A DNA stretch of 64,000 nucleotides. It comes from Myxococcota bacterium (GTDB taxonomy: Bacteria; Myxococcota_A; UBA796; CAJQPC01). Numbering within the stretch: position 1 is the first letter of the stretch; every line of letters starts with the position of its first letter. This document shows, one piece after another, positions 1 to 64,000 of this stretch. The notes beneath the pieces were generated by a model that saw nothing but the letters and a program-made list of their open reading frames with translations, made no database searches and was not told the origin of the DNA. The translations under genes and the position numbers were made by a program. The stretch lies in contig DASCPX010000129.1 of the NCBI GenBank assembly GCA_036012755.1, positions 192,001 to 256,000 of the forward strand, written 5' to 3'.

Positions 1-2
1 CC

Positions 3-1373
3 TCACATTCCCTGGCTGCGCGGAAGGTACAGGCTCCCCCGCGGATCCGTAGCGAAGGTCTCTGGAAGCTGGGCCACGCCGAGGACTGCCGCCGGTCCAT
101 CCGCCAGCGCGTTGATGCCGGGGAGCTCCGCGATCAGCACCTCGGTGTCCCATGCCACTGGGACCTGGCCGACGTGGAGCTCGGCGATGGTGATCGCGTA
201 GGCCGGAACAGGGCGCCCCTCCAGGCCGGCGAGGCTTCCGCTGTGGACGAGGCGCGGGTCGTCCGGGCGGATCCCGAGCGCCGCCGCCGCGGCCCTGTTG
301 AGCACGGTCACCTCCGCGCCGGTGTCCAGGAGCGCCGGGAAGTGGACCTGGCCGTCGCCGATCTGGACCAGCCACTGGCCGTCCCGGTTGATCGACAGAG
401 GCGTGGCCACCATGTCGGTCTCGAAGTCGTCGAAGGGGACGAGGCGGAGACCCTCTTCCGAGAAGACGGCTACCCCTCGACCGAGCACGTCCTGACCGAG
501 CAGGGAAAACGGCGAGTGCTCGATGATGGCGACGCCGCCGAGCGGAACTGGCTGAGATCGTTCGACGTCCACCTGGCGGAAGGCTGTGCTTCCTCCAGGT
601 GTCGAGGCCAGCTCGGTCAGACCGCCCGGTGGTCCGGATGGCAGCAGGGTCAGGGACGAGCCGGTGTCCACGTGCACCTCGAGCCAGTCGTCGCCTACCT
701 GGATGACGGACTGCATGTCGTTGAGCGGGAACTCGACCGTGTCGGTGAGGAGGACCTCGGCTGGCAGGCTCGGGGGCGTCGCCTCTGCGTCGCGGTCGAG
801 GAGCTCGGTCTCGAAGACCAGCGGGGGCGAGCCGGACAGCGTGCGCGAGGGCAGGCCCTGGTCCCAGGTCCCGATGACTGTGACGTGTGGGTCGAGCATG
901 GGATGACGCTCCTCTGCCCGGCTCAACAGACCCGTCTGCGGGTCGATCCACCAGTGCTCCTCGAGTCCCCAACGCCAGCGGATGCGCAGGTGCCACCCGG
1001 GGTCCTCCGCTCCGAGGTGGACGACCTCGTCGATGTGCTCGCGCCACGCGATCAGCTGGCTCGGGTCGGCGTTGAAGGCCAACTCCTCCAGGCGAGGTCC
1101 CCAGACGCGGCTCCACGTGGGGCGCTTCTCCCAGCCGACACCATCGACGAGCCCCCAGCCCATGCGCAGCCCGCTGAGCTCGAGCCAGGCTTCGTAGTCT
1201 CCGTCGACCCAGGTCTCGGTGAGGGTGCCCTGGAGGTCCTGGACGCGCACGGAGGAGCGCAGGCTCCTGGTCGTGCGGCTGTCGACCTGGGCGGCGTAGG
1301 CGTCGAGGAGAGCCTCTGCCGATGGCGGCTCGATGGGGACGACTGGGGGGCGGCAGGCAAGTAGCAGGATCAT
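3..1373 (-). CDS. Aspartyl protease (retropepsin-like, two domains), predicted lipoprotein
   Basis: Two DTG motifs (VHVDTGSS, LLDTGAEVTVL), each followed by an LG-type motif (LLGQD, VLGVA). The likely start is ATG 1373 (MILLLAC); an alternative ATG is at 1382. Confidence 0.8.
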   Translation of the reverse strand: MILLLACRPPVVPIEPPSAEALLDAYAAQVDSRTTRSLRSSVRVQDLQGTLTETWVDGDYEAWLELSGLRMGWGLVDGVGWEKRPTWSRVWGPRLEELAFNADPSQLIAWREHIDEVVHLGAEDPGWHLRIRWRWGLEEHWWIDPQTGLLSRAEERHPMLDPHVTVIGTWDQGLPSRTLSGSPPLVFETELLDRDAEATPPSLPAEVLLTDTVEFPLNDMQSVIQVGDDWLEVHVDTGSSLTLLPSGPPGGLTELASTPGGSTAFRQVDVERSQPVPLGGVAIIEHSPFSLLGQDVLGRGVAVFSEEGLRLVPFDDFETDMVATPLSINRDGQWLVQIGDGQVHFPALLDTGAEVTVLNRAAAAALGIRPDDPRLVHSGSLAGLEGRPVPAYAITIAELHVGQVPVAWDTEVLIAELPGINALADGPAAVLGVAQLPETFATDPRGSLYLPRSQGM

Positions 1374-1496
1374 GGTGCTCATCGTAGACAGCTGTCGTCA
1401 ACCGGCGACGTGGGGGCTGCGCAAGTGTTCGAGATCGCGTGTTGGACCACATGGCACGAGTCGTGAACCGTAGCTTCGCGAAGCCCTGGAGAAACC

Positions 1497-2234
1497 ATGA
1501 TCCTGCTCTCGTTCTTCCTCCTCTCAGACCCCCTCGTTTCGGCGGCTCACGCCGAGGATGTCGCCGCCTTCGAGTCCAAGGAGATGAACACCCTCTGGGT
1601 CCAGCGGGACTGGGGCGGACACACGGACGAGGCCATCGGGATCCTCGAGGCTGCGAAGGCCGCGAACCCCGACGACTACGAGATCCGCTGGCAGCTCGCC
1701 CGCTTCTACTACTGGAAGGCTGGTACGAAGACCGGCGCCAAGCAGGCGGAATTGGGCAAGAAGGCATGGGATGAAGCCGAGGTCGCGAAGGACCTGGAGC
1801 CCGGCTCGGTCGAGGGTTGGTACTGGGCCGCCGCCTCGATCGGCGCATACAGCCAGGGAGCCGGCATCATGAACGCCGTGAAGGAGGGGCTCGCCGACGA
1901 GTTCAAGGTCAACGCCAAGAAGGCGATCGCCATCGACGGCGGCCATGACCACGGGGGCCCCTACCGTGCCCTCGGGCGCTTCTACACGACCCTGCCCTGG
2001 CCGCTCCAGGACCTCGAGGAAGCCGAGAAGATGTCGGAGAAGGCCCTCGCCGCGGACGACGACTTCGCGATCAACCTCTACTACCTGGCCGATGTCTACA
2101 AGCAGGACGGCGACGAGACCAAGGCGCGCCAGTACGCCACGAAGGCCGCGGCGCAAGACCCGGCGTCCAGCGGAGATCCGCCATCGACCCGCAAGCATGT
2201 CAAGCTGGCCGAAGCCATGCTCGAGGAGTTGTAG
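1497..2234 (+). CDS. Secreted TPR-like helical repeat protein (TatT-like)
   Basis: GGAG RBS, signal peptide ending AAHA, and helical repeats (YEIRWQLARFYYW, GWYWAAASIG, GGPYRALGRFY, INLYYLADVY). Confidence 0.65.
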   Translation: MILLSFFLLSDPLVSAAHAEDVAAFESKEMNTLWVQRDWGGHTDEAIGILEAAKAANPDDYEIRWQLARFYYWKAGTKTGAKQAELGKKAWDEAEVAKDLEPGSVEGWYWAAASIGAYSQGAGIMNAVKEGLADEFKVNAKKAIAIDGGHDHGGPYRALGRFYTTLPWPLQDLEEAEKMSEKALAADDDFAINLYYLADVYKQDGDETKARQYATKAAAQDPASSGDPPSTRKHVKLAEAMLEEL

Positions 2235-3604
2235 TGGCCTTCTGGGAAAGCGGGCTCGTCTTCGACGCCCTGATCGTCGCTGCCTTGCTCTTCGTCGCAG
2301 CGACGCTCCGCAAGATCATCCCGCCGATGCGCGCCCTGGGGGTGCCCGACTCGATGGTGGCCGGCTTCATCGGCCTCGTCTGCGGGCCCACGGCGCTGGC
2401 GCTCTTGCCCTTTGATCCGGAGACGCTGGCGAGCTTCGTCTACCACGGCCTCGCGCTGGTCTTCATCGCCGTCAGCCTGCAGTCCCCTGCAAAGGGCAAG
2501 GGCGGCGGCGGGGCGACCTCCGTGGCCTTCGCCATTCCTTTCTTGGCTGTGCTGCAGGGTCTGGTCGGGCTCCTGGCGGTGCTCGCCTTCTCCGCTTTTG
2601 CCGTCGAGAAGATGCACCCGGGCATGGGACTCATGCTCCCCTTGGGCTTCAACCAGGGACCCGGCCAGGCCCTGTCACTCGGGCGCAGCTGGGAGGCATC
2701 GGGCTTCGCCAGCGGCGGCGAGATCGGCCTCATCGTGGCTTCGATGGGCTTCGCGTGGGCGGTGTTCATCGGCGTCCCGCTGGTCGCGTGGGGTCGCAAG
2801 AAGGGCTGGGCCGCCGATCCAGGATCTGGAGCCGAGTCCACCGAGGTCGACCAGGTGGAGCGCGTGGTGCCCCCACCGGGTGCTGGCGCGCTGGAGCTCC
2901 TCTCGACCCAGGCGGTGTGGATCGGGCTGGTCTACCTCGCCACCTACGGCATCCTCTACGGGCTGGCGTCGCTGCTGGCGGACAAGCCCCAGTTCGCGGC
3001 CATGGTCTGGGGCTTCCACTTCATCATCGGGACCTTCCTCGCCCTCGGGGCGCGCCGCCTGCTGGATCGGCTCGTGCCGAGACACCAGCTGGAGGACCGG
3101 CTGCTGGGCCGCATCTCTGGAACCACCGTCGACGTGATCACCTGTTCGGCGATCGCCGCGGTGAGCCTGACCGTCTTTCGGGCCAACCTCGTGCCCATCC
3201 TCGTACTCACCTCGCTGGGCGGTCTGGCCACGCTGTTGTCCTGCATCTGGCTGGCTCGTCGGGCCTTCCCCTCGGCGCCCTTCCAGCACGCGGTGGTCAT
3301 GTTCGGCGCCGCCACCGGCACGCTCCCGACTGGACTCGCGCTGTTGCGCATCATGGACCCCGAGATGAAGGGGCCGGTGCCCGCGAACGTCGTGCTCGGC
3401 GCCGCTGGCGCGCTGGTCCTCAGCATCCCGTTGCTCATCGTGGTGCTGCCCATTCCGATCGCCGGCTTCGAGCACGACTACTGGGGCTCCATCTGGCTGG
3501 CAGTGGGCATCTTGTGTGTGTACATCGGGCTGTTGCTGGTGGGCTGGCGTCTCCTCGGTCCGCTACGCTTCGCGCGACCGTGGAGGCGCTTCTGGCCGGA
3601 CTGA
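2234..3604 (+). CDS. gltS: Sodium:glutamate symporter family protein
   Basis: 456 aa with about 12 TM segments and the GltS-type motifs LGFNQGPGQA and FGAATGTLPTGLALLRIMDP. The GTG start overlaps the upstream TAG. Confidence 0.8.
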   Translation: MAFWESGLVFDALIVAALLFVAATLRKIIPPMRALGVPDSMVAGFIGLVCGPTALALLPFDPETLASFVYHGLALVFIAVSLQSPAKGKGGGGATSVAFAIPFLAVLQGLVGLLAVLAFSAFAVEKMHPGMGLMLPLGFNQGPGQALSLGRSWEASGFASGGEIGLIVASMGFAWAVFIGVPLVAWGRKKGWAADPGSGAESTEVDQVERVVPPPGAGALELLSTQAVWIGLVYLATYGILYGLASLLADKPQFAAMVWGFHFIIGTFLALGARRLLDRLVPRHQLEDRLLGRISGTTVDVITCSAIAAVSLTVFRANLVPILVLTSLGGLATLLSCIWLARRAFPSAPFQHAVVMFGAATGTLPTGLALLRIMDPEMKGPVPANVVLGAAGALVLSIPLLIVVLPIPIAGFEHDYWGSIWLAVGILCVYIGLLLVGWRLLGPLRFARPWRRFWPD

Positions 3605-4317
3605 TCCAGCGGGTCTCGCTCGGTGATCGCGCGGCGGTCATCGGCGACATCCACGGCTCGGCCGATCTGCTCCGGCGCTTGCTGGGGCAACTCGAGGGGC
3701 TGCCCATCGTCGTCGCCGGCGATCTCTGTGACCGGGGCTCCGACACGCGGGGCGTGCTCGATCAGCTCGTCGCTGTCGGTGCGATCGGAGTCCTGGGCAA
3801 CCACGACCTGTGGCTGCGTGACTGGGCAAACGGCCGCGGCTTCGACGACTTCGCGCTGCACCGGGCGATGGGTGGACGAGCGACGCTGGCGAGCTACGGC
3901 GTGGACCCCGAGAGCTCCGTCGCCCAGATCGAAGCGGCCTCCTGGCGCGTTCCGGAGTCCCACGGTCGATTCCTGGACGGCCTCCCCCTTGCCCTGTCGG
4001 TCGGTGTCGGCGGCGAGGACTTCTGGGTGGTGCACGCGGGGCTGCTGCGCCAGCTGGAGTTTCCTCCGGAGCCTCGCCGGCGCGTGGACTGGCTCGTCCG
4101 GACCCACGGGGAGCGAATGTGCTGGGGCAAGTGCCACCCTGTGCAGTGCGTCGAGGCCGACGTGCCGGTTGTGATGGGGCACGTGCCGCTGTCCGCCCCA
4201 GAGGACAACGGCCACTGCGTCGCGATCGACACCGGAGCGGGGACATGGGGAGAGGCGGGCTGCCTGACGGCCTTGATCCTGCCCGAGCGGCGCTTCCTCA
4301 GCGTGTCAGGGCTGTGA
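3580..4317 (+). CDS. Metallophosphoesterase (PPP/PrpA-like Ser/Thr phosphatase)
   Basis: GDIHG, GDLCDRG, GNHD, VHAG, GHVP and IDTG motifs. The start is uncertain (GTG 3580 or CTG 3601). Confidence 0.85.
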   Translation: MEALLAGLIQRVSLGDRAAVIGDIHGSADLLRRLLGQLEGLPIVVAGDLCDRGSDTRGVLDQLVAVGAIGVLGNHDLWLRDWANGRGFDDFALHRAMGGRATLASYGVDPESSVAQIEAASWRVPESHGRFLDGLPLALSVGVGGEDFWVVHAGLLRQLEFPPEPRRRVDWLVRTHGERMCWGKCHPVQCVEADVPVVMGHVPLSAPEDNGHCVAIDTGAGTWGEAGCLTALILPERRFLSVSGL

Positions 4318-5005
4318 GCGTGAAGAGTTCGTCGTCGAGGCCGGCGTCGAAAGCGACCTCGTTGACGGTCGCCTCCGTGGAGGTGCCCTTGTCGTTGTCG
4401 AGGACGTGGAGGGTGTGGGCGAGGTTGCGCGGCCCGACGTCGCGGTAGTCCGTCAGCGTCACCGTCCGGATCCTGACGTTGTCCTCGTCCGAGTACTCGA
4501 TCACCGAGGGGAGGTGGTCGTCCGGCCGGACCCACATGCGCACGTGGTGGTGCTCGTGCTGCTTGGGGTCGTTCGGGGTCAACAGCAGGGTCGTCATCTC
4601 GCCGTCGGTGCCCTCGACGATCGCGCTGTACTCCTCCGACCAGGACAGGCGCGAGAGGTCGTCGATGCTGAAGTCGGTGCCCATGAAGGCGTCGCTGCGC
4701 TGGTCGCCGACCACGCGCTTCGGTCGTCCGTAGGCGGGCAGGTAGACGTAGACCGTCTCGCCGTCGGGCACGAGCAAGCCGATGCCAGCGAGCCTCGCCG
4801 GCTCCGTGTAGCGAACGAGGCGCTTGTCGTCGCCCTTCTGCCAGATCTCGAGCGTGCGCTGGGCGCTCTCACCCTTGTCGTCGGTGACGACGACGTCGAG
4901 CACCAGGTGGGCGTCGTCTCCGGCGTTGTTGGCGGCGTCGACCTTTGCGAGCAGGGCGTCGCCAGCTTCGTCGGCGAGAGCGAGCGCGAGGAGCGTGTGG
5001 AGCAT
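4298..5005 (-). CDS. Outer membrane lipoprotein-sorting protein (LolA-like fold)
   Basis: Motifs KRLVRYTEPARLAGIGLL, YVYLPAYGRPKRV and FMGTDFSIDDL. Short signal MLHTLLALALA. Confidence 0.8.
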   Translation of the reverse strand: MLHTLLALALADEAGDALLAKVDAANNAGDDAHLVLDVVVTDDKGESAQRTLEIWQKGDDKRLVRYTEPARLAGIGLLVPDGETVYVYLPAYGRPKRVVGDQRSDAFMGTDFSIDDLSRLSWSEEYSAIVEGTDGEMTTLLLTPNDPKQHEHHHVRMWVRPDDHLPSVIEYSDEDNVRIRTVTLTDYRDVGPRNLAHTLHVLDNDKGTSTEATVNEVAFDAGLDDELFTLTALTR

Positions 5006-5052
5006 GGCGCCTGGATATCGCGCCCTGGTAGCCTTGCCGCGCGAGGGCACAG

Positions 5053-5215
5053 ATGGTCTGGCTGTTGGCGTGCATCGGCAAGTGGGGCCTGTTCTCCGAT
5101 GACAGCGGGCGGCGACTGCGCGATGGGGGACGTCGCTGGCTTCCTCAGAGCTCTGTGACCCCAACGAGTACGGGCCGCCCGAAGGCGACCCGCATCGGTT
5201 CCAGCGGGGCTGGAC
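5053..5215 (+). pseudogene. Probable remnant of a lipoprotein gene
   Basis: Purine-rich RBS-like sequence then MVWLLACIGKWGLFSDDSG. Protein-like segments continue in the other two frames (GGDCAMGDVAGF; ELCDPNEYGPPEGDP). Confidence 0.35.
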
Positions 5216-5907
5216 TCAGATGGCGTGCTCGTTCTCCGGCTCGTCCGGGTCGACCTCTGCGCCCTCGTCGTCGATGGGCTCCTCGGGCGTGACGCTCGAG
5301 ATGTCGTAGTCGCCCGCGCGGCTCGCGTCGTAGTCCGTCTCCAGACGCAGGCTGGCGCCGATGCTCACGTCGCCGACCTGGCAGCCGCCGGCCCACTCGT
5401 AGATGATGACGCCGTCGTCGATGGTGCTGTTGTCCTCTGCGAAGGCTCCCTCGACCGTGCCGACGCCGATCGCGGCGCAGTTGCCGTTGGCGCCCAGGCC
5501 CAGGCCCAAGAGCATCACGAAGCTGCCATCGGGAGCGAGCGTGCCGCCCATGCGCTGGCCGGGGGTGCCGCGGTCTTCCGAGAGGTTCACGAAGTTGAGC
5601 AGGTCGTAGTCGGTGCCCCAGGGCTGGTCGACGGCGACCTCGTTCCAGAAGTTCTCGCTCGGGCACTCGACGCCCTCATCAGAGCAGAGCTGGCTGATCT
5701 CGAAGAACTCGCCGTTGTACTCGACGGTGGCCTCTTCCCGGAGATGACCTCGGCGACGAGCTCGTCGTTGATGTAGACGCGCATGTTGTCGACATACTCG
5801 ACGTCGTAGTTGCCCATGCGGTCCTGGGGCTCTTCGAGCTCACCACAGGCGGTCAGGGCTGTGACGGCGACGGCGATGCAACAGAGGCGAAGGATGTTGG
5901 TACGCAT
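5216..5907 (-). pseudogene. Lipoprotein of unknown function split by a 1-nt frameshift
   Basis: MRTNILRLCCIAVAVTALTAC with a GGAG RBS. One extra G in the GGG run at 5737-5739 joins ...VISG to EEATVEYNG... and gives one ~230-aa ORF ending at 5216. Confidence 0.7.
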
Positions 5908-5977
5908 TGTGTGTGTCTCCATAGAGGCAGCGGGTTCGTCTGCGTGCCTCGGCAAGTGAGACCCACGGCTCCACGAC

Positions 5978-5995
5978 AGAGAAAACGATTTCTCT
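5978..5995. promoter_or_regulatory. AT-rich near-palindrome, candidate operator
   Basis: AGAGAAAACGATTTCTCT (7-bp arms) lies in a GC-rich intergenic region upstream of the 5907 gene. Confidence 0.35.
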
Positions 5996-6018
5996 TACGT
6001 CTCCCTCACCCTGATCCC

Positions 6019-7881
6019 TCAGTAGAGGTAGATCTCCAGGTTCGTGCTGCCTTCTGAGCCGTCAGCGCTCCCCACGACGAAGACCCTGGAGTCCCCCACG
6101 CCGAGGTACTCGTAGGTCCAGGCGTCGTCTCCCCAGTCGTCGTTGCTGCAGCTCGTGATGGCGCCCCCGCACTCCTCCAGCGCGTAGAGGATCGTGTCTC
6201 CCTCCGAGCCGTTGGTGTGGAAGATCCACCAGCCGGGGGCGTTGGCGTTCCAGGTGAAGGTCTCGGCGTCGTGGAGCACGCCGCAGGTCCCCGTGATGCC
6301 CTCGCCGTTTCCGGCGCGTTCCCAGGAGGTCGAGACCCCTCCGCCGCCGAGGTCGACATCGGCACAGGAGGGCGGGCCCAGGATCTCGAGCTCCGAGCTC
6401 TCCACGAGCAGCGTCACCTCCTGGCTCTCTGCGAGGGTCGCCGAGACCGAGCCGGTCCCACAGGCCAGCTCCTCGCCGAGGCAGTCCCCGTCGAGCACCG
6501 CGACGGTCTCGCCGACGAAGACGTAGTCCCCATCGCTGGGAGCGGCCCAGCCGAGCAGGACCTCGTCTCCGGCCTCTCCGCAGCTGGCCTCGAGCCAGTC
6601 GTGCCACGCCTCGGGGAGCTCGACTTCACCGGTGCCCTCGACGTCTGTGTCGGGGCACTCGTTGCACTCGATCGTACCCGCGCAGTCGGAGTCGTCGCAG
6701 TCGGTGACGCCATCGCCGTCGTCGTCGAGGGTGTTGGTGCAGTCGCGCTCGAATCCCCACCAGTCCGTGCCGGAGAAGTCGATCGGATCGACACCGAGGA
6801 AGGCCCGCATCGTCGGCGCCACGTCCAGGTGTGAGGCGCCGTCGAGCTCGGTGGCGAGGAGCGAGGGGCCGGCCAACAACAGCGGCACCGCCTGGTAGTC
6901 CTCGCTCATGGTGCCGTGGGTGCCCCAGGCGTCCCCGCCGTGATCGGAGGTCATGACGATCAGCCACTCCTCGCTGGCGATCTCCGGCCGCTCCAGCAAG
7001 ACGTCCACGAGCTGGCCGAGGTCCTCGTCGAGGTCTTCGAGGGCAGCGACGTACTCGGGATTGTCGGCCGAGAAGCCGCCGGAGTGTCCGGCGGTGTCCA
7101 GCGCGTGCAGCTCGACGAGGTAGACCTGCGAGAGCCCTCCACGCAGTGCCCCGAGAGCCTCCTCGAGCACATCCTCGTCGGCGTCGACGGCGATGAGATC
7201 CGAGAACCCCACCCACTCTGCCCCAGCCCAGATCCGCTCGTCGAGGTCCTCGAAGGGGTCCATCGTCAGGGGGATGCCGTCGGTCCAGACGCCGTGGCTC
7301 TCTGTGCCGGTGAGCACGCTCGCCCAGCCCGGTCCGCAGGTCGTCAGGTCGGTGGTCTGGGTGGTAGCGGTCGCGATGACCCCCCAGGCCGCGAGCCGGT
7401 CGATGTTCGGTGTGTCCACCAGGGGCAGGACCTCTGCGTCGAGGCCGTCCGCGGCGACCAGCAGGACGTCTCGGGAGCTGGCCTCCTCCGGAGATCTCAG
7501 CATCTCGAGGCTGACATCGATCCGCGCAAGGACCTCTGCAGAGTCGCTGTCGTGGAGGGTGATGTGAGCTTCGTGCCGACCGCTCGCGGCGGCCCAGGGA
7601 TCCGCGGTGAGAGTCAGGACTCCGTCTTCGATCGAGGCCCCCAGCCAGGTCTCGGAGGACAGGGCGACGAAGGCATCGCAGGGCTCGGCGAGGACCTCGA
7701 GGTCCCGCTCCACCGAGGGTGTGTCCTCTCCCTGCCACCAGGACCAGAGGACCGGATCCGTGTCGATCGACAGACTTCCGGAGCGCTCGCAGGTGGCCGT
7801 GTCCTCGAGGATCACGGTCTCGGTGGCGCCCGGTGGCGTGATGTGCGTCTCTTCGACGACGCAGGCGAGGAGCCAGATCAT
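6019..7881 (-). CDS. Alkaline phosphatase / nucleotide pyrophosphatase superfamily lipoprotein with BACON-like N-terminus and Cys-rich C-terminus
   Basis: VLLVAADGL, TTCGPGWASVLTG, LDTAGH, TSDHGG and HLDVAPT motifs. Start MIWLLAC overlaps the upstream stop (ATGA) and has an AGGAGG RBS. Confidence 0.8.
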   Translation of the reverse strand: MIWLLACVVEETHITPPGATETVILEDTATCERSGSLSIDTDPVLWSWWQGEDTPSVERDLEVLAEPCDAFVALSSETWLGASIEDGVLTLTADPWAAASGRHEAHITLHDSDSAEVLARIDVSLEMLRSPEEASSRDVLLVAADGLDAEVLPLVDTPNIDRLAAWGVIATATTQTTDLTTCGPGWASVLTGTESHGVWTDGIPLTMDPFEDLDERIWAGAEWVGFSDLIAVDADEDVLEEALGALRGGLSQVYLVELHALDTAGHSGGFSADNPEYVAALEDLDEDLGQLVDVLLERPEIASEEWLIVMTSDHGGDAWGTHGTMSEDYQAVPLLLAGPSLLATELDGASHLDVAPTMRAFLGVDPIDFSGTDWWGFERDCTNTLDDDGDGVTDCDDSDCAGTIECNECPDTDVEGTGEVELPEAWHDWLEASCGEAGDEVLLGWAAPSDGDYVFVGETVAVLDGDCLGEELACGTGSVSATLAESQEVTLLVESSELEILGPPSCADVDLGGGGVSTSWERAGNGEGITGTCGVLHDAETFTWNANAPGWWIFHTNGSEGDTILYALEECGGAITSCSNDDWGDDAWTYEYLGVGDSRVFVVGSADGSEGSTNLEIYLY

Positions 7882-9434
7882 CGGCGCCTCCTGATCACCA
7901 GCAACGCCAACAACCAGGGAGCCAGCGCCACGCCGCCACCGCAGCCGCAGCGCGGTTCGGGTTCGAAGGGTGGTGGTGTGGCGGCCGGCGGCGTGCTGTC
8001 TGCCACCGGATCTGAGTCCACCACGGATGTGTCGATGGGTGGGTCGGACTCCTGGGGTCCTGTGTCGATGGGGCCCTCTGCTTCGATGCAGGTCAGGGTC
8101 CAGGTGTGGGTGTCCGTCAGCGCTCCGTCGGTGTCCAGTCGCACGATGGCGGTCGGATCCGACACGGACAGGATGATCTCGTGGCTGACGAGGTCCTCGC
8201 AGGTCACACTCAGCTCCGAGTCGCTCCCGGCGTCCGCCCCGTCGAGGGTCCAGGACAGCACCATCGAGTCGTCGTCCGGACCCAACACAGTTGCTGTGAA
8301 GACCTGCTCCTCGCCGATCTCCAAGGTAGCCTCGTCCTCTGGGATCGTGTCGACCACCAGCTCCGAGAGGTGCTCGTACATCACGACGAGTCCGTGCTCT
8401 TTGCACACCGGACAGAAGTCCTTGTAGAGCGTGTACATCAGGCAGTCCCCGTTCGTGGGACTGTGCCAGTCGGTGTAGGAGCAGGGGGTGAAGGCGCCGA
8501 TCCCCTCGACGTCCAGCCACTGGCTCCAGGTGGAGCCATCTGACTCCGAGCTGCAGTTCGCGCCGGCCCCAGAGCCCCCGTAGGCGTAGCCGTAGCTGTA
8601 CTCGTCCCACAGCTCCATGAAGTGGTGGCCCAGCTCGTGTACCTGCACCTCGTCGGAGTAGGTCCCCGTGTAGGTGGTGCAGTAGGTCGGGCTGCCCATG
8701 CCGCCGTAGGTGCTGTCGTTGACGAGCACCACGGTCATGTCAGCTGCCGGCAGGGAGCTGTCGATGGCCGCGACGACGGCGTCATCGTCGCAACAGACCA
8801 GGCGATCGGTGCCCGAACAGCCGTAGTAGCAGCCGTACGCCGTGTCCTTTTCGATGTCCTGGCCTGCGTCGTAGTGAGAGGCCCCGGACTCGGCGGAGGC
8901 GGCGTCCACCCGCCAGACGCTGACGAGGCCGCTGTAGCTGGCGTAGGGCTCGCGAGTCAGCAGGTCCGTCGAGAGTCGGTCCACGTCGGAGCGCCAGAGC
9001 TCGAGCTCGTCGATGGTGTAGCCGTCGCCGAGGTAGAGGATGTCGATGCGCTCGTCCAGCGGGCCGTCGACGTCGACCGCCACGACGGGATCTGAGGGCG
9101 GGGCGACGCTCAGGCCCACCCGGGCCGAACCCAGCCGGAGGCTGCGGGCGCCGTCAGGCCACTCGATGGCGACCCGGGCGTATGCGGCGTCCAGTTCGAC
9201 GTGGGCGCCTCCTCCTTCCGGGTGGATGATGCCTGCGCGCCGAACATCCATGGGCACCGCGGCGGTGGCGAGGATGCTGCCGTCGGCGGCCAGGATCTCC
9301 AGGTCCCCGGCGGTACGGGACACGACCTTGCCAGGGGCCGCGACGACGCGGACGAGCGCCACACCGGTGTCGTCCACGCGGAGGGTCGCGATCGCGCTGT
9401 CGGCCTGCGCGAGGCCCATCCAGATCAGAAGCAT
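7878..9434 (-). CDS. M64 (IgA peptidase-like) metallopeptidase with MYXO-CTERM-like tail
   Basis: IDILYLGDGYT, HELGH...LWDEY, CLM and FCPVC motifs. C-terminus CGCGGGVALAPWLLALLVIRRRR. Confidence 0.85.
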   Translation of the reverse strand: MLLIWMGLAQADSAIATLRVDDTGVALVRVVAAPGKVVSRTAGDLEILAADGSILATAAVPMDVRRAGIIHPEGGGAHVELDAAYARVAIEWPDGARSLRLGSARVGLSVAPPSDPVVAVDVDGPLDERIDILYLGDGYTIDELELWRSDVDRLSTDLLTREPYASYSGLVSVWRVDAASAESGASHYDAGQDIEKDTAYGCYYGCSGTDRLVCCDDDAVVAAIDSSLPAADMTVVLVNDSTYGGMGSPTYCTTYTGTYSDEVQVHELGHHFMELWDEYSYGYAYGGSGAGANCSSESDGSTWSQWLDVEGIGAFTPCSYTDWHSPTNGDCLMYTLYKDFCPVCKEHGLVVMYEHLSELVVDTIPEDEATLEIGEEQVFTATVLGPDDDSMVLSWTLDGADAGSDSELSVTCEDLVSHEIILSVSDPTAIVRLDTDGALTDTHTWTLTCIEAEGPIDTGPQESDPPIDTSVVDSDPVADSTPPAATPPPFEPEPRCGCGGGVALAPWLLALLVIRRRR

Positions 9435-9443
9435 GGCGCAGTC

Positions 9444-9459
9444 TGGCATGGAGCTTGCG
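9444..9459 (+). promoter_or_regulatory. Sigma54-type (-24/-12) promoter
   Basis: TGGCATG-GAGC-TTGCG has exact GG-N10-GC spacing and lies about 55 nt upstream of ATG 9515. Confidence 0.6.
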
Positions 9460-9514
9460 CGCGCCAAAGCGGGAGGCTGGAGCTCGGCGGGCTACCTCCG
9501 CGCGGAGGTCCCCC

Positions 9515-10219
9515 ATGTTCATGATGCTCATCGCCTGCACCGGTCGCGAACCCCAGGACGGTCAGGGGCGTCCGCCGCTCGGGGGTGACGACAGCGCCGA
9601 CACCGGCCCCGATGTGCCTCTGGACGGCCAGGGTGAGATCACGGGGGACTGTGGGTTCCTCGCCCACCAGCAGTGGACGAGCAGCGAGAGCTGGCTCTTC
9701 CGCAACAGCATCGACCTCGGTGACGCTGGCCTCGACGTCGAGGATCTCTCGGAGGGGGGCGCGAAGGTCTACACAGACGGGAACCTCGGAGGATCCTCGC
9801 TGTTGTCCGAGGTGCTGGCCTTCGAGCTGCTCTACCGCTGTGAGCTCGCGGACCTCGTCAAGACGGAGGCCGAGATCGAGTACGCCACAGAGGGCAAGAA
9901 GACCGACCTGCTGGTTCAGATCGACAGCCGCAGCGTCGGCGTGAGCGTCACCCGGGCATACCACTGGCCTCCAGAGGACCTCTTCACAGTCGAGGAGGCC
10001 GACGCGCTCTTGACCGACAAGCTCGCCGACGCCAGCGAGGCCGACGACAACGTCGCCGCGGCGGACGCCTGGGAGCGGACGATCCTCCACGTCATCGCCT
10101 ACGACTCACAGTACGCGGACATGGTCGAAGAGGCCTACGGGGCTCTCGGTGCCGGTGTCACAGAGGACCACATCCTCGTCGTCTCGGTGACCGAGGGGGA
10201 CGACGAAGAGGTCTATTGA
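9515..10219 (+). CDS. Lipoprotein with AAC4-like domain (possible PD-(D/E)xK-like fold)
   Basis: GGAGG RBS and MFMMLIAC. The motif string NLGGSSLLSEVLAFELL...KTEAEIEY...TD...GVSVTRA resembles my recollection of the AAC4 family. Confidence 0.6.
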   Translation: MFMMLIACTGREPQDGQGRPPLGGDDSADTGPDVPLDGQGEITGDCGFLAHQQWTSSESWLFRNSIDLGDAGLDVEDLSEGGAKVYTDGNLGGSSLLSEVLAFELLYRCELADLVKTEAEIEYATEGKKTDLLVQIDSRSVGVSVTRAYHWPPEDLFTVEEADALLTDKLADASEADDNVAAADAWERTILHVIAYDSQYADMVEEAYGALGAGVTEDHILVVSVTEGDDEEVY

Positions 10220-10295
10220 GACGCCGCGACCAGCCCGGGGAACATCGCGTCATCCTCGTCGGTTATGGTTCGCCCCCCAACAGGAGGAGGCCACG

Positions 10296-10859
10296 ATGTT
10301 CGCCCCAGTGATCGGAGCCGCCCTGGCCCTCAACACGGCTCATGCCGAGCGCTATTCCTTCTCCAACGACAGTTCGGATGTGGGCTTCCACATGGTGGCC
10401 ACGATGCACGAGGTCGACGGCGACTGCGCCAACTTCCAGGGCGAGCTCGACGTCGGCAGGAAGGCCACCCACACGGGCAAGGTCACGGTCCAGACCAGCG
10501 CGGTCACCACGTTCATCGATGTCCGCGACGAGCGCATGCACAACTACGTGCTCGAGATCGAGAAGTACCCGACCATGGAGCTCGACATCAAGGCCATCGA
10601 GGGCGACGTGGAGGGCCTCGACTCCAAGAAGGGCAGCGGCGAGATCTTGCTGAAGGGCCAGCTGACGATCCGCACGGTGAGCAAGGACGTCGAGTTCCCC
10701 GTCACCTACAGCTGGAGCGAGTCCGGCGACCTCAGCCTGAAGGGCGGCTACGAGACGAAGTGGACGAACTGGAACCTGCCGGATCCGAGCATCCTGATCT
10801 CGACGCTGTACCCGGAGCTGGACGTCCGGGTGGACGTGACGGCGAAGAAGTCGCCCTGA
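10296..10859 (+). CDS. YceI family lipid/polyisoprenoid-binding protein
   Basis: AGGAGG RBS, signal peptide, and motifs RDERMHNYVLEIEKYP and GQLTIRTVSKDVEF. Confidence 0.85.
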   Translation: MFAPVIGAALALNTAHAERYSFSNDSSDVGFHMVATMHEVDGDCANFQGELDVGRKATHTGKVTVQTSAVTTFIDVRDERMHNYVLEIEKYPTMELDIKAIEGDVEGLDSKKGSGEILLKGQLTIRTVSKDVEFPVTYSWSESGDLSLKGGYETKWTNWNLPDPSILISTLYPELDVRVDVTAKKSP

Positions 10860-10860
10860 G

Positions 10861-12387
10861 CTACGGGCTCGCGACGCGATCCGGGTAGGGAACGAGCTCG
10901 TCCATGCGCTGGATCTTGTGGAAGTCGACGACCTTGAGGATGTCGGCGCGAGAGAGCTGGTCCGCAGAGTCGTAGCCACAGGATGCCAGGACCATCGCGA
11001 ACTCCTTGAGCACCGCGTGCTGGTAGTTCGAAGCCCGTGGGCCCTGGACCCTGGGCACCAGCCCCCGCTGCAGCCACGAGCTGTGCGTGGCGATTCCGCT
11101 CGGACAGAAGTTCGTGTTGCAGTGGAGCGCCTGGATGCAACCGATCGACAGCATGAACCCTCGGGCGCTGCAGGCCCAGTCGGCGCCGGCCGCCAGCGCG
11201 ATGGCCAGGGCGCCGCCAGTGAAGACCTTGCCTGACGCGGCGATCTTGATCCGCTCGCGAAGTCCGTATTCGAGCAGCTTGTTCTCGGTCATCATGACCG
11301 CATCCAGCATCGGGTACCCGAGGATGTTCGTGTGTGCGAGTGGCGCCGCTCCGGTGCCGCCCTCTGCCCCGTCGACGGCGATGTAGTCCGGGCCGACGCC
11401 CACATCTACGATCGCCTGGAAGATCTGGTCGAGGAACCTGGGGTCACCCAGGCAGTACTTGATGCCTACGGGCTTCCGGCTGAGCTTCTGGACACGCTCC
11501 ACGAAGCGCAACAGACCCTCGGCGTCTTCCCACTCGGAGTGGCGCGGCGGGGAGATGACGTCGCGACCTTGCTCGACGTTTCGGATCTTCGCGATCTCGG
11601 GGGTGATCTTCTCCTTCGGCAGGATCCCGCCCTTGCCTGGCTTGGCACCCTGACTGAGCTTGATCTCGATCATTCGCACCTGGGCCAGGGCGGCTTTCTT
11701 CGCGAAGGTCTCCTCGTCGAAGCTGCCGTCGGCGTTCCGGGCGCCGAACTTGGCGGTGCCCAGCTGCCAGACGAGGTCGCCGCCGGGCTCGCGGTGGTAG
11801 GGGCTGATGCCGCCTTCACCGGTGTTGTGGTAGTAGCCGCCTTCCTTGGCGCCCCTGTTCAGCGAGAGGATGGCCCGCTTTCCGAGGCTTCCGAAGCTCA
11901 TCGCCGAGGTGTTGAACAGGGCGGCATCGTAGGGGTGCTCGCAGTGCGGGTTGTGCTCTCCGACGTGTGTGCGTCCCGGCTCCTCGTGCTTCAGCTTCGG
12001 ATAGGAACTGTGTGCCATGAGGATCGTGCCGGGCGAATCCAGATCGAGCTGGGTGCCAAATGGCACGGTGGCGTCCTCGTTCAGCGCGCTGGCCTCGATC
12101 CACTTGCGCACGTAGCGCGGCACGGGGCGCTCCTCGCGGTCGTTGGAGATGAGGTACTGTCGCAGGGGCGGCCCGACTGACGACAGGGCATGGCGGCCCA
12201 TGGCCATCAGCGGGAAGTTGCGCTTGATGCTGTTCTTGGACTGTAGGAAGTCGCGCAGCGCCATGGCCAGGAAGATGAAGACCAGGAGCAGGAACAGGGT
12301 GCCGCCCGGGTGCTCTACCACCCAGAAGATGGGCGTGAAGATGACTTCGATGAGTGTGTTCAAGAGGGTCTCCTCATTGGGAGACAT
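10861..12387 (-). CDS. FMN-binding glutamate synthase family protein (stand-alone) with N-terminal TM segment
   Basis: SAMSFGSL, NTGEGG, EIKLSQGAKPGKGGILP and DGAEGGTGAAP motifs, plus the Fe-S motif CIQALHCNTNFCPSG. Start MSPNEE at 12387. Confidence 0.9.
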   Translation of the reverse strand: MSPNEETLLNTLIEVIFTPIFWVVEHPGGTLFLLLVFIFLAMALRDFLQSKNSIKRNFPLMAMGRHALSSVGPPLRQYLISNDREERPVPRYVRKWIEASALNEDATVPFGTQLDLDSPGTILMAHSSYPKLKHEEPGRTHVGEHNPHCEHPYDAALFNTSAMSFGSLGKRAILSLNRGAKEGGYYHNTGEGGISPYHREPGGDLVWQLGTAKFGARNADGSFDEETFAKKAALAQVRMIEIKLSQGAKPGKGGILPKEKITPEIAKIRNVEQGRDVISPPRHSEWEDAEGLLRFVERVQKLSRKPVGIKYCLGDPRFLDQIFQAIVDVGVGPDYIAVDGAEGGTGAAPLAHTNILGYPMLDAVMMTENKLLEYGLRERIKIAASGKVFTGGALAIALAAGADWACSARGFMLSIGCIQALHCNTNFCPSGIATHSSWLQRGLVPRVQGPRASNYQHAVLKEFAMVLASCGYDSADQLSRADILKVVDFHKIQRMDELVPYPDRVASP

Positions 12388-13303
12388 CGTAGCGGTAGAG
12401 CGCCTCCTCCTGTCCAATCCCGTAGAACTCGAAACTGAGCGTCTCGGATGTGGCGCGAACGACGCTGTAGCCGAAGCTGCTCGAGATGAAGTGCTGCCCC
12501 TCCGAGCCGACCTTGGCGCAGCGCCCCTTGAGGGCACCGGGGTCGGTGCACAGGGGGCGGCTCTTGCTGCCGGAGCCGGCGATGAGCTGGTCGAAGGTGG
12601 GGCCGTCGATGTGCTCGAGGTGGTGGTCGTGTCCGGCCAGGGCGAGGTCCACTCCACAGCGCTCGAAGATCGGCTCGACGGCGTCCTGGAGCGGGATGAG
12701 CTCTGTCGGGTGGAGACCGTGCAGTCCGCTGGAGTGCAGGGGATGGTGGGCGAAGGCGACCTTCCAGCCCTCTGCCGCGCAGAACTCCTCCTCCATCTCC
12801 TTCAGCATCGCGGCGCTGCCGGCTGTGTCGGTCCAGCGTCTCAAGAGCTGGCTGTCCCAGCCATAGAGCGTGAACCACTCGGGCAGGCCCGGCACGCGGT
12901 AGTGGAGGTCCGGCATGCGCCAGCGCTCGGAGCGGTTCGTGTAGTCGATCTGCGCCTGGGCCGAGCGGAGCCAGTCGTGGTTGCCCATGACCACCCAGGT
13001 CTCGAGCGCTCCGTGGCTGGCATAGGGCTTCTCGTAGAGCGCCACGAACTTGCGCGAGATGGAGCTCTCCGCCCCGGTCTCGTAGATGTTGTCGCCGACC
13101 ATCACGGCGAGGTCGCAGCCCAGGGCCGCGCAGGTCCTGGCGGAGTGCTCGGCGACCTGCCGCTGGGGAGGGCCCTTCTTGCCTGTGTCCCCGAGCACGA
13201 GCAGCACGATCTCTTCGTCGGACTGTCGCTCGGTGAACGGAACGGTTGCCAAGGGGGTGGGATCCTGGAGATCGAAGCCCGCGCAAGCGATGAGGTGCCA
13301 CAT
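12374..13303 (-). CDS. Metallophosphoesterase, purple/tartrate-resistant acid phosphatase-like lipoprotein
   Basis: GDTG, GDNIY, GNHD, HHP and GHDH motifs. Start MWHLIAC. Confidence 0.85.
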   Translation of the reverse strand: MWHLIACAGFDLQDPTPLATVPFTERQSDEEIVLLVLGDTGKKGPPQRQVAEHSARTCAALGCDLAVMVGDNIYETGAESSISRKFVALYEKPYASHGALETWVVMGNHDWLRSAQAQIDYTNRSERWRMPDLHYRVPGLPEWFTLYGWDSQLLRRWTDTAGSAAMLKEMEEEFCAAEGWKVAFAHHPLHSSGLHGLHPTELIPLQDAVEPIFERCGVDLALAGHDHHLEHIDGPTFDQLIAGSGSKSRPLCTDPGALKGRCAKVGSEGQHFISSSFGYSVVRATSETLSFEFYGIGQEEALYRYDVSQ

Positions 13304-13334
13304 GCGGGGTCACTATCGCGATAGTCCACCGGGC

Positions 13335-14237
13335 ATGGAACTCCATGAGCGACTCTCCCGACACACGGGCCTCGAGGTCCGGGAGGCGGTCCGCCAGGGG
13401 CGCCAGGGGAGCTTCCGCGTCACCGCGATCGAAGATGGACGACCGCGCCGCTTCGTGCTTCGCGGCGACGCGCCACAGAGTCCGCCCGGGAGCATCTCCT
13501 GCGAGGTCGAGTTCCATGTGATCGCCGCTGCGGTCGAGGTCGGGACGCCGACGCCCCGGGCTCGCTTCCCGGGCGAGGGGCTCGTGCGGGACGGCGCCTT
13601 CGCCTACCTCGCCGATTGGGTCGATGGGGAAGTCACCGGGTCCAGCGTCGTGAGCCACCCGGCGCGGGACGAGCTGCCCGAACAGCTGGCCCGAGCGCTC
13701 TCGGCGATCCACCGGATCACCCCGGAGACCCACGAGCTGCCCCTGTCAGGTCGTGAGCGGGACCCGGGCGAGGCGGCGCTGGAGGCCGCCCGAGAGCTGC
13801 TGGACGCGCTGCCAGAGCCCCACGCCGGCCTCGAGCTGGCATATGTCTGGGCGACGGAGCACGTCCCGGAGCCTGGCCCGATCACGCTGGTCCACGGTGA
13901 CTTCCGGACGGGCAACTTCGTGGTCGGCGAAGGGGGCCTCGCGGCAGTGCTCGACTGGGAGTTCGCCCACTGGGGCGATCCCCTGGAAGACATCGGGCGG
14001 CTCTGTGTGCGCTCCTGGCGTTTTGGCCAGGTTGCGCTGCCAGCCGGTGGCCTCGCGACCCGCGCGCGCTTCTACCCTGCCTACGGCGAGCTCAGCGGGC
14101 ACGACATCGACCCGGAGGTCATCCATTTCTGGGAGGTCCTCGGGAACCTGCGCCGTGGTGCCACTCACCTGGGCGAGCGCTGCCAGGTGGCCTTCGAGGC
14201 CCTCCGGCTCATCGAACTCGGTCCGCCGGAGCTCTGA
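13335..14237 (+). CDS. APH-family phosphotransferase (ACAD10/11 N-terminal-like)
   Basis: LVHGDFRTGN and LDWEFAHWGDPLEDIG motifs. The C-terminus may be shortened. Confidence 0.85.
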   Translation: MELHERLSRHTGLEVREAVRQGRQGSFRVTAIEDGRPRRFVLRGDAPQSPPGSISCEVEFHVIAAAVEVGTPTPRARFPGEGLVRDGAFAYLADWVDGEVTGSSVVSHPARDELPEQLARALSAIHRITPETHELPLSGRERDPGEAALEAARELLDALPEPHAGLELAYVWATEHVPEPGPITLVHGDFRTGNFVVGEGGLAAVLDWEFAHWGDPLEDIGRLCVRSWRFGQVALPAGGLATRARFYPAYGELSGHDIDPEVIHFWEVLGNLRRGATHLGERCQVAFEALRLIELGPPEL

Positions 14238-14461
14238 TGGAGGAGACCGCCGAGCTGCGTCGCCTGTGCGAGCTCTTCGGAGTGGACCCGCCGGAGGTGG
14301 ACACCTCCATGCACCGGATCTCGGAGCTCAACGCTCGGCTGATCGAGCGCATTCGCAGCGGCGATGTCGACGAGGCGCTGTTCGACCACGTCGCCCAGAC
14401 CCTGAAGGAGGAGCTGGCGGTCGCGCGGCCGGGCTTCGACACCCGGCTGGACGTGGAGTGA
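14237..14461 (+). CDS. DUF6285-like small protein, probably N-terminally truncated
   Basis: LNARLIERIRSG...LAVARPGF motif, in its usual position downstream of this APH subfamily. Confidence 0.55.
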   Translation: MEETAELRRLCELFGVDPPEVDTSMHRISELNARLIERIRSGDVDEALFDHVAQTLKEELAVARPGFDTRLDVE

Positions 14462-14495
14462 CCGACACGAGGCAGTGATTTGACCATATTCGGCT

Positions 14496-14744
14496 ATGGA
14501 TGCTCGCTTCGGGCGATCCGATGATCTGATCAGGAAGGGCGGTCAGGAGCCACCTGTGAGAGTTCCGGTCGAAGTTCGAGTGCTCATCGAAGAGGCAGAG
14601 GCCCTTCGCGCCGCCGAACCGGAGCCCGGCTTCGAGATCACCGCGACCCAGCTGTTCGAGGGTCTGCTCTGGGTCACCCTGGCCCTGTGCGTCATAGGCA
14701 CCGTCATCAGCCTCTGGGGCGCGCTCGACGCGCTCTACTTGTAG
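14496..14744 (+). CDS. Small hypothetical membrane protein
   Basis: 82 aa with one C-terminal TM helix; it fills the intergenic gap. Confidence 0.5.
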   Translation: MDARFGRSDDLIRKGGQEPPVRVPVEVRVLIEEAEALRAAEPEPGFEITATQLFEGLLWVTLALCVIGTVISLWGALDALYL

Positions 14745-14746
14745 TC

Positions 14747-16536
<1,790 letters not shown>

Positions 16537-16540
<4 letters not shown>

Positions 16541-17064
16541 TCGATCCAGGTCCCTCGGCCCTGCCAGGCGTTGTCGCAGGGCAGGGGCCACACGATGAGG
16601 TCACAGGCGTCCGGGGAGAGCTCCTCGTAGGCGATGAAGGTCGCCTCGATCTTGTAGTCCATCGTCTTGTCGTCGAGCAGGGTGCCGTCGAGGAGCGCGG
16701 TCACCTGGCTGACGCAGGTGCCGAAGGGGATCTCCAGCGAGCCAGTGAGCGCCACGGTGGTGCCGTCGCTGGTTCCGCTCCAAGGCATCTCCTGCTCGGA
16801 GCCGGGGTCGCTGATCATGTCGATGCAGCTGCCGTCGGTGGTCCACTCGGTCAGCGTGTCCTCGCCCACGTGGATGTGGATTCCCTGGCCCTCGTCGTTC
16901 TCGCAGTCGTTGACCAGGGCCTCCGCGATGTTCAGCGCCCAGGTGCCGTTGGCGAGGTAGCCGTCCTCGACCCCCGTGCAGTCGGGGGACACGCTGTCGT
17001 CGGTGGCCCCGCTGTCCTTCGGGTCGGGGTTTCCCTTCGTGCAAGCCAACAGGAGCCAGGTCAT
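16537..17064 (-). CDS. Hypothetical lipoprotein
   Basis: MTWLLLAC start, acidic beta-rich body, and its stop overlaps the next start. Confidence 0.7.
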
Positions 17065-17128
17065 GGGGGCAGCGTACCCTGACATCGGCTTCACGTTCGG
17101 CGCGGATGGGCCCTTTACATTCACGCCC

Positions 17129-18097
17129 ATGCTGAACTTGACGCTTTCCCTGAGTTTCGCGACCGCAGCCGGCAGCGCAGACCCCAAGATCGTGAACGGC
17201 TCGGCCTCGTCCGACTTCCCGAGCACGGTGGCCCTCGGGGCCGACATGGGCGATGACGTGTTCTCCGCCTGCACCGGCAACGTCATCACGCCGCGGATCG
17301 TGCTCACTGCGGCCCACTGCGGCGCGGACGTGCCGCTGGATGTGATCGTCGCCCTTGGCCAGGCCTTCTTCGGGGCCGAGGCCAGCGACGCGGACTACGC
17401 GGTGTCCTTCTCGGACATGGCGGTCCACCCCGACTACACCGACATCGACTCCGGCGGCGGCATGCCTCGAAACGATGTCGCAGTCCTGGTGCTCGCCGAG
17501 GACGCTCCGGTGGCGGCGACCTGGATCCGGTTGGAGAAGCTCGGCGACGATGAGCTCGGCGCCCAGGTCACGAGCGTCGGCTTCGGCGCGACCTCTTCGG
17601 CTGGCAATGGCTCTGGCACGAAGCGCCAGGCCGATCTGACCGTGGATGACTACGAGCAGGGCTTCATCATCAGCTACAGCGACACCAACCCCGACGGCGG
17701 GCAGATCTGCTCGGGTGACTCGGGCGGGCCGATGTTCCACCTCGACGACGACGGCGAGTGGGTCCAGTGGGGCATCCACAGCTGGGGTGACCAGGACTGC
17801 ACGCAGGTCTCCGGCAGCACGCGGGTCGGCAAGCAGGTCGACTTCATCCTGGAGCAGGTCGAGTTCGTCCACGGCACCACCGACCTCTGCGAGATCAACG
17901 GGCGCTATGGCGACGGAGTCTGCGACGAGCGCTGCGATCTGGAAGACAGCGACTGCGTGATCGAGGAGATCGACTCGGGCCTCGATACGGATCTCGATCC
18001 AGACGAGCCACGCCGCTTCGGCAACTGCGCGACGGCGCCCGGGGCTCCGTGGCTGATGGGGCTCGCCGGGCTCCTGTTCCTCCGGCGACGCGACTGA
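17129..18097 (+). CDS. Trypsin-like S1 serine protease with MYXO-CTERM-like tail
   Basis: IVNG, LTAAHC, NDVAVL and CSGDSGGP motifs. C-terminus GNCATAPGAPWLMGLAGLLFLRRRD. Confidence 0.9.
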   Translation: MLNLTLSLSFATAAGSADPKIVNGSASSDFPSTVALGADMGDDVFSACTGNVITPRIVLTAAHCGADVPLDVIVALGQAFFGAEASDADYAVSFSDMAVHPDYTDIDSGGGMPRNDVAVLVLAEDAPVAATWIRLEKLGDDELGAQVTSVGFGATSSAGNGSGTKRQADLTVDDYEQGFIISYSDTNPDGGQICSGDSGGPMFHLDDDGEWVQWGIHSWGDQDCTQVSGSTRVGKQVDFILEQVEFVHGTTDLCEINGRYGDGVCDERCDLEDSDCVIEEIDSGLDTDLDPDEPRRFGNCATAPGAPWLMGLAGLLFLRRRD

Positions 18098-18138
18098 AGC
18101 TCGGGCGGGACGGTCCTGGCGAGAGTTACATTGCCTTC

Positions 18139-19086
18139 ATGCTGATGCTGCTCCTGCTGTCCGCGCTCGCGTGGGCGGTGCCGACGAAGACGCTCGAGGC
18201 GGGGATCGATCGAAGGGTCATCCTCGTCGACATGGACGGCCGCCAGATCGACTGCAGCCTCGTCGCCGTCGAGGACACCCGGCTCGTCGTTCGCTTGGAT
18301 GACGGCTCTCTCGCGGAGGTGGAGCGCTCAGCGGTGGTGAACCTCGTCGACCTCGGCCCGGCGCCTCCTCCTCCTGTCGAGGAGGAGCCAGAGGACGACT
18401 TCGGCGAGGACCCGCTGGATGAGGAGACGCTCGACGACTTCGACGTCGAAGAGGTCCTCGAGGAGATCCTCGAGGAGGGAGTCGTCGAGGACCCGGTCGT
18501 CGAGGACCCGGTCGTCGAGGAGGCCGCCATCGAGGAGGCCATCACCGAGGAGGCCCCGGTCCTCGAGGAGCGGGCGGAGCTGCCGGAGGATGACCTCGCG
18601 CTGCCGGAGAGTGATGGCGTCTCGACCGAAGGCGATGTCGCGGAGAGCGAGGCCTGGGAGGAGCCCTCCGACCCCGTCGCCACCGACCCCGTCGCCACGG
18701 ACGCCGTGGCGGACGTCCAGCCCGAGCCTGCCGTCGAGCCCGAGCGTGACCCGGAGGCCGACTCCGAGCTCTACTACCGGGGGCGCGCGGATGGGGCAGC
18801 GGCGGCAAAGGGAGCGGTGACCGCGATGCCCCAGGGCTTGGGCTTCCTCGGCGGCTGTGTCGGTAGCTGCGCCGGGTGCACGGCGGCCACCCTGACCTTC
18901 GCCTTGATGGAGCCGACGGTCCCGACTGGAGACTGGCAGGATCGAGAGGGCCTGTACCAGCAGGGCTACGTCCAGGCCTATCGCGACACCTACCAGCGCG
19001 AGGCGGCCCGGCGAGCCTTCGCGGGCGGTGCCCTCGGCGCTGCGACGACCACCGTGGTGGCCATCGCACTCATCGCCCAGCTCTGA
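18139..19086 (+). CDS. Hypothetical exported protein with acidic low-complexity linker and C-terminal hydrophobic segments
   Basis: Short signal peptide, small beta domain, E/D/P-rich linker with a VVEDP repeat, and two hydrophobic segments. Confidence 0.7.
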   Translation: MLMLLLLSALAWAVPTKTLEAGIDRRVILVDMDGRQIDCSLVAVEDTRLVVRLDDGSLAEVERSAVVNLVDLGPAPPPPVEEEPEDDFGEDPLDEETLDDFDVEEVLEEILEEGVVEDPVVEDPVVEEAAIEEAITEEAPVLEERAELPEDDLALPESDGVSTEGDVAESEAWEEPSDPVATDPVATDAVADVQPEPAVEPERDPEADSELYYRGRADGAAAAKGAVTAMPQGLGFLGGCVGSCAGCTAATLTFALMEPTVPTGDWQDREGLYQQGYVQAYRDTYQREAARRAFAGGALGAATTTVVAIALIAQL

Positions 19087-19131
19087 CAAAAGAGGACAGG
19101 TACCAGCGGCGGCCTGTGCTAGAAACGCCCA

Positions 19132-19488
19132 ATGGTCCACCGGCCTCGACAGCCGCGGCTTCGCTTGAGGGCCCGCGTTCACCGCGACGGGCCGGACCGC
19201 TTCTACATGGGGCTGTCCGAGAACATCTCCTCGGGCGGAGTGTTCATCGCCAGCGAGTGTCCGCCCTCACTCGGCGAGGAGGTCCAGCTCGTCGTCGGTC
19301 CCGAAGCGAGGCCCATCCAGGTGAACGGCGTCGTGCGCTGGCTTCGCGTGGACGAGGACGGCAACCCGACCGGCTGCGGTGTGCAGTTCATCCGGCTCGA
19401 CGACGCCCGCAAGACCACCATCGCCGCATTCCTGCGCGACGCGCCGAACGACCCGTTGCTGCACATGACGCTCGACGAGTCGATGTAA
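19132..19488 (+). CDS. PilZ domain protein (TIGR02266-like)
   Basis: RQPR and NISSGGVFI c-di-GMP-type motifs, then GVVRW and GCGVQF. Confidence 0.85.
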   Translation: MVHRPRQPRLRLRARVHRDGPDRFYMGLSENISSGGVFIASECPPSLGEEVQLVVGPEARPIQVNGVVRWLRVDEDGNPTGCGVQFIRLDDARKTTIAAFLRDAPNDPLLHMTLDESM

Positions 19489-19498
19489 CAATCCCAGA

Positions 19499-20314
19499 AT
19501 GTTCGCCCTCATCCTGGCTTGTGGTCCCAAGAACGTCTCGGAGCTCGACACCGGTCCGACCGCTGGCTGGCACGTCGAGGAGGGCTGGGGCGGGAGCTGC
19601 TTCCTGCCCCCCGACTTCGAGACCATCGAAGACGCGGAGCTGCGCCAGAAGATGCAGCGCGACACCCTCGCGGCGATGTCGCTCCAGTGGGAGGGGAGTC
19701 GCCGCGACGGCATCCGCTTCGACCCGGATCTGTCGGACGAGGTCGCCGCCTACCTCGAGCCGCACCTCGACCGGGTCCAGGGGGTCGCGGACCAGAACCA
19801 CGCTCACTGCGTGGAGGTGATGGACCAGGGCGCGACGACCTCGGCGTGGGGGCTGTGGCTGGAGGAGCTGCACGAAGACCTCTCGGAAGAGGCTTGCCCG
19901 ACGCCGCTGTCCGACAACTTCCACACGCTCGACATCCGCACCGGCTGGCAGGCCGACGTCGAGATCTGCGCGGGCACCTCCTATGTCGTGCGGGGAGCGG
20001 TCGGTGAGCAGTTTCGGCTCTCGGCGGAGGGGGCGCTCATCACGCTCGCTGGCGACCCGGACAACCTCCCACCGGAGGGCGCCTTCTGCCGCGAGGTCGC
20101 CGGCTGTGCCTGGGGAATGCTCGTCGGCCGCTTCGAGGGAGAGGACGGGAGCGTAGAGGTCTTCCCGATCGGCACGGAGAAGACCCGCACGGCGGCGGTC
20201 GCCGGGACGCTGTCCATCGCGATCAACGACGACGATCACCACGACAACGCCTGGCAGATCGTCGATGGAGTGCAAGACGGGGTGACGCTGGAGATCCGCC
20301 CGGCTCGGGACTGA
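19499..20314 (+). CDS. Lipoprotein with C-terminal PA-IL/LecA-like beta-sandwich
   Basis: MFALILAC start. The C-terminal pattern is TGWQ...GMLVGRF...VFPIG...GTLSIAINDDDHHDN. Confidence 0.55.
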   Translation: MFALILACGPKNVSELDTGPTAGWHVEEGWGGSCFLPPDFETIEDAELRQKMQRDTLAAMSLQWEGSRRDGIRFDPDLSDEVAAYLEPHLDRVQGVADQNHAHCVEVMDQGATTSAWGLWLEELHEDLSEEACPTPLSDNFHTLDIRTGWQADVEICAGTSYVVRGAVGEQFRLSAEGALITLAGDPDNLPPEGAFCREVAGCAWGMLVGRFEGEDGSVEVFPIGTEKTRTAAVAGTLSIAINDDDHHDNAWQIVDGVQDGVTLEIRPARD

Positions 20315-20315
20315 G

Positions 20316-21388
20316 TCAGCCGAGAAGCCCCAGCGCTCCAGGCCGCGGATGACCAGCCAGTTCAGGTTGATCCAGGTCGGACCTCGCCAGTAGAGGTGCT
20401 CCCTGTAGGCCTCGTCCTCCAGCGGAACCGTGGGGATGGGCCACTCGGCGGTGTAGACCGACTCCAGGAGCGCGGCGCACGCAGAGGCCTGCTCGCGACG
20501 GATGCCAGAGCAGAACAGCGGCACGAGCTCCCAGGCTCCTCGCACGGGGACCGAGGCCCCAGCGCGCACGTCGAAGTCCCGGAAGCCCTCCGAGGTCCAC
20601 AGGACCGATGCGAGTGCTCCCTCCATCGACTCCATGCGCGACGCCGCGGAGGTTTCGAAGCCGAGCTCCGCTGCCAGCCAGAGGAGGTCCTCGTCGGCTC
20701 TGTGCAGGATGGCCGTCATCGCGACGTCGGCGACGAGGAAGGGGCTGTCCGCCACCATTGCCGCCTCGTCGAAGTCCCGGTCGCGGATCATCTGGACGAG
20801 GTGGGCGTAGCGCGCGTACTCGTCGTCCGAAGGCCGGGTCGCCGGATCCGCTCGCTCGATGTCCACACGCTCGAAGCGAACCCCAGAGGGCTGCCACCGA
20901 CAGAGGGCCGCGTCCCAGCGGGGCGCGTTGTCCATGCCGGACTCCCAGGGGTGCGTGATGCAGACGGCTCCGCGGTGGCCCCGCACTCCGAGCAGCCAGC
21001 TGTGCCAGCGCTCGAGGGTCGGCATCATGCCGCGAATCGTCGACGCCCGGGCTCCCGCCTCGAAGAGCTGGCGCGCCGCCGTCGCCGCGACCGGAGGCTG
21101 GGTGATCGAGGATCTAGGAGGCTTCATGCCCTCTGTGCCCCAGAAGTCCGGCCCGGGCGCATAGTCCCCCTCGGAGGCGAAGCGGATGTGCGGCACGCGC
21201 CCGTCTGGCCACGCGGCCTCCAGCAACCGGTCGAGCTCGGCGGCCCCTCTCGGGACGTCGATGTGCGACCAGCCGATGGCGGAGAAGGCCGAGTCCCAGT
21301 TCCACTGGTGGGGGTACAGGTGCGGGGAGGGCAGGCAGTGACGACCTCGGTCGTTCGCCCGCAGGAGCGCCTCTGCCCGCGCCCTCAT
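20316..21388 (-). pseudogene. GH63 mannosylglycerate/glucosylglycerate hydrolase-like, 3'-truncated
   Basis: LYPHQWNWDSAF, SITQPPV, HPWESGMDNAPRWD and YWRGPTWINLNW motifs. Homology ends at GLERWGF near 20320 with no stop codon, and the frame runs on antisense to 19388. Confidence 0.7.
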
Positions 21389-21849
21389 CCGAAGAGGGCG
21401 GGCACCGCGGCGGCGACGCCGAGGATCAGCAGGAAGTACACGGCGAGCACTCCGTGGACCTTCATCCAGGGCCGCTCCTGCTCCATGAGCCCGCCGAGGC
21501 TGAGCACGAGGTCCTCGCGCACGGGCCGCTCGCGGGTGGCCAGGGACACTGCGACGCCGACCACGAGCGAGACGACGAGGCCGATCGCGTTCCACCACAT
21601 CCAGTGCATCTCGGGGACGGCGAGCCAGAAGACGATGTTCAACCCGACACCAGCGACACAGCCGGTGATGATGCCCGGCCCGGTCGCTCGCTTCCAGACG
21701 AGGCCCGCCGCGAAGCCGATGCACGTGATCAGGCCGCCGATGAGCACCGCCATCTGGATGACGTCCGACTGACCTCGGCCCAGCCAAGCCGACAGCGCGA
21801 CCATGCCGACGAGGTAGGCGACGATGAGGGCCCAGTCGAGAGCGTTCAC
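21385..21849 (-). pseudogene. Sodium:solute symporter with large internal deletions
   Basis: The N-terminal LDWALIVAYL..LGRGQ is joined directly to SDVIQ and then to the late WKRAT segment. It is only 154 aa against roughly 500 for the family. Confidence 0.7.
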
Positions 21850-21856
21850 TCAGGGC

Positions 21857-23515
21857 TCAGGGCGAGAGTTCCAGGTCTTCGACCGAGGTGTCCTCGCGCG
21901 GGACGGAGATGACCTCGGCCGTGAAGCGCGACGATCTCACCACAGTGAGGATCCCGTAGGTCGCGATCATCCAGTCCCCCATGTCCTGGAAGCGTGTCTC
22001 GTCCCCCATGCCGAGCGGGCCGTCCCGCACGACGACATAGGGGATGGCCCCCGCCCCGGCGCAGCTGTCGCGGATGATCTCGACGCACTGGCTGAAGTGG
22101 AGCTCGGTCTCCCCGAAGGGGCAGTTGTCCTTCGGACAGAACTCCCGGCCCGCGTATGCGACGGCCTCGCGGATCGGCACGGCGGCTCCGCCCCCTCCCG
22201 GGAAGTGCTCGGACAGCACCATGCCGAGGTGGCGCGCCGCCAGGGCGTACTGATCGGTCGGGCGTGGCTGAGCGCGGAGGTAGGTCGCCGAGTCCCACGC
22301 CAGCGTGCCGATCCAGGCTGCCAGCGGGAGCGCCAGGACCCCCCTGGGGAACCACGCCCACCGCTCGCGCAAGCCCAGCTCCAGCAGGCCCGGCAGCGAG
22401 CACAGACCTCGGCCGATGAGCACCGCGACGAAGGCCAGGAGGTTCGCGGAGTACCGGGGCTCGGCGCCTGCAGCATGGAGCACCGGGAGGGGGGCCAGGC
22501 AACACAGCAGCGCCAGTCCGTAGCCGGCGTCCTGCCAGCGGAGATAGCGCCAGCGCCCGGCTCCCTTGGCTACCCCCAGTCCCAGGCCGAGTACCCCGAG
22601 CCAGGGAAGCGCCAGCAACAGGGTCCAGGACAGGCGAGGAAACCAGTACTTCTGGAGCCCCGCGCGGAGCGACGCCGTGGCGGCCTCGGCCCAGTCTGTC
22701 TCGAGCTTCGACGCGGCCTCCGTCGAGAGCTCCGGTCGGCGGTTCCCGATGTCGCCGTGTTGTGGGTCGATGCCCTCGCTGACGACCCGCTGGATGTCGT
22801 CGAGGTCCACCAGCCCGAAGACCTTGGCCATGAGCCAGAGGATCAGCCCGACTCCCACCGCGTAGAGCCCGAGCGCGGCCAGGCGATGCCACCAGGCCCG
22901 AGTCGGACCGCGCACGGCGATGACCAGTGCCGCCGGCAGTATGTAGGGCAGGGCCGTGATGTGTGACGAGGCGGCCAGCCCGGCCACGACCCCGGACAAC
23001 GGAGCCAGGAACCACCAGCGCCGCAGCGGCAGGGCGCAGAGCACCGACAGGGGCAACACGAAGGCCACGAGCGGGTCACAGCCGTAGCGGCGGCTCGCTT
23101 CTATCAGCGGGGTGCAGCCCAGGATGACGAGCCCGGAGGCCAGGCCCGCCGCCGGCCCGCCGTCCGCGCGGCCGAGCCCGTAGGCCACCAGCGGGAGCCC
23201 GAGGAAGGTGAGGTGGTTCACGAGGTGGCCCGCCATCGCGATGTCCGGCGTGACCTGCAGCGCCAGCGCGGTCGCGATCAACCACAGCGGCGGACGGTGG
23301 ACGTCGACGGCGTCGAAGTCCCCCCAGCTCACGCGCAGCGTGTTGATCGCCCACTCGCCGGCGTCCGGTCCCTCCATCAACACGTCGGCCGACCTCGCCC
23401 AGAAGGGGAGTGACCCCTCTCCTGTGTAAGCCAGCATCACGACGAGCCCGAGCGCGAACAGGACAGCGACCGCTGCCACGTCGAGGGTCAGCGGGAGGTG
23501 CTTCTTCCAGCTCAC
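21857..23515 (-). CDS. Polytopic membrane protein, GT-C (ArnT/PMT-like) glycosyltransferase-like
   Basis: D..EW loop, HRPPLW, many TM segments, EPRY motif and a C-terminal periplasmic domain. Confidence 0.6.
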   Translation of the reverse strand: MSWKKHLPLTLDVAAVAVLFALGLVVMLAYTGEGSLPFWARSADVLMEGPDAGEWAINTLRVSWGDFDAVDVHRPPLWLIATALALQVTPDIAMAGHLVNHLTFLGLPLVAYGLGRADGGPAAGLASGLVILGCTPLIEASRRYGCDPLVAFVLPLSVLCALPLRRWWFLAPLSGVVAGLAASSHITALPYILPAALVIAVRGPTRAWWHRLAALGLYAVGVGLILWLMAKVFGLVDLDDIQRVVSEGIDPQHGDIGNRRPELSTEAASKLETDWAEAATASLRAGLQKYWFPRLSWTLLLALPWLGVLGLGLGVAKGAGRWRYLRWQDAGYGLALLCCLAPLPVLHAAGAEPRYSANLLAFVAVLIGRGLCSLPGLLELGLRERWAWFPRGVLALPLAAWIGTLAWDSATYLRAQPRPTDQYALAARHLGMVLSEHFPGGGGAAVPIREAVAYAGREFCPKDNCPFGETELHFSQCVEIIRDSCAGAGAIPYVVVRDGPLGMGDETRFQDMGDWMIATYGILTVVRSSRFTAEVISVPREDTSVEDLELSP

Positions 23516-23570
23516 GGAGGCGAGAGTTTACTCCGCAACTCCGGTATAGTCGCTGTCCGAAGGGCCCATC

Positions 23571-25400
23571 ATGAGCGACCAGCAGGATCCTGCCCTCGAA
23601 GAAGAGGAAGAAGAGACCAATCTCGTCAGCCACGAGGACTACATCCTCAGGGCGGAACGCAGCGTTGGTACCTCCAAGGCGGGCAAGGCGGCGAACGGTG
23701 CGGTCCTGGCGCTGGCGCGGGCCGCGCGGAGCTTCCTGCTCTACGACGCCAGGAACGCCGCCATTCGCGCCTTCCTCGACGACTTCCAGAAGCGCATGGA
23801 CCATTTCTTCGCCCACCACGGCGAGATGTCCCTTCAGATCCGCCCTTTCGAGATGGTGCTCGAAGGAGGCGAGGTCATCTACGTCGAGCGTGACCGCACC
23901 CGCAGCCTTGCCTTCCGGCTCTTCCGCGACGGTGTCCGCAACCTCGTCATCGAGGCGACGGTCAACTGGGACGAGCTGCTTCGCCTGCTGGAGATCCTGT
24001 CCATTCGCTACACGGGGATCCGCTCCCAGGAGGACGACATCGTCACGCTCCTGTGGAAGGCCGCGTTCCAGAACATCCGGATCCAGGCGGTCGAGGGCGT
24101 CATGCTCGACGAGGAGGAAGAGCGCGTGGCCGAGGGGGGCTACGGCGGCTACGGCGGCGCCTACGCTGGCGACGGAGACGCGGAGGCCCAGGACGGTGAG
24201 TACACGGGCCCTGCTCGCCGGATCAGCGCCCAGTTCGACGCCCCCCGCGACAGGGACCGACCGCTCCCCCGACTCGGGGAGTCCAGGGAGCTGCGGTATG
24301 CGCCGCTGACCCGCGGCCAGGTCGACATGCTCAGGGCGGAGCTCGACACGCAGGACCTCGCATTCGCCAGCCTCACGCTGGTCGAGCGCCTGCTGCACCT
24401 CGTCAACGACCCCGTCGACCCGATGGTGTTCGAGGACGTCCGCCACTTCGTCATCGAGCTCCGAGTCTTCCTCATGGCCGAGGAGCAGCTCGGCTCGCTC
24501 GTGACGCTCATCGACCTCGTCGCCTCCGTCGAGGACGCAGACCCGGACGCCATCCGACCGATCCTCGCCGGCTTCGTCGACGCCCACGCCATCCGCCGCA
24601 TCCTGAAGTCGATCCAGCACACGCACTCCCAGCCGCCCGACGAGCTCCTCCACCTCCTGGACCTCGTCGAGGGCAACCACCTCGACACCTTCATCGAGCT
24701 CGTCGAGGTCGAACGCGGCGCGGCCCCTCGGCGCATCGCTCGCCAGCTGGTCGAGCGCTACATCCCCGGGAACGAGGACTACGCCATCCAGCGCATGCTC
24801 GCAGCCAGCGACCCGGGCGTCATGCGCGACCTGCTGCGCGCCTGCGCCCACGCGGTGCCGGAGCGAACCCTGGAAGCGGCAGAGGCCCTCGCCGCCACCG
24901 GCGAGCCGGACGTGCTCCGCGAGCTCCTCTATTTCCTGCAGCACATCCCCTCGAGCCACGACGCCTCCGCCGCGCTGTTGAACCTGCTGAACTGCGGCGT
25001 CAGCGAGGTCCGCACCGCCGCCATCGACGAGCTCGGTCAGCGCGAGCACACCCAGGTGCGCCCGCTCATCACCCACCTGACCGAGCACAGGCCGCTACCG
25101 AACGAGGAAGCGGAGGCCTTGGGCCTGGCCATCGCCCGCCTCGATCCGCGCCTCGCCCAGGTCCGCTTCCGCGAGTGGATCCGTCCGGGCGGCTTCTTCG
25201 CCCGCTTCTTCGCCGGCTCGGGTGACGTGACGCTCCAGTTCGCTGCCGCCGCGGGGCTCGAGCTCCTCGACGAAGAGGGGGACGACGCCCTGCTCGAGTG
25301 GCTTGGCAAGCGAGCTGGAGACGATCTCTACCGTCGCTGCAAGGCGAGCATCGTTCGTCGCAGGCAGCGGCGCCGCGGAGGGGCCGCAGCCCATGTCTGA
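23571..25400 (+). CDS. HEAT-repeat protein (partner of the HD-domain protein)
   Basis: The N-terminal region (LYDARNAAI, SLAFRLFRDGVR) is typical of HEAT/HD pairs, followed by an acidic linker and C-terminal HEAT-like repeats. Confidence 0.7.
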   Translation: MSDQQDPALEEEEEETNLVSHEDYILRAERSVGTSKAGKAANGAVLALARAARSFLLYDARNAAIRAFLDDFQKRMDHFFAHHGEMSLQIRPFEMVLEGGEVIYVERDRTRSLAFRLFRDGVRNLVIEATVNWDELLRLLEILSIRYTGIRSQEDDIVTLLWKAAFQNIRIQAVEGVMLDEEEERVAEGGYGGYGGAYAGDGDAEAQDGEYTGPARRISAQFDAPRDRDRPLPRLGESRELRYAPLTRGQVDMLRAELDTQDLAFASLTLVERLLHLVNDPVDPMVFEDVRHFVIELRVFLMAEEQLGSLVTLIDLVASVEDADPDAIRPILAGFVDAHAIRRILKSIQHTHSQPPDELLHLLDLVEGNHLDTFIELVEVERGAAPRRIARQLVERYIPGNEDYAIQRMLAASDPGVMRDLLRACAHAVPERTLEAAEALAATGEPDVLRELLYFLQHIPSSHDASAALLNLLNCGVSEVRTAAIDELGQREHTQVRPLITHLTEHRPLPNEEAEALGLAIARLDPRLAQVRFREWIRPGGFFARFFAGSGDVTLQFAAAAGLELLDEEGDDALLEWLGKRAGDDLYRRCKASIVRRRQRRRGGAAAHV

Positions 25401-26769
25401 CGACCAGATCGCCAAGGCGCAGGAGCGCCTCGGCAAGACGATGCACAAGGCCCGGGCCGGAGAAGACCGCGAGATCGCGCGTTGGATCCGGGAGGACGGA
25501 CTGCGCTTCGCCCAGGTGCTGACGGGCCTGCTCCGCCTCATCCGCATCCACGACCTGAAGAACGCCGCCTTCGACACCCCGGTCAAGCAGTTCATCGGCG
25601 CCAATCGCATGATCTACGAGCGCCTCGGGGCCATCCACCTCGTCGCGGTCGAGGACCAGGTCTACATCAACGACATCCGCCTCCGCTTCGAGGATCGTGG
25701 CGAGGGCCCCTCGCTCGCCCAGCTCATGCGTGTCCACGCGGTCGGCGGCATCTCCTGCCACTCCGTGCTGACCGACGCAGAGGTCCGGGAGTTCGTCTGG
25801 TGCTTCGCTCAGAAGCCCGCAGAGGACTTCCCACGCCAGGCGATGAGCAAGCTCCTGGAAGAGAGGGGGCTCAGCACGGTGCAGGTCTTCGGTGTCTTCC
25901 GCTTCAGGTTGGCCGGAGAGGACCACCAGGTCCGCCAGGTGTCTGGCGAAGTCATCCTGGAGCGCACGCGGGGCGCCGTTGCAGAGGCCTGGAACAACAT
26001 GGGCCACGGGCGGCTCCCCAACCCCCTGCCCTTGCGCCGCGCCGTCACCGAGATCCTAGAGCGCGGTGTCGCGGGCGAGGACCTCTGGGAGGAGGCCAAG
26101 ACCGCGGACCGTCATGGCGCCCACAGCACCCGTGTCTCCCGCCTGGCGCTGCTCATCGGCACGGGGCTCGGCCTCTCCGAGGCTCAGCTGCAGGACCTTG
26201 GAGTCGCGGCGATCTTCCACGACATCGGCTACGCCGCGCGAGAGGGCGTCGACGAGGCCAACAACGAGCCGGGCTATGCACCGCCCTTCGAGCGCCACGG
26301 CTCGGCGGGGGCTCGCCTCCTGCTGAGGCAACGAGGCTTCCACGAGGCCCGGATCCACCGCCTCCTCGCGGTCCTGGAGCACCACGAGGACTACGACAGT
26401 CGGGCAGGAAAGCCCTCGCTGTTCGGCCGTATCCTCCGCGTCGCAGAAGACTACGACAACCTCACCTACAGCGAGGAGTGCCGCTACTGTCCAGCCATGG
26501 CGCTGGCGTACATGGCGGGCAAGTCCGGGCGTGACTACGACCCCTTGCTGCTCCAGATGCTCATCAACGCGGTGGGCTGCTACCCGCCGGGCACGCTGTT
26601 GCGACTCGCCGATGGACGCGAGGTTCGCAGCGACAGCCTCGTGCGAAGCCCCGCCAGCTTCAACAAGCCTCTGTGCGTCGTGACCCGACTGGCCTCCGGA
26701 CAGGAGGCCGCCGGACGCCTCGAGGTCGACCTCGCCAACGAGGGCGAAGTCCTCCACGTCGTCGTCTGA
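25393..26769 (+). CDS. HD-GYP-like phosphohydrolase
   Basis: HSTRV, FHDIG, EHHE, RILRVAEDYD and YPPGT motifs. The GYP loop is degenerate. Confidence 0.8.
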   Translation: MSDDQIAKAQERLGKTMHKARAGEDREIARWIREDGLRFAQVLTGLLRLIRIHDLKNAAFDTPVKQFIGANRMIYERLGAIHLVAVEDQVYINDIRLRFEDRGEGPSLAQLMRVHAVGGISCHSVLTDAEVREFVWCFAQKPAEDFPRQAMSKLLEERGLSTVQVFGVFRFRLAGEDHQVRQVSGEVILERTRGAVAEAWNNMGHGRLPNPLPLRRAVTEILERGVAGEDLWEEAKTADRHGAHSTRVSRLALLIGTGLGLSEAQLQDLGVAAIFHDIGYAAREGVDEANNEPGYAPPFERHGSAGARLLLRQRGFHEARIHRLLAVLEHHEDYDSRAGKPSLFGRILRVAEDYDNLTYSEECRYCPAMALAYMAGKSGRDYDPLLLQMLINAVGCYPPGTLLRLADGREVRSDSLVRSPASFNKPLCVVTRLASGQEAAGRLEVDLANEGEVLHVVV

Positions 26770-26779
26770 GGTCCGCTCC

Positions 26780-27046
26780 TCAGAAGCCCGGGTCGCAGTC
26801 GTCGCAGCGGCTGCCGCAGGAGTCGTCGTAGAGCTGGTCGCTCACCTGGAGTCCGCCGCCTGCGCAGTTGTCCTCTGCCAACACGCGGCACTCGTTGTCG
26901 CTGGCAGCCACGACCCAGCCACTGGTCTCCCCGTCGTCGCAGGCGTAGTAGCAGCAGCCGCTCGCGCCGGAATCGCCGCTGTCGAGCGGGGGAACGGGGC
27001 AGGCCGCAAGCCCCAGGAGCGCAGTTGTCGCAAGGCAGATCCGCAT
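26780..27046 (-). CDS. Small Cys-rich lipoprotein
   Basis: GGAGGA RBS and LAAC lipobox, followed by 8 further Cys (GCCYYAC...C...C...C.. .CDDC). Confidence 0.7.
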   Translation of the reverse strand: MRICLATTALLGLAACPVPPLDSGDSGASGCCYYACDDGETSGWVVAASDNECRVLAEDNCAGGGLQVSDQLYDDSCGSRCDDCDPGF

Positions 27047-27072
27047 CGAGTCCTCCAACCACAGCTATAGCT

Positions 27073-27102
27073 TTGACGGCTGCGCCCCGCAGCGGGTAGC
27101 GT
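27073..27102 (+). promoter_or_regulatory. Possible sigma70-type promoter of the CCCC-YYY operon
   Basis: TTGACG-N18-TAGCGT upstream of a GAGGAG RBS and ATG 27129. Confidence 0.3.
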
Positions 27103-27128
27103 CCGGCGGGAAGCAGAGGAGTACCCCG

Positions 27129-27431
27129 ATGCGGTGGATTGCAGTGCTGTGGACGCTGTGCTTTCTCGCGTTGGGAACACCCGCCTTCGCCTCCGTGTCC
27201 GGGACGCCTTCGAGCGTGCTGTACACCCCGCTGGTCGTGGAGGCTCCGCTGGTCTCCGAGGACGAGTTGCCTGACGACACGCCGATCCCTGGCGAGCGGG
27301 ACCCGGTGACGCGTCAGGACAACATGAACAAGGCCATCATCATCGCGATCATCATCGCGGAGTTCGCGCTGGTGGCCAGCTTCGGCGCTCTCATCTGCTG
27401 CTGCTGTCTCTACATGGGCTATTACTACTGA
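27129..27431 (+). CDS. Small type I membrane protein with TM-CCCC-YYY tail, paralog 1
   Basis: Signal peptide (PAFA|S), LVVEAPLVSEDELP, TM helix, then ICCCCLYMGYYY*. Confidence 0.85.
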   Translation: MRWIAVLWTLCFLALGTPAFASVSGTPSSVLYTPLVVEAPLVSEDELPDDTPIPGERDPVTRQDNMNKAIIIAIIIAEFALVASFGALICCCCLYMGYYY

Positions 27432-27757
27432 TGATCTACGCAATTCGCGCTGTCGCTCTCGCTCTCGCGTTCCTTGCTCTCGTGCCGGTGACCGCGTCGG
27501 CGAGCATCGCCGCTACAGAGGTCGCCGCAACAGGGGTCGCCAGCGTCGAGGCCACGCTGGTCGTGGACGCCCCCATGCTCGAGGACGGAGAGGTCCCGGG
27601 CGAGGAAGAGCCCCTCCCGGGCGAGGAAGGCAGCTCCTGGTTCAAGGACCACAAGGTCCTCGTCATCGTCCTGGGGATCTCGGCCGGCGTCCTGCTCATC
27701 GGCACGACGCTGCTCTGCTGTTGCTGCCTTGGCGGCGGCACGTCGTACTACTACTGA
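27431..27757 (+). CDS. Small type I membrane protein with TM-CCCC-YYY tail, paralog 2
   Basis: TGATG coupling, TASA|S, LVVDAPMLEDGEVPGEEEPLPG, TM helix, then LCCCCLGGGTSYYY*. Confidence 0.85.
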   Translation: MIYAIRAVALALAFLALVPVTASASIAATEVAATGVASVEATLVVDAPMLEDGEVPGEEEPLPGEEGSSWFKDHKVLVIVLGISAGVLLIGTTLLCCCCLGGGTSYYY

Positions 27758-28053
27758 TGAGCCGCGCCCTCCGGCTGTTGGTCCTGGCGCTGGCCTGCCT
27801 GCTGCTGGTCCCCGCCACCGCCTCGGCCAGCTTCGACCGCGCAGAGGTCGTGAGCCAGGACGCTTCGCTGGTCGTCGAGGCGCCGGTGCTCGAAGACGAC
27901 GAGCTCCCGGGCGAGAACGAGCCCCTCCCCGACGGGGAGAGCTCGAACAAGACCCTGATCATCGTGCTCGTGCTCGTCGGAGCGGCGCTCGTGTTGGCGG
28001 CCGGGGCGGTCGTGATCTGCTGCTGTTGCTTCGGCAGCTACTACTACTACTGA
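27757..28053 (+). CDS. Small type I membrane protein with TM-CCCC-YYYY tail, paralog 3
   Basis: TGATG coupling, TASA|S, LVVEAPVLEDDELPGENEPLPD, TM helix, then ICCCCFGSYYYY*. Confidence 0.85.
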   Translation: MSRALRLLVLALACLLLVPATASASFDRAEVVSQDASLVVEAPVLEDDELPGENEPLPDGESSNKTLIIVLVLVGAALVLAAGAVVICCCCFGSYYYY

Positions 28054-28854
28054 GTGCTGCTGCTCGCGCTTCCGTTGGGCTGGCAATGGCTCGGCGAGGG
28101 TCAGCTGGAAGACCTCGTGCCGGGTCAGACGGGCGCCGCCGCGAGGTCCGCCGAGATGGCGCTGGTGACCAGGGAGGAGCCAGCCGCGCCCCACATCGCA
28201 GCCGTGGACCCGTTCACCGCTCAGCAGGTCCAGGACGTCGACGGCTTCATCAGCGGCGAGACGCTCCTGTCCCGGCAACGCCAGAAGGCTGGCGACACCG
28301 TGAAGACGCTCTACCAGGGGGCTTCTGACCACCCCAGCGTCTCACGCTGGGTCCACATCACGCCCAGCACCGGGCTGGTCTGGTGGCGGCTGGCCTGGCG
28401 GCAGGGCGACCAGCTGCAGCAGGTGATGGCCTGGGCACCTGCGGATGAGCTCGACGTCCTCGCGGCGGCGATGATGGAGCTCGAGGAGGGCACTGCCTGG
28501 AGCCCCAGTCCCCCGATGCTGCTGGTCGCCGCCGGCACCTGCGACGAGACCGCGACCGTCTCCCGCAACAGCATGATCGAGGCCAGCGCCCGGCACGAAG
28601 ACGCCCTGGCGGCCATCGCGCGGCGAGAGGGCGACATGCGCCTCCACCTCGCCGGGCGGGCGATCCTCAGCCGCTCCGCCGAGTCCTGCCTCACAGAGGT
28701 GGCCCCGAAGATGGGGGTCTGCCGCGTCTACGCGGGCGAGGCGATCACCGAGCGCGACCGGGACATCGAGGGCGAGGTGGCGCGCTGCATGGACAAGCGA
28801 GAGAAGCTCCCCGTGAAGCTCGCCGAGCGCCTCGACACGGTCGCCGCGTGGTGA
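28054..28854 (+). CDS. Hypothetical protein
   Basis: The GTG start directly follows the previous stop. 266 aa with host-like codon usage; I recognise no family. Confidence 0.65.
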   Translation: MLLLALPLGWQWLGEGQLEDLVPGQTGAAARSAEMALVTREEPAAPHIAAVDPFTAQQVQDVDGFISGETLLSRQRQKAGDTVKTLYQGASDHPSVSRWVHITPSTGLVWWRLAWRQGDQLQQVMAWAPADELDVLAAAMMELEEGTAWSPSPPMLLVAAGTCDETATVSRNSMIEASARHEDALAAIARREGDMRLHLAGRAILSRSAESCLTEVAPKMGVCRVYAGEAITERDRDIEGEVARCMDKREKLPVKLAERLDTVAAW

Positions 28855-29207
28855 TGTGGCTGCTGACCGGGCTCGCTTTCGCAGAGGTGCCCCAGTGCAC
28901 CGAGCTCTCCAGGCCCTACCCCTCTCGCCAGTCCGAGCGGGTCGGCACGGCCCGCAACGCGGCCTACCTGGCGCTTCGTGCCTGGCAGATCATCGTCGCC
29001 CCTGCAGACGGGGCGGGCTGCACGATGTACCCGAGCTGCTCTCGCTACGCGATGTTCGCCGTCGCTCAGGAGGGACCCGTTCGCGGGACCTTCATGGCCA
29101 CGGCTCGGGTCGTCCGGCACCACAAGGACCCCGGCTACCCGCGCTGCCGGGTCGGCGAGCGGGTCTATGTCTATGCACCGGTCGAGGCGGACAGCTGGTG
29201 GGACTGA
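28854..29207 (+). CDS. YidD-like (membrane protein insertion efficiency factor / haemolytic domain) protein
   Basis: WQIIVAP...CTMYPSCSRYA..AV...GPVRG....ARVVR signature, with an N-terminal leader MWLLTGLAFA. Confidence 0.75.
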   Translation: MWLLTGLAFAEVPQCTELSRPYPSRQSERVGTARNAAYLALRAWQIIVAPADGAGCTMYPSCSRYAMFAVAQEGPVRGTFMATARVVRHHKDPGYPRCRVGERVYVYAPVEADSWWD

Positions 29208-29950
29208 CCGCGCTGATCTGGGTCGGCGGGGCTTCCGCTGGCGAGCTCGACGAGCGCCTCGTGGACATGGGCATGGTCGAGCAGGCATACGCCGGCGCCC
29301 TCCTCGACGCCGCGGCGGCCCCGCCAGAGGAGCGTCTCGCCGCGGAGCTCCACGCAGGCAGCCTGTTGTGGGAGGCCGAGCGCTGGGACCTCGCGGCGAT
29401 CCACTTCCGCGCGGTCCCCGACGCGCGGCTGGCCTACGGCTACTCGCTCTACAAGGAGGGTCAGCACGGCGCGGCGCTGCTCGCCGTAGAGGGTCTGGAC
29501 GAGGGCCACGAGCTGGCGGGCTTCGCGGCCCTGCACCTCGACGACGTAGAAGGCGCCTTGCAGCACTGGCAGCTCGCAGGAGCCACCTCCGCGATGACCG
29601 AGGTCCAGGGGTGGGGTGAGCTCCCTCACCGTCGACCCGGTGTCGCGGCTGGTCTCAGCGCTGTGTTGCCCGGGGCTGGCCAGGCCTACGTCGGCCGCTG
29701 GGGCGAGGCGGGCAGCGCCTTGATCGTGAACACCATGCTCATCGGGAGCACGGCAGCTCTGTTGCGCCGAGAGGAGTACTTCGCCGGTGTCAGCGTCGGG
29801 CTGTTGGCCCTGTCCTTCTACGGCGGCAACATCATGAGCGCCCGCTGGGGCGCACACCGCTTCAACCGCCGGGCCCGGGAGGAGCGGCTGGAGGCCCTGG
29901 GCGGTCTCGAGCCCCGCTATCGCATCGAGGACGGCGAGCTCATCCGCTGA
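29198..29950 (+). CDS. TPR plus TM2-like membrane protein
   Basis: TPR-like helices, then PGVAAGLSAVLPGAGQAYVG and FYGGNIMSARWGAHRFN. Start probably GTG 29198. Confidence 0.7.
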   Translation: MGLTALIWVGGASAGELDERLVDMGMVEQAYAGALLDAAAAPPEERLAAELHAGSLLWEAERWDLAAIHFRAVPDARLAYGYSLYKEGQHGAALLAVEGLDEGHELAGFAALHLDDVEGALQHWQLAGATSAMTEVQGWGELPHRRPGVAAGLSAVLPGAGQAYVGRWGEAGSALIVNTMLIGSTAALLRREEYFAGVSVGLLALSFYGGNIMSARWGAHRFNRRAREERLEALGGLEPRYRIEDGELIR

Positions 29951-30001
29951 GGGGATCAGAGGCTCACTCCAGTCGCAAACGCCTCCACTTCACCGCCACC
30001 C

Positions 30002-32482
30002 TCAGTCCTCCCAGGCCGACGAGTGTCCAGCATCGGGCTCGGTGACCGTCGTGTCTCCGCTCGGGTAGGCCGTGCCATCCAGCTCGTCGTAGTCGAGCCG
30101 GATGCGCCCGTCGCCGCCGTCGCCGCCGTATGCCGAGCCGTAGGGGCAGCCGCTGTGCCAGCAGCTCGTGCCTCCCGAGCCGCCGATCGCCGAGATGGTC
30201 CCGCCGAGGCTCAGATCCGGTGAAGCCAGCCAGACCTGGCCGCCGCTTCCGGCACCTCCTCCTCCGACCTCGCCCTCCAGCGAGGTGGCGTCCCCGCCGT
30301 CGGCGCCGTCCGCCAGGATCGAGCCCGAGACGTCCAGCGACGTGCCCGCCCAGATCGCCACGAGTCCGCCTCCGTCGCCGCCGTCCCCGGTCACGTTGGT
30401 GCTCGAGGTCCCGTCGCTTTCGGTGTCCGGGGAGCCGCCGCCACCGCCGGAGCCGAGGTACCACTCGGACAGCTCGGTGTCGCCGTAGGTGTCGCCAGGG
30501 TCGCAGACCTCTGAGCCGGAGTAGCTCGTGCCTGCGGTTCCGGAGTCGCCGTAGCTGCCGCCTCCCCCGGAGTCACCGTTGTCGCCTCGCCGGGGGTAGC
30601 TGCCGCCGCCACCCTCGTTCGCGGTGGTGGTTCCAGAGGATCCCTCTGCGTTCCAGCTCTCGCCCTGGTCCGGGTCGGAGCTGTTGCTCGTGACGCCATC
30701 GCCGCCTCGATAGCCCCGCTCGCCGAGGTCGATCGTGCCGGTGATGTCGACGTCTCCGGTAGCCCGAAAGACCACGACACCGCCGCCGCCCCCGGCCCAG
30801 TCGTCGGCGTCGATCGTCGCCCCGGAGGACAAGGTGAAGTCGTCGTAGTGGGGCACGCGCTGCACCAGGACCACGCTCGAGCTGGAGTAGTCGTCCTCCA
30901 GCGCCGGCTCGATGGTCAGGGTGTTCGAGCTGACGCTGTCCACGTAGACGAACTGCCGGGTGCCGGCGTCCTCGCCCTGCTGGCTCAGGACCAGGACCTC
31001 GTCGCCGCTGGCGAAGGGCGTGCCGTCATCGACCTCGATCGAGGTGTCCTCGGCCGTCGCGCCACCGTCGAGCAGGGCCCAGTCCGCCCAGGTCTCATCG
31101 GAGGTGACCGAGCCGGTGCCGTCGCCGCCGAGTCCCTCGTTCGGACCGCGAACCACGCTGTCGTCGTACTCGTCGGCGTCCCAGTCGTTGCGCAGCCCGT
31201 CCCCGTCGATGTCGTCGTCGTCGCAGTCCTGGGTCCCGTCGGAGTCCGTGTCGGTGGCGTCCGTGTCGTCGCAGTCGTCCGAGTTCTCCACGTAGCCGCT
31301 GGGCTGCTCGCAGGTCTCGACCGAGGAGTCGGGGTCGCCCAGACCGTCGCCGTCGGTGTCCGCGTAGTACGTCGCGCTCGAGGGCCCGTCGCTGTCGTCG
31401 TCGTCGATGTCCCCGTCGCAGTCGTCGTCGATGTCGTTGCAGATCTCCTCTGCGTCCGGGTTCACGTCCTCGTCGAGGTCGTCGCAGTCGTCGCTGTCCG
31501 AGATGTAGCCGCTGGGCTGCTCGCAGCTGGCGATGGTCCAGTCCGCGTCGCCGAAGCCGTCGCTGTCGTGGTCGAGGTACCAGGTCGTGTCGGGGTTCAG
31601 CGATGCGTCTGTGTCGTCGCAGTCGTCGTCGTTGTCGACCGTGCCGCTCGGTTGGGAGCAGCTCTCGGTGCTCGAGTCCGGGTCGCCGTAGCCGTCGGTG
31701 TCCGCGTCCGTGTACCAGGTCCCGGCGTCGACGGCGTCGTCCTCGTCGACCGCGTCGTCGCAGTCGTCGTCGATCTCGTTGCAGACCTCCGTCGCGTTTG
31801 GCGAGACCTGGGCGTCTGTGTCGTCGCAGTCGTTGTCGTTGTCCGAGTAGCCGGTGGGGAGATCACAGCCCTCTGTGCTGCTGTCAGGGTCGCCGTGCCC
31901 GTCTCCGTCGGTGTCGGCCCAGTAGATGGACTGGACACCCTCGTCGACCTCGCCGTTGCAGTCGTTGTCCGCCTCGTCGCAGACCTCTTCGGCGCCCGGG
32001 TAGGCGCTGGCGTCCGTGTCGTCGCAGTCGGTGGCGTCGTCGACGTAGCCGTTGGCTCCATCGCAGCTCTGGCTCGACACCGACGCATCCCCGAAGCCGT
32101 CCCGATCCACGTCCGCGTACCAGAGGTCGCCCACCGCGTCGTCTTCCTCGCCGTTGCAGTCGTTGTCGAGGCCGTCGCAGACCTCTGTGGCGTCCGGGTT
32201 GGTGGCGGCGTCGAGGTCGTCACAGTCATCGGCTTCGAGGAAGCCGTCGCCGTCGAGGTCGTCGTCCGGTGTGGTCTCGTCGCAGTCGTCGTCGAGGCCG
32301 TTGTAGGGGATCTCGGAGGCCCCCGGGTAGACCGCCGAGTTCGTGTCGTCGCAGTCGTCTTCCTCGTAGAAGCCGTCGCCGTCCGCGTCGACCGGGGCGT
32401 CACCGGTGTCCTCTGGGATGATCCCGGAGTCGGGGTCGGAGTCCTTGTTGCGGCAGGCGAGGCAGAGCAGGACGAGCAGCAT
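30002..32482 (-). CDS. MopE-like repeat lipoprotein with C-terminal glycine-rich domain
   Basis: MLLVLLCLAC start and DCDD/DDDCDG repeats. The C-terminal domain has VQRVPHY, GGVVVFRATG and several GGGG runs. Confidence 0.8.
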   Translation of the reverse strand: MLLVLLCLACRNKDSDPDSGIIPEDTGDAPVDADGDGFYEEDDCDDTNSAVYPGASEIPYNGLDDDCDETTPDDDLDGDGFLEADDCDDLDAATNPDATEVCDGLDNDCNGEEDDAVGDLWYADVDRDGFGDASVSSQSCDGANGYVDDATDCDDTDASAYPGAEEVCDEADNDCNGEVDEGVQSIYWADTDGDGHGDPDSSTEGCDLPTGYSDNDNDCDDTDAQVSPNATEVCNEIDDDCDDAVDEDDAVDAGTWYTDADTDGYGDPDSSTESCSQPSGTVDNDDDCDDTDASLNPDTTWYLDHDSDGFGDADWTIASCEQPSGYISDSDDCDDLDEDVNPDAEEICNDIDDDCDGDIDDDDSDGPSSATYYADTDGDGLGDPDSSVETCEQPSGYVENSDDCDDTDATDTDSDGTQDCDDDDIDGDGLRNDWDADEYDDSVVRGPNEGLGGDGTGSVTSDETWADWALLDGGATAEDTSIEVDDGTPFASGDEVLVLSQQGEDAGTRQFVYVDSVSSNTLTIEPALEDDYSSSSVVLVQRVPHYDDFTLSSGATIDADDWAGGGGGVVVFRATGDVDITGTIDLGERGYRGGDGVTSNSSDPDQGESWNAEGSSGTTTANEGGGGSYPRRGDNGDSGGGGSYGDSGTAGTSYSGSEVCDPGDTYGDTELSEWYLGSGGGGGSPDTESDGTSSTNVTGDGGDGGGLVAIWAGTSLDVSGSILADGADGGDATSLEGEVGGGGAGSGGQVWLASPDLSLGGTISAIGGSGGTSCWHSGCPYGSAYGGDGGDGRIRLDYDELDGTAYPSGDTTVTEPDAGHSSAWED

Positions 32483-32498
32483 CCGGAGAGCATAGCGC

Positions 32499-34034
32499 TC
32501 AGGGCGTATCGGAGACCTGGTCGTAGTCGTCGTCGCCCCAGCACTTCAGCTCTCCTCCGGTCGTGATGGCGCAGCTGTGGTCGTCACCCGAGCAGACCGA
32601 GGTGAAGCTGCCAGAGGGAGCGTCGGAGACCTGGTCGTAGTCGTCGTCCCCCCAGCAATCCAGCGTGCCGGTTCCGGAGACCGCGCAGCTGTGGTCGTCG
32701 CCGGCTGCGATGGACACCCAGCCCTTGGAGCTCGGCGCGCCGTCGATGCCAGCGCCGATGCCGAAGCACTCGACGGCGCCGTCGGTCTTCAGGGCGCAGG
32801 CGTGCAGGCCGCCGCCGACCGAGATCGCCTGGTAGGTCCCGGAGGGTGGCTCCGGGTCGCTCGTGCCCCAGCAGACCAGCTCCTGGTCGTCGTCGATGGC
32901 GCAGGCGAAGTAGAAGCCCACGCCCACCTTCTCGAAGCTCCCCGAGGGCTCGTAGGTGATGCCGTATTCGCTGACACCCCAGCACTTCAGATCGCCGTCG
33001 TCGTCGAGAACGCAGCCGTTGGCGTAGGTGCCGACGGCCACCTGCGCGTAGGTCCCCGAGGGGGCGCTCTCCATGCCGCCGACCGAGGCGCCCCAGCAAT
33101 CCAGGGCGTCGGAGCTGTCGAGCACGCAGTCGAAGTAGCCCCCTGACGCCAGCTGGTTCACCGGGTCCGACGGGGGGCTGCCGATGCCGTCGTAGCCCCA
33201 GCAGTGGACCTTGCCCGAGGACTTCAGCGCGCAGTTGTGATCGTCGTCGCCGCAGGACACGGCGCGCCAGCCGCAGCCGTCCCCGTAGGGGAACAGCTCG
33301 TCGTCGTCGTCGTCGCAGTCGGTGCCGGCCTCGACGCCGCTGCGCGGGCGGTCCGAGCCGTAGCCGTCTCCATCGGCGTCGGTCATGCAAGCCGTGGCGC
33401 TGTCCTCTTCCGCGGCCCCTGGCGCGGTCCGGCGGTCCCCATCGTCGCAGTCCCCGTCGCAGGAGCTGATCCCGTCGCCGTCCTCGTCGAGCTGTCCCAG
33501 ATCCGGGTCCTCGTCGTCGCAGTCGTCGTCGGTCGTCGTGCCGTCGCAGTCGGCGTCCTCTGCCAGCGCCGTCGACTCGGGGTCGTAGTCGTCGCAGTCC
33601 TCGGCCGTCAGGAGCCCATCGCAGTCCATGTCGGCGGCCTGGTCTCCGAGCTCGGGGTCGTAGTCGTCACAGTCCGCGTCCGCGAGTACGCCGTCGCAGT
33701 CCTGGTCGTTCTCGGGATCGGTCACGTCGGGATCGTCGTCGTCGCAGTCGCCTTCGCAGGTGGTGAGGCCGTCTGCGTCCAGGTCGTCGTGGTTGAGCGA
33801 GGCGTCTTCGTCGTCGCAGTCGTCGCCGCCGCTCCAGTCCGAGGCCCAGCCGTCCCCGTCTCCGTCGAAGCCGTCGACGCCGTCGCAGTTCTGGTCGATG
33901 GCGTCGCCCACCACGTCGGTGGCCTCTGGGTTGATCGCCCCGTTGTCGTCGTTGCAGTCGCCCTGCCGGATCGTGAAGCCGTCGGCATCGGCGTCGAGGG
34001 GTGTCCCGCCCCAGCAGGCCAAGAGGAGTAGCAT
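32499..34034 (-). CDS. MopE-like repeat lipoprotein with RCC1-like repeats
   Basis: MLLLLAC start and DCDD repeats. C-terminal repeats of the form G..HSCA...G.L.CWG. Confidence 0.85.
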   Translation of the reverse strand: MLLLLACWGGTPLDADADGFTIRQGDCNDDNGAINPEATDVVGDAIDQNCDGVDGFDGDGDGWASDWSGGDDCDDEDASLNHDDLDADGLTTCEGDCDDDDPDVTDPENDQDCDGVLADADCDDYDPELGDQAADMDCDGLLTAEDCDDYDPESTALAEDADCDGTTTDDDCDDEDPDLGQLDEDGDGISSCDGDCDDGDRRTAPGAAEEDSATACMTDADGDGYGSDRPRSGVEAGTDCDDDDDELFPYGDGCGWRAVSCGDDDHNCALKSSGKVHCWGYDGIGSPPSDPVNQLASGGYFDCVLDSSDALDCWGASVGGMESAPSGTYAQVAVGTYANGCVLDDDGDLKCWGVSEYGITYEPSGSFEKVGVGFYFACAIDDDQELVCWGTSDPEPPSGTYQAISVGGGLHACALKTDGAVECFGIGAGIDGAPSSKGWVSIAAGDDHSCAVSGTGTLDCWGDDDYDQVSDAPSGSFTSVCSGDDHSCAITTGGELKCWGDDDYDQVSDTP

Positions 34035-34143
34035 CGCCTGCGATTGTATCTGCGGCGGGGCTGCGGCTCGCCTGAGCCGAACCCAACGTTGACGTCCTCG
34101 AACACGACATTAAGTGGCCCCCCCATTCCACGGAGGTACCGCG

Positions 34144-35079
34144 ATGATCGAGGTCTCCAGCCTCACCCGCTACTACGGCACCCACGCCGCGGTGAAGGAC
34201 GCCAGCTTCACGATCGCCGACAACGAGATCGTGGGTTTCCTCGGCCTCAATGGCGCGGGCAAGTCGACGACGCTGAAGGTGCTGGCGGGGCTGCTGTTGC
34301 CCTCCAGCGGCAGCGTGAAGATCGACGGCGTCGACATCGTGCAGGCTCCGGACTCGATGCGGAGCCGGATCGGCTTCCTGCCGGAAGACACGCCCCTGTA
34401 CATGGACATGCGGGTCGAGGACTTCGTCTCCTACGCCGGGGAGCTCAAGGGCCTGTCCGCGGCGGAGGTGGCCAGTCGCCTCGACGGGGTGCTCGCTCAC
34501 ACCGGTCTGACCGTGCGCCGGCGCCAGGTGATCAGCGAGCTGTCCCATGGCTTCCGCAAGCGCGTGGGCATCGCCCAGGCCGTCATCCACGGCCCCAGGC
34601 TGGTCATCCTCGACGAGCCGATCTCTGGCCTCGATCCCAAGCAGATCCGAGAGATTCGCGAGGTCATCGTGGGCCTCAAGGAGTCCTGCACGGTCCTGAT
34701 CTCCAGCCACATCCTCTCGGAGATCAGCCAGACCTGTGACCGCATCCTGGTCCTGAACGAGGGTCGCCTCATCGCAGAGGGCACAGAGGACGAGCTCGCC
34801 TCTCGCACCGCCGCGGGCAGCCGCATCGAGCTGGAGATCCGGGGCGAGCGGGCCGCGGTCGAGGCAGTCCTCAGAGGCCACGCCGCGGTCCAGAACCTCA
34901 GCGTCACCGGTGACGCCGGCGGCATCGTCTCCTTGCGCGTCACGCTCGAGGCGGACGAAGAGCGGGAGTCCCTCGTCGCCCACATCGTCAGCTCCGGCCT
35001 GGGTCTGCGCCGCATCGACGAGGACGCCGGCGAGCTCGAAGACATCTTCCTGAACATCACTTCCGCGGGGGCCGCATGA
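34144..35079 (+). CDS. ABC transporter ATP-binding protein (GldA-like)
   Basis: GLNGAGKST, LSHGFRKRVG, ILDEP and SSH motifs, with a GGAGG RBS. Confidence 0.92.
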   Translation: MIEVSSLTRYYGTHAAVKDASFTIADNEIVGFLGLNGAGKSTTLKVLAGLLLPSSGSVKIDGVDIVQAPDSMRSRIGFLPEDTPLYMDMRVEDFVSYAGELKGLSAAEVASRLDGVLAHTGLTVRRRQVISELSHGFRKRVGIAQAVIHGPRLVILDEPISGLDPKQIREIREVIVGLKESCTVLISSHILSEISQTCDRILVLNEGRLIAEGTEDELASRTAAGSRIELEIRGERAAVEAVLRGHAAVQNLSVTGDAGGIVSLRVTLEADEERESLVAHIVSSGLGLRRIDEDAGELEDIFLNITSAGAA

Positions 35080-35801
35080 GAGGCCTGTTCCTCGTCGCCA
35101 GGAGGGAGCTCGGCTCCTACCTCAACGGCTACTGGGGCTTCCTGATCGTCTCGGTCCTGCTCTTCGGGCAGGGGCTCATCTTCAATGCCTTCGCCCTCGG
35201 CTCGACCCCCCGGGTGAGCTCTGACGTGCTCGAGGACTTCTTCTACCTCAGCTTCGGCTTCACCGTGGCCGCCGCCGTGCTGCTCACGATGCGGCTCGTC
35301 GCCGAGGAGCAGCAGACCGGCACGATCGTGCTCATCGACTCCAGCCCGCTCTCGGACTGGCAGGTGGTCGGCGGCAAGTACCTCTCCGCCGTGCTCGTCA
35401 TCGCGGTCATGCTGGCGCTGTCCGCCTACATGCCGGCGCTGATCTTCGTCAACGGCAAGGTCAGCCTCGGGCACATCGGCGCCGGCTACCTCGGCGTGCT
35501 GCTCGCCGGCTCGGCGACCGCCGCCATCGGCACCTTCACCTCCAGCATCACCCGCTACCAGATCGTCGCCGCCATCCTGGGCGGAGTCATCGTCTTCGTC
35601 TTCCTCCTTGCCTGGCTGCTCGGGCGCGTGACGGACCCGCCGATCGACGACATCTGGTCCTACATGAGCCTCTTCGACCGGCACTTCCAGCCCTTCATGC
35701 GGGGCCGGATCAACGTCGAGGACATCGTCTTCTACGTATCGGTGAGCTTCGTGTTCCTCTTGCTCTCGACTCGCTTGATGAGCGCGAGGAGGTGGCGATG
35801 A
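35076..35801 (+). CDS. ABC-2 permease (GldF-like)
   Basis: ARRELGSY, LTMRLVAEE..TGT and GKYL motifs, about 6 TM segments. Confidence 0.88.
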   Translation: MRGLFLVARRELGSYLNGYWGFLIVSVLLFGQGLIFNAFALGSTPRVSSDVLEDFFYLSFGFTVAAAVLLTMRLVAEEQQTGTIVLIDSSPLSDWQVVGGKYLSAVLVIAVMLALSAYMPALIFVNGKVSLGHIGAGYLGVLLAGSATAAIGTFTSSITRYQIVAAILGGVIVFVFLLAWLLGRVTDPPIDDIWSYMSLFDRHFQPFMRGRINVEDIVFYVSVSFVFLLLSTRLMSARRWR

Positions 35802-37633
35802 GCCCCTCCTTCATCCTGACGCTCGTCGGCCTGGCCGGCCTCTACGCTGGCCAGCGTCTGTTCTCGGGCGACGATTCCATGGAGATGGCCTTCACCGGAC
35901 TCGGCGGGCTGCTGCTGGTCCTTGGCCTCTTCTTCCGTTTCAAGGCGATGGCTGGCGCGAGCGCGGCCGACATCCGCGGAGCCAACCAGAAGGCCCTGAT
36001 CTTCAACGGCGTCGTTGTCGCCGCGGTCGCCGTCTACGCCCTGTCGACCGACTCCGCGTCCGAGCTCATCGCTCTCGACGACCAGGCAGCCAGCCGCTGG
36101 TCCGTCGCCTGGTCAGCCGTCTGGCCGATCGTGCTGCTCGCGGGTCTGTTCCCGCTCCTGCTCATCGATCTCGCCATCGTCTCGAGCCCCCTGGCCGTGC
36201 AGCCCTTGCGGGTGAAGCAGGCCATCGACAACGGCCTCGTAGGCGCGCTCGGCCTCTGCCTGGTGTTCCCGCTGAACTACCTGGCCACCGAGCACAACGA
36301 GCGCTGGGACCTGGCCTACTTCAAGACCACGGAGGTCGGGGGCTCCAGCCAGGCGCTGGTCACGAACCTCACCGAGCCGGTCACGGCGCGCATCTTCCTG
36401 CCCACCTCCTCCGACGTGCGCAGCGAGCTCGTTCCCTACTTCGAGGAGCTGGAGGCCGCGAACCCGGCGATGTTCCGGGTCGAGGTGCTCGACCACGCCG
36501 CCGAGCCGGTCCTGGCCAAGGAGCTCAAGATCCGCGACAACGGCTACGTCGCGCTGACCCTGAACGACGGGACCGACGACGCGGTCACGAAGTCCTGGAA
36601 GATCGGCGACGAGCTCGACCGCGCCAAGCGCAACCTGAAGAAGCTGGACCAGGAGTTCCAGAAGCGCCTGCTCGACCTGGCGAAGGGTGAGCGCAAGGCC
36701 TACTTCACCGTCGGCCACGGCGAGTTCAACTGGAAGTCCGGTGACCTGCCGGACGACAAGCTGGTCAACCTCAAGAAGCTCCTCCAGACGCTGAACTTCG
36801 ACGTGAAGGAGCTCGGCTTGAAGGATGGGCTGGGCGACGAGATCCCGGACGACGCCACGGTGGTCTTCGTGGTCGGTCCGGAGGAGCCCTTTCTCCCCGC
36901 CGAGAACGAGGCGCTGAAGGCCTACATCGACGGCGGCGGCGCCCTCGTCGTGGCTGTCGAGCCCGGTCGCGACCCGATGGTCGAGGTGCTCGGCCATGTC
37001 GGCGTGAAGGCTGCGGAGGGCACCCTCGCCAGCGAGGCCCAGTTCCTGCGGCGCTCGGGTGACAAGTCCGACCGCATGAACATCGTCACGAATCGCTACT
37101 CCTCGCACGAGTCGACGACCACGCTCTCCAAGTACAGCCGCCAGCTCCACCTCGTCACGCCGGGAGCCGGCTACCTCGAGGAGTCCGGCGGCGGCCGCGG
37201 CAAGGTCACTGTCACGGTGCGCTCGGACAGCACGACCTGGGCGGACCTCGACGGCGGCCTGGAGTACGACGCCGAGACCGAGAAGAAGGACGTCCGCGCC
37301 CTCGCCATGGCCGCCAGCGGTCCTGCGGGCACCGACGACGAGGGCAACCCGACCGAGTACCGGGTGCTGGTGACCTCTGACGCGACGATGTTCTCGGACC
37401 TCATCCTGGCCAACAAGGCCAACCTCCAGTTCGTCTACGACGCCGCCAACTGGGTGATGGGTGAGGAGGAGCTCTCAGGCACCGTGGAGAATGAAGAGGA
37501 CATCAAGATCGAGCACACCCAGGAAGACCAGGCGATCTGGTTCTACAGCACGGTCATGGGCCTCCCCCTCATCATCCTGATGCTCGGCGCCGTGCGAGTC
37601 CGCCGTCGCCGCAGCGCCGGAGGTGCAGCATGA
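35798..37633 (+). CDS. GldG-family ABC auxiliary component
   Basis: N-terminal TM segments, RWDL, YFTVGHGE, YIDGGG and a C-terminal TM followed by RRRR. Confidence 0.85.
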   Translation: MSPSFILTLVGLAGLYAGQRLFSGDDSMEMAFTGLGGLLLVLGLFFRFKAMAGASAADIRGANQKALIFNGVVVAAVAVYALSTDSASELIALDDQAASRWSVAWSAVWPIVLLAGLFPLLLIDLAIVSSPLAVQPLRVKQAIDNGLVGALGLCLVFPLNYLATEHNERWDLAYFKTTEVGGSSQALVTNLTEPVTARIFLPTSSDVRSELVPYFEELEAANPAMFRVEVLDHAAEPVLAKELKIRDNGYVALTLNDGTDDAVTKSWKIGDELDRAKRNLKKLDQEFQKRLLDLAKGERKAYFTVGHGEFNWKSGDLPDDKLVNLKKLLQTLNFDVKELGLKDGLGDEIPDDATVVFVVGPEEPFLPAENEALKAYIDGGGALVVAVEPGRDPMVEVLGHVGVKAAEGTLASEAQFLRRSGDKSDRMNIVTNRYSSHESTTTLSKYSRQLHLVTPGAGYLEESGGGRGKVTVTVRSDSTTWADLDGGLEYDAETEKKDVRALAMAASGPAGTDDEGNPTEYRVLVTSDATMFSDLILANKANLQFVYDAANWVMGEEELSGTVENEEDIKIEHTQEDQAIWFYSTVMGLPLIILMLGAVRVRRRRSAGGAA

Positions 37634-38760
37634 GCAAGCAGGTCATCGTCCTCGGGGTCTGCCTCGGGGCCGCCCTCGTCTGCAGCTACCTCTCCTGGAC
37701 CTCCGAGGAGGGCACGGACGAAGACGACACCATCGTCATGCTCGACGCCGACCTCGAGGACATCGAGAAGGTCACCTGGGACAGCGAGAAGCTCGACGTC
37801 GTCCTCGTCGGAAAGAGCGACGAGCGCGGCGACTATCTCTGGGTCACCACCACCGAGCGAAAGCGGGTGCCCAAGGAGAAGTCCCACGACAACCCCGATC
37901 CGGAGGCTGGGGACCCGACCGAGCACGACGGGATCGAGGGCAACGAGGACGACGGGACCGAGGGCCAGGAGCCCCCGGAGCCGCCCGAGCTGCCCGAAGA
38001 GGACGAGTACGAGGACAAGGTCAAGCACTTCAAGGCTGGCGGTGCCGGGGACGACCTCCTCACCTCCCTCGCTCCGATGGAGGCCGCGCGCGTGCTCTCC
38101 GGCGTCGGAGAGGACAAGTACGAGGACTTCGGTCTGACCGAGCCCGACGCGACGCTCACGGTCCAGCGCAAGGGCAAGGAGGCCAAGGTCTTCAAGATCG
38201 GCGGAGAGGCCTACGGAACCCGCGATCGCTACGTGCTCGACACGGGCGAGGGGAACGTCTACCTCGTCGACCAGGACCTGCTGAGGCCGCTCAAGTACGC
38301 GACCACGCGGCTCCCCGACCGGAACCTCACAGAGCTCGGGAAGGCGGAGATCACGCGGGTGAGCCTGTCGACGATCTGCGAGCCGCTGGAGACGGACTGC
38401 GAGGGCGTGACGGTGGAACTCGAGCAGCAGAACGCCCAGGACAAGGACAACGCCTTCTGGGCCCCTGTCGGGAGCGACGAGCCCAGCGAGACGGCGGAAG
38501 CCTGGCTGGACAAGGCCCTTGGCCTGAAGTCGGCCTCCTACGTCCAGGATGAGGACCAGCCGATCGAGATCGCGCCGAAGCTCCACCTCATCGTCCAGGA
38601 CGACGAGACCGTGACGACCATCGAGATCAGCCGCGGCGTGAACCCGGACGGCGACGAGACCTGGTACGCCCGCAGCGAGCACACCAGAGAGCTCGTGCGT
38701 CTACACCGGACCCAGGCCAGCGAGGTCGTCGAGGACGTGGAGAGCGTGCTCGATATCTAG
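37630..38760 (+). CDS. DUF4340 domain protein
   Basis: N-terminal anchor and FGLTEP...IG...RYV...VYLV pattern. This is the usual last gene of GldAFG-like operons. Confidence 0.8.
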   Translation: MSKQVIVLGVCLGAALVCSYLSWTSEEGTDEDDTIVMLDADLEDIEKVTWDSEKLDVVLVGKSDERGDYLWVTTTERKRVPKEKSHDNPDPEAGDPTEHDGIEGNEDDGTEGQEPPEPPELPEEDEYEDKVKHFKAGGAGDDLLTSLAPMEAARVLSGVGEDKYEDFGLTEPDATLTVQRKGKEAKVFKIGGEAYGTRDRYVLDTGEGNVYLVDQDLLRPLKYATTRLPDRNLTELGKAEITRVSLSTICEPLETDCEGVTVELEQQNAQDKDNAFWAPVGSDEPSETAEAWLDKALGLKSASYVQDEDQPIEIAPKLHLIVQDDETVTTIEISRGVNPDGDETWYARSEHTRELVRLHRTQASEVVEDVESVLDI

Positions 38761-38815
38761 ACGCTGTTTGCCCTCAGCTGGACCCGGACGCCGCTGGTGA
38801 TGCAGGCAAGCAGGA

Positions 38816-39187
38816 TCACGGCTCGTGCCCCAAGCAGGTCCCAATGATCGGCTTCTTGAACAGGATCCAGATCCCCCAGAGAGCCAGCGGCGTCGAGCAG
38901 AAGCCGATGGTGCTCACCCCCAGGGTCAACACCGACATCGCCCACGCCCAGCGGGACAGTGAGGGGATCCAGAACACGGCGACCCCGTGCATCGCGGCCA
39001 TCAGGACCAGCACCCCCGCCGTGATCCAGAGCGGTGGTGCGCTGGCAGGGTCCGCCTCGACCTGCACGTTCGAGTTGGCCAGCGTGATCAACGCGAGCAC
39101 GAGCCAGTAGGCAGCCAGACCACCCAGGATCCAGCGCACCTTCACGAGGAGGCCTTGGCGGGCCTCCCAGGAATCACTCGGCTCCAA
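38816..39187 (-). CDS. Small membrane protein
   Basis: 123 aa with 3-4 hydrophobic segments; it overlaps the PP2C stop. Confidence 0.6.
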   Translation of the reverse strand: MEPSDSWEARQGLLVKVRWILGGLAAYWLVLALITLANSNVQVEADPASAPPLWITAGVLVLMAAMHGVAVFWIPSLSRWAWAMSVLTLGVSTIGFCSTPLALWGIWILFKKPIIGTCLGHEP

Positions 39188-39953
39188 CGACCACGACCAT
39201 CACGGTCACGTTGTCGTCGCCGCCGCGGCGCAGCGCCTCCTGGACCAGCGTGTCGGCGAGGTCGTCAGGGTGAGTGCGTCCGCAGAGCATCTCGATCTCG
39301 CGATCCTCCAGCGGGTCGGTGAGGCCATCCGAACAGAGCACGATCAGGTCCCCGGGGTTGATGGCGCGGGTGGAGGTGTCCGGGTCGACCGGGCCGTGCA
39401 CGCCGACCGACTTCGTCAGGATGTTCTTGTGCGGCACGATCCGCGCCAGCTCCGCGGTCAGCCGCCCGGCGTCGACCTCTTGCTGCACGATCGTGTGGTC
39501 GCGGGTCAGACGGACCAGGCGCTCGTCCCGGTAGAGGTAGGCGCGGGAGTCGCCGACGTGGGCGAGGTGCGCGTTGTCCCCGTCGACCACGAGCACCACC
39601 AGCGTGGTGCCCATCCCGGCCATTGTCGGGTTCTCCTCGGCTTGCCTGCGGATGCTCACCGCGGCCTGGTTCATGGCGTAGCGGAGGCGCTCCCGCATTG
39701 CGTCGTCCGGGTCGTCGACCGCCTGGGCGAGCATCGTCTCGTCCGGGTCCTGTGACGCGAGCAGCACCGAGCGCACGGTCTCGACCGCGACCGAGCTGGC
39801 GATCTCTCCCGCGGCGTGTCCACCCATGCCGTCGGCGACGACGAAGAGGCCTCCCTCGATGTCGATGAGCCAGGCATCTTCGTTGTTCTCCCTGACCGGC
39901 CCGACGTCTGTCGCGGCATAGGCCTCTATTTGGAGGTGTCTCGACTTTTCCAA
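39174..39953 (-). CDS. PP2C-family Ser/Thr phosphatase (Stp1/PrpC-like)
   Basis: TDVG.VRENNED, VADGMGGH, MGTT, HVGDSRAY, CSDGL and GGDDNVT motifs. Start uncertain (TTG 39953). Confidence 0.92.
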   Translation of the reverse strand: MEKSRHLQIEAYAATDVGPVRENNEDAWLIDIEGGLFVVADGMGGHAAGEIASSVAVETVRSVLLASQDPDETMLAQAVDDPDDAMRERLRYAMNQAAVSIRRQAEENPTMAGMGTTLVVLVVDGDNAHLAHVGDSRAYLYRDERLVRLTRDHTIVQQEVDAGRLTAELARIVPHKNILTKSVGVHGPVDPDTSTRAINPGDLIVLCSDGLTDPLEDREIEMLCGRTHPDDLADTLVQEALRRGGDDNVTVMVVVVGAE

Positions 39954-39998
39954 GCGGTCCCTTCCGAGATACGGGCTGACTATAGACTGGCCGGGTTC

Positions 39999-42900
39999 TT
40001 GTCCCATCCCTTCCATGCCAACGAGCCCGAAGCGGGCAGTTCGATCGGACCCTACCGGGTGCGAGCGCTCTTGGGGCGTGGCGGCATGGCCACCGTGCTG
40101 GAGGTGGAGGACACGCGGGATGGCTCGATCCGGGCGCTGAAGCTCCTCCACTCGGAGCTCGCAGACGAAGAGGTCCAGGCGCGCTTCGACGTCGAGTTCC
40201 GCACCCTGTCCGCGCTGGAGTCCCCAAACATCCTGCGGGTCTACGAGGCCGGCGTCCACGATGGCCTGCCCTGGTTCACGATGGACAAGCTCGATGGGCA
40301 CGATCTTCGCCGTGAAGTCGACGGGTGGCGGGACCTCCCCCCGAGTGAGCGCTTCACCCGCGCCGAGTCCATCCTCGCCGACGTCGCCGACGCCCTCGCG
40401 TACATCCACGAGCGAGGCCTGGTCCATCGTGACGTGACCCCGGGGAACGTCATGATCGTCGACGGCCGCGGGATGCTCACGGACTTCGGAGTCGTGCACA
40501 CTCCGGGAGCCGAGCTCACGACGGTCGGTGAGATGGTGGGCACTGTCAGCTACATCGCGCCGGAGCAGATCTCCAGCGAGGTGAACGGGGGCAAGGTCGA
40601 CAGTCGAGCGGATCTCTACGCCCTCGGAGGTGTGCTCTACCTCATGCTCACCGGGCGTCGTCCCTTCACCGCGACGACCATTCCGAGCCTCCTCGAGAAG
40701 CAGCTCCATGCTGCGCCCCGTCCCCCTCGAGACGTGGCCCCCACGGTGCCAGCCCACCTCGACGAGATCTGCCTGCGACTGCTCGAGAAGGACCCGGCGC
40801 AGCGCTACGGATCGGCACGGCACCTCCTCTCGATCCTCGATCGGCGGGCCGCGGCGCTGGAGCATGTCGACCTCCGCCACTGGCCGCCTCGCCTGGTCGG
40901 TCGCACGGGGGAGCTCTCCGTGCTCCGAGAGGCCCTCTCCGCCCTGGCCGCGAGCCGAGGCGGCGCCGTGCTGGTCGAGGCTCCGAGCGGCTTCGGGAAG
41001 GCGCGGCTCTTGGAGGCCGTGCTGGACCAGGCCCGCGAGCTTGGCCTGCCGGTCGCCAGGGGCCGGTGCACTCCTGGCGAGACGTGGACGGGCTTTCGCG
41101 GTGTGCTGGAGGATCTGGCGCCGCCGGAGCTCCCAGCCGCGTTGTCGGTGGCCTTCAGCGACGCCGAGGGCGAGATCAGCCAGTACCAGGTCCACGCGGC
41201 CTTCCGCGACCTGCTGCGCGCGGAGCTGCCTCGAGTGGTCGTCCTCGACAAGCTGGAGCGGGCCGATCGGGGCACCCTGGCGCTCCTGGACTTCCTCGCG
41301 CGAAACCACCTGTTCCTCGCCGATGACCCTGTGTTGTTCATCCTGGCCCGCCGCGCGCTGGAGACGACGGACAGCGATCCGCTCGGAGAGCTGCTCGAGG
41401 ACGGGCTCATCGAGAGGGTCCCGCTGCTGCCGATCAGCGTCACCGCGGTCGAGGAACTCCTGCTCCAGCTCATCCCGGCCGACAGCCGTGCCCGAACCCT
41501 CGCCCAGCGTCTCCACCGCGAGGGAGAGGGCAACCTCCACTTCATCGGCGAGATGATCCATGGCCTCGTCGACCAGGGCGTCATCACGGAGGAGGCTCCG
41601 GGTCGCTACGTGCTCGGCCTGGAGATCAGTCACGTCTCGCGGGCGCGCCTGCCGATCCCGTCGTCGATTCGAGAGGCCCTCGAGGAGCGCCTCTCGGCCT
41701 TGCGGCCTGCCGCGCTCCAGGTCGCCGAGGCGCTCGCCCTGTGTCGCCACGAGGTCGCGCTGGAGGTCCTCGAAGAGGCGCTGTCGCTGCCAGAGGAGAG
41801 GGTGCTCGCGCTCTTGGAGGAGCTCCTCGACCACCACGTCGTGCGCACCCGTGTCGTCGGGCTCGACGAGCTCTACGACCTGGCCCAGGCTCGCTTGCGC
41901 GATGTCCTGGTCCAGCGCGCCGATCCACTCCGGGCCCGGCAGCTCCACCGCCGACTTGGGTGCGCGCTCGAGCGTCTGTACCGCCACCAGCTCTCGACCG
42001 TCCTGGAGAGCATCGCCTTCCACTTCGAGCAGGGCGAGGTGCCCGCGAAGGCCTACCCCTACCTGGTCCAGGCGGGTCGGCGGCTCCAGGAGCGCAGCTT
42101 CGTCATCGAGTCCAAGGAGTTCTACGAGCGCGCTCTGTCCCTCGAGCCAGAGGCTCGGGAGTTCATGACGCTCGAGTCGGCGGATCGGCAGCTCGCGGAG
42201 CTCCGCCTGGTCACGGGCCAGGTCGAGTTCCACCTGGGGGACTGGACACGAGCCGAAGAGGAGGTTCGCGCCGCGGACGCGCTCGCCAGGGAGATCGACG
42301 ACGATCGCCTGCGCACCCGTACGCTGGCGGAGCTGGGCACCCTGGCTCGCCGCCAGGGCCGTGTCGACCAGGCCGAGGCCTGCCTCAAGGAGGCCCTGTT
42401 GCTCGCCACGACCCTTGGTGAACCGCGCCTGCGGATGGCCCCGCTGCTCGGACTCGCCGGCGTGCGCTGGAGTCACGGGGACCTTGGCGGTGCCCGCCAG
42501 ATCTGGCTCGAGGCGATGGTGGCCGCCAACGCCGCTCGGAGCGACGTCAACCGGGCTCGTGCGCTCAACGGCCTGGGCCTCGTGGCCCTCTGTCGCGGCC
42601 AGGCTGCCGACGCCCGACGGCACCTCGAAGAAGCCGCAGATGTCTTCGGGCGGCTCGGCAAGCTCTCCCCCCTCGTCGTCGCCCGGGTCAACCTCGTCGA
42701 GCTGTACCACTGCACCGGGAACCTGAGAAAGGGACTCAAGCTCGCCGATCGGACCATCTCCCAGGCCAGGGAGATTCGCTACACCTACGGCGTCGCCCTC
42801 GGTCTCCAGTACCGCTCGATGATCCTCGTTGACGTCGGTCGGCTCGCGGAGGCAGAGGAGAACGCGACGGAGGCCATGCGCATCATCTCCACCTTCGAGG

Positions 42901-43424
42901 CGAGCGAGGACGAGCTGGCGATCCTGGCTTCACACGTGCGCATCGCCCTTGGACGGGGGGATCTCGGCATCGCCTCCCAGCGGGTCGAAGAGGGCATCGC
43001 CCGCCTCCAGAGCCACGACGTCGAAGGCTACGCGCCGCTGTTCTACGCCTGGCGCGCCCGCTGCCTCGCGCGCGACGGAGACCTCGAGGCCGTCTTGGAG
43101 GCGATCGCCCGGGCGGATGCCGAGGCCGGTCGCCATTGGCCCCACCAGGAGTGCCGGCTGGACATCATCGCAGCCCGGGCGCTCGGTGCTGTCGGGGACG
43201 CCCAGGGTGCCGTCGAGCGCGCAAGCCGCGCCTTGAAGAGAGCGGACGGATGCGGCTATCGGTTCTACTCCTTGAAGGCCCACGGCTTGATCGCGACCTA
43301 TGCCACCGACGAGAGCACCCTCGCCATGCACCGCAGGGTTGCGCGTGCTCTGTCCAAGAGCCTCGCCTCCAACCTCTCTCGCGACGACAGCGTCGCGTTC
43401 TCGGAGCTACACGGGATCGAATGA
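39999..43424 (+). CDS. Ser/Thr kinase - P-loop ATPase - TPR protein
   Basis: LGRGGMATV, ALK, HRDVTPGN, DFG and APE motifs, Walker A APSGFGKA and C-terminal TPRs. Start uncertain. Confidence 0.88.
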   Translation: MSHPFHANEPEAGSSIGPYRVRALLGRGGMATVLEVEDTRDGSIRALKLLHSELADEEVQARFDVEFRTLSALESPNILRVYEAGVHDGLPWFTMDKLDGHDLRREVDGWRDLPPSERFTRAESILADVADALAYIHERGLVHRDVTPGNVMIVDGRGMLTDFGVVHTPGAELTTVGEMVGTVSYIAPEQISSEVNGGKVDSRADLYALGGVLYLMLTGRRPFTATTIPSLLEKQLHAAPRPPRDVAPTVPAHLDEICLRLLEKDPAQRYGSARHLLSILDRRAAALEHVDLRHWPPRLVGRTGELSVLREALSALAASRGGAVLVEAPSGFGKARLLEAVLDQARELGLPVARGRCTPGETWTGFRGVLEDLAPPELPAALSVAFSDAEGEISQYQVHAAFRDLLRAELPRVVVLDKLERADRGTLALLDFLARNHLFLADDPVLFILARRALETTDSDPLGELLEDGLIERVPLLPISVTAVEELLLQLIPADSRARTLAQRLHREGEGNLHFIGEMIHGLVDQGVITEEAPGRYVLGLEISHVSRARLPIPSSIREALEERLSALRPAALQVAEALALCRHEVALEVLEEALSLPEERVLALLEELLDHHVVRTRVVGLDELYDLAQARLRDVLVQRADPLRARQLHRRLGCALERLYRHQLSTVLESIAFHFEQGEVPAKAYPYLVQAGRRLQERSFVIESKEFYERALSLEPEAREFMTLESADRQLAELRLVTGQVEFHLGDWTRAEEEVRAADALAREIDDDRLRTRTLAELGTLARRQGRVDQAEACLKEALLLATTLGEPRLRMAPLLGLAGVRWSHGDLGGARQIWLEAMVAANAARSDVNRARALNGLGLVALCRGQAADARRHLEEAADVFGRLGKLSPLVVARVNLVELYHCTGNLRKGLKLADRTISQAREIRYTYGVALGLQYRSMILVDVGRLAEAEENATEAMRIISTFEASEDELAILASHVRIALGRGDLGIASQRVEEGIARLQSHDVEGYAPLFYAWRARCLARDGDLEAVLEAIARADAEAGRHWPHQECRLDIIAARALGAVGDAQGAVERASRALKRADGCGYRFYSLKAHGLIATYATDESTLAMHRRVARALSKSLASNLSRDDSVAFSELHGIE

Positions 43425-46400
43425 GCGCTCGGTTGCTCGGACCTCCGCCTGGGACCGGCGCAACGGTCGGTCCCTACCGTCTGCTCGACAAGGTCGGGCA
43501 AGGCGGGCTCGCCACCGTCTACCGGGCCTGTGGCCTCGAGGGTGAGATCGTTGCCCTCAAGGTGATGAACCCGGAGAAGACCACCGAGGAGCAGGTCAAG
43601 CGGATCGAGCGGGAGTTCAAGGCGATGCGCAGGGCGGACTCCCCCTACGTCGTAGAGGTCATCACTTCGGGAGAGCACGAGGGCTACCCCTGGCTCGCGT
43701 TGGAGTTCGTGGAGGGCGACACGCTCGACGGAGCCATCCGAGGCATCCTCGAGCACCCGGCGCCCGAGCGGTGGGACGAGGTCGAGAGGCTCCTGCGCGG
43801 ACTCCTCCAGGCCCTTGCTCACATCCACGGCATGGGCATGGTGCACCGCGACCTGAAGCCGTCGAACGTGATGGTGACCAGGGACGGGCTGCCGAAGCTG
43901 ACTGACTTCGGCTCGGTCAAGGCGCCCGACGCATTCACTACGAACCTCACGATGGCCGGCCATCTCGTCGGTACCGTCGCGTTCATGGCGCCGGAGCAGA
44001 TCACGGAGGATCGCATCGACCACCGCGCCGATCTGTATGCCCTCGGCGCGACTCTGTACGTGATGCTCACGGGACGCAGGGCGGTCGAGGCGGACAGCAT
44101 CGCTGGCTACCTGGCCAAGCACCTCATGGAGGACCCGCGGCCCCCTGCCGAGGTCGACTCGCTCGTTCCGGTCAAGCTCTCCCGCATCTGTATGCGGTTG
44201 ATGAAGAAGGACCCGGAGCAGCGTTTCCCGAGCGCAGAGGCCGTCATCGAAGCCCTCGACGCCCCTGACGAGGTCCAGCGCATCGCCTTGCAGGGACGCG
44301 AGGCGGCGCTCCGCCAGGTGGAGCTGCAGCTCGCCGGCCTCCGTCGCGGAGAGGGGCGGGCGGTCGCCCTCATCGGACGGCCCGGGTCGGGGCGGTCAGC
44401 GATGTTGAGCGCCATCGAGGTGGCCGCCGCCGAGGCAGGCCTGCCCTGTGGACGCCTGGACTTCCCCCTGTCCGCGAGCATCGAGCGTGGCCTGATGAAG
44501 TGCATCCCCGGCAAGGGCAGCTTCCGGAAGCGCCTCCGGGCTGGCGCCGTCCTGCTCCTCGACGACCTGGACCAGGCGCGGGACGCGGACATCAGGACGC
44601 TGGAGGCCATCCTCCGGGACCAGGATCTGCAGCGCAGCGTGCTGCTGTACTACAGCCTCGAAGGGGCCGCCGGCGAGGGCCTCCCGACCGCCACCGCGGA
44701 GCTCCTGGACCGCCTCGTGTCGAACCTGTTGCTCGACCCCTTCGAGTCGCCGCTTCTGTGTGTGCCGCTGAGCGCGAGGCAGGTAGTGGCGATGATGCGG
44801 GACCATGGACTCAGCGGTTCCGCCGCAGCCACGATCGGGCGACGTCTCCACCAGCACTGCCGCGGCTACCCCCGCGAGGTCCGCGGGCAGCTGGCGACCT
44901 TGGAGGCGAGCGCCTGGCTTCGCCGACAGCCGGACGGGCAGCTCGAGCTCACCGTGCCGCTGTCGAGGGTCCAGGACGACCGGCTGCCGGTTCCCGACAC
45001 CCGACGGCGTGAGATCCTGGAGATCTTCGAGGCCCTCGCTGGTGCGACGCGACGGGCGGTCAAGGCCATGTCGGTCCTGGGCCAGGATGTCGAGGCGACC
45101 GTGCTGGAGTCGATGTGCTCCGGGGCCGGCACGGCCCTGCTCGCGCCAGGGGCCGAGGCCATCGTCCTGAGGCGCGCGGAGGGCCTGCACGAGATCTTCC
45201 GGTTCAGTCGACCGGAGACCAGGCAGGTGGTCTATGACCAGCTCTCCCCCGAGGAGCGTGCTTCGCTGCACAAGAAGGCGGCGGATCTACTCCTGGCCCG
45301 CCACCAGCGGCGCATCGGGTCCATCGCCGAGAACGCCGCGCAGCACTTGCTGGCAGCCGGTGAGGCGGGGCGGGCCTACCCCTTGCTGGTCGTCGCCGCC
45401 CAGCGAGCTGCCCGCAAGCGCAAGCTCCGAGAGGCCCGTGTCCTGGTGGAGAAGGCGCTGCAGGTCCGCGAGTGGGGCAAGGACGAGCTCTCCGACACCC
45501 TCGATCCCAAGCTCCACCAGCAGGCCCTGGCTGTTCGGGGCGAGGTGCTGCTCGCCATGGGCCGTCCGGAAGACGCGAGGGCTTCGCTGGAGGCTGCCCT
45601 CCAGATCGCCGAGCAGGGAGTCGCCGACCCGGTGCTCGTCGAGGTCCGGGCCAGGCTCGGCATGGCGCTGGTCGATCTCGGGCGTCCGGCCGAGGGACGA
45701 GCTCACCTCGAGGCGGCGCTGAGCGAGCTCGACCTGGGCTCGCCCGTGCGCTTCCCGACGACCCGGTCGTTGGCGGATGCCCTCGTCGCCGAGGGCCGGG
45801 TCGACGAGGCCACCGAGACCTGGAAGGAGGCGCTCGCCGCGGCCCGGGAGGAGGGCTCGCCAGGTCGCGAGGGCAGCTGCCTGCTCGGCATCGGAGAGCT
45901 CGAGCTGAGGCGCGGAAACCCGATGACAGCAGCTCGTGCGCTGGAGATGTCGGAGGGCCGCCTCCGCCAGGGTCGCCTGGTCCGTCCGCTGGCGATCTGC
46001 CTCGAGCGCTTAGCGGACCTGGCGCTGTTGGACGGACGCTTCCGGGCCTGCATCGCTCGGGCTGACGAGGCGATCCGTCTATCGAACGAGCTGGATCTCC
46101 TGGACGTCGGGCTTCGGGCGCGCCTGCACAAAGCGGAGGCCCTGCTCAGCGCTGGCGCTGACGACGACACGCGGGCGTTGATCCAGGAGGTGCTCCGCCA
46201 GGAGCGAGCGTCGCTGGATCTCTGGTCGCTCACGACGCTCCACCACCTCGCGCTTCAGACCCTGGGCCACGCCAGCTCAGAGGGAATTCCCAGCAGCGAG
46301 ACTCCCCCCGAGTCGCCCCCGTCCAGCGTCGGGAAGTGGGAGCTGTACAGGGCGTGGGCCATGATCCGTGACGGGTCGACAGGCGCGGCGTTGACTCACG

Positions 46401-46600
46401 CCAAGCGCAGCGGCGTCGCGTCTCAGGGCCCGGGCCTGGCCGGAGTACGTATGGAGTCACTGCTCTGCCAGGCCACGCTCGGAGTCGAGGTCGGCAGCGA
46501 GCTCAAGGAGCTGGTGCAGCGCTCGCTGTCCGGCATGGCTCCAGAGATGCGCCGACCCTTCGTCGAGCGCCTGCGGAGGTTGGGGATCTTCAGGGGCTGA
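43421..46600 (+). CDS. Ser/Thr kinase - P-loop ATPase - TPR protein (paralog)
   Basis: VGQGGLATV, VALK, HRDLKPSN, DFG and APE motifs, Walker A GRPGSGRS, Walker B LLLDD and TPRs. ATGA overlap with the previous gene. Confidence 0.88.
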   Translation: MSARLLGPPPGTGATVGPYRLLDKVGQGGLATVYRACGLEGEIVALKVMNPEKTTEEQVKRIEREFKAMRRADSPYVVEVITSGEHEGYPWLALEFVEGDTLDGAIRGILEHPAPERWDEVERLLRGLLQALAHIHGMGMVHRDLKPSNVMVTRDGLPKLTDFGSVKAPDAFTTNLTMAGHLVGTVAFMAPEQITEDRIDHRADLYALGATLYVMLTGRRAVEADSIAGYLAKHLMEDPRPPAEVDSLVPVKLSRICMRLMKKDPEQRFPSAEAVIEALDAPDEVQRIALQGREAALRQVELQLAGLRRGEGRAVALIGRPGSGRSAMLSAIEVAAAEAGLPCGRLDFPLSASIERGLMKCIPGKGSFRKRLRAGAVLLLDDLDQARDADIRTLEAILRDQDLQRSVLLYYSLEGAAGEGLPTATAELLDRLVSNLLLDPFESPLLCVPLSARQVVAMMRDHGLSGSAAATIGRRLHQHCRGYPREVRGQLATLEASAWLRRQPDGQLELTVPLSRVQDDRLPVPDTRRREILEIFEALAGATRRAVKAMSVLGQDVEATVLESMCSGAGTALLAPGAEAIVLRRAEGLHEIFRFSRPETRQVVYDQLSPEERASLHKKAADLLLARHQRRIGSIAENAAQHLLAAGEAGRAYPLLVVAAQRAARKRKLREARVLVEKALQVREWGKDELSDTLDPKLHQQALAVRGEVLLAMGRPEDARASLEAALQIAEQGVADPVLVEVRARLGMALVDLGRPAEGRAHLEAALSELDLGSPVRFPTTRSLADALVAEGRVDEATETWKEALAAAREEGSPGREGSCLLGIGELELRRGNPMTAARALEMSEGRLRQGRLVRPLAICLERLADLALLDGRFRACIARADEAIRLSNELDLLDVGLRARLHKAEALLSAGADDDTRALIQEVLRQERASLDLWSLTTLHHLALQTLGHASSEGIPSSETPPESPPSSVGKWELYRAWAMIRDGSTGAALTHAKRSGVASQGPGLAGVRMESLLCQATLGVEVGSELKELVQRSLSGMAPEMRRPFVERLRRLGIFRG

Positions 46601-46674
46601 GCCAGGCGCCGGTGGTCCGCGGGCTCGCCGCGGGTCGGTTTCCAAGCTAGGTGGGCCATCACCCTGGAGGGTCC

Positions 46675-46965
46675 ATGTCCTTGTTCCTCGTCCTCGCCTG
46701 CACCGCCGATGTCGACCCCGAGCAGCTCGACGCTATCCTCGCGCTAGAAGGTGACCCCGACGCCGGAGACTCCCTCTTCGTCGAGGACTGCGAGGGATGC
46801 CACGGACCGGGTGGGGACGGCAGCGCCAGCGCGGTCGCGCTCGAAGGGGGAGACTCCGAGGGCACGGCGGATGCCCTCCTCGCGGGACCTGGGGTGATGC
46901 CGAGCTTCGCCGACGAGTCCGACCAGGACCTCGCCGACCTCGTCGCCTACGTGGACGAGCTCTGA
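46675..46965 (+). CDS. Monohaem cytochrome c lipoprotein
   Basis: CEGCH haem motif, distal GVMPSF Met ligand, MSLFLVLAC start and GGAGG RBS. Confidence 0.85.
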   Translation: MSLFLVLACTADVDPEQLDAILALEGDPDAGDSLFVEDCEGCHGPGGDGSASAVALEGGDSEGTADALLAGPGVMPSFADESDQDLADLVAYVDEL

Positions 46966-47717
46966 TGCGCCTCGGGCTCGTCGACAAGGTCGCCGTGGTC
47001 ACGGGTGGGAGCCGAGGCATCGGCGCCGCCCTGGTGAGGGGCCTCGTCTCCGAGGGAGTCTGTGTCGCTTTCAACCACCTCGGAGACGGCGACAACGCCA
47101 GGTCCCTGGTCGAGGAGCTCGAGGCTGCGGGGGGCCGTGTCCTGGCCATCGAGTCCGACGTCGCGGACCCCGACGCCACAGAGGCCCTGTTCGTGCGGGT
47201 CGAGGAGGAGCTGGGGCCTGTCTCCATACTGGTCAACAACGCTGGCATCACCCGTGACGGTGTCGTGTGGAAGATGGAGGACAGCGCCTGGGACGCGGTC
47301 CTCGGCGTCAACCTCAAGGGCAGCTTCAACTTCTGCCGTTCGGCTGCCGTGCGCTTCCGAGCCAGGGGGGGGCCCGGCCGCATCGTGAACGTGGCCTCGA
47401 TCAACGGTCTCCGCGGCAAGTTCGGTCAGGTGAACTACTCGGCGAGCAAGGGAGGCATCATCGCGATGAGCAAGACGCTCGCCCGTGAGCTGGGCCGCTT
47501 CGGCGTGACGGTGAACGCGCTGGCGCCTGGCATGGTGCTCACCCCAATGGCAGAGGGCCTGCCGGAGGCGGTCCTCGACAAGGCCCGCGCCGAGACTGTG
47601 CTGGGTCGTCTGGCGGCCCCCGGGGACATCGCTGACTGTGTCCTCTTCCTCGTCTCCGACCGGGCCCGTCACATCACGGGGCAGTGCATCCAGGTGGACG
47701 GTGGGCAGTTGATGTAG
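46965..47717 (+). CDS. SDR family oxidoreductase (FabG/acetoacetyl-CoA reductase-like)
   Basis: TGGSRGIG, NNAGITRD, YSASK and VDGG motifs. Confidence 0.9.
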   Translation: MRLGLVDKVAVVTGGSRGIGAALVRGLVSEGVCVAFNHLGDGDNARSLVEELEAAGGRVLAIESDVADPDATEALFVRVEEELGPVSILVNNAGITRDGVVWKMEDSAWDAVLGVNLKGSFNFCRSAAVRFRARGGPGRIVNVASINGLRGKFGQVNYSASKGGIIAMSKTLARELGRFGVTVNALAPGMVLTPMAEGLPEAVLDKARAETVLGRLAAPGDIADCVLFLVSDRARHITGQCIQVDGGQLM

Positions 47718-47818
47718 GTCACCAGCTCGTTTGACTCGAGACGGCGACGGTGACGTCCTGACGGGGAACGGCGGCGTCAACTGGTAGGGACGCGCTATAG
47801 CGGCGGCGCGAGGGTGCC

Positions 47819-48271
47819 ATGAAGCCGAGAGAGATCCTGTTGGGCCTGAAGACCGGGTTGTCGCTCGACGACGCGCAGGTCGCCGAGATCATCTCCATCG
47901 GCGGCCAGGAGCTGAGCGTCGATCGCTGCTCGAGGCTGACCGTTCGAGGCGCCGATGCGTGCAGCGGGCCGATGCTGGGGATCTTCCTCGAGGGCCTGGT
48001 CGAGAAGCACCGAGGGCCGCCATCCCAGCCTCGGAAGCCCTCGAAGTCCCCGACGAACAACGACGTGCTCAAGAAGGTCCGCGCGGCCCTTCAACTCCAC
48101 GAATCCGACGTCGTCGAGATCCTCGCGGCGGGCGGCCACACGCTGAACAAGCGCCATGTCGGGAGCTTCTTCCGCAAGCAGGGAAACAAGCACTTCCGGC
48201 CCTGCAGCGACGGGTTGGCGAGGGCCTTCTTCGAGGGCCTGGCGCTCCGGGGTCCTGCAGCGTCGGCGTAG
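47819..48271 (+). CDS. DUF1456 (YehS-like) protein
   Basis: Duplicated unit with NNDVLKKVRAALQL and FFRK.GNKHFRPCSD...FFEGL. Confidence 0.85.
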   Translation: MKPREILLGLKTGLSLDDAQVAEIISIGGQELSVDRCSRLTVRGADACSGPMLGIFLEGLVEKHRGPPSQPRKPSKSPTNNDVLKKVRAALQLHESDVVEILAAGGHTLNKRHVGSFFRKQGNKHFRPCSDGLARAFFEGLALRGPAASA

Positions 48272-48310
48272 GGACGTGCGGTGCTGAGCTTGGCCCCCGC
48301 GGCTGGGAGA

Positions 48311-49948
48311 TCACCAGCCCCAGGTCAGCAACTGGGCGTCCATCGTCCCGACCAACGGGTCGCCGTCTTCGGTCCCGGCCTCCTCGAACTCCACGTCGCC
48401 GAGGACATAGGACAACAGCTCGAAGTCCTCCATCGTCTCTGTCTCGTAGTAGAAGAGGGCAGCGACGGACTGGTCGAGGTCGACCTCCACGACCCCTGGG
48501 GCGAAGAGCTCGGGTTCCGCCACGAAATAGACCAGCAGGATCTCGGTGGGTGAGATCCAGGACACGAGGTAGAGCACCGGCTCCCCCTCCTCGGACCAGC
48601 CGGCCACGGCCCCGGTCTCTTCGGGCGCGAAGGTCTCGTCCCCCAGGTCCACCACGAGCTCCGCGTTGTCTGTGGAGAAGGGGTCGATCATCTCGATGCT
48701 TCCCCACCACGTGTCGAAGCTGGCGTCGATGCCGCCGACCAGCTGCATGCAGAAGCTGTCGCGCTGGCCGTAGGGCCACTCCTCGCCCAGGGCGGGCTCC
48801 AGGTCGCTGCGGCGACCCTCCACCACCCCCCTGACCTGCTCGATGGACTCGAAGACGGTCTCCCGTTCCTCGGAGTCGAGCTCCGGCTCGAGCAGCTCCT
48901 CCCAGGTGTCGATGCGCCCGAGCAGGACACTCTCGTCCCAGGGGCCAGCTAGCTGCGCGTTCATGGCGTCCAGGTAGATCTGCCGGCCCTCCGGGTGGTC
49001 GTAGAGCCGGTTCGCGAGCTGACCGAAGGCGTAGACAGAGGGCAAGCCCTCCTCTGTCTGGGCGAAGGCCTCGTCGATTCCCCAGGGGATGAAGCGGAAG
49101 CGCCCGCCGTCACCTGGGGCGGCGTAGATGTAGGTGTTGTTCGTGTTCCATGCGTAGCCGTCGACGTGGTTGATCAGGACCTCTGCCGCCCAGTGGTCGG
49201 CGAAGGCCTCGACGTCGACGACATCGTCGAGGGCATCGAGCAGCTCGTCATCGTCGACCTGCAGCGCACTGACCAGGGCGTCGATGTCGGACCAGTCGTC
49301 CTCGGCTTCGTTGTTCTTCTTCTCGATGGTCCCGGTCCACTCGGGTCGGAAGTCGCTGAGCGTCAGCTCGTAGAGGTTGCCGCTGGCGTCTCCGAAGTTC
49401 CGCTCGAGGATCGGGTCCTTGATCGGCTCGACGTTCACGTAGAGGCCGAGGTCATCACCGTTGACGCTGACTGTGGCGAAGCCGCATCGACTGGCGGGAA
49501 GGCCGGCGTCGTCGAAGTAGCCGTAGCCCAGGCACTGGCGCACCAGGGAGGGGTCCGAGTGGGAGTTGTTGAGCGTCAGGCGCTCGACGCCGTGGAAGTC
49601 CTGGTCCTCGAACTCGACGAGGTCCAGCTTCAGGGCCGGCTTGTCCTCGCTCAGGCTTCCCAGGAAGCCCTTCTTCCGCACGTCCACCCGCTCGAAGCGC
49701 TGACCGTCCAGGGTGACCGAGCCCTCGAACCATGTGAACGGACTCCCATAGGACTCCTCCTGGCAGTCCTCGCCGCCCAGGATGTCGAAGAAGTCACGGC
49801 TCTGGAGCCGCAGCTCGTCCCAGTCGTCCGGGTCCAGCTCGATCTCCACCTCGAGGAGGTGGTCGTAGACCAGCTCGGGCTGGGGCTCCACCGGGTCCAG
49901 GGCGGGGACGGTGGGCTTGCAGGCGCTCAGTGCGAGGAGGAGTGACAT
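48311..49948 (-). CDS. CotH kinase family lipoprotein
   Basis: VRKKG, LTLNN, GLYVNVE, DGYAWNTNN and IPWGID motifs. Start MSLLLALSAC. Confidence 0.88.
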   Translation of the reverse strand: MSLLLALSACKPTVPALDPVEPQPELVYDHLLEVEIELDPDDWDELRLQSRDFFDILGGEDCQEESYGSPFTWFEGSVTLDGQRFERVDVRKKGFLGSLSEDKPALKLDLVEFEDQDFHGVERLTLNNSHSDPSLVRQCLGYGYFDDAGLPASRCGFATVSVNGDDLGLYVNVEPIKDPILERNFGDASGNLYELTLSDFRPEWTGTIEKKNNEAEDDWSDIDALVSALQVDDDELLDALDDVVDVEAFADHWAAEVLINHVDGYAWNTNNTYIYAAPGDGGRFRFIPWGIDEAFAQTEEGLPSVYAFGQLANRLYDHPEGRQIYLDAMNAQLAGPWDESVLLGRIDTWEELLEPELDSEERETVFESIEQVRGVVEGRRSDLEPALGEEWPYGQRDSFCMQLVGGIDASFDTWWGSIEMIDPFSTDNAELVVDLGDETFAPEETGAVAGWSEEGEPVLYLVSWISPTEILLVYFVAEPELFAPGVVEVDLDQSVAALFYYETETMEDFELLSYVLGDVEFEEAGTEDGDPLVGTMDAQLLTWGW

Positions 49949-50057
49949 CGGGACTCCAAGGGTAGCCGCATCAGTGAGGCCTGGGCAGGATCCGGGTCAG
50001 GCCGTGCACCAGTAGGCGTGTCCCGGTACACTCTCCCGGCACCTTCCGAGAGCAACG

Positions 50058-51707
50058 ATGGCCCGCTTGATCTTCTTCCACGGCCAGGAACGCATGATCG
50101 AGTACAAACTCAACCAGGTGCGGACATCGATCGGACGCGCGGACAACTGTGACATCCTGGTTCCGGGCAACTTCGTGAGCCGCACCCACTGCATCATCGA
50201 TCACCGTGACGGACAGTTCACGCTCCGGGATCGGAGCAGGCACGGGACCTTCGTCAACGGCGAGCGCATCGATAAGCTGAGCATGCTCGCAGAGAAGGAC
50301 GAGGTCGGGATCGGGGACTATCGCCTGGTGTTCAGTCGGGAGATCGAGGCCCCTGCCCCGACGGCCAAGGTCCGTGGCGTCACTCTGCCGAACGTGCAGC
50401 TGGTCGCGACGGATGGAGGCCTGGTGGTCGAGCAGGTCGTGCTCATCGTCGACGAGGGGCCGGCCGAAGGCACACGGATTCCCATCACCCGCACCCCCTC
50501 CCGCCTCGGCGGTCCCAGCGGTACGGACGCCGTCATCATCGAGGATCCGGATCTGTGTGCCGACCACTTCACGATCGAGGTGATTCGGGGGCGGGCCATC
50601 ATCGTGCCTGGACGGGGAGCGGTCATCATCGACGGGGAGCGACTCACGCAGCCGATGCCGGTCTACCTGGGCGAGGCCCTCCGCGCAGGCAACACGGTCT
50701 TTCGACTCGAGAGCGAGGTCGTCAACGACGAGACCATTCGCGGCAGCTTCGGGGACATGGTCGGCGAGGCGGACGTGTCCCGCCGCATGTTCGGGGTGCT
50801 GCGGCGCATGGCGGCCCACAACGCGCCGGTGCTGCTCTTTGGCGAGTCCGGGACTGGAAAGGAGCTGGCGGCGAAGGGCCTGCACCTCAACTCACGCCGA
50901 GCTGAGAACCCCTTCGTAGCGATCAACTGTGGCGCGATCACAGAGGCGCTGTTCGAGAGTGAGCTCTTCGGGCACGAAAAGGGTGCATTCACGGGCGCTG
51001 CGTCACGCACCAACGGTGCCTTTCATCGGGCGGACGGCGGGACGCTGTTCCTCGACGAGATCGGCGAGATCCCAGAGGCCTGCCAGGCCAAGCTGCTCCG
51101 GACCCTGGAGTCTGGCGAGGTCCGCCGGGTAGGCGGTGGCGAGGTGCAGTACCCGGATGTCCGCATCGTCGTCGCGACCAACAAGAACCTGGAAGACATG
51201 GTCGCCTCCGGGACCTTCAGGCGTGATCTGTTCTTCCGGCTCGCGGTCCTCGCGGTCCGGCTGCCGTCGCTCCGCGCACGCATCGAGGATCTCCCACTGC
51301 TCGCCAGGGTGATCTGCAAGACCCTTGGACCGGACGTGCGGGTCACCGACGATGCCCTCAAGGTGCTCGCCCGACACGCCTTCCCGGGCAACGTCCGCGA
51401 GCTTCGCAACGTGCTGACGCGGGCGGTCGTGCTCGGTGGACCGATCATCCACCCGCAGGCAGTGAGCTTCAGCCCCTGGGGCTTCGACGCCGTCCCCGAG
51501 CCCCCGCCCACGGAGGGGCCGGATGCCTTGGAGGACGCCGAGCGGCGGGTGTTGCTGGATGCGCTCACCCGCCACTCGGGGAATCGCTCGGCCGCCGCTC
51601 GGGACCTTGGCATCGCTCGCTCGACGTTGCTCTACAAGATGCGCCGGCTCGGCATGGAGGAGCTCTTCAAGACCAGCCAGCGGGGCGGCGGCAAGGACCG
51701 GGGATAG
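50058..51707 (+). CDS. Sigma54 enhancer-binding protein with N-terminal FHA domain(s)
   Basis: FHA motifs IGR, VSRTH and SRHGTFVNG, and a second degenerate FHA. AAA motifs [14 protein letters not shown] and FLDEIG, then a Fis-type HTH. Confidence 0.92.
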
Positions 51708-51715
51708 CCCCGGCC

Positions 51716-52219
51716 TCAGGTGACAGCGATGGCACCTACGGCTGCGAGGGTGCCGATGCCCACGACGGCGACGTCCTCGAGCAAGCTCAGGAAGGGGTTG
51801 GCGGTGCCGGCGGTCGTGGTCGTGCTGCCCGCGCGAATCGTGGCCTTGCTGGTGTGGGCGGCGCCGGCGATGAGCGTGCCGCCGGCGAGTCCGAAGACGC
51901 AGGCGACGAGGGGATCCGCGCCGGCGAGGATGGCTCCGCCGACCAGGGCGCCCGCGGCGGGGCGAAGGAGCGTTCCAACGGTGTCCATGGCGTTGTCGAC
52001 CACGGGGATCTTGTCGGCGACGATCTCCATCACCGTGGCGATGCCGAAGCAGATCAGGGCGACCGGGCTCGCCATCCAGCTCAGCGCGTCGGGCAGATCC
52101 AACAGACCCGCCAGGCCGAGCCCCGAGACGATGCCCAGGGGAAGGAAGGCGCGGAGGCCGCAAGTTGCCGAGAGCATGAGGCCGAGGACGACGGCGGCGA
52201 TGGTCTGAAACGGATCCAT
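51716..52219 (-). CDS. DUF4126 membrane protein
   Basis: CGLRAFLPL, EIVADKIPVVDNAMD and NPFLSLLED motifs. Confidence 0.85.
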   Translation of the reverse strand: MDPFQTIAAVVLGLMLSATCGLRAFLPLGIVSGLGLAGLLDLPDALSWMASPVALICFGIATVMEIVADKIPVVDNAMDTVGTLLRPAAGALVGGAILAGADPLVACVFGLAGGTLIAGAAHTSKATIRAGSTTTTAGTANPFLSLLEDVAVVGIGTLAAVGAIAVT

Positions 52220-52262
52220 GGGGACCTCCCGCGCCTGCTACGCGCGTGGGGGTGTCCTTGTT

Positions 52263-52502
52263 TCAACTGGCCCCGAAGGCATCCAGGATGCGGAGCAGCG
52301 CCGAGTTCTCCCAGGAGCCGATTGGCTCGTCCTGGCGTTTCCTGGCCAGGACCCAGGCATCCCAGGCCCACACGGGGTTCAGGACACCGCATGTGACGCA
52401 GGCCAGCAGGGTGATCCAGATGCCCTTGTTGCGCTGACCCAGGTAGATGTGGCCCACTCCCCCGAGCAGCAGCCCCAGGACCGCGGCGAGCGCGGGGGAC
52501 AG
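52263..52502 (-). CDS. Small TM2-like membrane protein
   Basis: SPALAAVLGLLLGGVGHIYLGQRNKG. Homology extends upstream of the called GTG 52457, so the start is uncertain (CTG 52502). Confidence 0.6.
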   Translation of the reverse strand: MSPALAAVLGLLLGGVGHIYLGQRNKGIWITLLACVTCGVLNPVWAWDAWVLARKRQDEPIGSWENSALLRILDAFGAS

Positions 52503-52521
52503 CCCGGGTTTCGCCTGGAGC

Positions 52522-54324
52522 TCAGTCGTCCCAGGCCCGCTTCTTCCGGATCAGGCGGGCGCTGCGTCCCGTGGAGACCAGCGCGCCCTCTTGCCCGGTG
52601 AAGATCTCTGCGGCGTTGGCCTCGTCCGTGTCGATGTGCATCTCGAGCGCGTAGCTCGCCTTTACGCGGATCAGCACGTCGCCGAAGACAAGGTCGCGAC
52701 TCTCTGTGTCGACTGCCACATCGACGACGTCGCGGTCCTTCACCCCGAAGAGCTCTGCGTCCGCGGGCGTCATGTGGATGTGGCGTCGCGCACAGATCAG
52801 CCCCTCCTTCAGTGTGAGCCGGCCTGCGGGGCCGATCAGCGTGACACCGGGGCTGTTCTTCGTGTCCCCGGAGTTGCGCACCGGGGCGTCGATGCCGAGG
52901 TAGAACTCGTCGGTCCTGCTGACCTCGACCTGGTCGCCGCTGCGGGTGGGGCCGAGCACCCTGACGCCCTCCAGGCTGCGCTTCGGACCGACCACGGTGA
53001 GGCGTTCTTTGCAGGCGAACTGGCCTGGCTGCGACAGGGGACTGTGAGGGGTGAGCTGGTGGCCTTCGCCGAAGAGGGCGTCGACGCTCTGCTGGGTCAG
53101 GTGGATGTGGCGTGCCGAGACGCCGATGGGGATGCCCCCCACCCCCGAGGGCAGCTGGTCCCGACCCTCTGCCAGCGCGGTGGTCTGGCGGGCGATCTCG
53201 GCCTCTTCGTCGGTCTTCACGACGAGCACCTTCACCCGCGAGTGGTAGTGGCTGATCTCGTAGACCGGCTCGTCGCGGGACACCTTGGCGTCCCGGTTCC
53301 GGTCCTCGTCGAGGCGAGCACCGAGGAAGTCCAGGCGCTGGCAGGCCCGGTGCCGTACGAGGGCGCTGTTCTCTCCGATGCCGGCGGTGAAGACGATGGC
53401 GTCGACGCCGCCCATCACCGTCGCGAGGGCGCCGATGTGCTTGCGGAGCCGATGCGTGAGGACGTGGAGCGCCATCCGGCAGCGCTCGTCACCATCCGCC
53501 GCCCGCTCTTCGATGTCGCGGAGGTCATTGCCGACGCAGGACAGCCCCGCCAGGCCGCTCTCGCGATTCAGGAGTCGGTCGGTCTCGTCCACGCCCAGCG
53601 CGCGCGCGAGCTCCAGGACGACGCCGGCGTCGAGGTCCCCGCAGCGGGTGCCCATGACGAGGCCCTCGAGCGGGGTCATGCCCATGGTGGTCTCGACGCT
53701 GCGTCCGTACTCGACCGCGGCAGCGCTGGCGCCGTTGCCGAGGTGGCAGGTGATGACGCGGATGTCCCCCAGGGGCTGACCGAGGTGGTCCGCGGCGGCC
53801 CTGGAGACGTAGGCGTGGGAGGTGCCGTGGAAGCCGTAGCGCCGGATGCCGCGCTCCTCTGCCAGGGCAGCTGGCAAGGCGTACATCCGCGCCCGCCTGG
53901 GCAGCGTGTTGTGGAAGGCCGTGTCGAAGACGGCGACATGGGGCAGATCGGGCAGGAGCCGCCGAGCAGCTCGAATGCCCGCGAGGTTCGCCGGGTTGTG
54001 GAGCGGGGCCAGCGGGAAGAGGCTCTCGATGGCGTCCTCGACCTCTGTGTCGATCAGGGTCGGGCGGACGAAGCGCTCGCCGCCGTGCACCACTCGATGA
54101 CCCACCGCCGAGATCGACAGGCCCTCGACCAGCTCCGGGAGGGCGCCGGCGAGGACAGCCGCGTGATCCGCTCCCGGGGCCTCTGTCATCGCCGAGCCGA
54201 TTCGCCACAAGGCGCTGTCGGTGCCGAGGCGCTCGGCGCGCAGTGAGGCCTGGCGACGACCCTCGGGATCGAGGACATCGGCCTTCAGACTCGAGCTACC
54301 GCAATTCAGGACCAGGACGTGCAC
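52522..54324 (-). CDS. ackA: Acetate/propionate kinase fused to PduL phosphate acyltransferase
   Basis: AckA motifs LNCGSSS, GHRVVHGG, LAPLHN, FDTAFH, YGFHG, HLGNG and FTAGIGEN. PduL motifs VSARHIHL, RRHIHM and MHIDTDEANAA. Confidence 0.92.
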   Translation of the reverse strand: MHVLVLNCGSSSLKADVLDPEGRRQASLRAERLGTDSALWRIGSAMTEAPGADHAAVLAGALPELVEGLSISAVGHRVVHGGERFVRPTLIDTEVEDAIESLFPLAPLHNPANLAGIRAARRLLPDLPHVAVFDTAFHNTLPRRARMYALPAALAEERGIRRYGFHGTSHAYVSRAAADHLGQPLGDIRVITCHLGNGASAAAVEYGRSVETTMGMTPLEGLVMGTRCGDLDAGVVLELARALGVDETDRLLNRESGLAGLSCVGNDLRDIEERAADGDERCRMALHVLTHRLRKHIGALATVMGGVDAIVFTAGIGENSALVRHRACQRLDFLGARLDEDRNRDAKVSRDEPVYEISHYHSRVKVLVVKTDEEAEIARQTTALAEGRDQLPSGVGGIPIGVSARHIHLTQQSVDALFGEGHQLTPHSPLSQPGQFACKERLTVVGPKRSLEGVRVLGPTRSGDQVEVSRTDEFYLGIDAPVRNSGDTKNSPGVTLIGPAGRLTLKEGLICARRHIHMTPADAELFGVKDRDVVDVAVDTESRDLVFGDVLIRVKASYALEMHIDTDEANAAEIFTGQEGALVSTGRSARLIRKKRAWDD

Positions 54325-54363
54325 GACTCACCCTCCGATGGACAAGTGATAAGTACTTGCCCG

Positions 54364-55215
54364 GTGGACTACCAGCCCCCATCCGAGCTCGAGATCCGAA
54401 TCTACCGGCGGCTGCTGAAGCCCTGGCGCACGCTGCTGGATCCCCAGTTCCTGAACATGGACCGGATCCCGACCCAGAGCCCTGGGCCGCTCTTGTTCAT
54501 CGGGAACCACACGCTCTACGGCCTGCTGGATGTCCCCCATCTCTACATGGAGCTCCTCCAGAACCACGGCATCGCCTTGCGCTCGATGGGGGACCACGCG
54601 CACTTCCGCATGCCCGGGTGGAGTGAGTTCCTTCAGCGTTTCGGCGCGGTCGACGGCACGCCAGAGGTCTGCGACGACCTCCTCGGCAAGGGCGAGGCCG
54701 TCCTCATCTTCCCCGGTGGCGCGCGCGAGGTCGCCAAGCGCAAGGGCGAGAAGTACACGCTGGTGTGGAAGGAGCGCTTCGGCTTCGTGAAGGCCGCCAT
54801 CCGGCACGGCTGCACCATCATCCCCTTCGCGATGCTCGGCGGCGACGACGCCTGGGACATCGTCTGGGACGCAGAGGACCTCCAGGAGAGCCCCTTCGCC
54901 GGCCTCGTGAACGCCTGCTACGAGGCCTTCGACGTGCCCCTGGACTCCATGGTCCCCATCGCAAAGGGCCTTGGCCCCTCGATGCTGCCCAAGCCGGTGC
55001 GGCTGTACTTCTCCTTGGCCGAGCCCATCGACGCCCGGGCCTGGGCCGGACGCGAGGACGACCAGGGAGCCCTCACAGAGCTCCGGGACCTCGTCGCCGA
55101 TGGGATCTACGGCGAGCTCGACCGGCTCGTCGTCCAGCGGAAGTGGGATCCGCCGGTGTCCTTGAGACGACGGCTCATCGAGCGGCTGTTGCGCTCCCGG
55201 ATCGGCAGGCGCTGA
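54364..55215 (+). CDS. Lysophospholipid/DGAT-like acyltransferase
   Basis: GNHTLYGLLD, FPGGARE and RFGFVKAA motifs. Start uncertain (54346 or 54364). Confidence 0.85.
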   Translation: MDYQPPSELEIRIYRRLLKPWRTLLDPQFLNMDRIPTQSPGPLLFIGNHTLYGLLDVPHLYMELLQNHGIALRSMGDHAHFRMPGWSEFLQRFGAVDGTPEVCDDLLGKGEAVLIFPGGAREVAKRKGEKYTLVWKERFGFVKAAIRHGCTIIPFAMLGGDDAWDIVWDAEDLQESPFAGLVNACYEAFDVPLDSMVPIAKGLGPSMLPKPVRLYFSLAEPIDARAWAGREDDQGALTELRDLVADGIYGELDRLVVQRKWDPPVSLRRRLIERLLRSRIGRR

Positions 55216-55284
55216 ACGGGGGCGCCGGTTGTCGGCATTCGCCGCTTGGATGGGCTAGATTACGCGCCAGCCAGGAGACCGGCC

Positions 55285-57612
55285 ATGTCCATCGTCAGTT
55301 CGTTGCTGCTCCTCCCGCTGCTCGGCTGTGATCCCAGCAGCAAGGACCTCGATGGTGACGGATTCGTCGGGGCAGAAGACTGCGACGACGACGACGCGGC
55401 GGTGCACCCGGACGCGGACGAGGTCTGCGACGGCATCGACAACAACTGCACCGGAGCGCTGGACGGGGGTGACGCCACCGACGCGACCCTCTGGTACGCG
55501 GACGCAGATGGTGACGGCTACGGGGGCGACGCGTTGACTGCGCTCGGGTGTGCCCAGCCCGAGGGCTACCTCGCCGAGCTCGAGGACTGCGACGACCTCG
55601 ACGCCTCCGTGAACCCCGACGGCTCCGAGCTCTGCGACGGCGTCGACAACGACTGTGACGGGTTGGTCGACGACGACGATGACAGCGTCGATCTCTCCAG
55701 CGCCACCCTGTGGTACGCCGACGGCGACGGTGACGGCTACGGCACTGACGAGACGGTCGAGGCTTGTGGTCAGCCAGAGGACTACGCGCCGGAGGGTGGT
55801 GACTGCGACGACGAGGACGCCGATGTCTCGCCAGCGAACGAGTGGTACGCGGACCGCGACGGTGACGGCTTCGGCGACGACGAGACGGTCGAGACAGCCT
55901 GCGAAGGCCCCACCGGCTTCATCGACGTGGCGGGGGACTGCAACGACGTCGACCCGGCGATCAACCCCGACGCCACAGAGGTCTGTGGGGGCGAGGACGA
56001 GGACTGTGACGGGCTCGTCGACGACGACGACGACAGCACGGACCCGAGCAGCCGCACGGACTGGTATCGGGACGACGACGCAGACGGCTACGGCGACGAG
56101 GACGGCGCCGCCGCGGCCCAGTGCGAGGCGCCGGAGAGCTGGGTCGGAAACAGCGACGACTGTGACGACACCAGCGCTGACGTGAGCCCGGCGGAGACGG
56201 AGATCTGCGACGACGGCGTCGACAACGACTGCTCCGGCGACTCCCCCGAGTGCGGCATCCAGGGTGAGCTCGACGTCAGCGCCGCCGACATCACCATCAC
56301 CAACACCGGTTCCCAGTACGACTACTTCGGTCGGAGCATGGCGGTGGCCGACTTCGACGGGGACGGGAGCGCAGATGTGGCAGCCAGCGCCTATGGCTAT
56401 GACGGCTCAGCCGGCAACGCGAGCGGTGGGGTCTATGTCTTCAGCGGGCCCACGACCTCGATTGACGCCTCGGCGGCAGACGCGCTGCTCGAGGGCGAGG
56501 ACAGCTCGAACTACCTGGGTCTGGCAGGTCTGGCCGCGGCGGACTTCGACCAGGATGGCTACGACGACCTCGTGATGGGGGCCTACGGAAACGACGACGC
56601 GGCAGCGAACGCCGGAGCCCTGTACATCGCCTACGGTTCCGCCAGCGGCACCTCCAGCGGCAGCGTGGACGGTCTCGCCCAGCTGACCGGAAACGGCAGC
56701 GGCGACGATCTCGGCTACAGCGTCGCCTACGCCGGGGACATCGACGGCGACACCTTCCCGGACTTCGTCGCGGGCGCGCCATTCGACGACGACGAGGGCT
56801 CGAGCTCCGGCTCGCTCTTCCTGGTGCTCGGCTCCGGTACGCGCCTCAGCGGCACCACCAACATCAGCAGTGAGGCGGTGGCCCAGTGGACCGGCTCCGA
56901 CACCTACCACTACGTCGGCCACATCGGCTCGGGCGGAGAGGCGGGTGATCTCGACGGTGACGGCTTCGACGAGCTCGTCATCGGCGCCGGTGATGCCTAC
57001 TCCGACTACGGCGGTGTCTTCCTCCACTACGGCTCGGGGACGGTCGGCTCCGGCACGATCGACGACGCTGACGCCGGCTTCCAGGGGGCGGCCCTGTACG
57101 GCTACTTCGGGGATGCCTGGGCCAGCACCGGCGATCTCGACGACGACGGCTACGCCGACATGCTCGTCGGCGCCTACCTCGACGACGGCGGCGGCACGGC
57201 CTACGTCCTCGCAGGCAGCACGACGGCGTACTCGGGCGAGTACGAGATCGTCGACGCGGCCTGGGCCTCGTTCCTGGGCGACACCTACTACGACAGCGTC
57301 GGGTCGTCGGTCGCCGCTGGGGACCTCGACGGTGACGGTGACGACGACCTGGCGATCGGCGCGCCCCTCACGGACGCCGACGGCAGCAACGACGGCACGA
57401 TCTACGTCTTCTACGGGCCGCTCTCCGGCGGAGAGCAGGAGGCCGCCGACGCGGACGCCACGATCGACGGTGACGAGTGCTACCTCGGCTATCGGGGCTC
57501 GCTCGAACTGTACGACGTCAGCGGCGACGGCATCGATGATGTCGTGGTCGGTGGCTACCAGGCGAACAGCTCCTACGGCGCCGCCTACATCTTCAACGGG
57601 CAAGGCATGTAG
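55285..57612 (+). CDS. MopE-like repeat lipoprotein with FG-GAP (integrin alpha-like) propeller
   Basis: LLGC lipobox, DCDD repeats, then repeated GD.DGDG..D..GA units. Confidence 0.88.
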   Translation: MSIVSSLLLLPLLGCDPSSKDLDGDGFVGAEDCDDDDAAVHPDADEVCDGIDNNCTGALDGGDATDATLWYADADGDGYGGDALTALGCAQPEGYLAELEDCDDLDASVNPDGSELCDGVDNDCDGLVDDDDDSVDLSSATLWYADGDGDGYGTDETVEACGQPEDYAPEGGDCDDEDADVSPANEWYADRDGDGFGDDETVETACEGPTGFIDVAGDCNDVDPAINPDATEVCGGEDEDCDGLVDDDDDSTDPSSRTDWYRDDDADGYGDEDGAAAAQCEAPESWVGNSDDCDDTSADVSPAETEICDDGVDNDCSGDSPECGIQGELDVSAADITITNTGSQYDYFGRSMAVADFDGDGSADVAASAYGYDGSAGNASGGVYVFSGPTTSIDASAADALLEGEDSSNYLGLAGLAAADFDQDGYDDLVMGAYGNDDAAANAGALYIAYGSASGTSSGSVDGLAQLTGNGSGDDLGYSVAYAGDIDGDTFPDFVAGAPFDDDEGSSSGSLFLVLGSGTRLSGTTNISSEAVAQWTGSDTYHYVGHIGSGGEAGDLDGDGFDELVIGAGDAYSDYGGVFLHYGSGTVGSGTIDDADAGFQGAALYGYFGDAWASTGDLDDDGYADMLVGAYLDDGGGTAYVLAGSTTAYSGEYEIVDAAWASFLGDTYYDSVGSSVAAGDLDGDGDDDLAIGAPLTDADGSNDGTIYVFYGPLSGGEQEAADADATIDGDECYLGYRGSLELYDVSGDGIDDVVVGGYQANSSYGAAYIFNGQGM

Positions 57613-57631
57613 GCCCCTCTCGGAGAGAGAC

Positions 57632-59923
57632 ATGTTTGGAACGACCATCGGGTTGTTGGCGCTCTTGGCTTGCAACCCCGACAACAAGGACCTCGACGAC
57701 GACGGCTTCCTGGGCGCAGAGGACTGCGACGACGACGACGCAGCGGTGAACCCCGACGCCGCAGAGGTCTGTGATGGCGTCGACAACGACTGCGACGGCG
57801 GCATCGACAACGGCGCGACCGACGCGGCGACCTGGTACGCGGACGCAGACGGCGACGGCCACGGGGGCACCTTGACCCTGCTCGGCTGTGAGCAGCCCGC
57901 CCGCTACCTCGAGACCTCGGATGACTGCGATGACCTCGATGCCACGGTCAGCCCGTCGGGCTCCGAGATCTGCGATGGCATCGACAACGACTGCGACGAG
58001 TTGATCGACGGCGACGACGACTCGGTTGATCTGACCAGCGCGGGCACGTGGTACGCGGACATCGACGACGACGGCTACGGGACCGACGACAACAGCTCCG
58101 TCTCCTGCGACCAGCCTGCTGGCTACGTCGCCCTTGGCGGCGACTGCAATGACGACAACTCGAACATCAATCCCGCCACCGAGTGGCACGAGGATCTCGA
58201 CGGCGACGGCTACGGCTCCTCGTACTACTACCTCGAGGCCTGCGAGCCACCGGGCAGCGGCTACGTGCACGACGGGCGAGACTGTGACGACCTCGACGAG
58301 ACGGTGAACCCAGATGGGCTCGAGGTCTGTGACGACTCCGACAACGACTGCGACGGCCTGTGGAACGACGACGACGACAGCGTCGACGTCACCACCATGA
58401 GCGACTGGTTCGTCGACGGTGACGGTGACGGCTACGGCGACGAGGACGCGGCGCCGGTCACCCAGTGCGCTCAGCCCAGCGCCTCGGTGGCCGACAACTC
58501 GGACTGTGACGACACCGAAGCTGGCATGAACCCTGGCGAGGCAGAAGTATGCAACGACGGGGTCGACAACGACTGCAGCGGAGACGCCTCTGAGTGCGGG
58601 CTGGGTGAGTCCGATCTCGGGGACGCGGACGTCAGCGGCGTGGGCGAGGCCACCTCCGACTACTACGGCCGGGACGTCGCGGTGCTGGACTTCGACGGAG
58701 ACGGCGCAAACGACGTCTTCGCCGGTGCCCACGGCAACGACGAGAACGCCAGCTCCGCTGGCCGGGTCTACATCACATACGGACCGATGACCAACCTCGA
58801 CGCAGTCTCGGCGGACGTCACCTTCTCGGGCGACTCCAGCAGCGACTACGCGGGCTGGCGGGTCGAGAGCGCTGGAGACGTCGACGACGACGGCGCTGAC
58901 GACGCCCTCGTCGGGGGCTACTACGCGGGCTACGGCTACGGCGCGGTCTGGCTCGCGTACGGCGGCACGACCAGCGGGGACCTGGACGATCTCGCCGCCG
59001 TCTGGGAGGGCGAGTCCTACCTTGACTACCTGGGTCACGGCATCGCAGGCATCGGGGATTTGAATGCGGATGGCTTCGACGACATCGCGTTCTCGGCTCC
59101 GAGGGACGACACGGACGCCACCAACGGCGGTGTCGTGTTCGTGGTCTATGGCAGCGCCTCGGCGCTGAGCGGGACCCAGGACCTCGGCGACGCTGATCTG
59201 AGCATCTGGGGTCAGACCTCCCAGGGCGACCTGGGCTACGAGATGGGGATCGGGGGTGGCGACCTCGACGGCGATGGCGCCTCCGACCTGGCGATCTCGG
59301 AAGGCTCCAGCTCCGTGGACCCGGGCACGCTCTACCTCTTCTACGGCAGCGCCTCCGCCTCCATCATTTCCCCCGATGACGCGGACGCGTTCTTCGAGGG
59401 TCAGGAGTACTCCTTCGGTCGCAACGCCCAGCTGAGCTACGACTTCGACGATGACGGCTACAACGACCTCGCCGCCGCGGACCGCTACCGCAGCTCCTAC
59501 AGGGGCGCGATCTACGTCTACCAGGGCTCGGCCAGCGGCTTCAGCGGCAGCTACGGCAGCTCGGACGCCTTCGCGGACTTTGGCGGCGACTCCACCTACG
59601 ACTACCTCGGCTACGACGTCTCTGCGGGCGACCTCGACGGGGACGGAGTCACGGATCTCGCGGCCGGGGCCTATGGCGTGGACGACAGCAGCGACTACAG
59701 TCTCGGCGCGGTCTACGTCTTCAGCGGCCCGTTCAGCGGCGGCTCCGTGCTGGCCGCTGACGCCGACGCCTCCGTCCTCGGGGACGAGTCCTACGGCTAC
59801 TTCGGCACCGACGCGGCCGTCGGTGACCTCGACGGCGACGGCACCGACGATCTGCTCAGCGGCGCCAGGGGCATCGACGGCTCCAAGGGCGCCGTGTACG
59901 TGTTCTACGGTGGCGGCATCTGA
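57632..59923 (+). CDS. MopE-like repeat lipoprotein with FG-GAP propeller (tandem paralog)
   Basis: LLAC lipobox; colinear with the upstream gene. Confidence 0.88.
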   Translation: MFGTTIGLLALLACNPDNKDLDDDGFLGAEDCDDDDAAVNPDAAEVCDGVDNDCDGGIDNGATDAATWYADADGDGHGGTLTLLGCEQPARYLETSDDCDDLDATVSPSGSEICDGIDNDCDELIDGDDDSVDLTSAGTWYADIDDDGYGTDDNSSVSCDQPAGYVALGGDCNDDNSNINPATEWHEDLDGDGYGSSYYYLEACEPPGSGYVHDGRDCDDLDETVNPDGLEVCDDSDNDCDGLWNDDDDSVDVTTMSDWFVDGDGDGYGDEDAAPVTQCAQPSASVADNSDCDDTEAGMNPGEAEVCNDGVDNDCSGDASECGLGESDLGDADVSGVGEATSDYYGRDVAVLDFDGDGANDVFAGAHGNDENASSAGRVYITYGPMTNLDAVSADVTFSGDSSSDYAGWRVESAGDVDDDGADDALVGGYYAGYGYGAVWLAYGGTTSGDLDDLAAVWEGESYLDYLGHGIAGIGDLNADGFDDIAFSAPRDDTDATNGGVVFVVYGSASALSGTQDLGDADLSIWGQTSQGDLGYEMGIGGGDLDGDGASDLAISEGSSSVDPGTLYLFYGSASASIISPDDADAFFEGQEYSFGRNAQLSYDFDDDGYNDLAAADRYRSSYRGAIYVYQGSASGFSGSYGSSDAFADFGGDSTYDYLGYDVSAGDLDGDGVTDLAAGAYGVDDSSDYSLGAVYVFSGPFSGGSVLAADADASVLGDESYGYFGTDAAVGDLDGDGTDDLLSGARGIDGSKGAVYVFYGGGI

Positions 59924-61230
59924 CCCTGGTTCCGATCCCGCTCGATCTGCCTCCCCACACGGCCCAGGTCATCGCCGGCGATGTCGACGGTGACGGGCTC
60001 CACGAGGTGGTGCTCGTCGCTCGGGAGCCGCAGGACGGGGCTCCCGACACAGTCACGCTGACGATGGTGCATCTCGGCAGGGATGGACGCATCGAGGGCC
60101 GGGAGGAGGTCGCGCTGGGCAACCGTCTGCAGCGGTTCCATGCCGGGGAGGGAGGCCTCTATATCGAAGACGAACGGGGAGTGTCGCTGGGGGACGAGCG
60201 TCTCGTCGAGGTCCGCGGTGATCTCGTCGGGCTCGGCCCGGGGACCCCTCGGCCGACGAAGATCGTGCGGGATCTCGGCGCGGGCCGATGGGTCGTGCTG
60301 GAGGCGGACGGCTGGCTGCGCGCGACCACCCTCGACGGAGAGCCCCGGGGACAGATCCGCTCTCCAGGCACCGCGGTCCTGGGGAACGACCACAGCCAGG
60401 GCGGAGACACGCGCGAGGTGACCGTGCGCGGCCCCACGACGGCCTGGGCCGACCTCGACGGGGACGGCTTCATCGACGTGCTTCGACCTGGCGGGACCTC
60501 GCTGGGGGTCTTCTTCACCACGCCAGAAGGCATCGGGACGCGCGAGGCCACCTGGGAGCTGCCGTACGAGCTCTTCAGCCGTGACGAGGACGACGACGCA
60601 GAGAACTTCCGCTGGATCACCGACGTGCACTTCTCGGACATCGACGGCGACGGGCGCGACGATCTGCTGGTGCACTTCATCGTGAGCGACTCGGGGTTCT
60701 TTGGGAGCACCGGCGAGATCCAGTGGTTCCTGAACACCGGGGCCGGCTTCGAGGAGCAGCAGACCCTGACCATGGGGTCCGCTTCCGGCGAGAGTTACCT
60801 GCGCGACGTCGACGGGGACGGTGACCGGGACCTGCTCGTCGCCCAGGTCGACATCAGCTTCGCCAACGCCGCCCAGGCGCTGGTGAGCAAGAGCATCACG
60901 GTCCAGTTCGTGGCGTTCGCCTTCGACGAGACCTTCGCGACCGAGCCCCGGGTGCTGCGCGAGGTCCGCGTCTCGCTAGAGAACTTCGACGTCGCCTGGT
61001 CGATGGACGAGGACATCTCGGGCGACGGCATCGAGGACCCGGTGATCTACGAGGACGGCGAGGTCATCGTCTTCGCCAGCGAGGAGGGGGTCTTCGTCGA
61101 GACCCACCGCTGGAGGGTGGCCCACGACGTCAGCGAGCTCACCGTCGCCGATCTCACCGGAGACGGCAGGCCGGAGATCATCGCCTGGGCTCCGGGCGAG
61201 GAGCGCGCGACGATCCTCGTCCTGGACTGA
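59920..61230 (+). CDS. FG-GAP/VCBS repeat protein
   Basis: DLDGDGFID, DIDGDGRDD, DVDGDGDRD and DLTGDGRPE repeats. A further repeat (GDVDGDGLHE) lies upstream of the called GTG 60007, so the start is uncertain. Confidence 0.75.
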   Translation: MTLVPIPLDLPPHTAQVIAGDVDGDGLHEVVLVAREPQDGAPDTVTLTMVHLGRDGRIEGREEVALGNRLQRFHAGEGGLYIEDERGVSLGDERLVEVRGDLVGLGPGTPRPTKIVRDLGAGRWVVLEADGWLRATTLDGEPRGQIRSPGTAVLGNDHSQGGDTREVTVRGPTTAWADLDGDGFIDVLRPGGTSLGVFFTTPEGIGTREATWELPYELFSRDEDDDAENFRWITDVHFSDIDGDGRDDLLVHFIVSDSGFFGSTGEIQWFLNTGAGFEEQQTLTMGSASGESYLRDVDGDGDRDLLVAQVDISFANAAQALVSKSITVQFVAFAFDETFATEPRVLREVRVSLENFDVAWSMDEDISGDGIEDPVIYEDGEVIVFASEEGVFVETHRWRVAHDVSELTVADLTGDGRPEIIAWAPGEERATILVLD

Positions 61231-61433
61231 CGGCCGGGTGGTCGTGAGCGCCGCGTTCACCCGCGAGGCAGCCAATGAGGAGGAGGTCGAGAGACATGAC
61301 CCATCTTCGGCCAGGTGAGCGCTGAGCGCGATCAATGCTAATCCGGACCTGCCCGCATCACGGCGGACCAGACACACCAGCGAGCGGCCTCGTTGGCCAC
61401 GGCTGGACGCCGGACTGGTAGCCCAGGAGACAC

Positions 61434-61604
61434 ATGACCAGGTTCCTCATCAAGGACAGCGACGACCTGCTCTCCTTCTGCAAGTGCGACACCGGGCTCG
61501 TCGGAGTCCCGGGCCAGCTGGACTGCCCCTGGTGCGGCTGTGGCTGGATGCTCAGCTGCATCGACTGCCGGAAGAGCTTCGTCTTCGCACGATGTCCGAG
61601 GTGA
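61434..61604 (+). CDS. 56-aa Cys-rich putative zinc-binding ORF, probably a truncated gene (not in the ORF track)
   Basis: AGGAGA RBS; MTRFLIKDSDDLLSFCKCDTGLVGVPGQLDCPWCGCGWMLSCIDCRKSFVFARCPR*. Confidence 0.55.
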   Translation: MTRFLIKDSDDLLSFCKCDTGLVGVPGQLDCPWCGCGWMLSCIDCRKSFVFARCPR

Positions 61605-62242
61605 TCTCCGAGGTGCACAGGGCAAGCAAGGGCAACCGTTGGCAGCCGAGCGCTACGGGCTGGACCTTCCGGGGTCTCATCGACGCCTTTCATCGGGTCT
61701 GTGAGGCGGTGGCCTACGCCCACAGCCGGGGGGTGGTGCACCGGGATCTCAAGCCTGCCAACGTCATGCTGGGCAACCACGGTGAGGTGCAGGTGGTGGA
61801 CTGGGGTCTGGCGAAGGTGGGAGGTCGGCCGGACCTGGCGGCGGAAGCTGGTGACCTCGATCCGGTTGTGACCGATCGGTCCCAGGACGATTCGCAGGCC
61901 ACGCACATGGGCGCTGTGACGGGCACGCCGGCGTACATGCCGCCCGAGCAGGCACGAGGTGAGATCGACCAGATCGATGCCCGGTCGGACGTGTACTCGC
62001 TGGGCGCCCTGCTGTACGAGATCCTGAGCGGACGCGTTCCGTACGAGGCGGCAAGTGGGTCGGCCGTGCTTGGTATGGTCAAGGCCGGCCCGCCCAAGCC
62101 ACCAGGCCGGGTGGTGGGGCTGGCCGACACCTTCAGCTGGCTCAGGCCCGAGGCGCGAAACGCTCCCACGAGCTTCCGCCGCTGCGGCGCCGAGCACCGG
62201 GTTCGCTTGGACATGTTCTGCCTCCTCCGAACCTCTACGTGA
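61592..62242 (+). pseudogene. Ser/Thr kinase fragment (C-lobe only)
   Basis: HRDLKPAN, DWGLAK, GTPAYMPPE and SDVYSLG are present. There is no Gly-rich loop or VAxK lysine. Confidence 0.75.
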
Positions 62243-63315
62243 GGCCGAGGAGCGGTTCAAGATGGATTCGCCGGACGCATACCCGACTGCTTGAGATTCT
62301 GTGCACCGCTGAAGCCCTGCTTGAGGTCTACATGGCAGAGGCGGGATTAGAACCAGGGGTCCGATTCGAGCTGCTTCAGAAGCGGGATGGCCTGCTCCGC
62401 GCTCTGGCACGCGACAGCCAGCACTCGTTGAAGGCTGTCGCGAGCTTCTTACGAGGTGCCTCGGCAGACCTGTACGACTTGGAGGTCGCACTCGTAGCGG
62501 CGATGAGGGCGCTGGGGTTCTACGCGTCCCACGTATCCGGAGCCGGGGAGCCCGACGGGGTTGGCGTCGGTCCCGAGGTTGCGCAGCCAGTTGACGAGGA
62601 GGAGGAGGTCACCAGTGCCGCTGTTCACTTCGCCCGCTTTGACGCCTTCGTGTTCACCATTGAAGCAAAGAGCTCCAAGAAGGTGCCGGATTTGGGCAAT
62701 CTGGATTTCGGCGGTCTTCACAGCCATCAGGTGGCCGCGGGGGCGACAGCCACGATGTTGGTGGCGCCCAGCTACCCAGGCGGCACGGTTCCGGAGGACA
62801 ATAGTCAAGCCGCACAGCGTGCCAGAAACCTCGGTGTCTCGTGTTGGACGATCGAATCCCTGGCCCGTGTCGTCGAAGCTGCCGAAGCCCGTCACGTCAC
62901 AACCGCCGAAGTTTCGTCGATTGTCCGTGAGTGCCGCACCCCGAAGCAGGTTGAGGCGGCGGTGGACAGATTGCTGTCCCAAACACCCTGGTCCCAACCC
63001 GACCTCTACCGCGCGATCCTCCGCGCGATCCGCCAGATGGATGGGAGGTTGCGCGACAGGAAACGTTCGATCTCGATGATCGAGACGGCCCTTACGTTCG
63101 ACGCAGACTTCACTCACGCCGCTGTTACTGGGGAAGCCATCGCGGCAGCCCTGCGCGTGCTCGCCAAGACCAGTCGTGGCATGCTTCATGTGACGAGCGA
63201 CGAGGTCGTGGTCATACGCGGCAGCCTTGACGAGCTCGAGCGGCGGGTGTCGTCGCTCACGGGCGCAGATGCGGCTTCTCGGCGTCGTGGTCTCTTCGTC
63301 GCCGGAGAGGAGTAG
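62239..63315 (+). pseudogene. PD-(D/E)xK restriction endonuclease-like protein, probably the C-terminal part of a larger ATPase-nuclease
   Basis: LE...ALGF...GAGEPDG...IEAKSS motif, no convincing start, and more A/T-ending codons than flanking genes. Confidence 0.55.
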
Positions 63316-63396
63316 AGGGCGGAATGGCGCCTAACGCCCGGTCCACCACACCCGGCGTCGCACCGATACGAGCGCCCTCCCGCACCCCACCCGCGC

Positions 63397-64000
63397 CTAC
63401 CGCCCTCGCCAGAAGACCAGCGCCTGGCCCGCGGGGCGGATCGGTTCGATGCGCTCCTGGTTTCGGGTCGACGGCATCTCGTAAGTCGAAAGGCTCAGGT
63501 TCTGGGCCGCCAGGAGCTCCTGCGGGAAGACTCCATCGATCACCGAGAGGTGCATCTCTCGCACATCGTCGAGGGCCCCGGAGGCGGCACGCTGGCGGGC
63601 GTCGACGACCGCCGCGGAGTGCAGCGCGTCGATCTCGCCGCCGCGCAGACCGAAGGCCTCGCTGATGTTGAGCAGCTCTTTCTCCTCCTCTTCGTAGGGG
63701 AGGATCAGCTCGCCGGAGCGGGCCGCGAGCAGGTCGGCTGCGAACAGATCCCTGGCCACGCCGTTGTACTGGCCCGGCGCGCGGGCGTCCGCGATCTGCT
63801 GGTTGCTGGTCTCGCTGAGGTCTCCGGCGTCACCGCCGCTCCAGACGACGTCCACGAGCTCGGTGAGGTGGCCGTGGAGCTCCTCTCCCTGGACCTGGCG
63901 AATGACGAGGGAGTCGTCGACGCCGTCGATCCGTACCGGCTGATCCGCGAGGGCGTAGACCACGTTGCGGGGGTCCTCGCCGTTGAAGACGGACAGCCGC
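63397..64000 (-). CDS. Hypothetical protein, 3' part (runs off the window edge)
   Basis: The frame is open to position 64000 with host-like codon usage; I recognise no family. Confidence 0.6.
   Translation of the reverse strand, partial: RLSVFNGEDPRNVVYALADQPVRIDGVDDSLVIRQVQGEELHGHLTELVDVVWSGGDAGDLSETSNQQIADARAPGQYNGVARDLFAADLLAARSGELILPYEEEEKELLNISEAFGLRGGEIDALHSAAVVDARQRAASGALDDVREMHLSVIDGVFPQELLAAQNLSLSTYEMPSTRNQERIEPIRPAGQALVFWRGR

Follow-up and report, generated by a model that had tools for sequence, protein, structure and literature searches.

How short can a bacterial export signal be? The question is raised by a 64-kb stretch of DNA (the window) from an uncultured bacterium resembling myxobacteria, in which a preliminary description had pointed out eleven lipoprotein-like leaders with the Cys at residue 7–10 and no Lys or Arg ahead of it. 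All eleven N-termini proved to be exact translations from an ATG, and the Cys position and lack of charge hold for every one of them. The genes, named below by the coordinate of that ATG, are as follows:

3..1373, minus strand: lipoprotein-like aspartyl protease, MILLLA-C (Cys 7); TAnnnT box at 1381–1386, 7 nt upstream
6019..7881, minus strand: phosphodiesterase/sulfatase-family protein, 620 aa, MIWLLA-C (Cys 7); SD 5–7 nt upstream
9515..10219, plus strand: 234-aa protein without Pfam family, MFMMLIA-C (Cys 8); SD 6–7 nt upstream
12374..13303, minus strand: metallophosphoesterase, MWHLIA-C (Cys 7); in-frame stop two codons before the ATG
14747..16540, minus strand: MopE-repeat and C-type lectin protein, MTWLLLTLA-C (Cys 10); ATGA overlap with the stop of the 17064 gene
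16537..17064, minus strand: 175-aa protein without Pfam family, MTWLLLA-C (Cys 8); TAnnnT box at 17071–17076; start ambiguous, with ATG and GTG upstream
19499..20314, plus strand: 271-aa protein without Pfam family, MFALILA-C (Cys 8); no canonical start in the 10 codons that separate it from the upstream stop
30002..32482, minus strand: MopE-repeat protein, MLLVLLCLA-C (Cys 10); TAnnnT box at 32489–32494
32499..34034, minus strand: MopE and RCC1-repeat protein, MLLLLA-C (Cys 7); TAnnnT box at 34043–34048
46675..46965, plus strand: monoheme cytochrome c, MSLFLVLA-C (Cys 9); SD 4–5 nt upstream
48311..49948, minus strand: CotH-family kinase, MSLLLALSA-C (Cys 10); SD 5 nt upstream

Pfam families were found in eight of the 11 cargos (cytochrome c, CotH, MopE repeats with C-type lectin, MopE, RCC1 with MopE, metallophosphoesterase, phosphodiesterase and aspartyl protease), including the cytochrome c, CotH and lectin types recognised earlier; none was found for 9515, 17064 and 19499. 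Eight of the 11 starts are preceded by a signal, either SD (4) or a TAnnnT box 6–8 nt upstream (4), and the starts at 16540 and 13303 overlap the stop of a called upstream gene. At 13303, 19499, 32482, 34034 and 49948 the ATG is indeed the first ATG, GTG or TTG after a stop, as had been claimed; since the stop at 13303 lies only two codons away, a longer signal is impossible there. Alternative starts upstream of 1373 (ATG, 3 codons) and 46675 (GTG, 8 codons) give signals that are still uncharged. At 17064, initiation at a GTG 10 codons upstream would yield a signal of ordinary appearance (Lys 2, Cys 18), although a -10 box lies 6 nt ahead of the short start.

Three short leaders of non-lipoproteins had also been listed, MLHTLLALALA, MLLIWMGLAQA and MWLLTGLAFA. 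All three exist, but the last (28854, plus strand) heads a YidD-family protein, which is not of the usual exported type. Further uncharged signals in the window are:

4298..5005, minus strand: LolA-like protein, 11-residue SPase I-type signal
7878..9434, minus strand: peptidase M64 protein, 11-residue SPase I-type signal; alternative ATG 5 codons upstream
18139..19086, plus strand: 315-aa protein, short SPase I-type signal; TAnnnT box 6 nt upstream
28854..29207, plus strand: YidD-family protein, 10-residue signal-like start, export uncertain
55285..57612, plus strand: MopE and FG-GAP lipoprotein, intermediate-length signal (Cys 15); start position calculated from the called length
57632..59923, plus strand: MopE and FG-GAP lipoprotein, intermediate-length signal (Cys 14)

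Normal basic signals are present in the window as well, e.g., in the minus-strand gene ending at 26780, and the miniature trait is therefore dominant rather than universal.

The genome-wide distribution of first-Cys position and n-region charge, proposed in the preliminary description as a check, confirmed the miniature class throughout the genome. Among 5,714 called genes, 703 carry an uncharged lipoprotein signal with Cys at 6–12 (mode 8), while 95 carry a basic one; uncharged signals with Cys at 12 or earlier make up 703 of the 833 lipoprotein signals. Signal lengths are distributed bimodally: uncharged signals peak at Cys 8, basic ones at 16–19. A further 209 genes, that of BamA included, begin with a short SPase I-type signal that is likewise uncharged. 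Roughly one gene in six (approximately 900 proteins, 16% of genes) thus starts with an uncharged export tag of 6–12 residues, half as long as in textbooks. The SPase I-type search, with A-x-A built into its rule, returned 265 uncharged signals (median 11 residues) versus 70 with Lys/Arg (median 18.5). Chance does not explain the motif, which stands after 730 of 5,714 starts and after only 41 of 28,235 internal Met residues; at the DNA level, the short-signal pattern gave 42 matches and its reversed control none.

The lipobox is well formed. A, G or S occupies position -1 in 713 of 763 cases (93%) versus 28.9% before internal Cys, Leu dominates at -2 and -3, and LLAC is the commonest form (204/703). 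Without any charge filter, Lys/Arg was found in 16 of 682 signals with Cys at 6–12, and in 12 of 293 with Cys at 9–12 compared with 50 of 61 with Cys at 15–24. The summed hydrophobicity is about 20, versus 35 in normal signals of the same genome, and the early mature region is acidic (mean net charge -1.4). Residues +2/+3 and cargo types are similar in the miniature and normal lipoprotein classes. RR-type lipoprotein signals form a separate set; the miniature class lacks Arg and hence the twin arginine of Tat signal peptides. Pal retains a normal signal in this genome (G000) and its relatives. Ribosomal-like codon use (top decile) was found for 16 of 79 normal-signal lipoproteins versus 59 of 692 miniature ones (p 0.002); this expression effect is small, and for SPase I-type signals it is not significant (p 0.12).

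Are the starts themselves real? The dicodon score switches from about -1 to +0.5 at the short ATG, and an SD or -10 box precedes 333 of 513 short starts versus 53 of 469 internal ATGs. It is very improbable that the class is an annotation artefact in which true starts, at canonical or non-canonical codons, lie upstream and give normal signals. Such an alternative start is available in 86 of 514 genes, 17064 among them. On the other hand, 248 of 514 genes have no canonical start upstream, and 235 have none even when CTG, ATN or ACG is counted. In 96 of 514 an in-frame stop is too near for Cys at 15 or later, which excludes for these genes the upstream starts that the preliminary description had named among the findings that would refute its reading. 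Moreover, SD and -10 motifs are most frequent at the distance expected for the short start, and there is no coding signal upstream of it. These statistics indicate that the miniature starts are genuine.

Acceptance of the miniature signals for export is strongly supported by the cargo, because they are found on proteins that are essential or must be exported: BamA, LolA, a DegP-like protein and 14 CxxCH lipoproteins, in a genome that also contains a ccm operon. A-x-A, itself part of the search rule, stands at the BamA, LolA, DegP-like and CcmH-like starts. From these sequences we infer that the miniature-signal proteins are exported, lipidated and cleaved. Lgt, LspA, Lnt, LolA, SecA and SRP are all encoded, with five Lgt, two LspA, two LolA and three SPase I-family genes; SecA, SecY, Ffh and FtsY have one gene each and look ordinary as a whole, the LspA catalytic motifs are intact, and GRxGC was found in the four Lgt genes inspected (of five). 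The idea of a variant export or lipidation route is supported as regards acceptance of the signals but not as regards a separate route, given ordinary single-copy Sec/SRP, unremarkable Lgt and LspA numbers and the coexistence of normal signals (Pal, Tat lipoproteins).

Several candidate causes were rejected. Copy numbers are alike inside and outside the order (Lgt 3–7, LspA 1–3 in 30 genomes); the single LspA column separating order from outgroup is a Trp/Phe exchange; Ffh occurs in 29 of 30 genomes and FtsY is present, which speaks against loss of SRP; and two def genes with intact motifs, together with fmt, speak against a neutral N-terminus left by deformylase loss. BamD was unusable as a lipoprotein test case (27 of 30 orthologs without lipobox). 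SecA was compared with E. coli, and Ffh with E. coli and G072; the differences seen are not taken as specific to the lineage.

The preliminary description had suggested inspecting SecA, SecY, SRP, Lgt and LspA for lineage-specific changes. The only ones found are in SecY TM5 (Ile187 to Ala/Ser; Phe192 to Thr/Ala/Ser/Val), while LspA motifs and Lgt/LspA numbers gave no such signal; this points to a loosened standard route. Residue 187 is Ala or Ser in 21 of 21 order members with Ile in 9 of 9 outgroup rows. Across the phylum, 19 of 19 genomes of the order have Ala/Ser there, as does 1 of the 104 genomes outside it. It is a non-conservative pore-ring change, a feature shared with prlA-type SecY; I82, I86, I191, I278, I408, F67 and G69 are essentially unchanged. 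According to the portion of PMC2171872 available, I187 belongs to the SecY isoleucine ring and is absent from the prlA sites named there; pore-ring substitutions lower the hydrophobicity threshold, as stated in the accessible part of PMC3164448. Among 40 unrelated genomes with a SecY match, the only three with Ser187 are the three with 25–38 short-signal matches. A smaller residue at 187 may thus help miniature tags work. It is not sufficient, because in the cyanobacterial phylum 60 of 61 genomes have Ala (39) or Gly (21) there with 0–2 short-signal matches. Ser/Thr187 genomes outside the order have short signals in 1/6, 0/2 and 0/0 cases. The order member G072 has Ala187 and yet 0 short signals among 8 lipoproteins (in G072 and G167, both of lower GC, genes were called with self-trained models and not the G000 model). 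Position 187 may also be a passenger: SecY has eight columns specific to the order, this one among them, and the change tags one branch only.

SecY Ala240 and Ala376 occur in all seven high-trait genomes and are missing from 10 of 11 low-trait ones, other clade pairs sharing 0–2 columns by chance. In a blind test Ala240 did not hold up (Gly in G301, G302 and G303) and is rejected. Ala376 matched two of two blind high-trait genomes, but three of the eight outgroup genomes other than E. coli have it too; its link to the trait is a weak lead. S282A, seen in three high-trait genomes and one low-trait genome and missing in family f6, is inconsistent.

Miniature signals are restricted to this order and unevenly spread within it, with 9–90 short-signal matches in 11 of 44 members and none in another 11. 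In the CotH family the lipobox and Cys are kept, while the Cys position ranges from 7 to 35 among homologs; the CotH tree has 9 normal/miniature changes, at least 7 of them forced.

Based on the above results, we suggest as the probable reading that these are genuine signals stripped of their basic n-region and of half the h-region, served by the ordinary Sec–Lgt–LspA–Lnt–Lol (or Sec–SPase I) pathway with a threshold relaxed in this order. As the sequence statistics indicate, translation would begin at the Met of the hydrophobic run, on mRNA that is SD-led, translationally coupled or leaderless. The 5–11 Leu-rich residues would then open the SecYEG lateral gate, with the acidic early mature region setting orientation in place of the N-terminal positive charge. 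A small residue at SecY 187 and a polar one at 192 might, as a tentative and somewhat doubtful step, lower the gating barrier like laboratory prlA alleles, being permissive and not sufficient. Lgt would lipidate the LxAC Cys and LspA would cut, both needing little beyond the lipobox, after which Lnt and LolA would pass the product onward. LspA acts on a peptide with 5 residues ahead of the lipidated Cys, as given in the available text of PMC6952399. A helix of 6–9 residues cannot span the bilayer, and the geometry at Lgt and LspA speaks against this reading. The n-regions were presumably lost gene by gene and repeatedly, through start-codon shift into the h-region, and preferentially kept in Tat substrates and more highly expressed genes such as Pal. 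A bolder version appears possible but doubtful: a natural prl-like translocon, its SecY ring shrunk at Ile187, would have licensed a second, miniature signal class (6–8 uncharged residues, about 900 proteins including BamA), with independent takeover in at least two clades.

Compared with the canonical Sec/SPase II type (E. coli Lpp), the miniature signals share the hydrophobic run, lipobox, invariant Cys, polar tether and complete Lgt/LspA/Lnt/Lol set; they differ in having no basic n-region and only 5–11 residues before the Cys, short of the average of 16–26 residues for lipoprotein signals reported in the available part of PMC8689077. The SPase I-type ones resemble canonical signals in their hydrophobic core ending in A-x-A and their periplasmic and outer-membrane cargo (BamA, LolA, DegP-like), whereas they are uncharged, with a median of 11, and lack the tripartite n-h-c plan with its basic n-region. 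Prepilin (class III) leaders are also very short; however, they are charged, their cleavage takes place at the cytoplasmic face, and the mature protein retains the hydrophobic stretch, whereas here the run starts at Met and ends at a lipobox or A-x-A. The SecY 187 change resembles prlA and sec61 prl alleles in replacing a bulky pore-ring residue with a small or polar one, next to the prlA site I191, in association with defective-looking signals. Unlike those, it is natural and fixed in the order, lies outside the prlA sites listed in the accessible portion of PMC2171872, and is shared with cyanobacteria without the trait; a prl-like phenotype is putative.

It is unlikely that any Sec, Lgt and LspA accepts a Leu-rich 7-residue signal and that the lineage merely drifted to this minimum through start-codon shifts and leaderless promoters, with the SecY change as a passenger. 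Export in E. coli is impaired by removal of basic residues or shortening of the h-region. Universal acceptance would also lead one to expect short signals widely, whereas none of 257 genomes outside the order has more than 4 matches and the high-trait members inside it form two separate clades. Nevertheless, drift would agree with the small SecY 187 in cyanobacteria and several order members without the trait, and with G240, a relative outside the order whose signals are already short but charged (Cys 12–18, Lys/Arg in 8/8). The -10 boxes directly upstream, enriched in short signals (161/703 versus 4/81), provide a mutational route to them, and LspA in vitro needs the lipobox peptide alone, as far as the available text of PMC6952399 goes.

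Distinctly unlikely is a dedicated component, either a targeting factor or one of the five Lgt or two LspA paralogs, that serves the miniature class so that the two classes are sorted differently. The bimodal lengths and the multiple Lgt, LspA, LolA and SPase I-family genes would suit it, but paralog numbers are equal outside the order, +2/+3 residues and cargo are alike, and orthologs change signal class repeatedly. Furthermore, SPase I- and SPase II-type signals are shortened together, which points to a cause upstream of the processing enzymes. Quite improbable, too, is export with the leader left uncleaved (or unlipidated) as a shallow hydrophobic anchor, with or without diacylglyceryl on the Cys. 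BamA and LolA homologs are normally processed, A/G/S at -1 and A-x-A ends are what the two peptidases require, and the Cys is kept across the CotH family; in its favour, the leader is too short for the transmembrane helix assumed in LspA models, as described in PMC6952399.

The PROSITE rule demands Lys/Arg and a Cys at 15 or later, and lipoprotein predictors based on such rules would miss most of this lineage's envelope proteome. Textbooks require of a bacterial signal peptide both a basic n-region and an h-region that spans the membrane; several hundred natural proteins, essential envelope ones included, appear to manage without both. Such a large set of natural examples lends itself to asking how little a signal may contain, by what means Lgt and LspA get to a Cys only 7 residues in, and whether fixing a pore-ring change buys tolerance at the expense of fidelity. 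If the translocon is indeed prl-like, one or two SecY substitutions would be enough for a laboratory bacterium to read the miniature code.

The genome carrying the window is 6.73 Mb in size, with a GC content of 68% and a completeness of 95.95%; named homologs carry the labels Myxococcota, Deltaproteobacteria or Proteobacteria bacterium. All 11 lipoprotein-like N-termini listed in the preliminary description were found at their coordinates. The extracytoplasmic cargo ascribed to them was borne out by Pfam families of such type for eight; the other three had no Pfam family. Five of these genes had been described as lacking an upstream start, and in each of them no other canonical start lies between the preceding stop and the ATG. 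In gene 17064 (named by its start coordinate), a GTG further upstream would yield a normal signal, yet a -10 box lies 6 nt ahead of the short start. This minus-strand gene forms a divergent pair, spaced by 64 nt, with a plus-strand gene at about 17129, whose product has a TAAHC motif of trypsin type and likewise starts with a short uncharged signal. A YidD-family protein (membrane insertion efficiency factor; 28854-29207, plus strand), located in a stretch of small genes with secreted-looking products (27216-29950), has a signal-like start of 10 residues; YidD is cytoplasmic as a rule. Positions 39999-46600 (plus strand) hold large kinase-like genes, two in tandem, the first being of kinase-AAA-TPR type, and a phosphatase-like gene adjoins on the opposite strand.

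Two gene sets were used for the whole genome. In the first (own calls, dicodon model, 5,726 genes), 539 genes began at ATG with an uncharged run that leads into a lipobox, and in 514 of them Cys stood at position 12 or earlier. In the second (uniform start model, GTG/TTG also permitted, 5,714 genes), the distribution of first-Cys position and charge, proposed earlier as a check, agreed with the claim: there were 833 lipoprotein-like starts, 703 of them short and uncharged and 95 with Lys/Arg, although this model may favour short starts because its scoring gives credit for an SD, a -10 box and coding score. The result was also tested without start-model help or imposed features, by counting start contexts, -1 residues and charges. 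Under the uniform model, Cys position peaked at 8 in the uncharged class and at 16-19 in the basic class. SPase I-type signals showed a parallel pattern, with a median of 11 residues in the uncharged ones (n = 265; 209 once early-Cys starts are excluded) and 18.5 in those with Lys/Arg (n = 70). Together, short lipoprotein and SPase I-type signals account for about 900 genes (16%).

The objection that the true starts lie upstream can be weighed on the 514 short-signal genes. An alternative normal-looking start does exist in 86, and in 96 the upstream stop is too close for Cys to sit at position 15, whatever the start codon. No in-frame ATG/GTG/TTG is present upstream in 248, and 235 have no start giving Cys at 15-35, even counting CTG, ATN and ACG. 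The context also favours the short starts: a TAnnnT hexamer is located 4-9 nt ahead of 98/513 (peak of 48 at 6 nt) versus 4/469 internal ATGs, and an SD 4-11 nt ahead of 241/513 versus 49/469. Overlap with the stop of the upstream gene occurs at -4 for 54 short starts and at -1 for 38. The coding score is about -1 upstream of the ATG and about +0.5 from there on. The short-signal motif was present after 730 of the 5,714 starts, compared with 41 of 28,235 internal Met. The TAnnnT boxes directly before short starts suggest leaderless transcripts. Genome-wide, such a box is found 5-8 nt upstream of 669/5,714 called starts, with enrichment in miniature-signal genes, which suggests that leaderless transcription is common in this genome.

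The residue at -1 is Ala/Gly/Ser in 713/763 signals, compared with 28.9% ahead of internal Cys, when the lipobox is not imposed. With no charge filter, Lys/Arg is present in 16/682 signals with Cys at 6-12 versus 50/61 with Cys at 15-24. The early mature region has a similar mean net charge after short (-1.4) and normal (-1.6) signals. CxxCH is carried by 14 short lipoproteins, and the genome encodes a ccm operon; Ccm attaches heme c outside the cytoplasm. Uncharged signals of 11-18 residues were found in BamA, a DegP homolog, both LolA genes and BamD. BamD (G000:C149:39926; loci L098-L127), a lipoprotein in model bacteria, lacks the lipobox and has an A-x-A signal instead in 27/30 genomes of the class. 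Normal signals are retained by Pal (here and in relatives) and by twin-arginine lipoproteins. Lipoproteins with normal signals favour ribosomal-like codon use (p 0.003; 16/79 in the top decile versus 59/692), and 4/81 of them have a -10 box versus 161/703 short ones; for SPase I-type signals, the codon-use difference between normal and short was not significant. At the level of predicted genes, these data demonstrate that the reading frames begin at the hydrophobic run, that a true lipobox or A-x-A closes this run, and that the cargo must be exported.

Across 301 genomes of the phylum, we counted the pattern Met, five hydrophobic residues, Ala, Cys, with the reversed pattern as a control (0-2 matches). 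There were 42 matches in the genome of the window, 9-90 in 11 of 44 members of its order and zero in another 11. Outside the order, counts were 0-2 in 14 genomes placed elsewhere in the class and 0-4 in 243 others. In 200-kb samples with self-trained gene models, short uncharged signals made up 27/37, 14/18, 11/26 and 4/11 of all lipoproteins in genomes G202, G297, G147 and G267, and 4/20, 2/8, 1/14 and 0/8 in G050, G167, G142 and G072. In 400 kb from other orders the fraction was 3/21, with start evidence in 0/3. The high-trait genomes form two separate clades in the SecY tree. In G240, a genome of the phylum outside the class, lipoprotein signals are short yet always charged (Cys at 12-18), a possible intermediate state. 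Among the best 120 of 1,077 matches to the CotH protein of the window, the lipobox is conserved and Cys stands anywhere from 7 to 35, the starts being putative database calls, a few of them truncated. On a quick tree of 63 CotH sequences, which left out those without a recognisable lipobox and most distant matches, short and normal states require nine changes, at least seven being forced by well-supported branches.

The genome encodes SecA, SecY, Ffh, FtsY, SecDF, YajC, trigger factor, Lnt and fmt, as well as three SPase I-family, five Lgt, two LspA, two LolA and two def genes. An operon lspA-lspA-lgt-lgt is located at G000:C59:99967-102591, with the other three lgt genes elsewhere and similar numbers class-wide. 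One SPase I-family paralog (G000:C228:11573-12124), seemingly without catalytic Ser and Lys, is possibly inactive. A single SecA gene was found in each of 21 order members searched; a second SecA-like gene occurs in G117, G207, G287 and G018, outside the order. Lineage-specific changes in the machinery, which the preliminary description proposed to look for, were found in SecY; Lgt and LspA numbers do not differ outside the order, and the LspA motifs are intact.

Alignment with E. coli SecY revealed eight order-specific columns, including I187, which is Ala (12) or Ser (9) in 21/21 order sequences and Ile in 9/9 outgroup ones; F192 is replaced by Thr/Ala/Ser/Val in 21/21. A motif survey of 151 phylum genomes (123 matched, tallied by hand) gave Ala/Ser at 187 in 19/19 order members, and Ile 82, Met 12, Val 5, Thr 4 and Ser 1 in the other 104. 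Of 48 genomes reached via Lgt loci, 40 matched, with Ser in only three and Ala in none; these three are the ones with 25-38 short-signal matches, and they are not independent evidence, as they probably belong to the same order. A causal role of position 187 is weakened by three observations: it is Ala/Gly in 60/61 genomes of the phylum to which a Vampirovibrionales record (G340) belongs, which we take to be Cyanobacteriota, where short-signal matches are 0-2; the trait is absent from some order members with Ala187; and the change falls on a single branch. Position 187 would be permissive at most.

Passages of the literature describe signals as 16-26 residues long on average and positively charged at the N-terminus (PMC8689077). 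The LspA signal, about twenty residues long, is assumed to be a helix, although LspA acts on a peptide with five residues ahead of the lipidated Cys (PMC6952399). SignalP 6.0 labels presuppose an n-region of at least 2 residues and draw on PROSITE (PMC9287161). I187 belongs to the isoleucine ring, the named prlA sites being G69, I191, I278, S282 and I408 (PMC2171872); the ring comprises six Ile (PMC11470409). Changes of the prl type affect the pore ring, gate and plug, and polar or smaller residues lower the hydrophobicity threshold (PMC3164448, PMC3518225). Predicted secretomes of Myxococcota are very large, short signals not being mentioned in the accessible parts of that work (PMC11495043), and minimum signal length is not addressed in those of PMC9360617. 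In the literature searched, mostly non-subscription, we found no description of the SecY I187 Ala/Ser change of the order or, signal-length surveys in supplements aside, of genome-wide miniature uncharged signals.

We suggest the following pathway for the miniature-signal proteins. They would be exported by Sec, with membrane orientation set by the acidic start of the mature protein, and would be lipidated and then cleaved. A loosened SecY pore ring could lower the acceptance threshold. Shallow insertion of the 6-9 residue leader in the outer leaflet following lateral-gate release might, speculatively, present Cys to Lgt/LspA. Judged from genome comparison, the miniature-signal trait is real, far above chance and confined to the lineage, and the predicted signals behave like Sec/SPase II (and SPase I) signals while failing two defining features.

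Follow-up and report, generated by a model that had tools for sequence, protein, structure and literature searches.

Secreted mini-proteins with a cysteine/tyrosine C-terminal tail and a conserved PsbP/DcrB-fold neighbour in uncultured Myxococcota

Three short open reading frames stand in tandem in a 64,000-nucleotide stretch of a Myxococcota bacterium assembly (contig DASCPX010000129.1; this whole stretch is referred to as the window), and each encodes a small protein that ends in a hydrophobic helix, a run of cysteines and a run of tyrosines (Table 1). The locus raises the question of whether such a tail is a genuine protein feature, how widely it is kept among related bacteria, and what it may do in the cell envelope.

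Table 1. Coordinates of the mini-protein genes and of the genes that follow them in the window.
Feature	Position	Strand	Description
GAGGAG ribosome-binding site	27110..27128	+	5' of mini-protein 1; read directly
Mini-protein 1, 100 aa	27129..27431	+	Signal peptide, acidic Pro-rich spacer, hydrophobic helix, CCCC, terminal YYY
Mini-protein 2, 108 aa	27431..27757	+	Architecture as mini-protein 1; TGATG-coupled
Mini-protein 3, 98 aa	27757..28053	+	Architecture as mini-protein 1; ends in YYYY
Secreted partner, 266 aa	28054..28854	+	Mog1p/PsbP/DcrB/Eag-type fold (residues 1-151) and helical C-terminal part
YidD paralogue	28854..29207	+	PF01809/TIGR00278 above cut-off; short signal-like N-terminus; alternative GTG start 28848
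Secreted TPR protein with C-terminal hydrophobic hairpin	29198..29950	+	DUF5683 match weak, below cut-off

The three reading frames were found where the original prediction had placed them and with the architecture it had described. They are joined by TGATG stop/start overlaps, and all three were called by a codon-bias gene caller. Each N-terminus is hydrophobic and ends, as judged by eye, in AxA|S; the acidic spacer carries the motif LVV[ED]AP...[DG]E.P...P[LI]P, and a linker of 3-6 residues separates CCCC from the final three or four Tyr. Mini-proteins 2 and 3 share 43-44% identity with the first copy, and the three appear to be tandem duplicates within a duplicated operon. A promoter scan of the locus returned no sigma-70 site. 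Positions 26700-28577 are covered by one metagenome contig, with a synonymous Leu codon in the first reading frame as the single difference; the run behind this contig was not flagged as the source, and three flagged runs belong to its study. The runs containing window DNA are marine or seawater metagenomes, and no RNA run was listed among the 20. The mini-protein genes are poorly covered in three of four DNA runs, and a depth spike at 27954-28067 consists of short TAC-repeat contigs.

A small Cys-rich lipoprotein gene without a Pfam match (26780-27046, -) is divergent from the mini-protein genes, and each of the other two genomes of the genus has a homologue at the equivalent place. Upstream of the locus, 23571-26769 (+) holds a HEAT-repeat gene and an HD-domain (HD-GYP-like) gene, and at least the latter is syntenic across the three genomes of the genus. 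The lineage often uses very short signal peptides (about 8-10 residues), in lipoproteins and non-lipoproteins, as at 19499, 30002-32482 and 32499-34034 of the window and in many loci.

The three reading frames belong to a so far undescribed family of small secreted proteins. For none of them did a Pfam or NCBIfam match exceed its cut-off, in line with the earlier statement that they resemble no characterised family; over 38 members, Pfam gave isolated weak matches to four families (one member each) and NCBIfam to two (one or two members). The model of mini-protein 3 has a disordered spacer and one continuous helix at residues 62-97 (mean pLDDT 74.5). Foldseek returned no matches to the mini-protein model, a PDB sequence search found a designed helical repeat as its sole match, and an Atlas search with mini-protein 3 gave no usable feature match. 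The literature searched, which was mostly open-access, yielded no description of the family or of the operon. A 38-row profile matched 15 of the 154 genomes of the order, namely the host genome (G000) and 14 of the other 21 in its family, with none in the six other families; weak matches (E > 1e-5, in G016, G053, G022, G433 and others) were excluded from these counts. Furthermore, an 18-row profile run against 1.84 billion representatives gave 22 matches, all with the mini-protein architecture, one of which stops before the end of the tail. Two mini-protein homologues are labelled as other proteobacterial, and a homologue of the partner encoded downstream is labelled 'Myxococcota bacterium'; the assignment to the phylum is based on the latter label together with gene content.

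Across these homologues the tail is strikingly uniform. All 41 distinct tails, taken from 46 proteins, end in Tyr and have at least two Cys within the last 20 residues, and none has K or R within the last 25 (P0004, P0009 and P0041 were excluded here as apparently truncated; P0041 has a single Cys). CC is found in 38 of the 41 and CCCC in 12. The family-wide signature is an uncharged C-terminal helix, about 32 residues long, that has at least two Cys, a terminal Tyr and no basic residue. CCCC, which had been taken for the conserved unit, marks one subclade, and it is CC with the terminal Tyr that runs through the family. The claim that selection acts on real genes is supported, and the Cys/Tyr tail is kept in homologues elsewhere, in the 14 other family genomes. 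The profile favours Cys/Tyr tails, and a search anchored on the partner found such tails independently. Within the host genome (6.7 Mb), the pattern CC.{0,10}YY ends only five of 95,444 stop-to-stop segments of at least 30 aa in six frames, and all five are family members: the three of the window and paralogues on contigs C138 and C14.

In a tree built from the last 62 residues, on 69 columns only, a Cys-expanded clade of 14 rows separates from a CC clade of 24 rows with support of 100/100. The former includes the window's three copies and the copy on C138; the latter includes the copy on C14 and often has a GxxxGxxxG pattern, which we take to be a glycine zipper and which occurs in 11 of 23 genomic tails. 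The tail helix is strongly hydrophobic (19-residue Kyte-Doolittle mean 2.0-3.0), and the uncharged tail measures 30-40 residues in most members, longer than one membrane span. The second mini-protein gene on contig C703 of G001 (L005 1722-2140) is frameshifted in the assembly, by error or as a pseudogene.

Stand-alone mini-proteins are the majority of members, and the tail is also portable, having been fused independently to two unrelated secreted domains. The 268-aa protein on C138 and its relative P0022 carry the complete spacer-helix-CCCC-YY module after a YajG-like domain (an assignment from a weak PF03923 match, below cut-off), and in G021 a homologue of that domain stands alone without the tail. 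In all four g7 genomes the module lies at the end of a 270-aa secreted protein, and the G000 homologue of this g7 domain has a different hydrophobic tail (E 2.4e-31). Because it has been joined to two domains independently, the tail would behave as an anchor or a sorting tag, and the earlier idea of a sorting signal or anchor gains support from these fusions to folded secreted domains.

The genes downstream of the mini-proteins had escaped the original prediction, which missed both an invariant partner with a PsbP/DcrB-type fold and the YidD-like/TPR pair behind it. The partner has four conserved Cys and begins with a GTG start immediately after the mini-protein stop. In its model (pLDDT 94), residues 1-151 resemble PsbP, Salmonella DcrB, EagT6 and SciW at Z 10.8-12.8 (rmsd 2.4-3.6 Å over 108-131 residues, identity 8-11%), and the T6SS immunity proteins TplEi and Tsi3 are neighbours at lower Z (6.6-8.1). 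Against Pfam, including the DcrB/DUF1795 model, no family was matched at E 0.1. Homologues of the partner occur in 18 of 151 genomes of the order, and its profile matched 11 of 401 genomes of the phylum, one of them weakly and unconvincingly. The 17 family loci were located through the partner, not through the tail (two of their contigs end early), and in all 17 a tail-bearing gene lies directly 5' of the partner. The mini-protein family and the partner co-occur in the same 14 of 21 other family genomes; in G001, the mini-protein copy adjoining the partner is frameshifted in the assembly and retains its tail.

The mini-protein locus is mostly single, syntenic and conserved across five genera. 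A gene for a small lipoprotein that distantly resembles the partner (hhalign probability 79.6%) is found in 13 of the 17 loci, as is a gene for a membrane-anchored sulfatase-like protein whose nucleophile position is occupied by Thr. The copy of the operon in the window is a second one, in which the mini-protein gene has been tripled and the lipoprotein and sulfatase-like genes are absent. At two partner loci of family f3 the upstream gene encodes a single-helix mini-protein lacking Cys/Tyr, and at one there is none; thus, the partner does not need the Cys/Tyr tail. The f3 mini-proteins (L092 4048-4434 (-) and L093 7311-7700 (-)) have a signal, a spacer, a helix and a conserved acidic tail, and the secreted YidD paralogue was not found in these two genomes. 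Gene order is the sole basis on which the mini-protein may be proposed to bind the partner; complex prediction for the partner with mature mini-protein 3 gave scores of 0.00 and 0.25 against a mark of 0.32.

The CC and YYY runs could be the shadow of a Leu-rich signal peptide in the overlapping -1 frame of the next gene. Cys and Tyr codons do give Leu runs in that frame, and at g7 loci the -1 frame continues into the partner, whose signal peptide it probably encodes. However, the partner lies in frame 0 at 8 of the 17 junctions and the tail is still kept; the codons are the genome-preferred TGC and TAC, while the shadow codon CTA makes up 0.6% of Leu codons; and the C138 fusion has kept its tail where no coupled gene follows. 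The frame-0 loci largely refute the frame-shadow reading, to which we give very little credence, and together with the preferred codons they argue that the tail is selected as protein. Fusion of mini-protein and partner by stop read-through or frameshift was also considered and rejected: their relative frame varies (0 at 8 junctions, -1 at 9), so there is no conserved recoding. In g7 (L017, L018, L020, L026) there appears to be dual coding, with the partner signal peptide encoded in the -1 frame across the last 14 codons of the Cys/Tyr tail.

The YidD-like gene and the TPR-hairpin gene are each found downstream in 12 of the 17 loci. The three g4 loci lack the pair, and another pair is present elsewhere in those genomes. 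The window's YidD paralogue is distinct from the canonical YidD of the genome, which lies on contig C16, and the Atlas neighbours of the TPR-hairpin protein are TPR clusters, some with YfiO. Across the phylum, the TPR-hairpin gene occurs in 33 of 201 genomes, usually with a YidD paralogue; in other families the pair is often standalone, and elsewhere in the phylum it adjoins Bor or PEGA lipoproteins, Lnt or, once, a weak LolA-like gene. TPR look-alikes occur in other diderm phyla. The pair, which recurs in the phylum apart from canonical yidD, is seen for example in the window (28854-29950), in L104 and in L107-L126. One copy of the pair lies directly upstream of lnt in G000 (C67 43811-44954) and in G004, and another setting is beside a radical SAM-DUF2344 gene. 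In two other families (L116 4824-5105 (-) and L121 5575-5874 (-)), a gene convergent to the pair encodes a hydrophobic secreted protein of 93-99 aa that has two Cys and matches no Pfam family. A GldA/F/G-like ABC transporter operon (window 34141-37633 (+); also L101 1-4328) is directly 3' of the TPR gene in G002, with two inserted genes between them in the window. No description of a secreted YidD paralogue paired with a TPR-hairpin protein was found in the literature searched.

Several known systems resemble parts of this locus. In the available text of two sources, Cys-containing CTERM signals consist of a Cys motif, a helix and an Arg cluster (10.1101/2023.06.07.544157; PMC11980579). Like the mini-protein tail, the MYXO-, JDVT-, Synerg- and CGP-CTERM signals are portable C-terminal hydrophobic helices with an invariant Cys on secreted proteins, and MYXO-CTERM is from the same phylum. 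However, the Cys motif of CTERM signals precedes the helix, whereas in the mini-proteins the Cys follow it, 6-11 residues from the C-terminus, and the Arg-rich C-terminal cluster is replaced by an end in Tyr with no K or R (0/41 in the last 25 residues). The mini-protein family is, moreover, mostly stand-alone, has few copies and has a cognate PsbP-fold neighbour. No CPBP/Rce1-like protease was seen among the conserved neighbours of the locus, and no NCBIfam CTERM model matched any of the 38 members at E 0.05. As two of the three CTERM features fail, the mini-proteins are not CTERM members.

Nor are they members of the eukaryotic CYSTM/CYSPD proteins, which are likewise small with a Pro-rich N-terminal part and a C-terminal Cys cluster. 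The mini-proteins differ in having a cleavable signal (by eye) and a true hydrophobic helix before the Cys, and PF22812 matched one of 38 members, at E 0.008 and 17 bits, short of its cut-off of 34.1. PMC8049917 and PMC10840359, in the portions available, place CYSTM proteins in eukaryotes and describe those of yeast as held by palmitoylation. The partner shares its fold with Eag (DUF1795/DcrB) proteins and, like them, is encoded beside a protein with an exposed hydrophobic helix; in contrast to them it is secreted, has an extra helical Cys-containing part and shows 8-11% identity, and no PAAR or T6SS genes are found in the mini-protein locus. E. coli DcrB binds the envelope lipoprotein Lpp, according to the accessible part of PMC13712963. 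Eag and DcrB are best treated as functional analogies for the partner, not as families to which it belongs. Finally, Wzc-type BY-kinases also have several Tyr at the extreme C-terminus (PMC12648545, available text), whereas the mini-proteins have no kinase domain and their Tyr come directly after the membrane helix, within the predicted helix.

The Cys/Tyr tail probably anchors the mini-proteins, and sometimes larger proteins, in the cell envelope. The mini-proteins would be Sec-exported single-pass envelope proteins whose working part is a portable module of a short acidic motif, a spacer, an uncharged helix some 32 residues long, a Cys pair and a Tyr tip. After cleavage of the signal, the helix would anchor the protein in the membrane with its N-terminus outside, and the Tyr tail would hold the far membrane interface in place of the Arg/Lys cluster usual under the positive-inside rule. 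The glycine zipper (the ancestral type) or the expanded Cys cluster (the window's subclade) may pack the helices or cross-link them through metal, lipid or disulfide, and the periplasmic motif may dock the co-translated partner to form a small membrane-tethered envelope complex. We give about an even chance to this full reading, in which a Tyr end replaces the basic tail, a Cys or glycine zipper packs the helices and the motif docks the partner. It is weakened because the tail exceeds one membrane span in most members, because the C138 fusion copy has no partner gene adjoining it, and because the PsbP fold serves many functions. Disulfides fit poorly, as an inner-membrane, N-out topology would put the Cys on the side of the reducing cytoplasm. 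S-palmitoylation is described as essentially absent from bacteria in the available text of PMC5780409.

The same features can be read as an arginine-free sorting signal, with the Eag-like partner as chaperone and the YidD/TPR pair as delivery. The whole helix would then cross the inner membrane and be shielded in the periplasm by the partner, and the YidD paralogue and TPR-hairpin protein would bring about outer-membrane placement or Cys modification, with Tyr as the recognition element. The tail does lack a basic cytoplasmic anchor, in contrast to 35 of the 48 signal-plus-C-terminal-helix proteins of the genome; Eag chaperones, of the same fold as the partner, bind effector transmembrane domains (PMC7773334, as far as its available text goes); and the YidD-like and TPR-hairpin genes follow in most loci and elsewhere keep company with lipoproteins and lipoprotein-type genes, as listed above. 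However, helices of this hydrophobicity normally stop transfer, the g4 loci lack the pair, the pair often stands alone in other families, and there are at most five copies per genome with few passengers, as against the dozens per genome given for MYXO-CTERM in the text available of PMC11980579. We therefore regard the sorting reading as unlikely, and somewhat more so the stronger form in which the operon provides alpha-helical envelope proteins with a route of their own. If true, that route would combine an Eag-like chaperone for helices in the periplasm with a secreted YidD paralogue and a TPR-hairpin protein, and the YidD/TPR pair would be an unrecognised insertion or Cys-modification machine that is widespread in the phylum.

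Two further readings concern what the mini-proteins are rather than where they go, and we hold both to be improbable. As exported membrane-active peptides of the glycine-zipper bacteriocin kind, with the partner as immunity protein or chaperone, they would account for the GxxxGxxxG pattern, the tandem expansion of the genes and the presence of TplEi and Tsi3 among the partner's fold neighbours; yet the locus is mostly one syntenic, conserved copy across five genera, unlike polymorphic toxins, the module is fused to folded domains, and the zipper is lost in the CCCC clade. Alternatively, the acidic motif could be the leader of a Cys/Tyr core peptide, as had been suggested, or the tail could be the substrate of a tyrosine kinase or an alkaline-phosphatase-superfamily enzyme, for which the linked membrane-anchored Thr-nucleophile enzyme is the candidate. 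Short conserved motifs 5' of the tail and the frequency of the sulfatase-like gene speak for such modification. Against it, no RiPP maturase or other RiPP modifying enzyme, protease, peptidase/exporter or kinase is found among the conserved neighbours (partner, YidD-like, TPR-hairpin, small lipoprotein and sulfatase-like genes), the sulfatase-like gene is absent from the locus in the window, and a Sec signal, a membrane-length helix and fusions to folded domains are unlike a leader-core precursor. The leader-core proposal is thus unlikely to hold, and the membrane anchor remains the preferred reading.

As read from sequence, the Cys/Tyr module is a real, undescribed and family-restricted element, a putative C-terminal anchor or sorting tag accompanied by a conserved cognate operon, found in one family of uncultured myxobacteria-like bacteria that are known here from genome assemblies alone. 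The known Cys-containing tags compared here are all built of a motif, a helix and an Arg cluster, whereas the new tail is built of a helix, Cys and Tyr and has a fixed PsbP/DcrB-fold neighbour. The mini-proteins offer a compact, expressible test case for the anchoring of a helix that has no basic tail and for the function of juxtamembrane Cys clusters in bacteria, and the locus points to an unstudied pair of a secreted YidD paralogue and a TPR-hairpin protein across the phylum.
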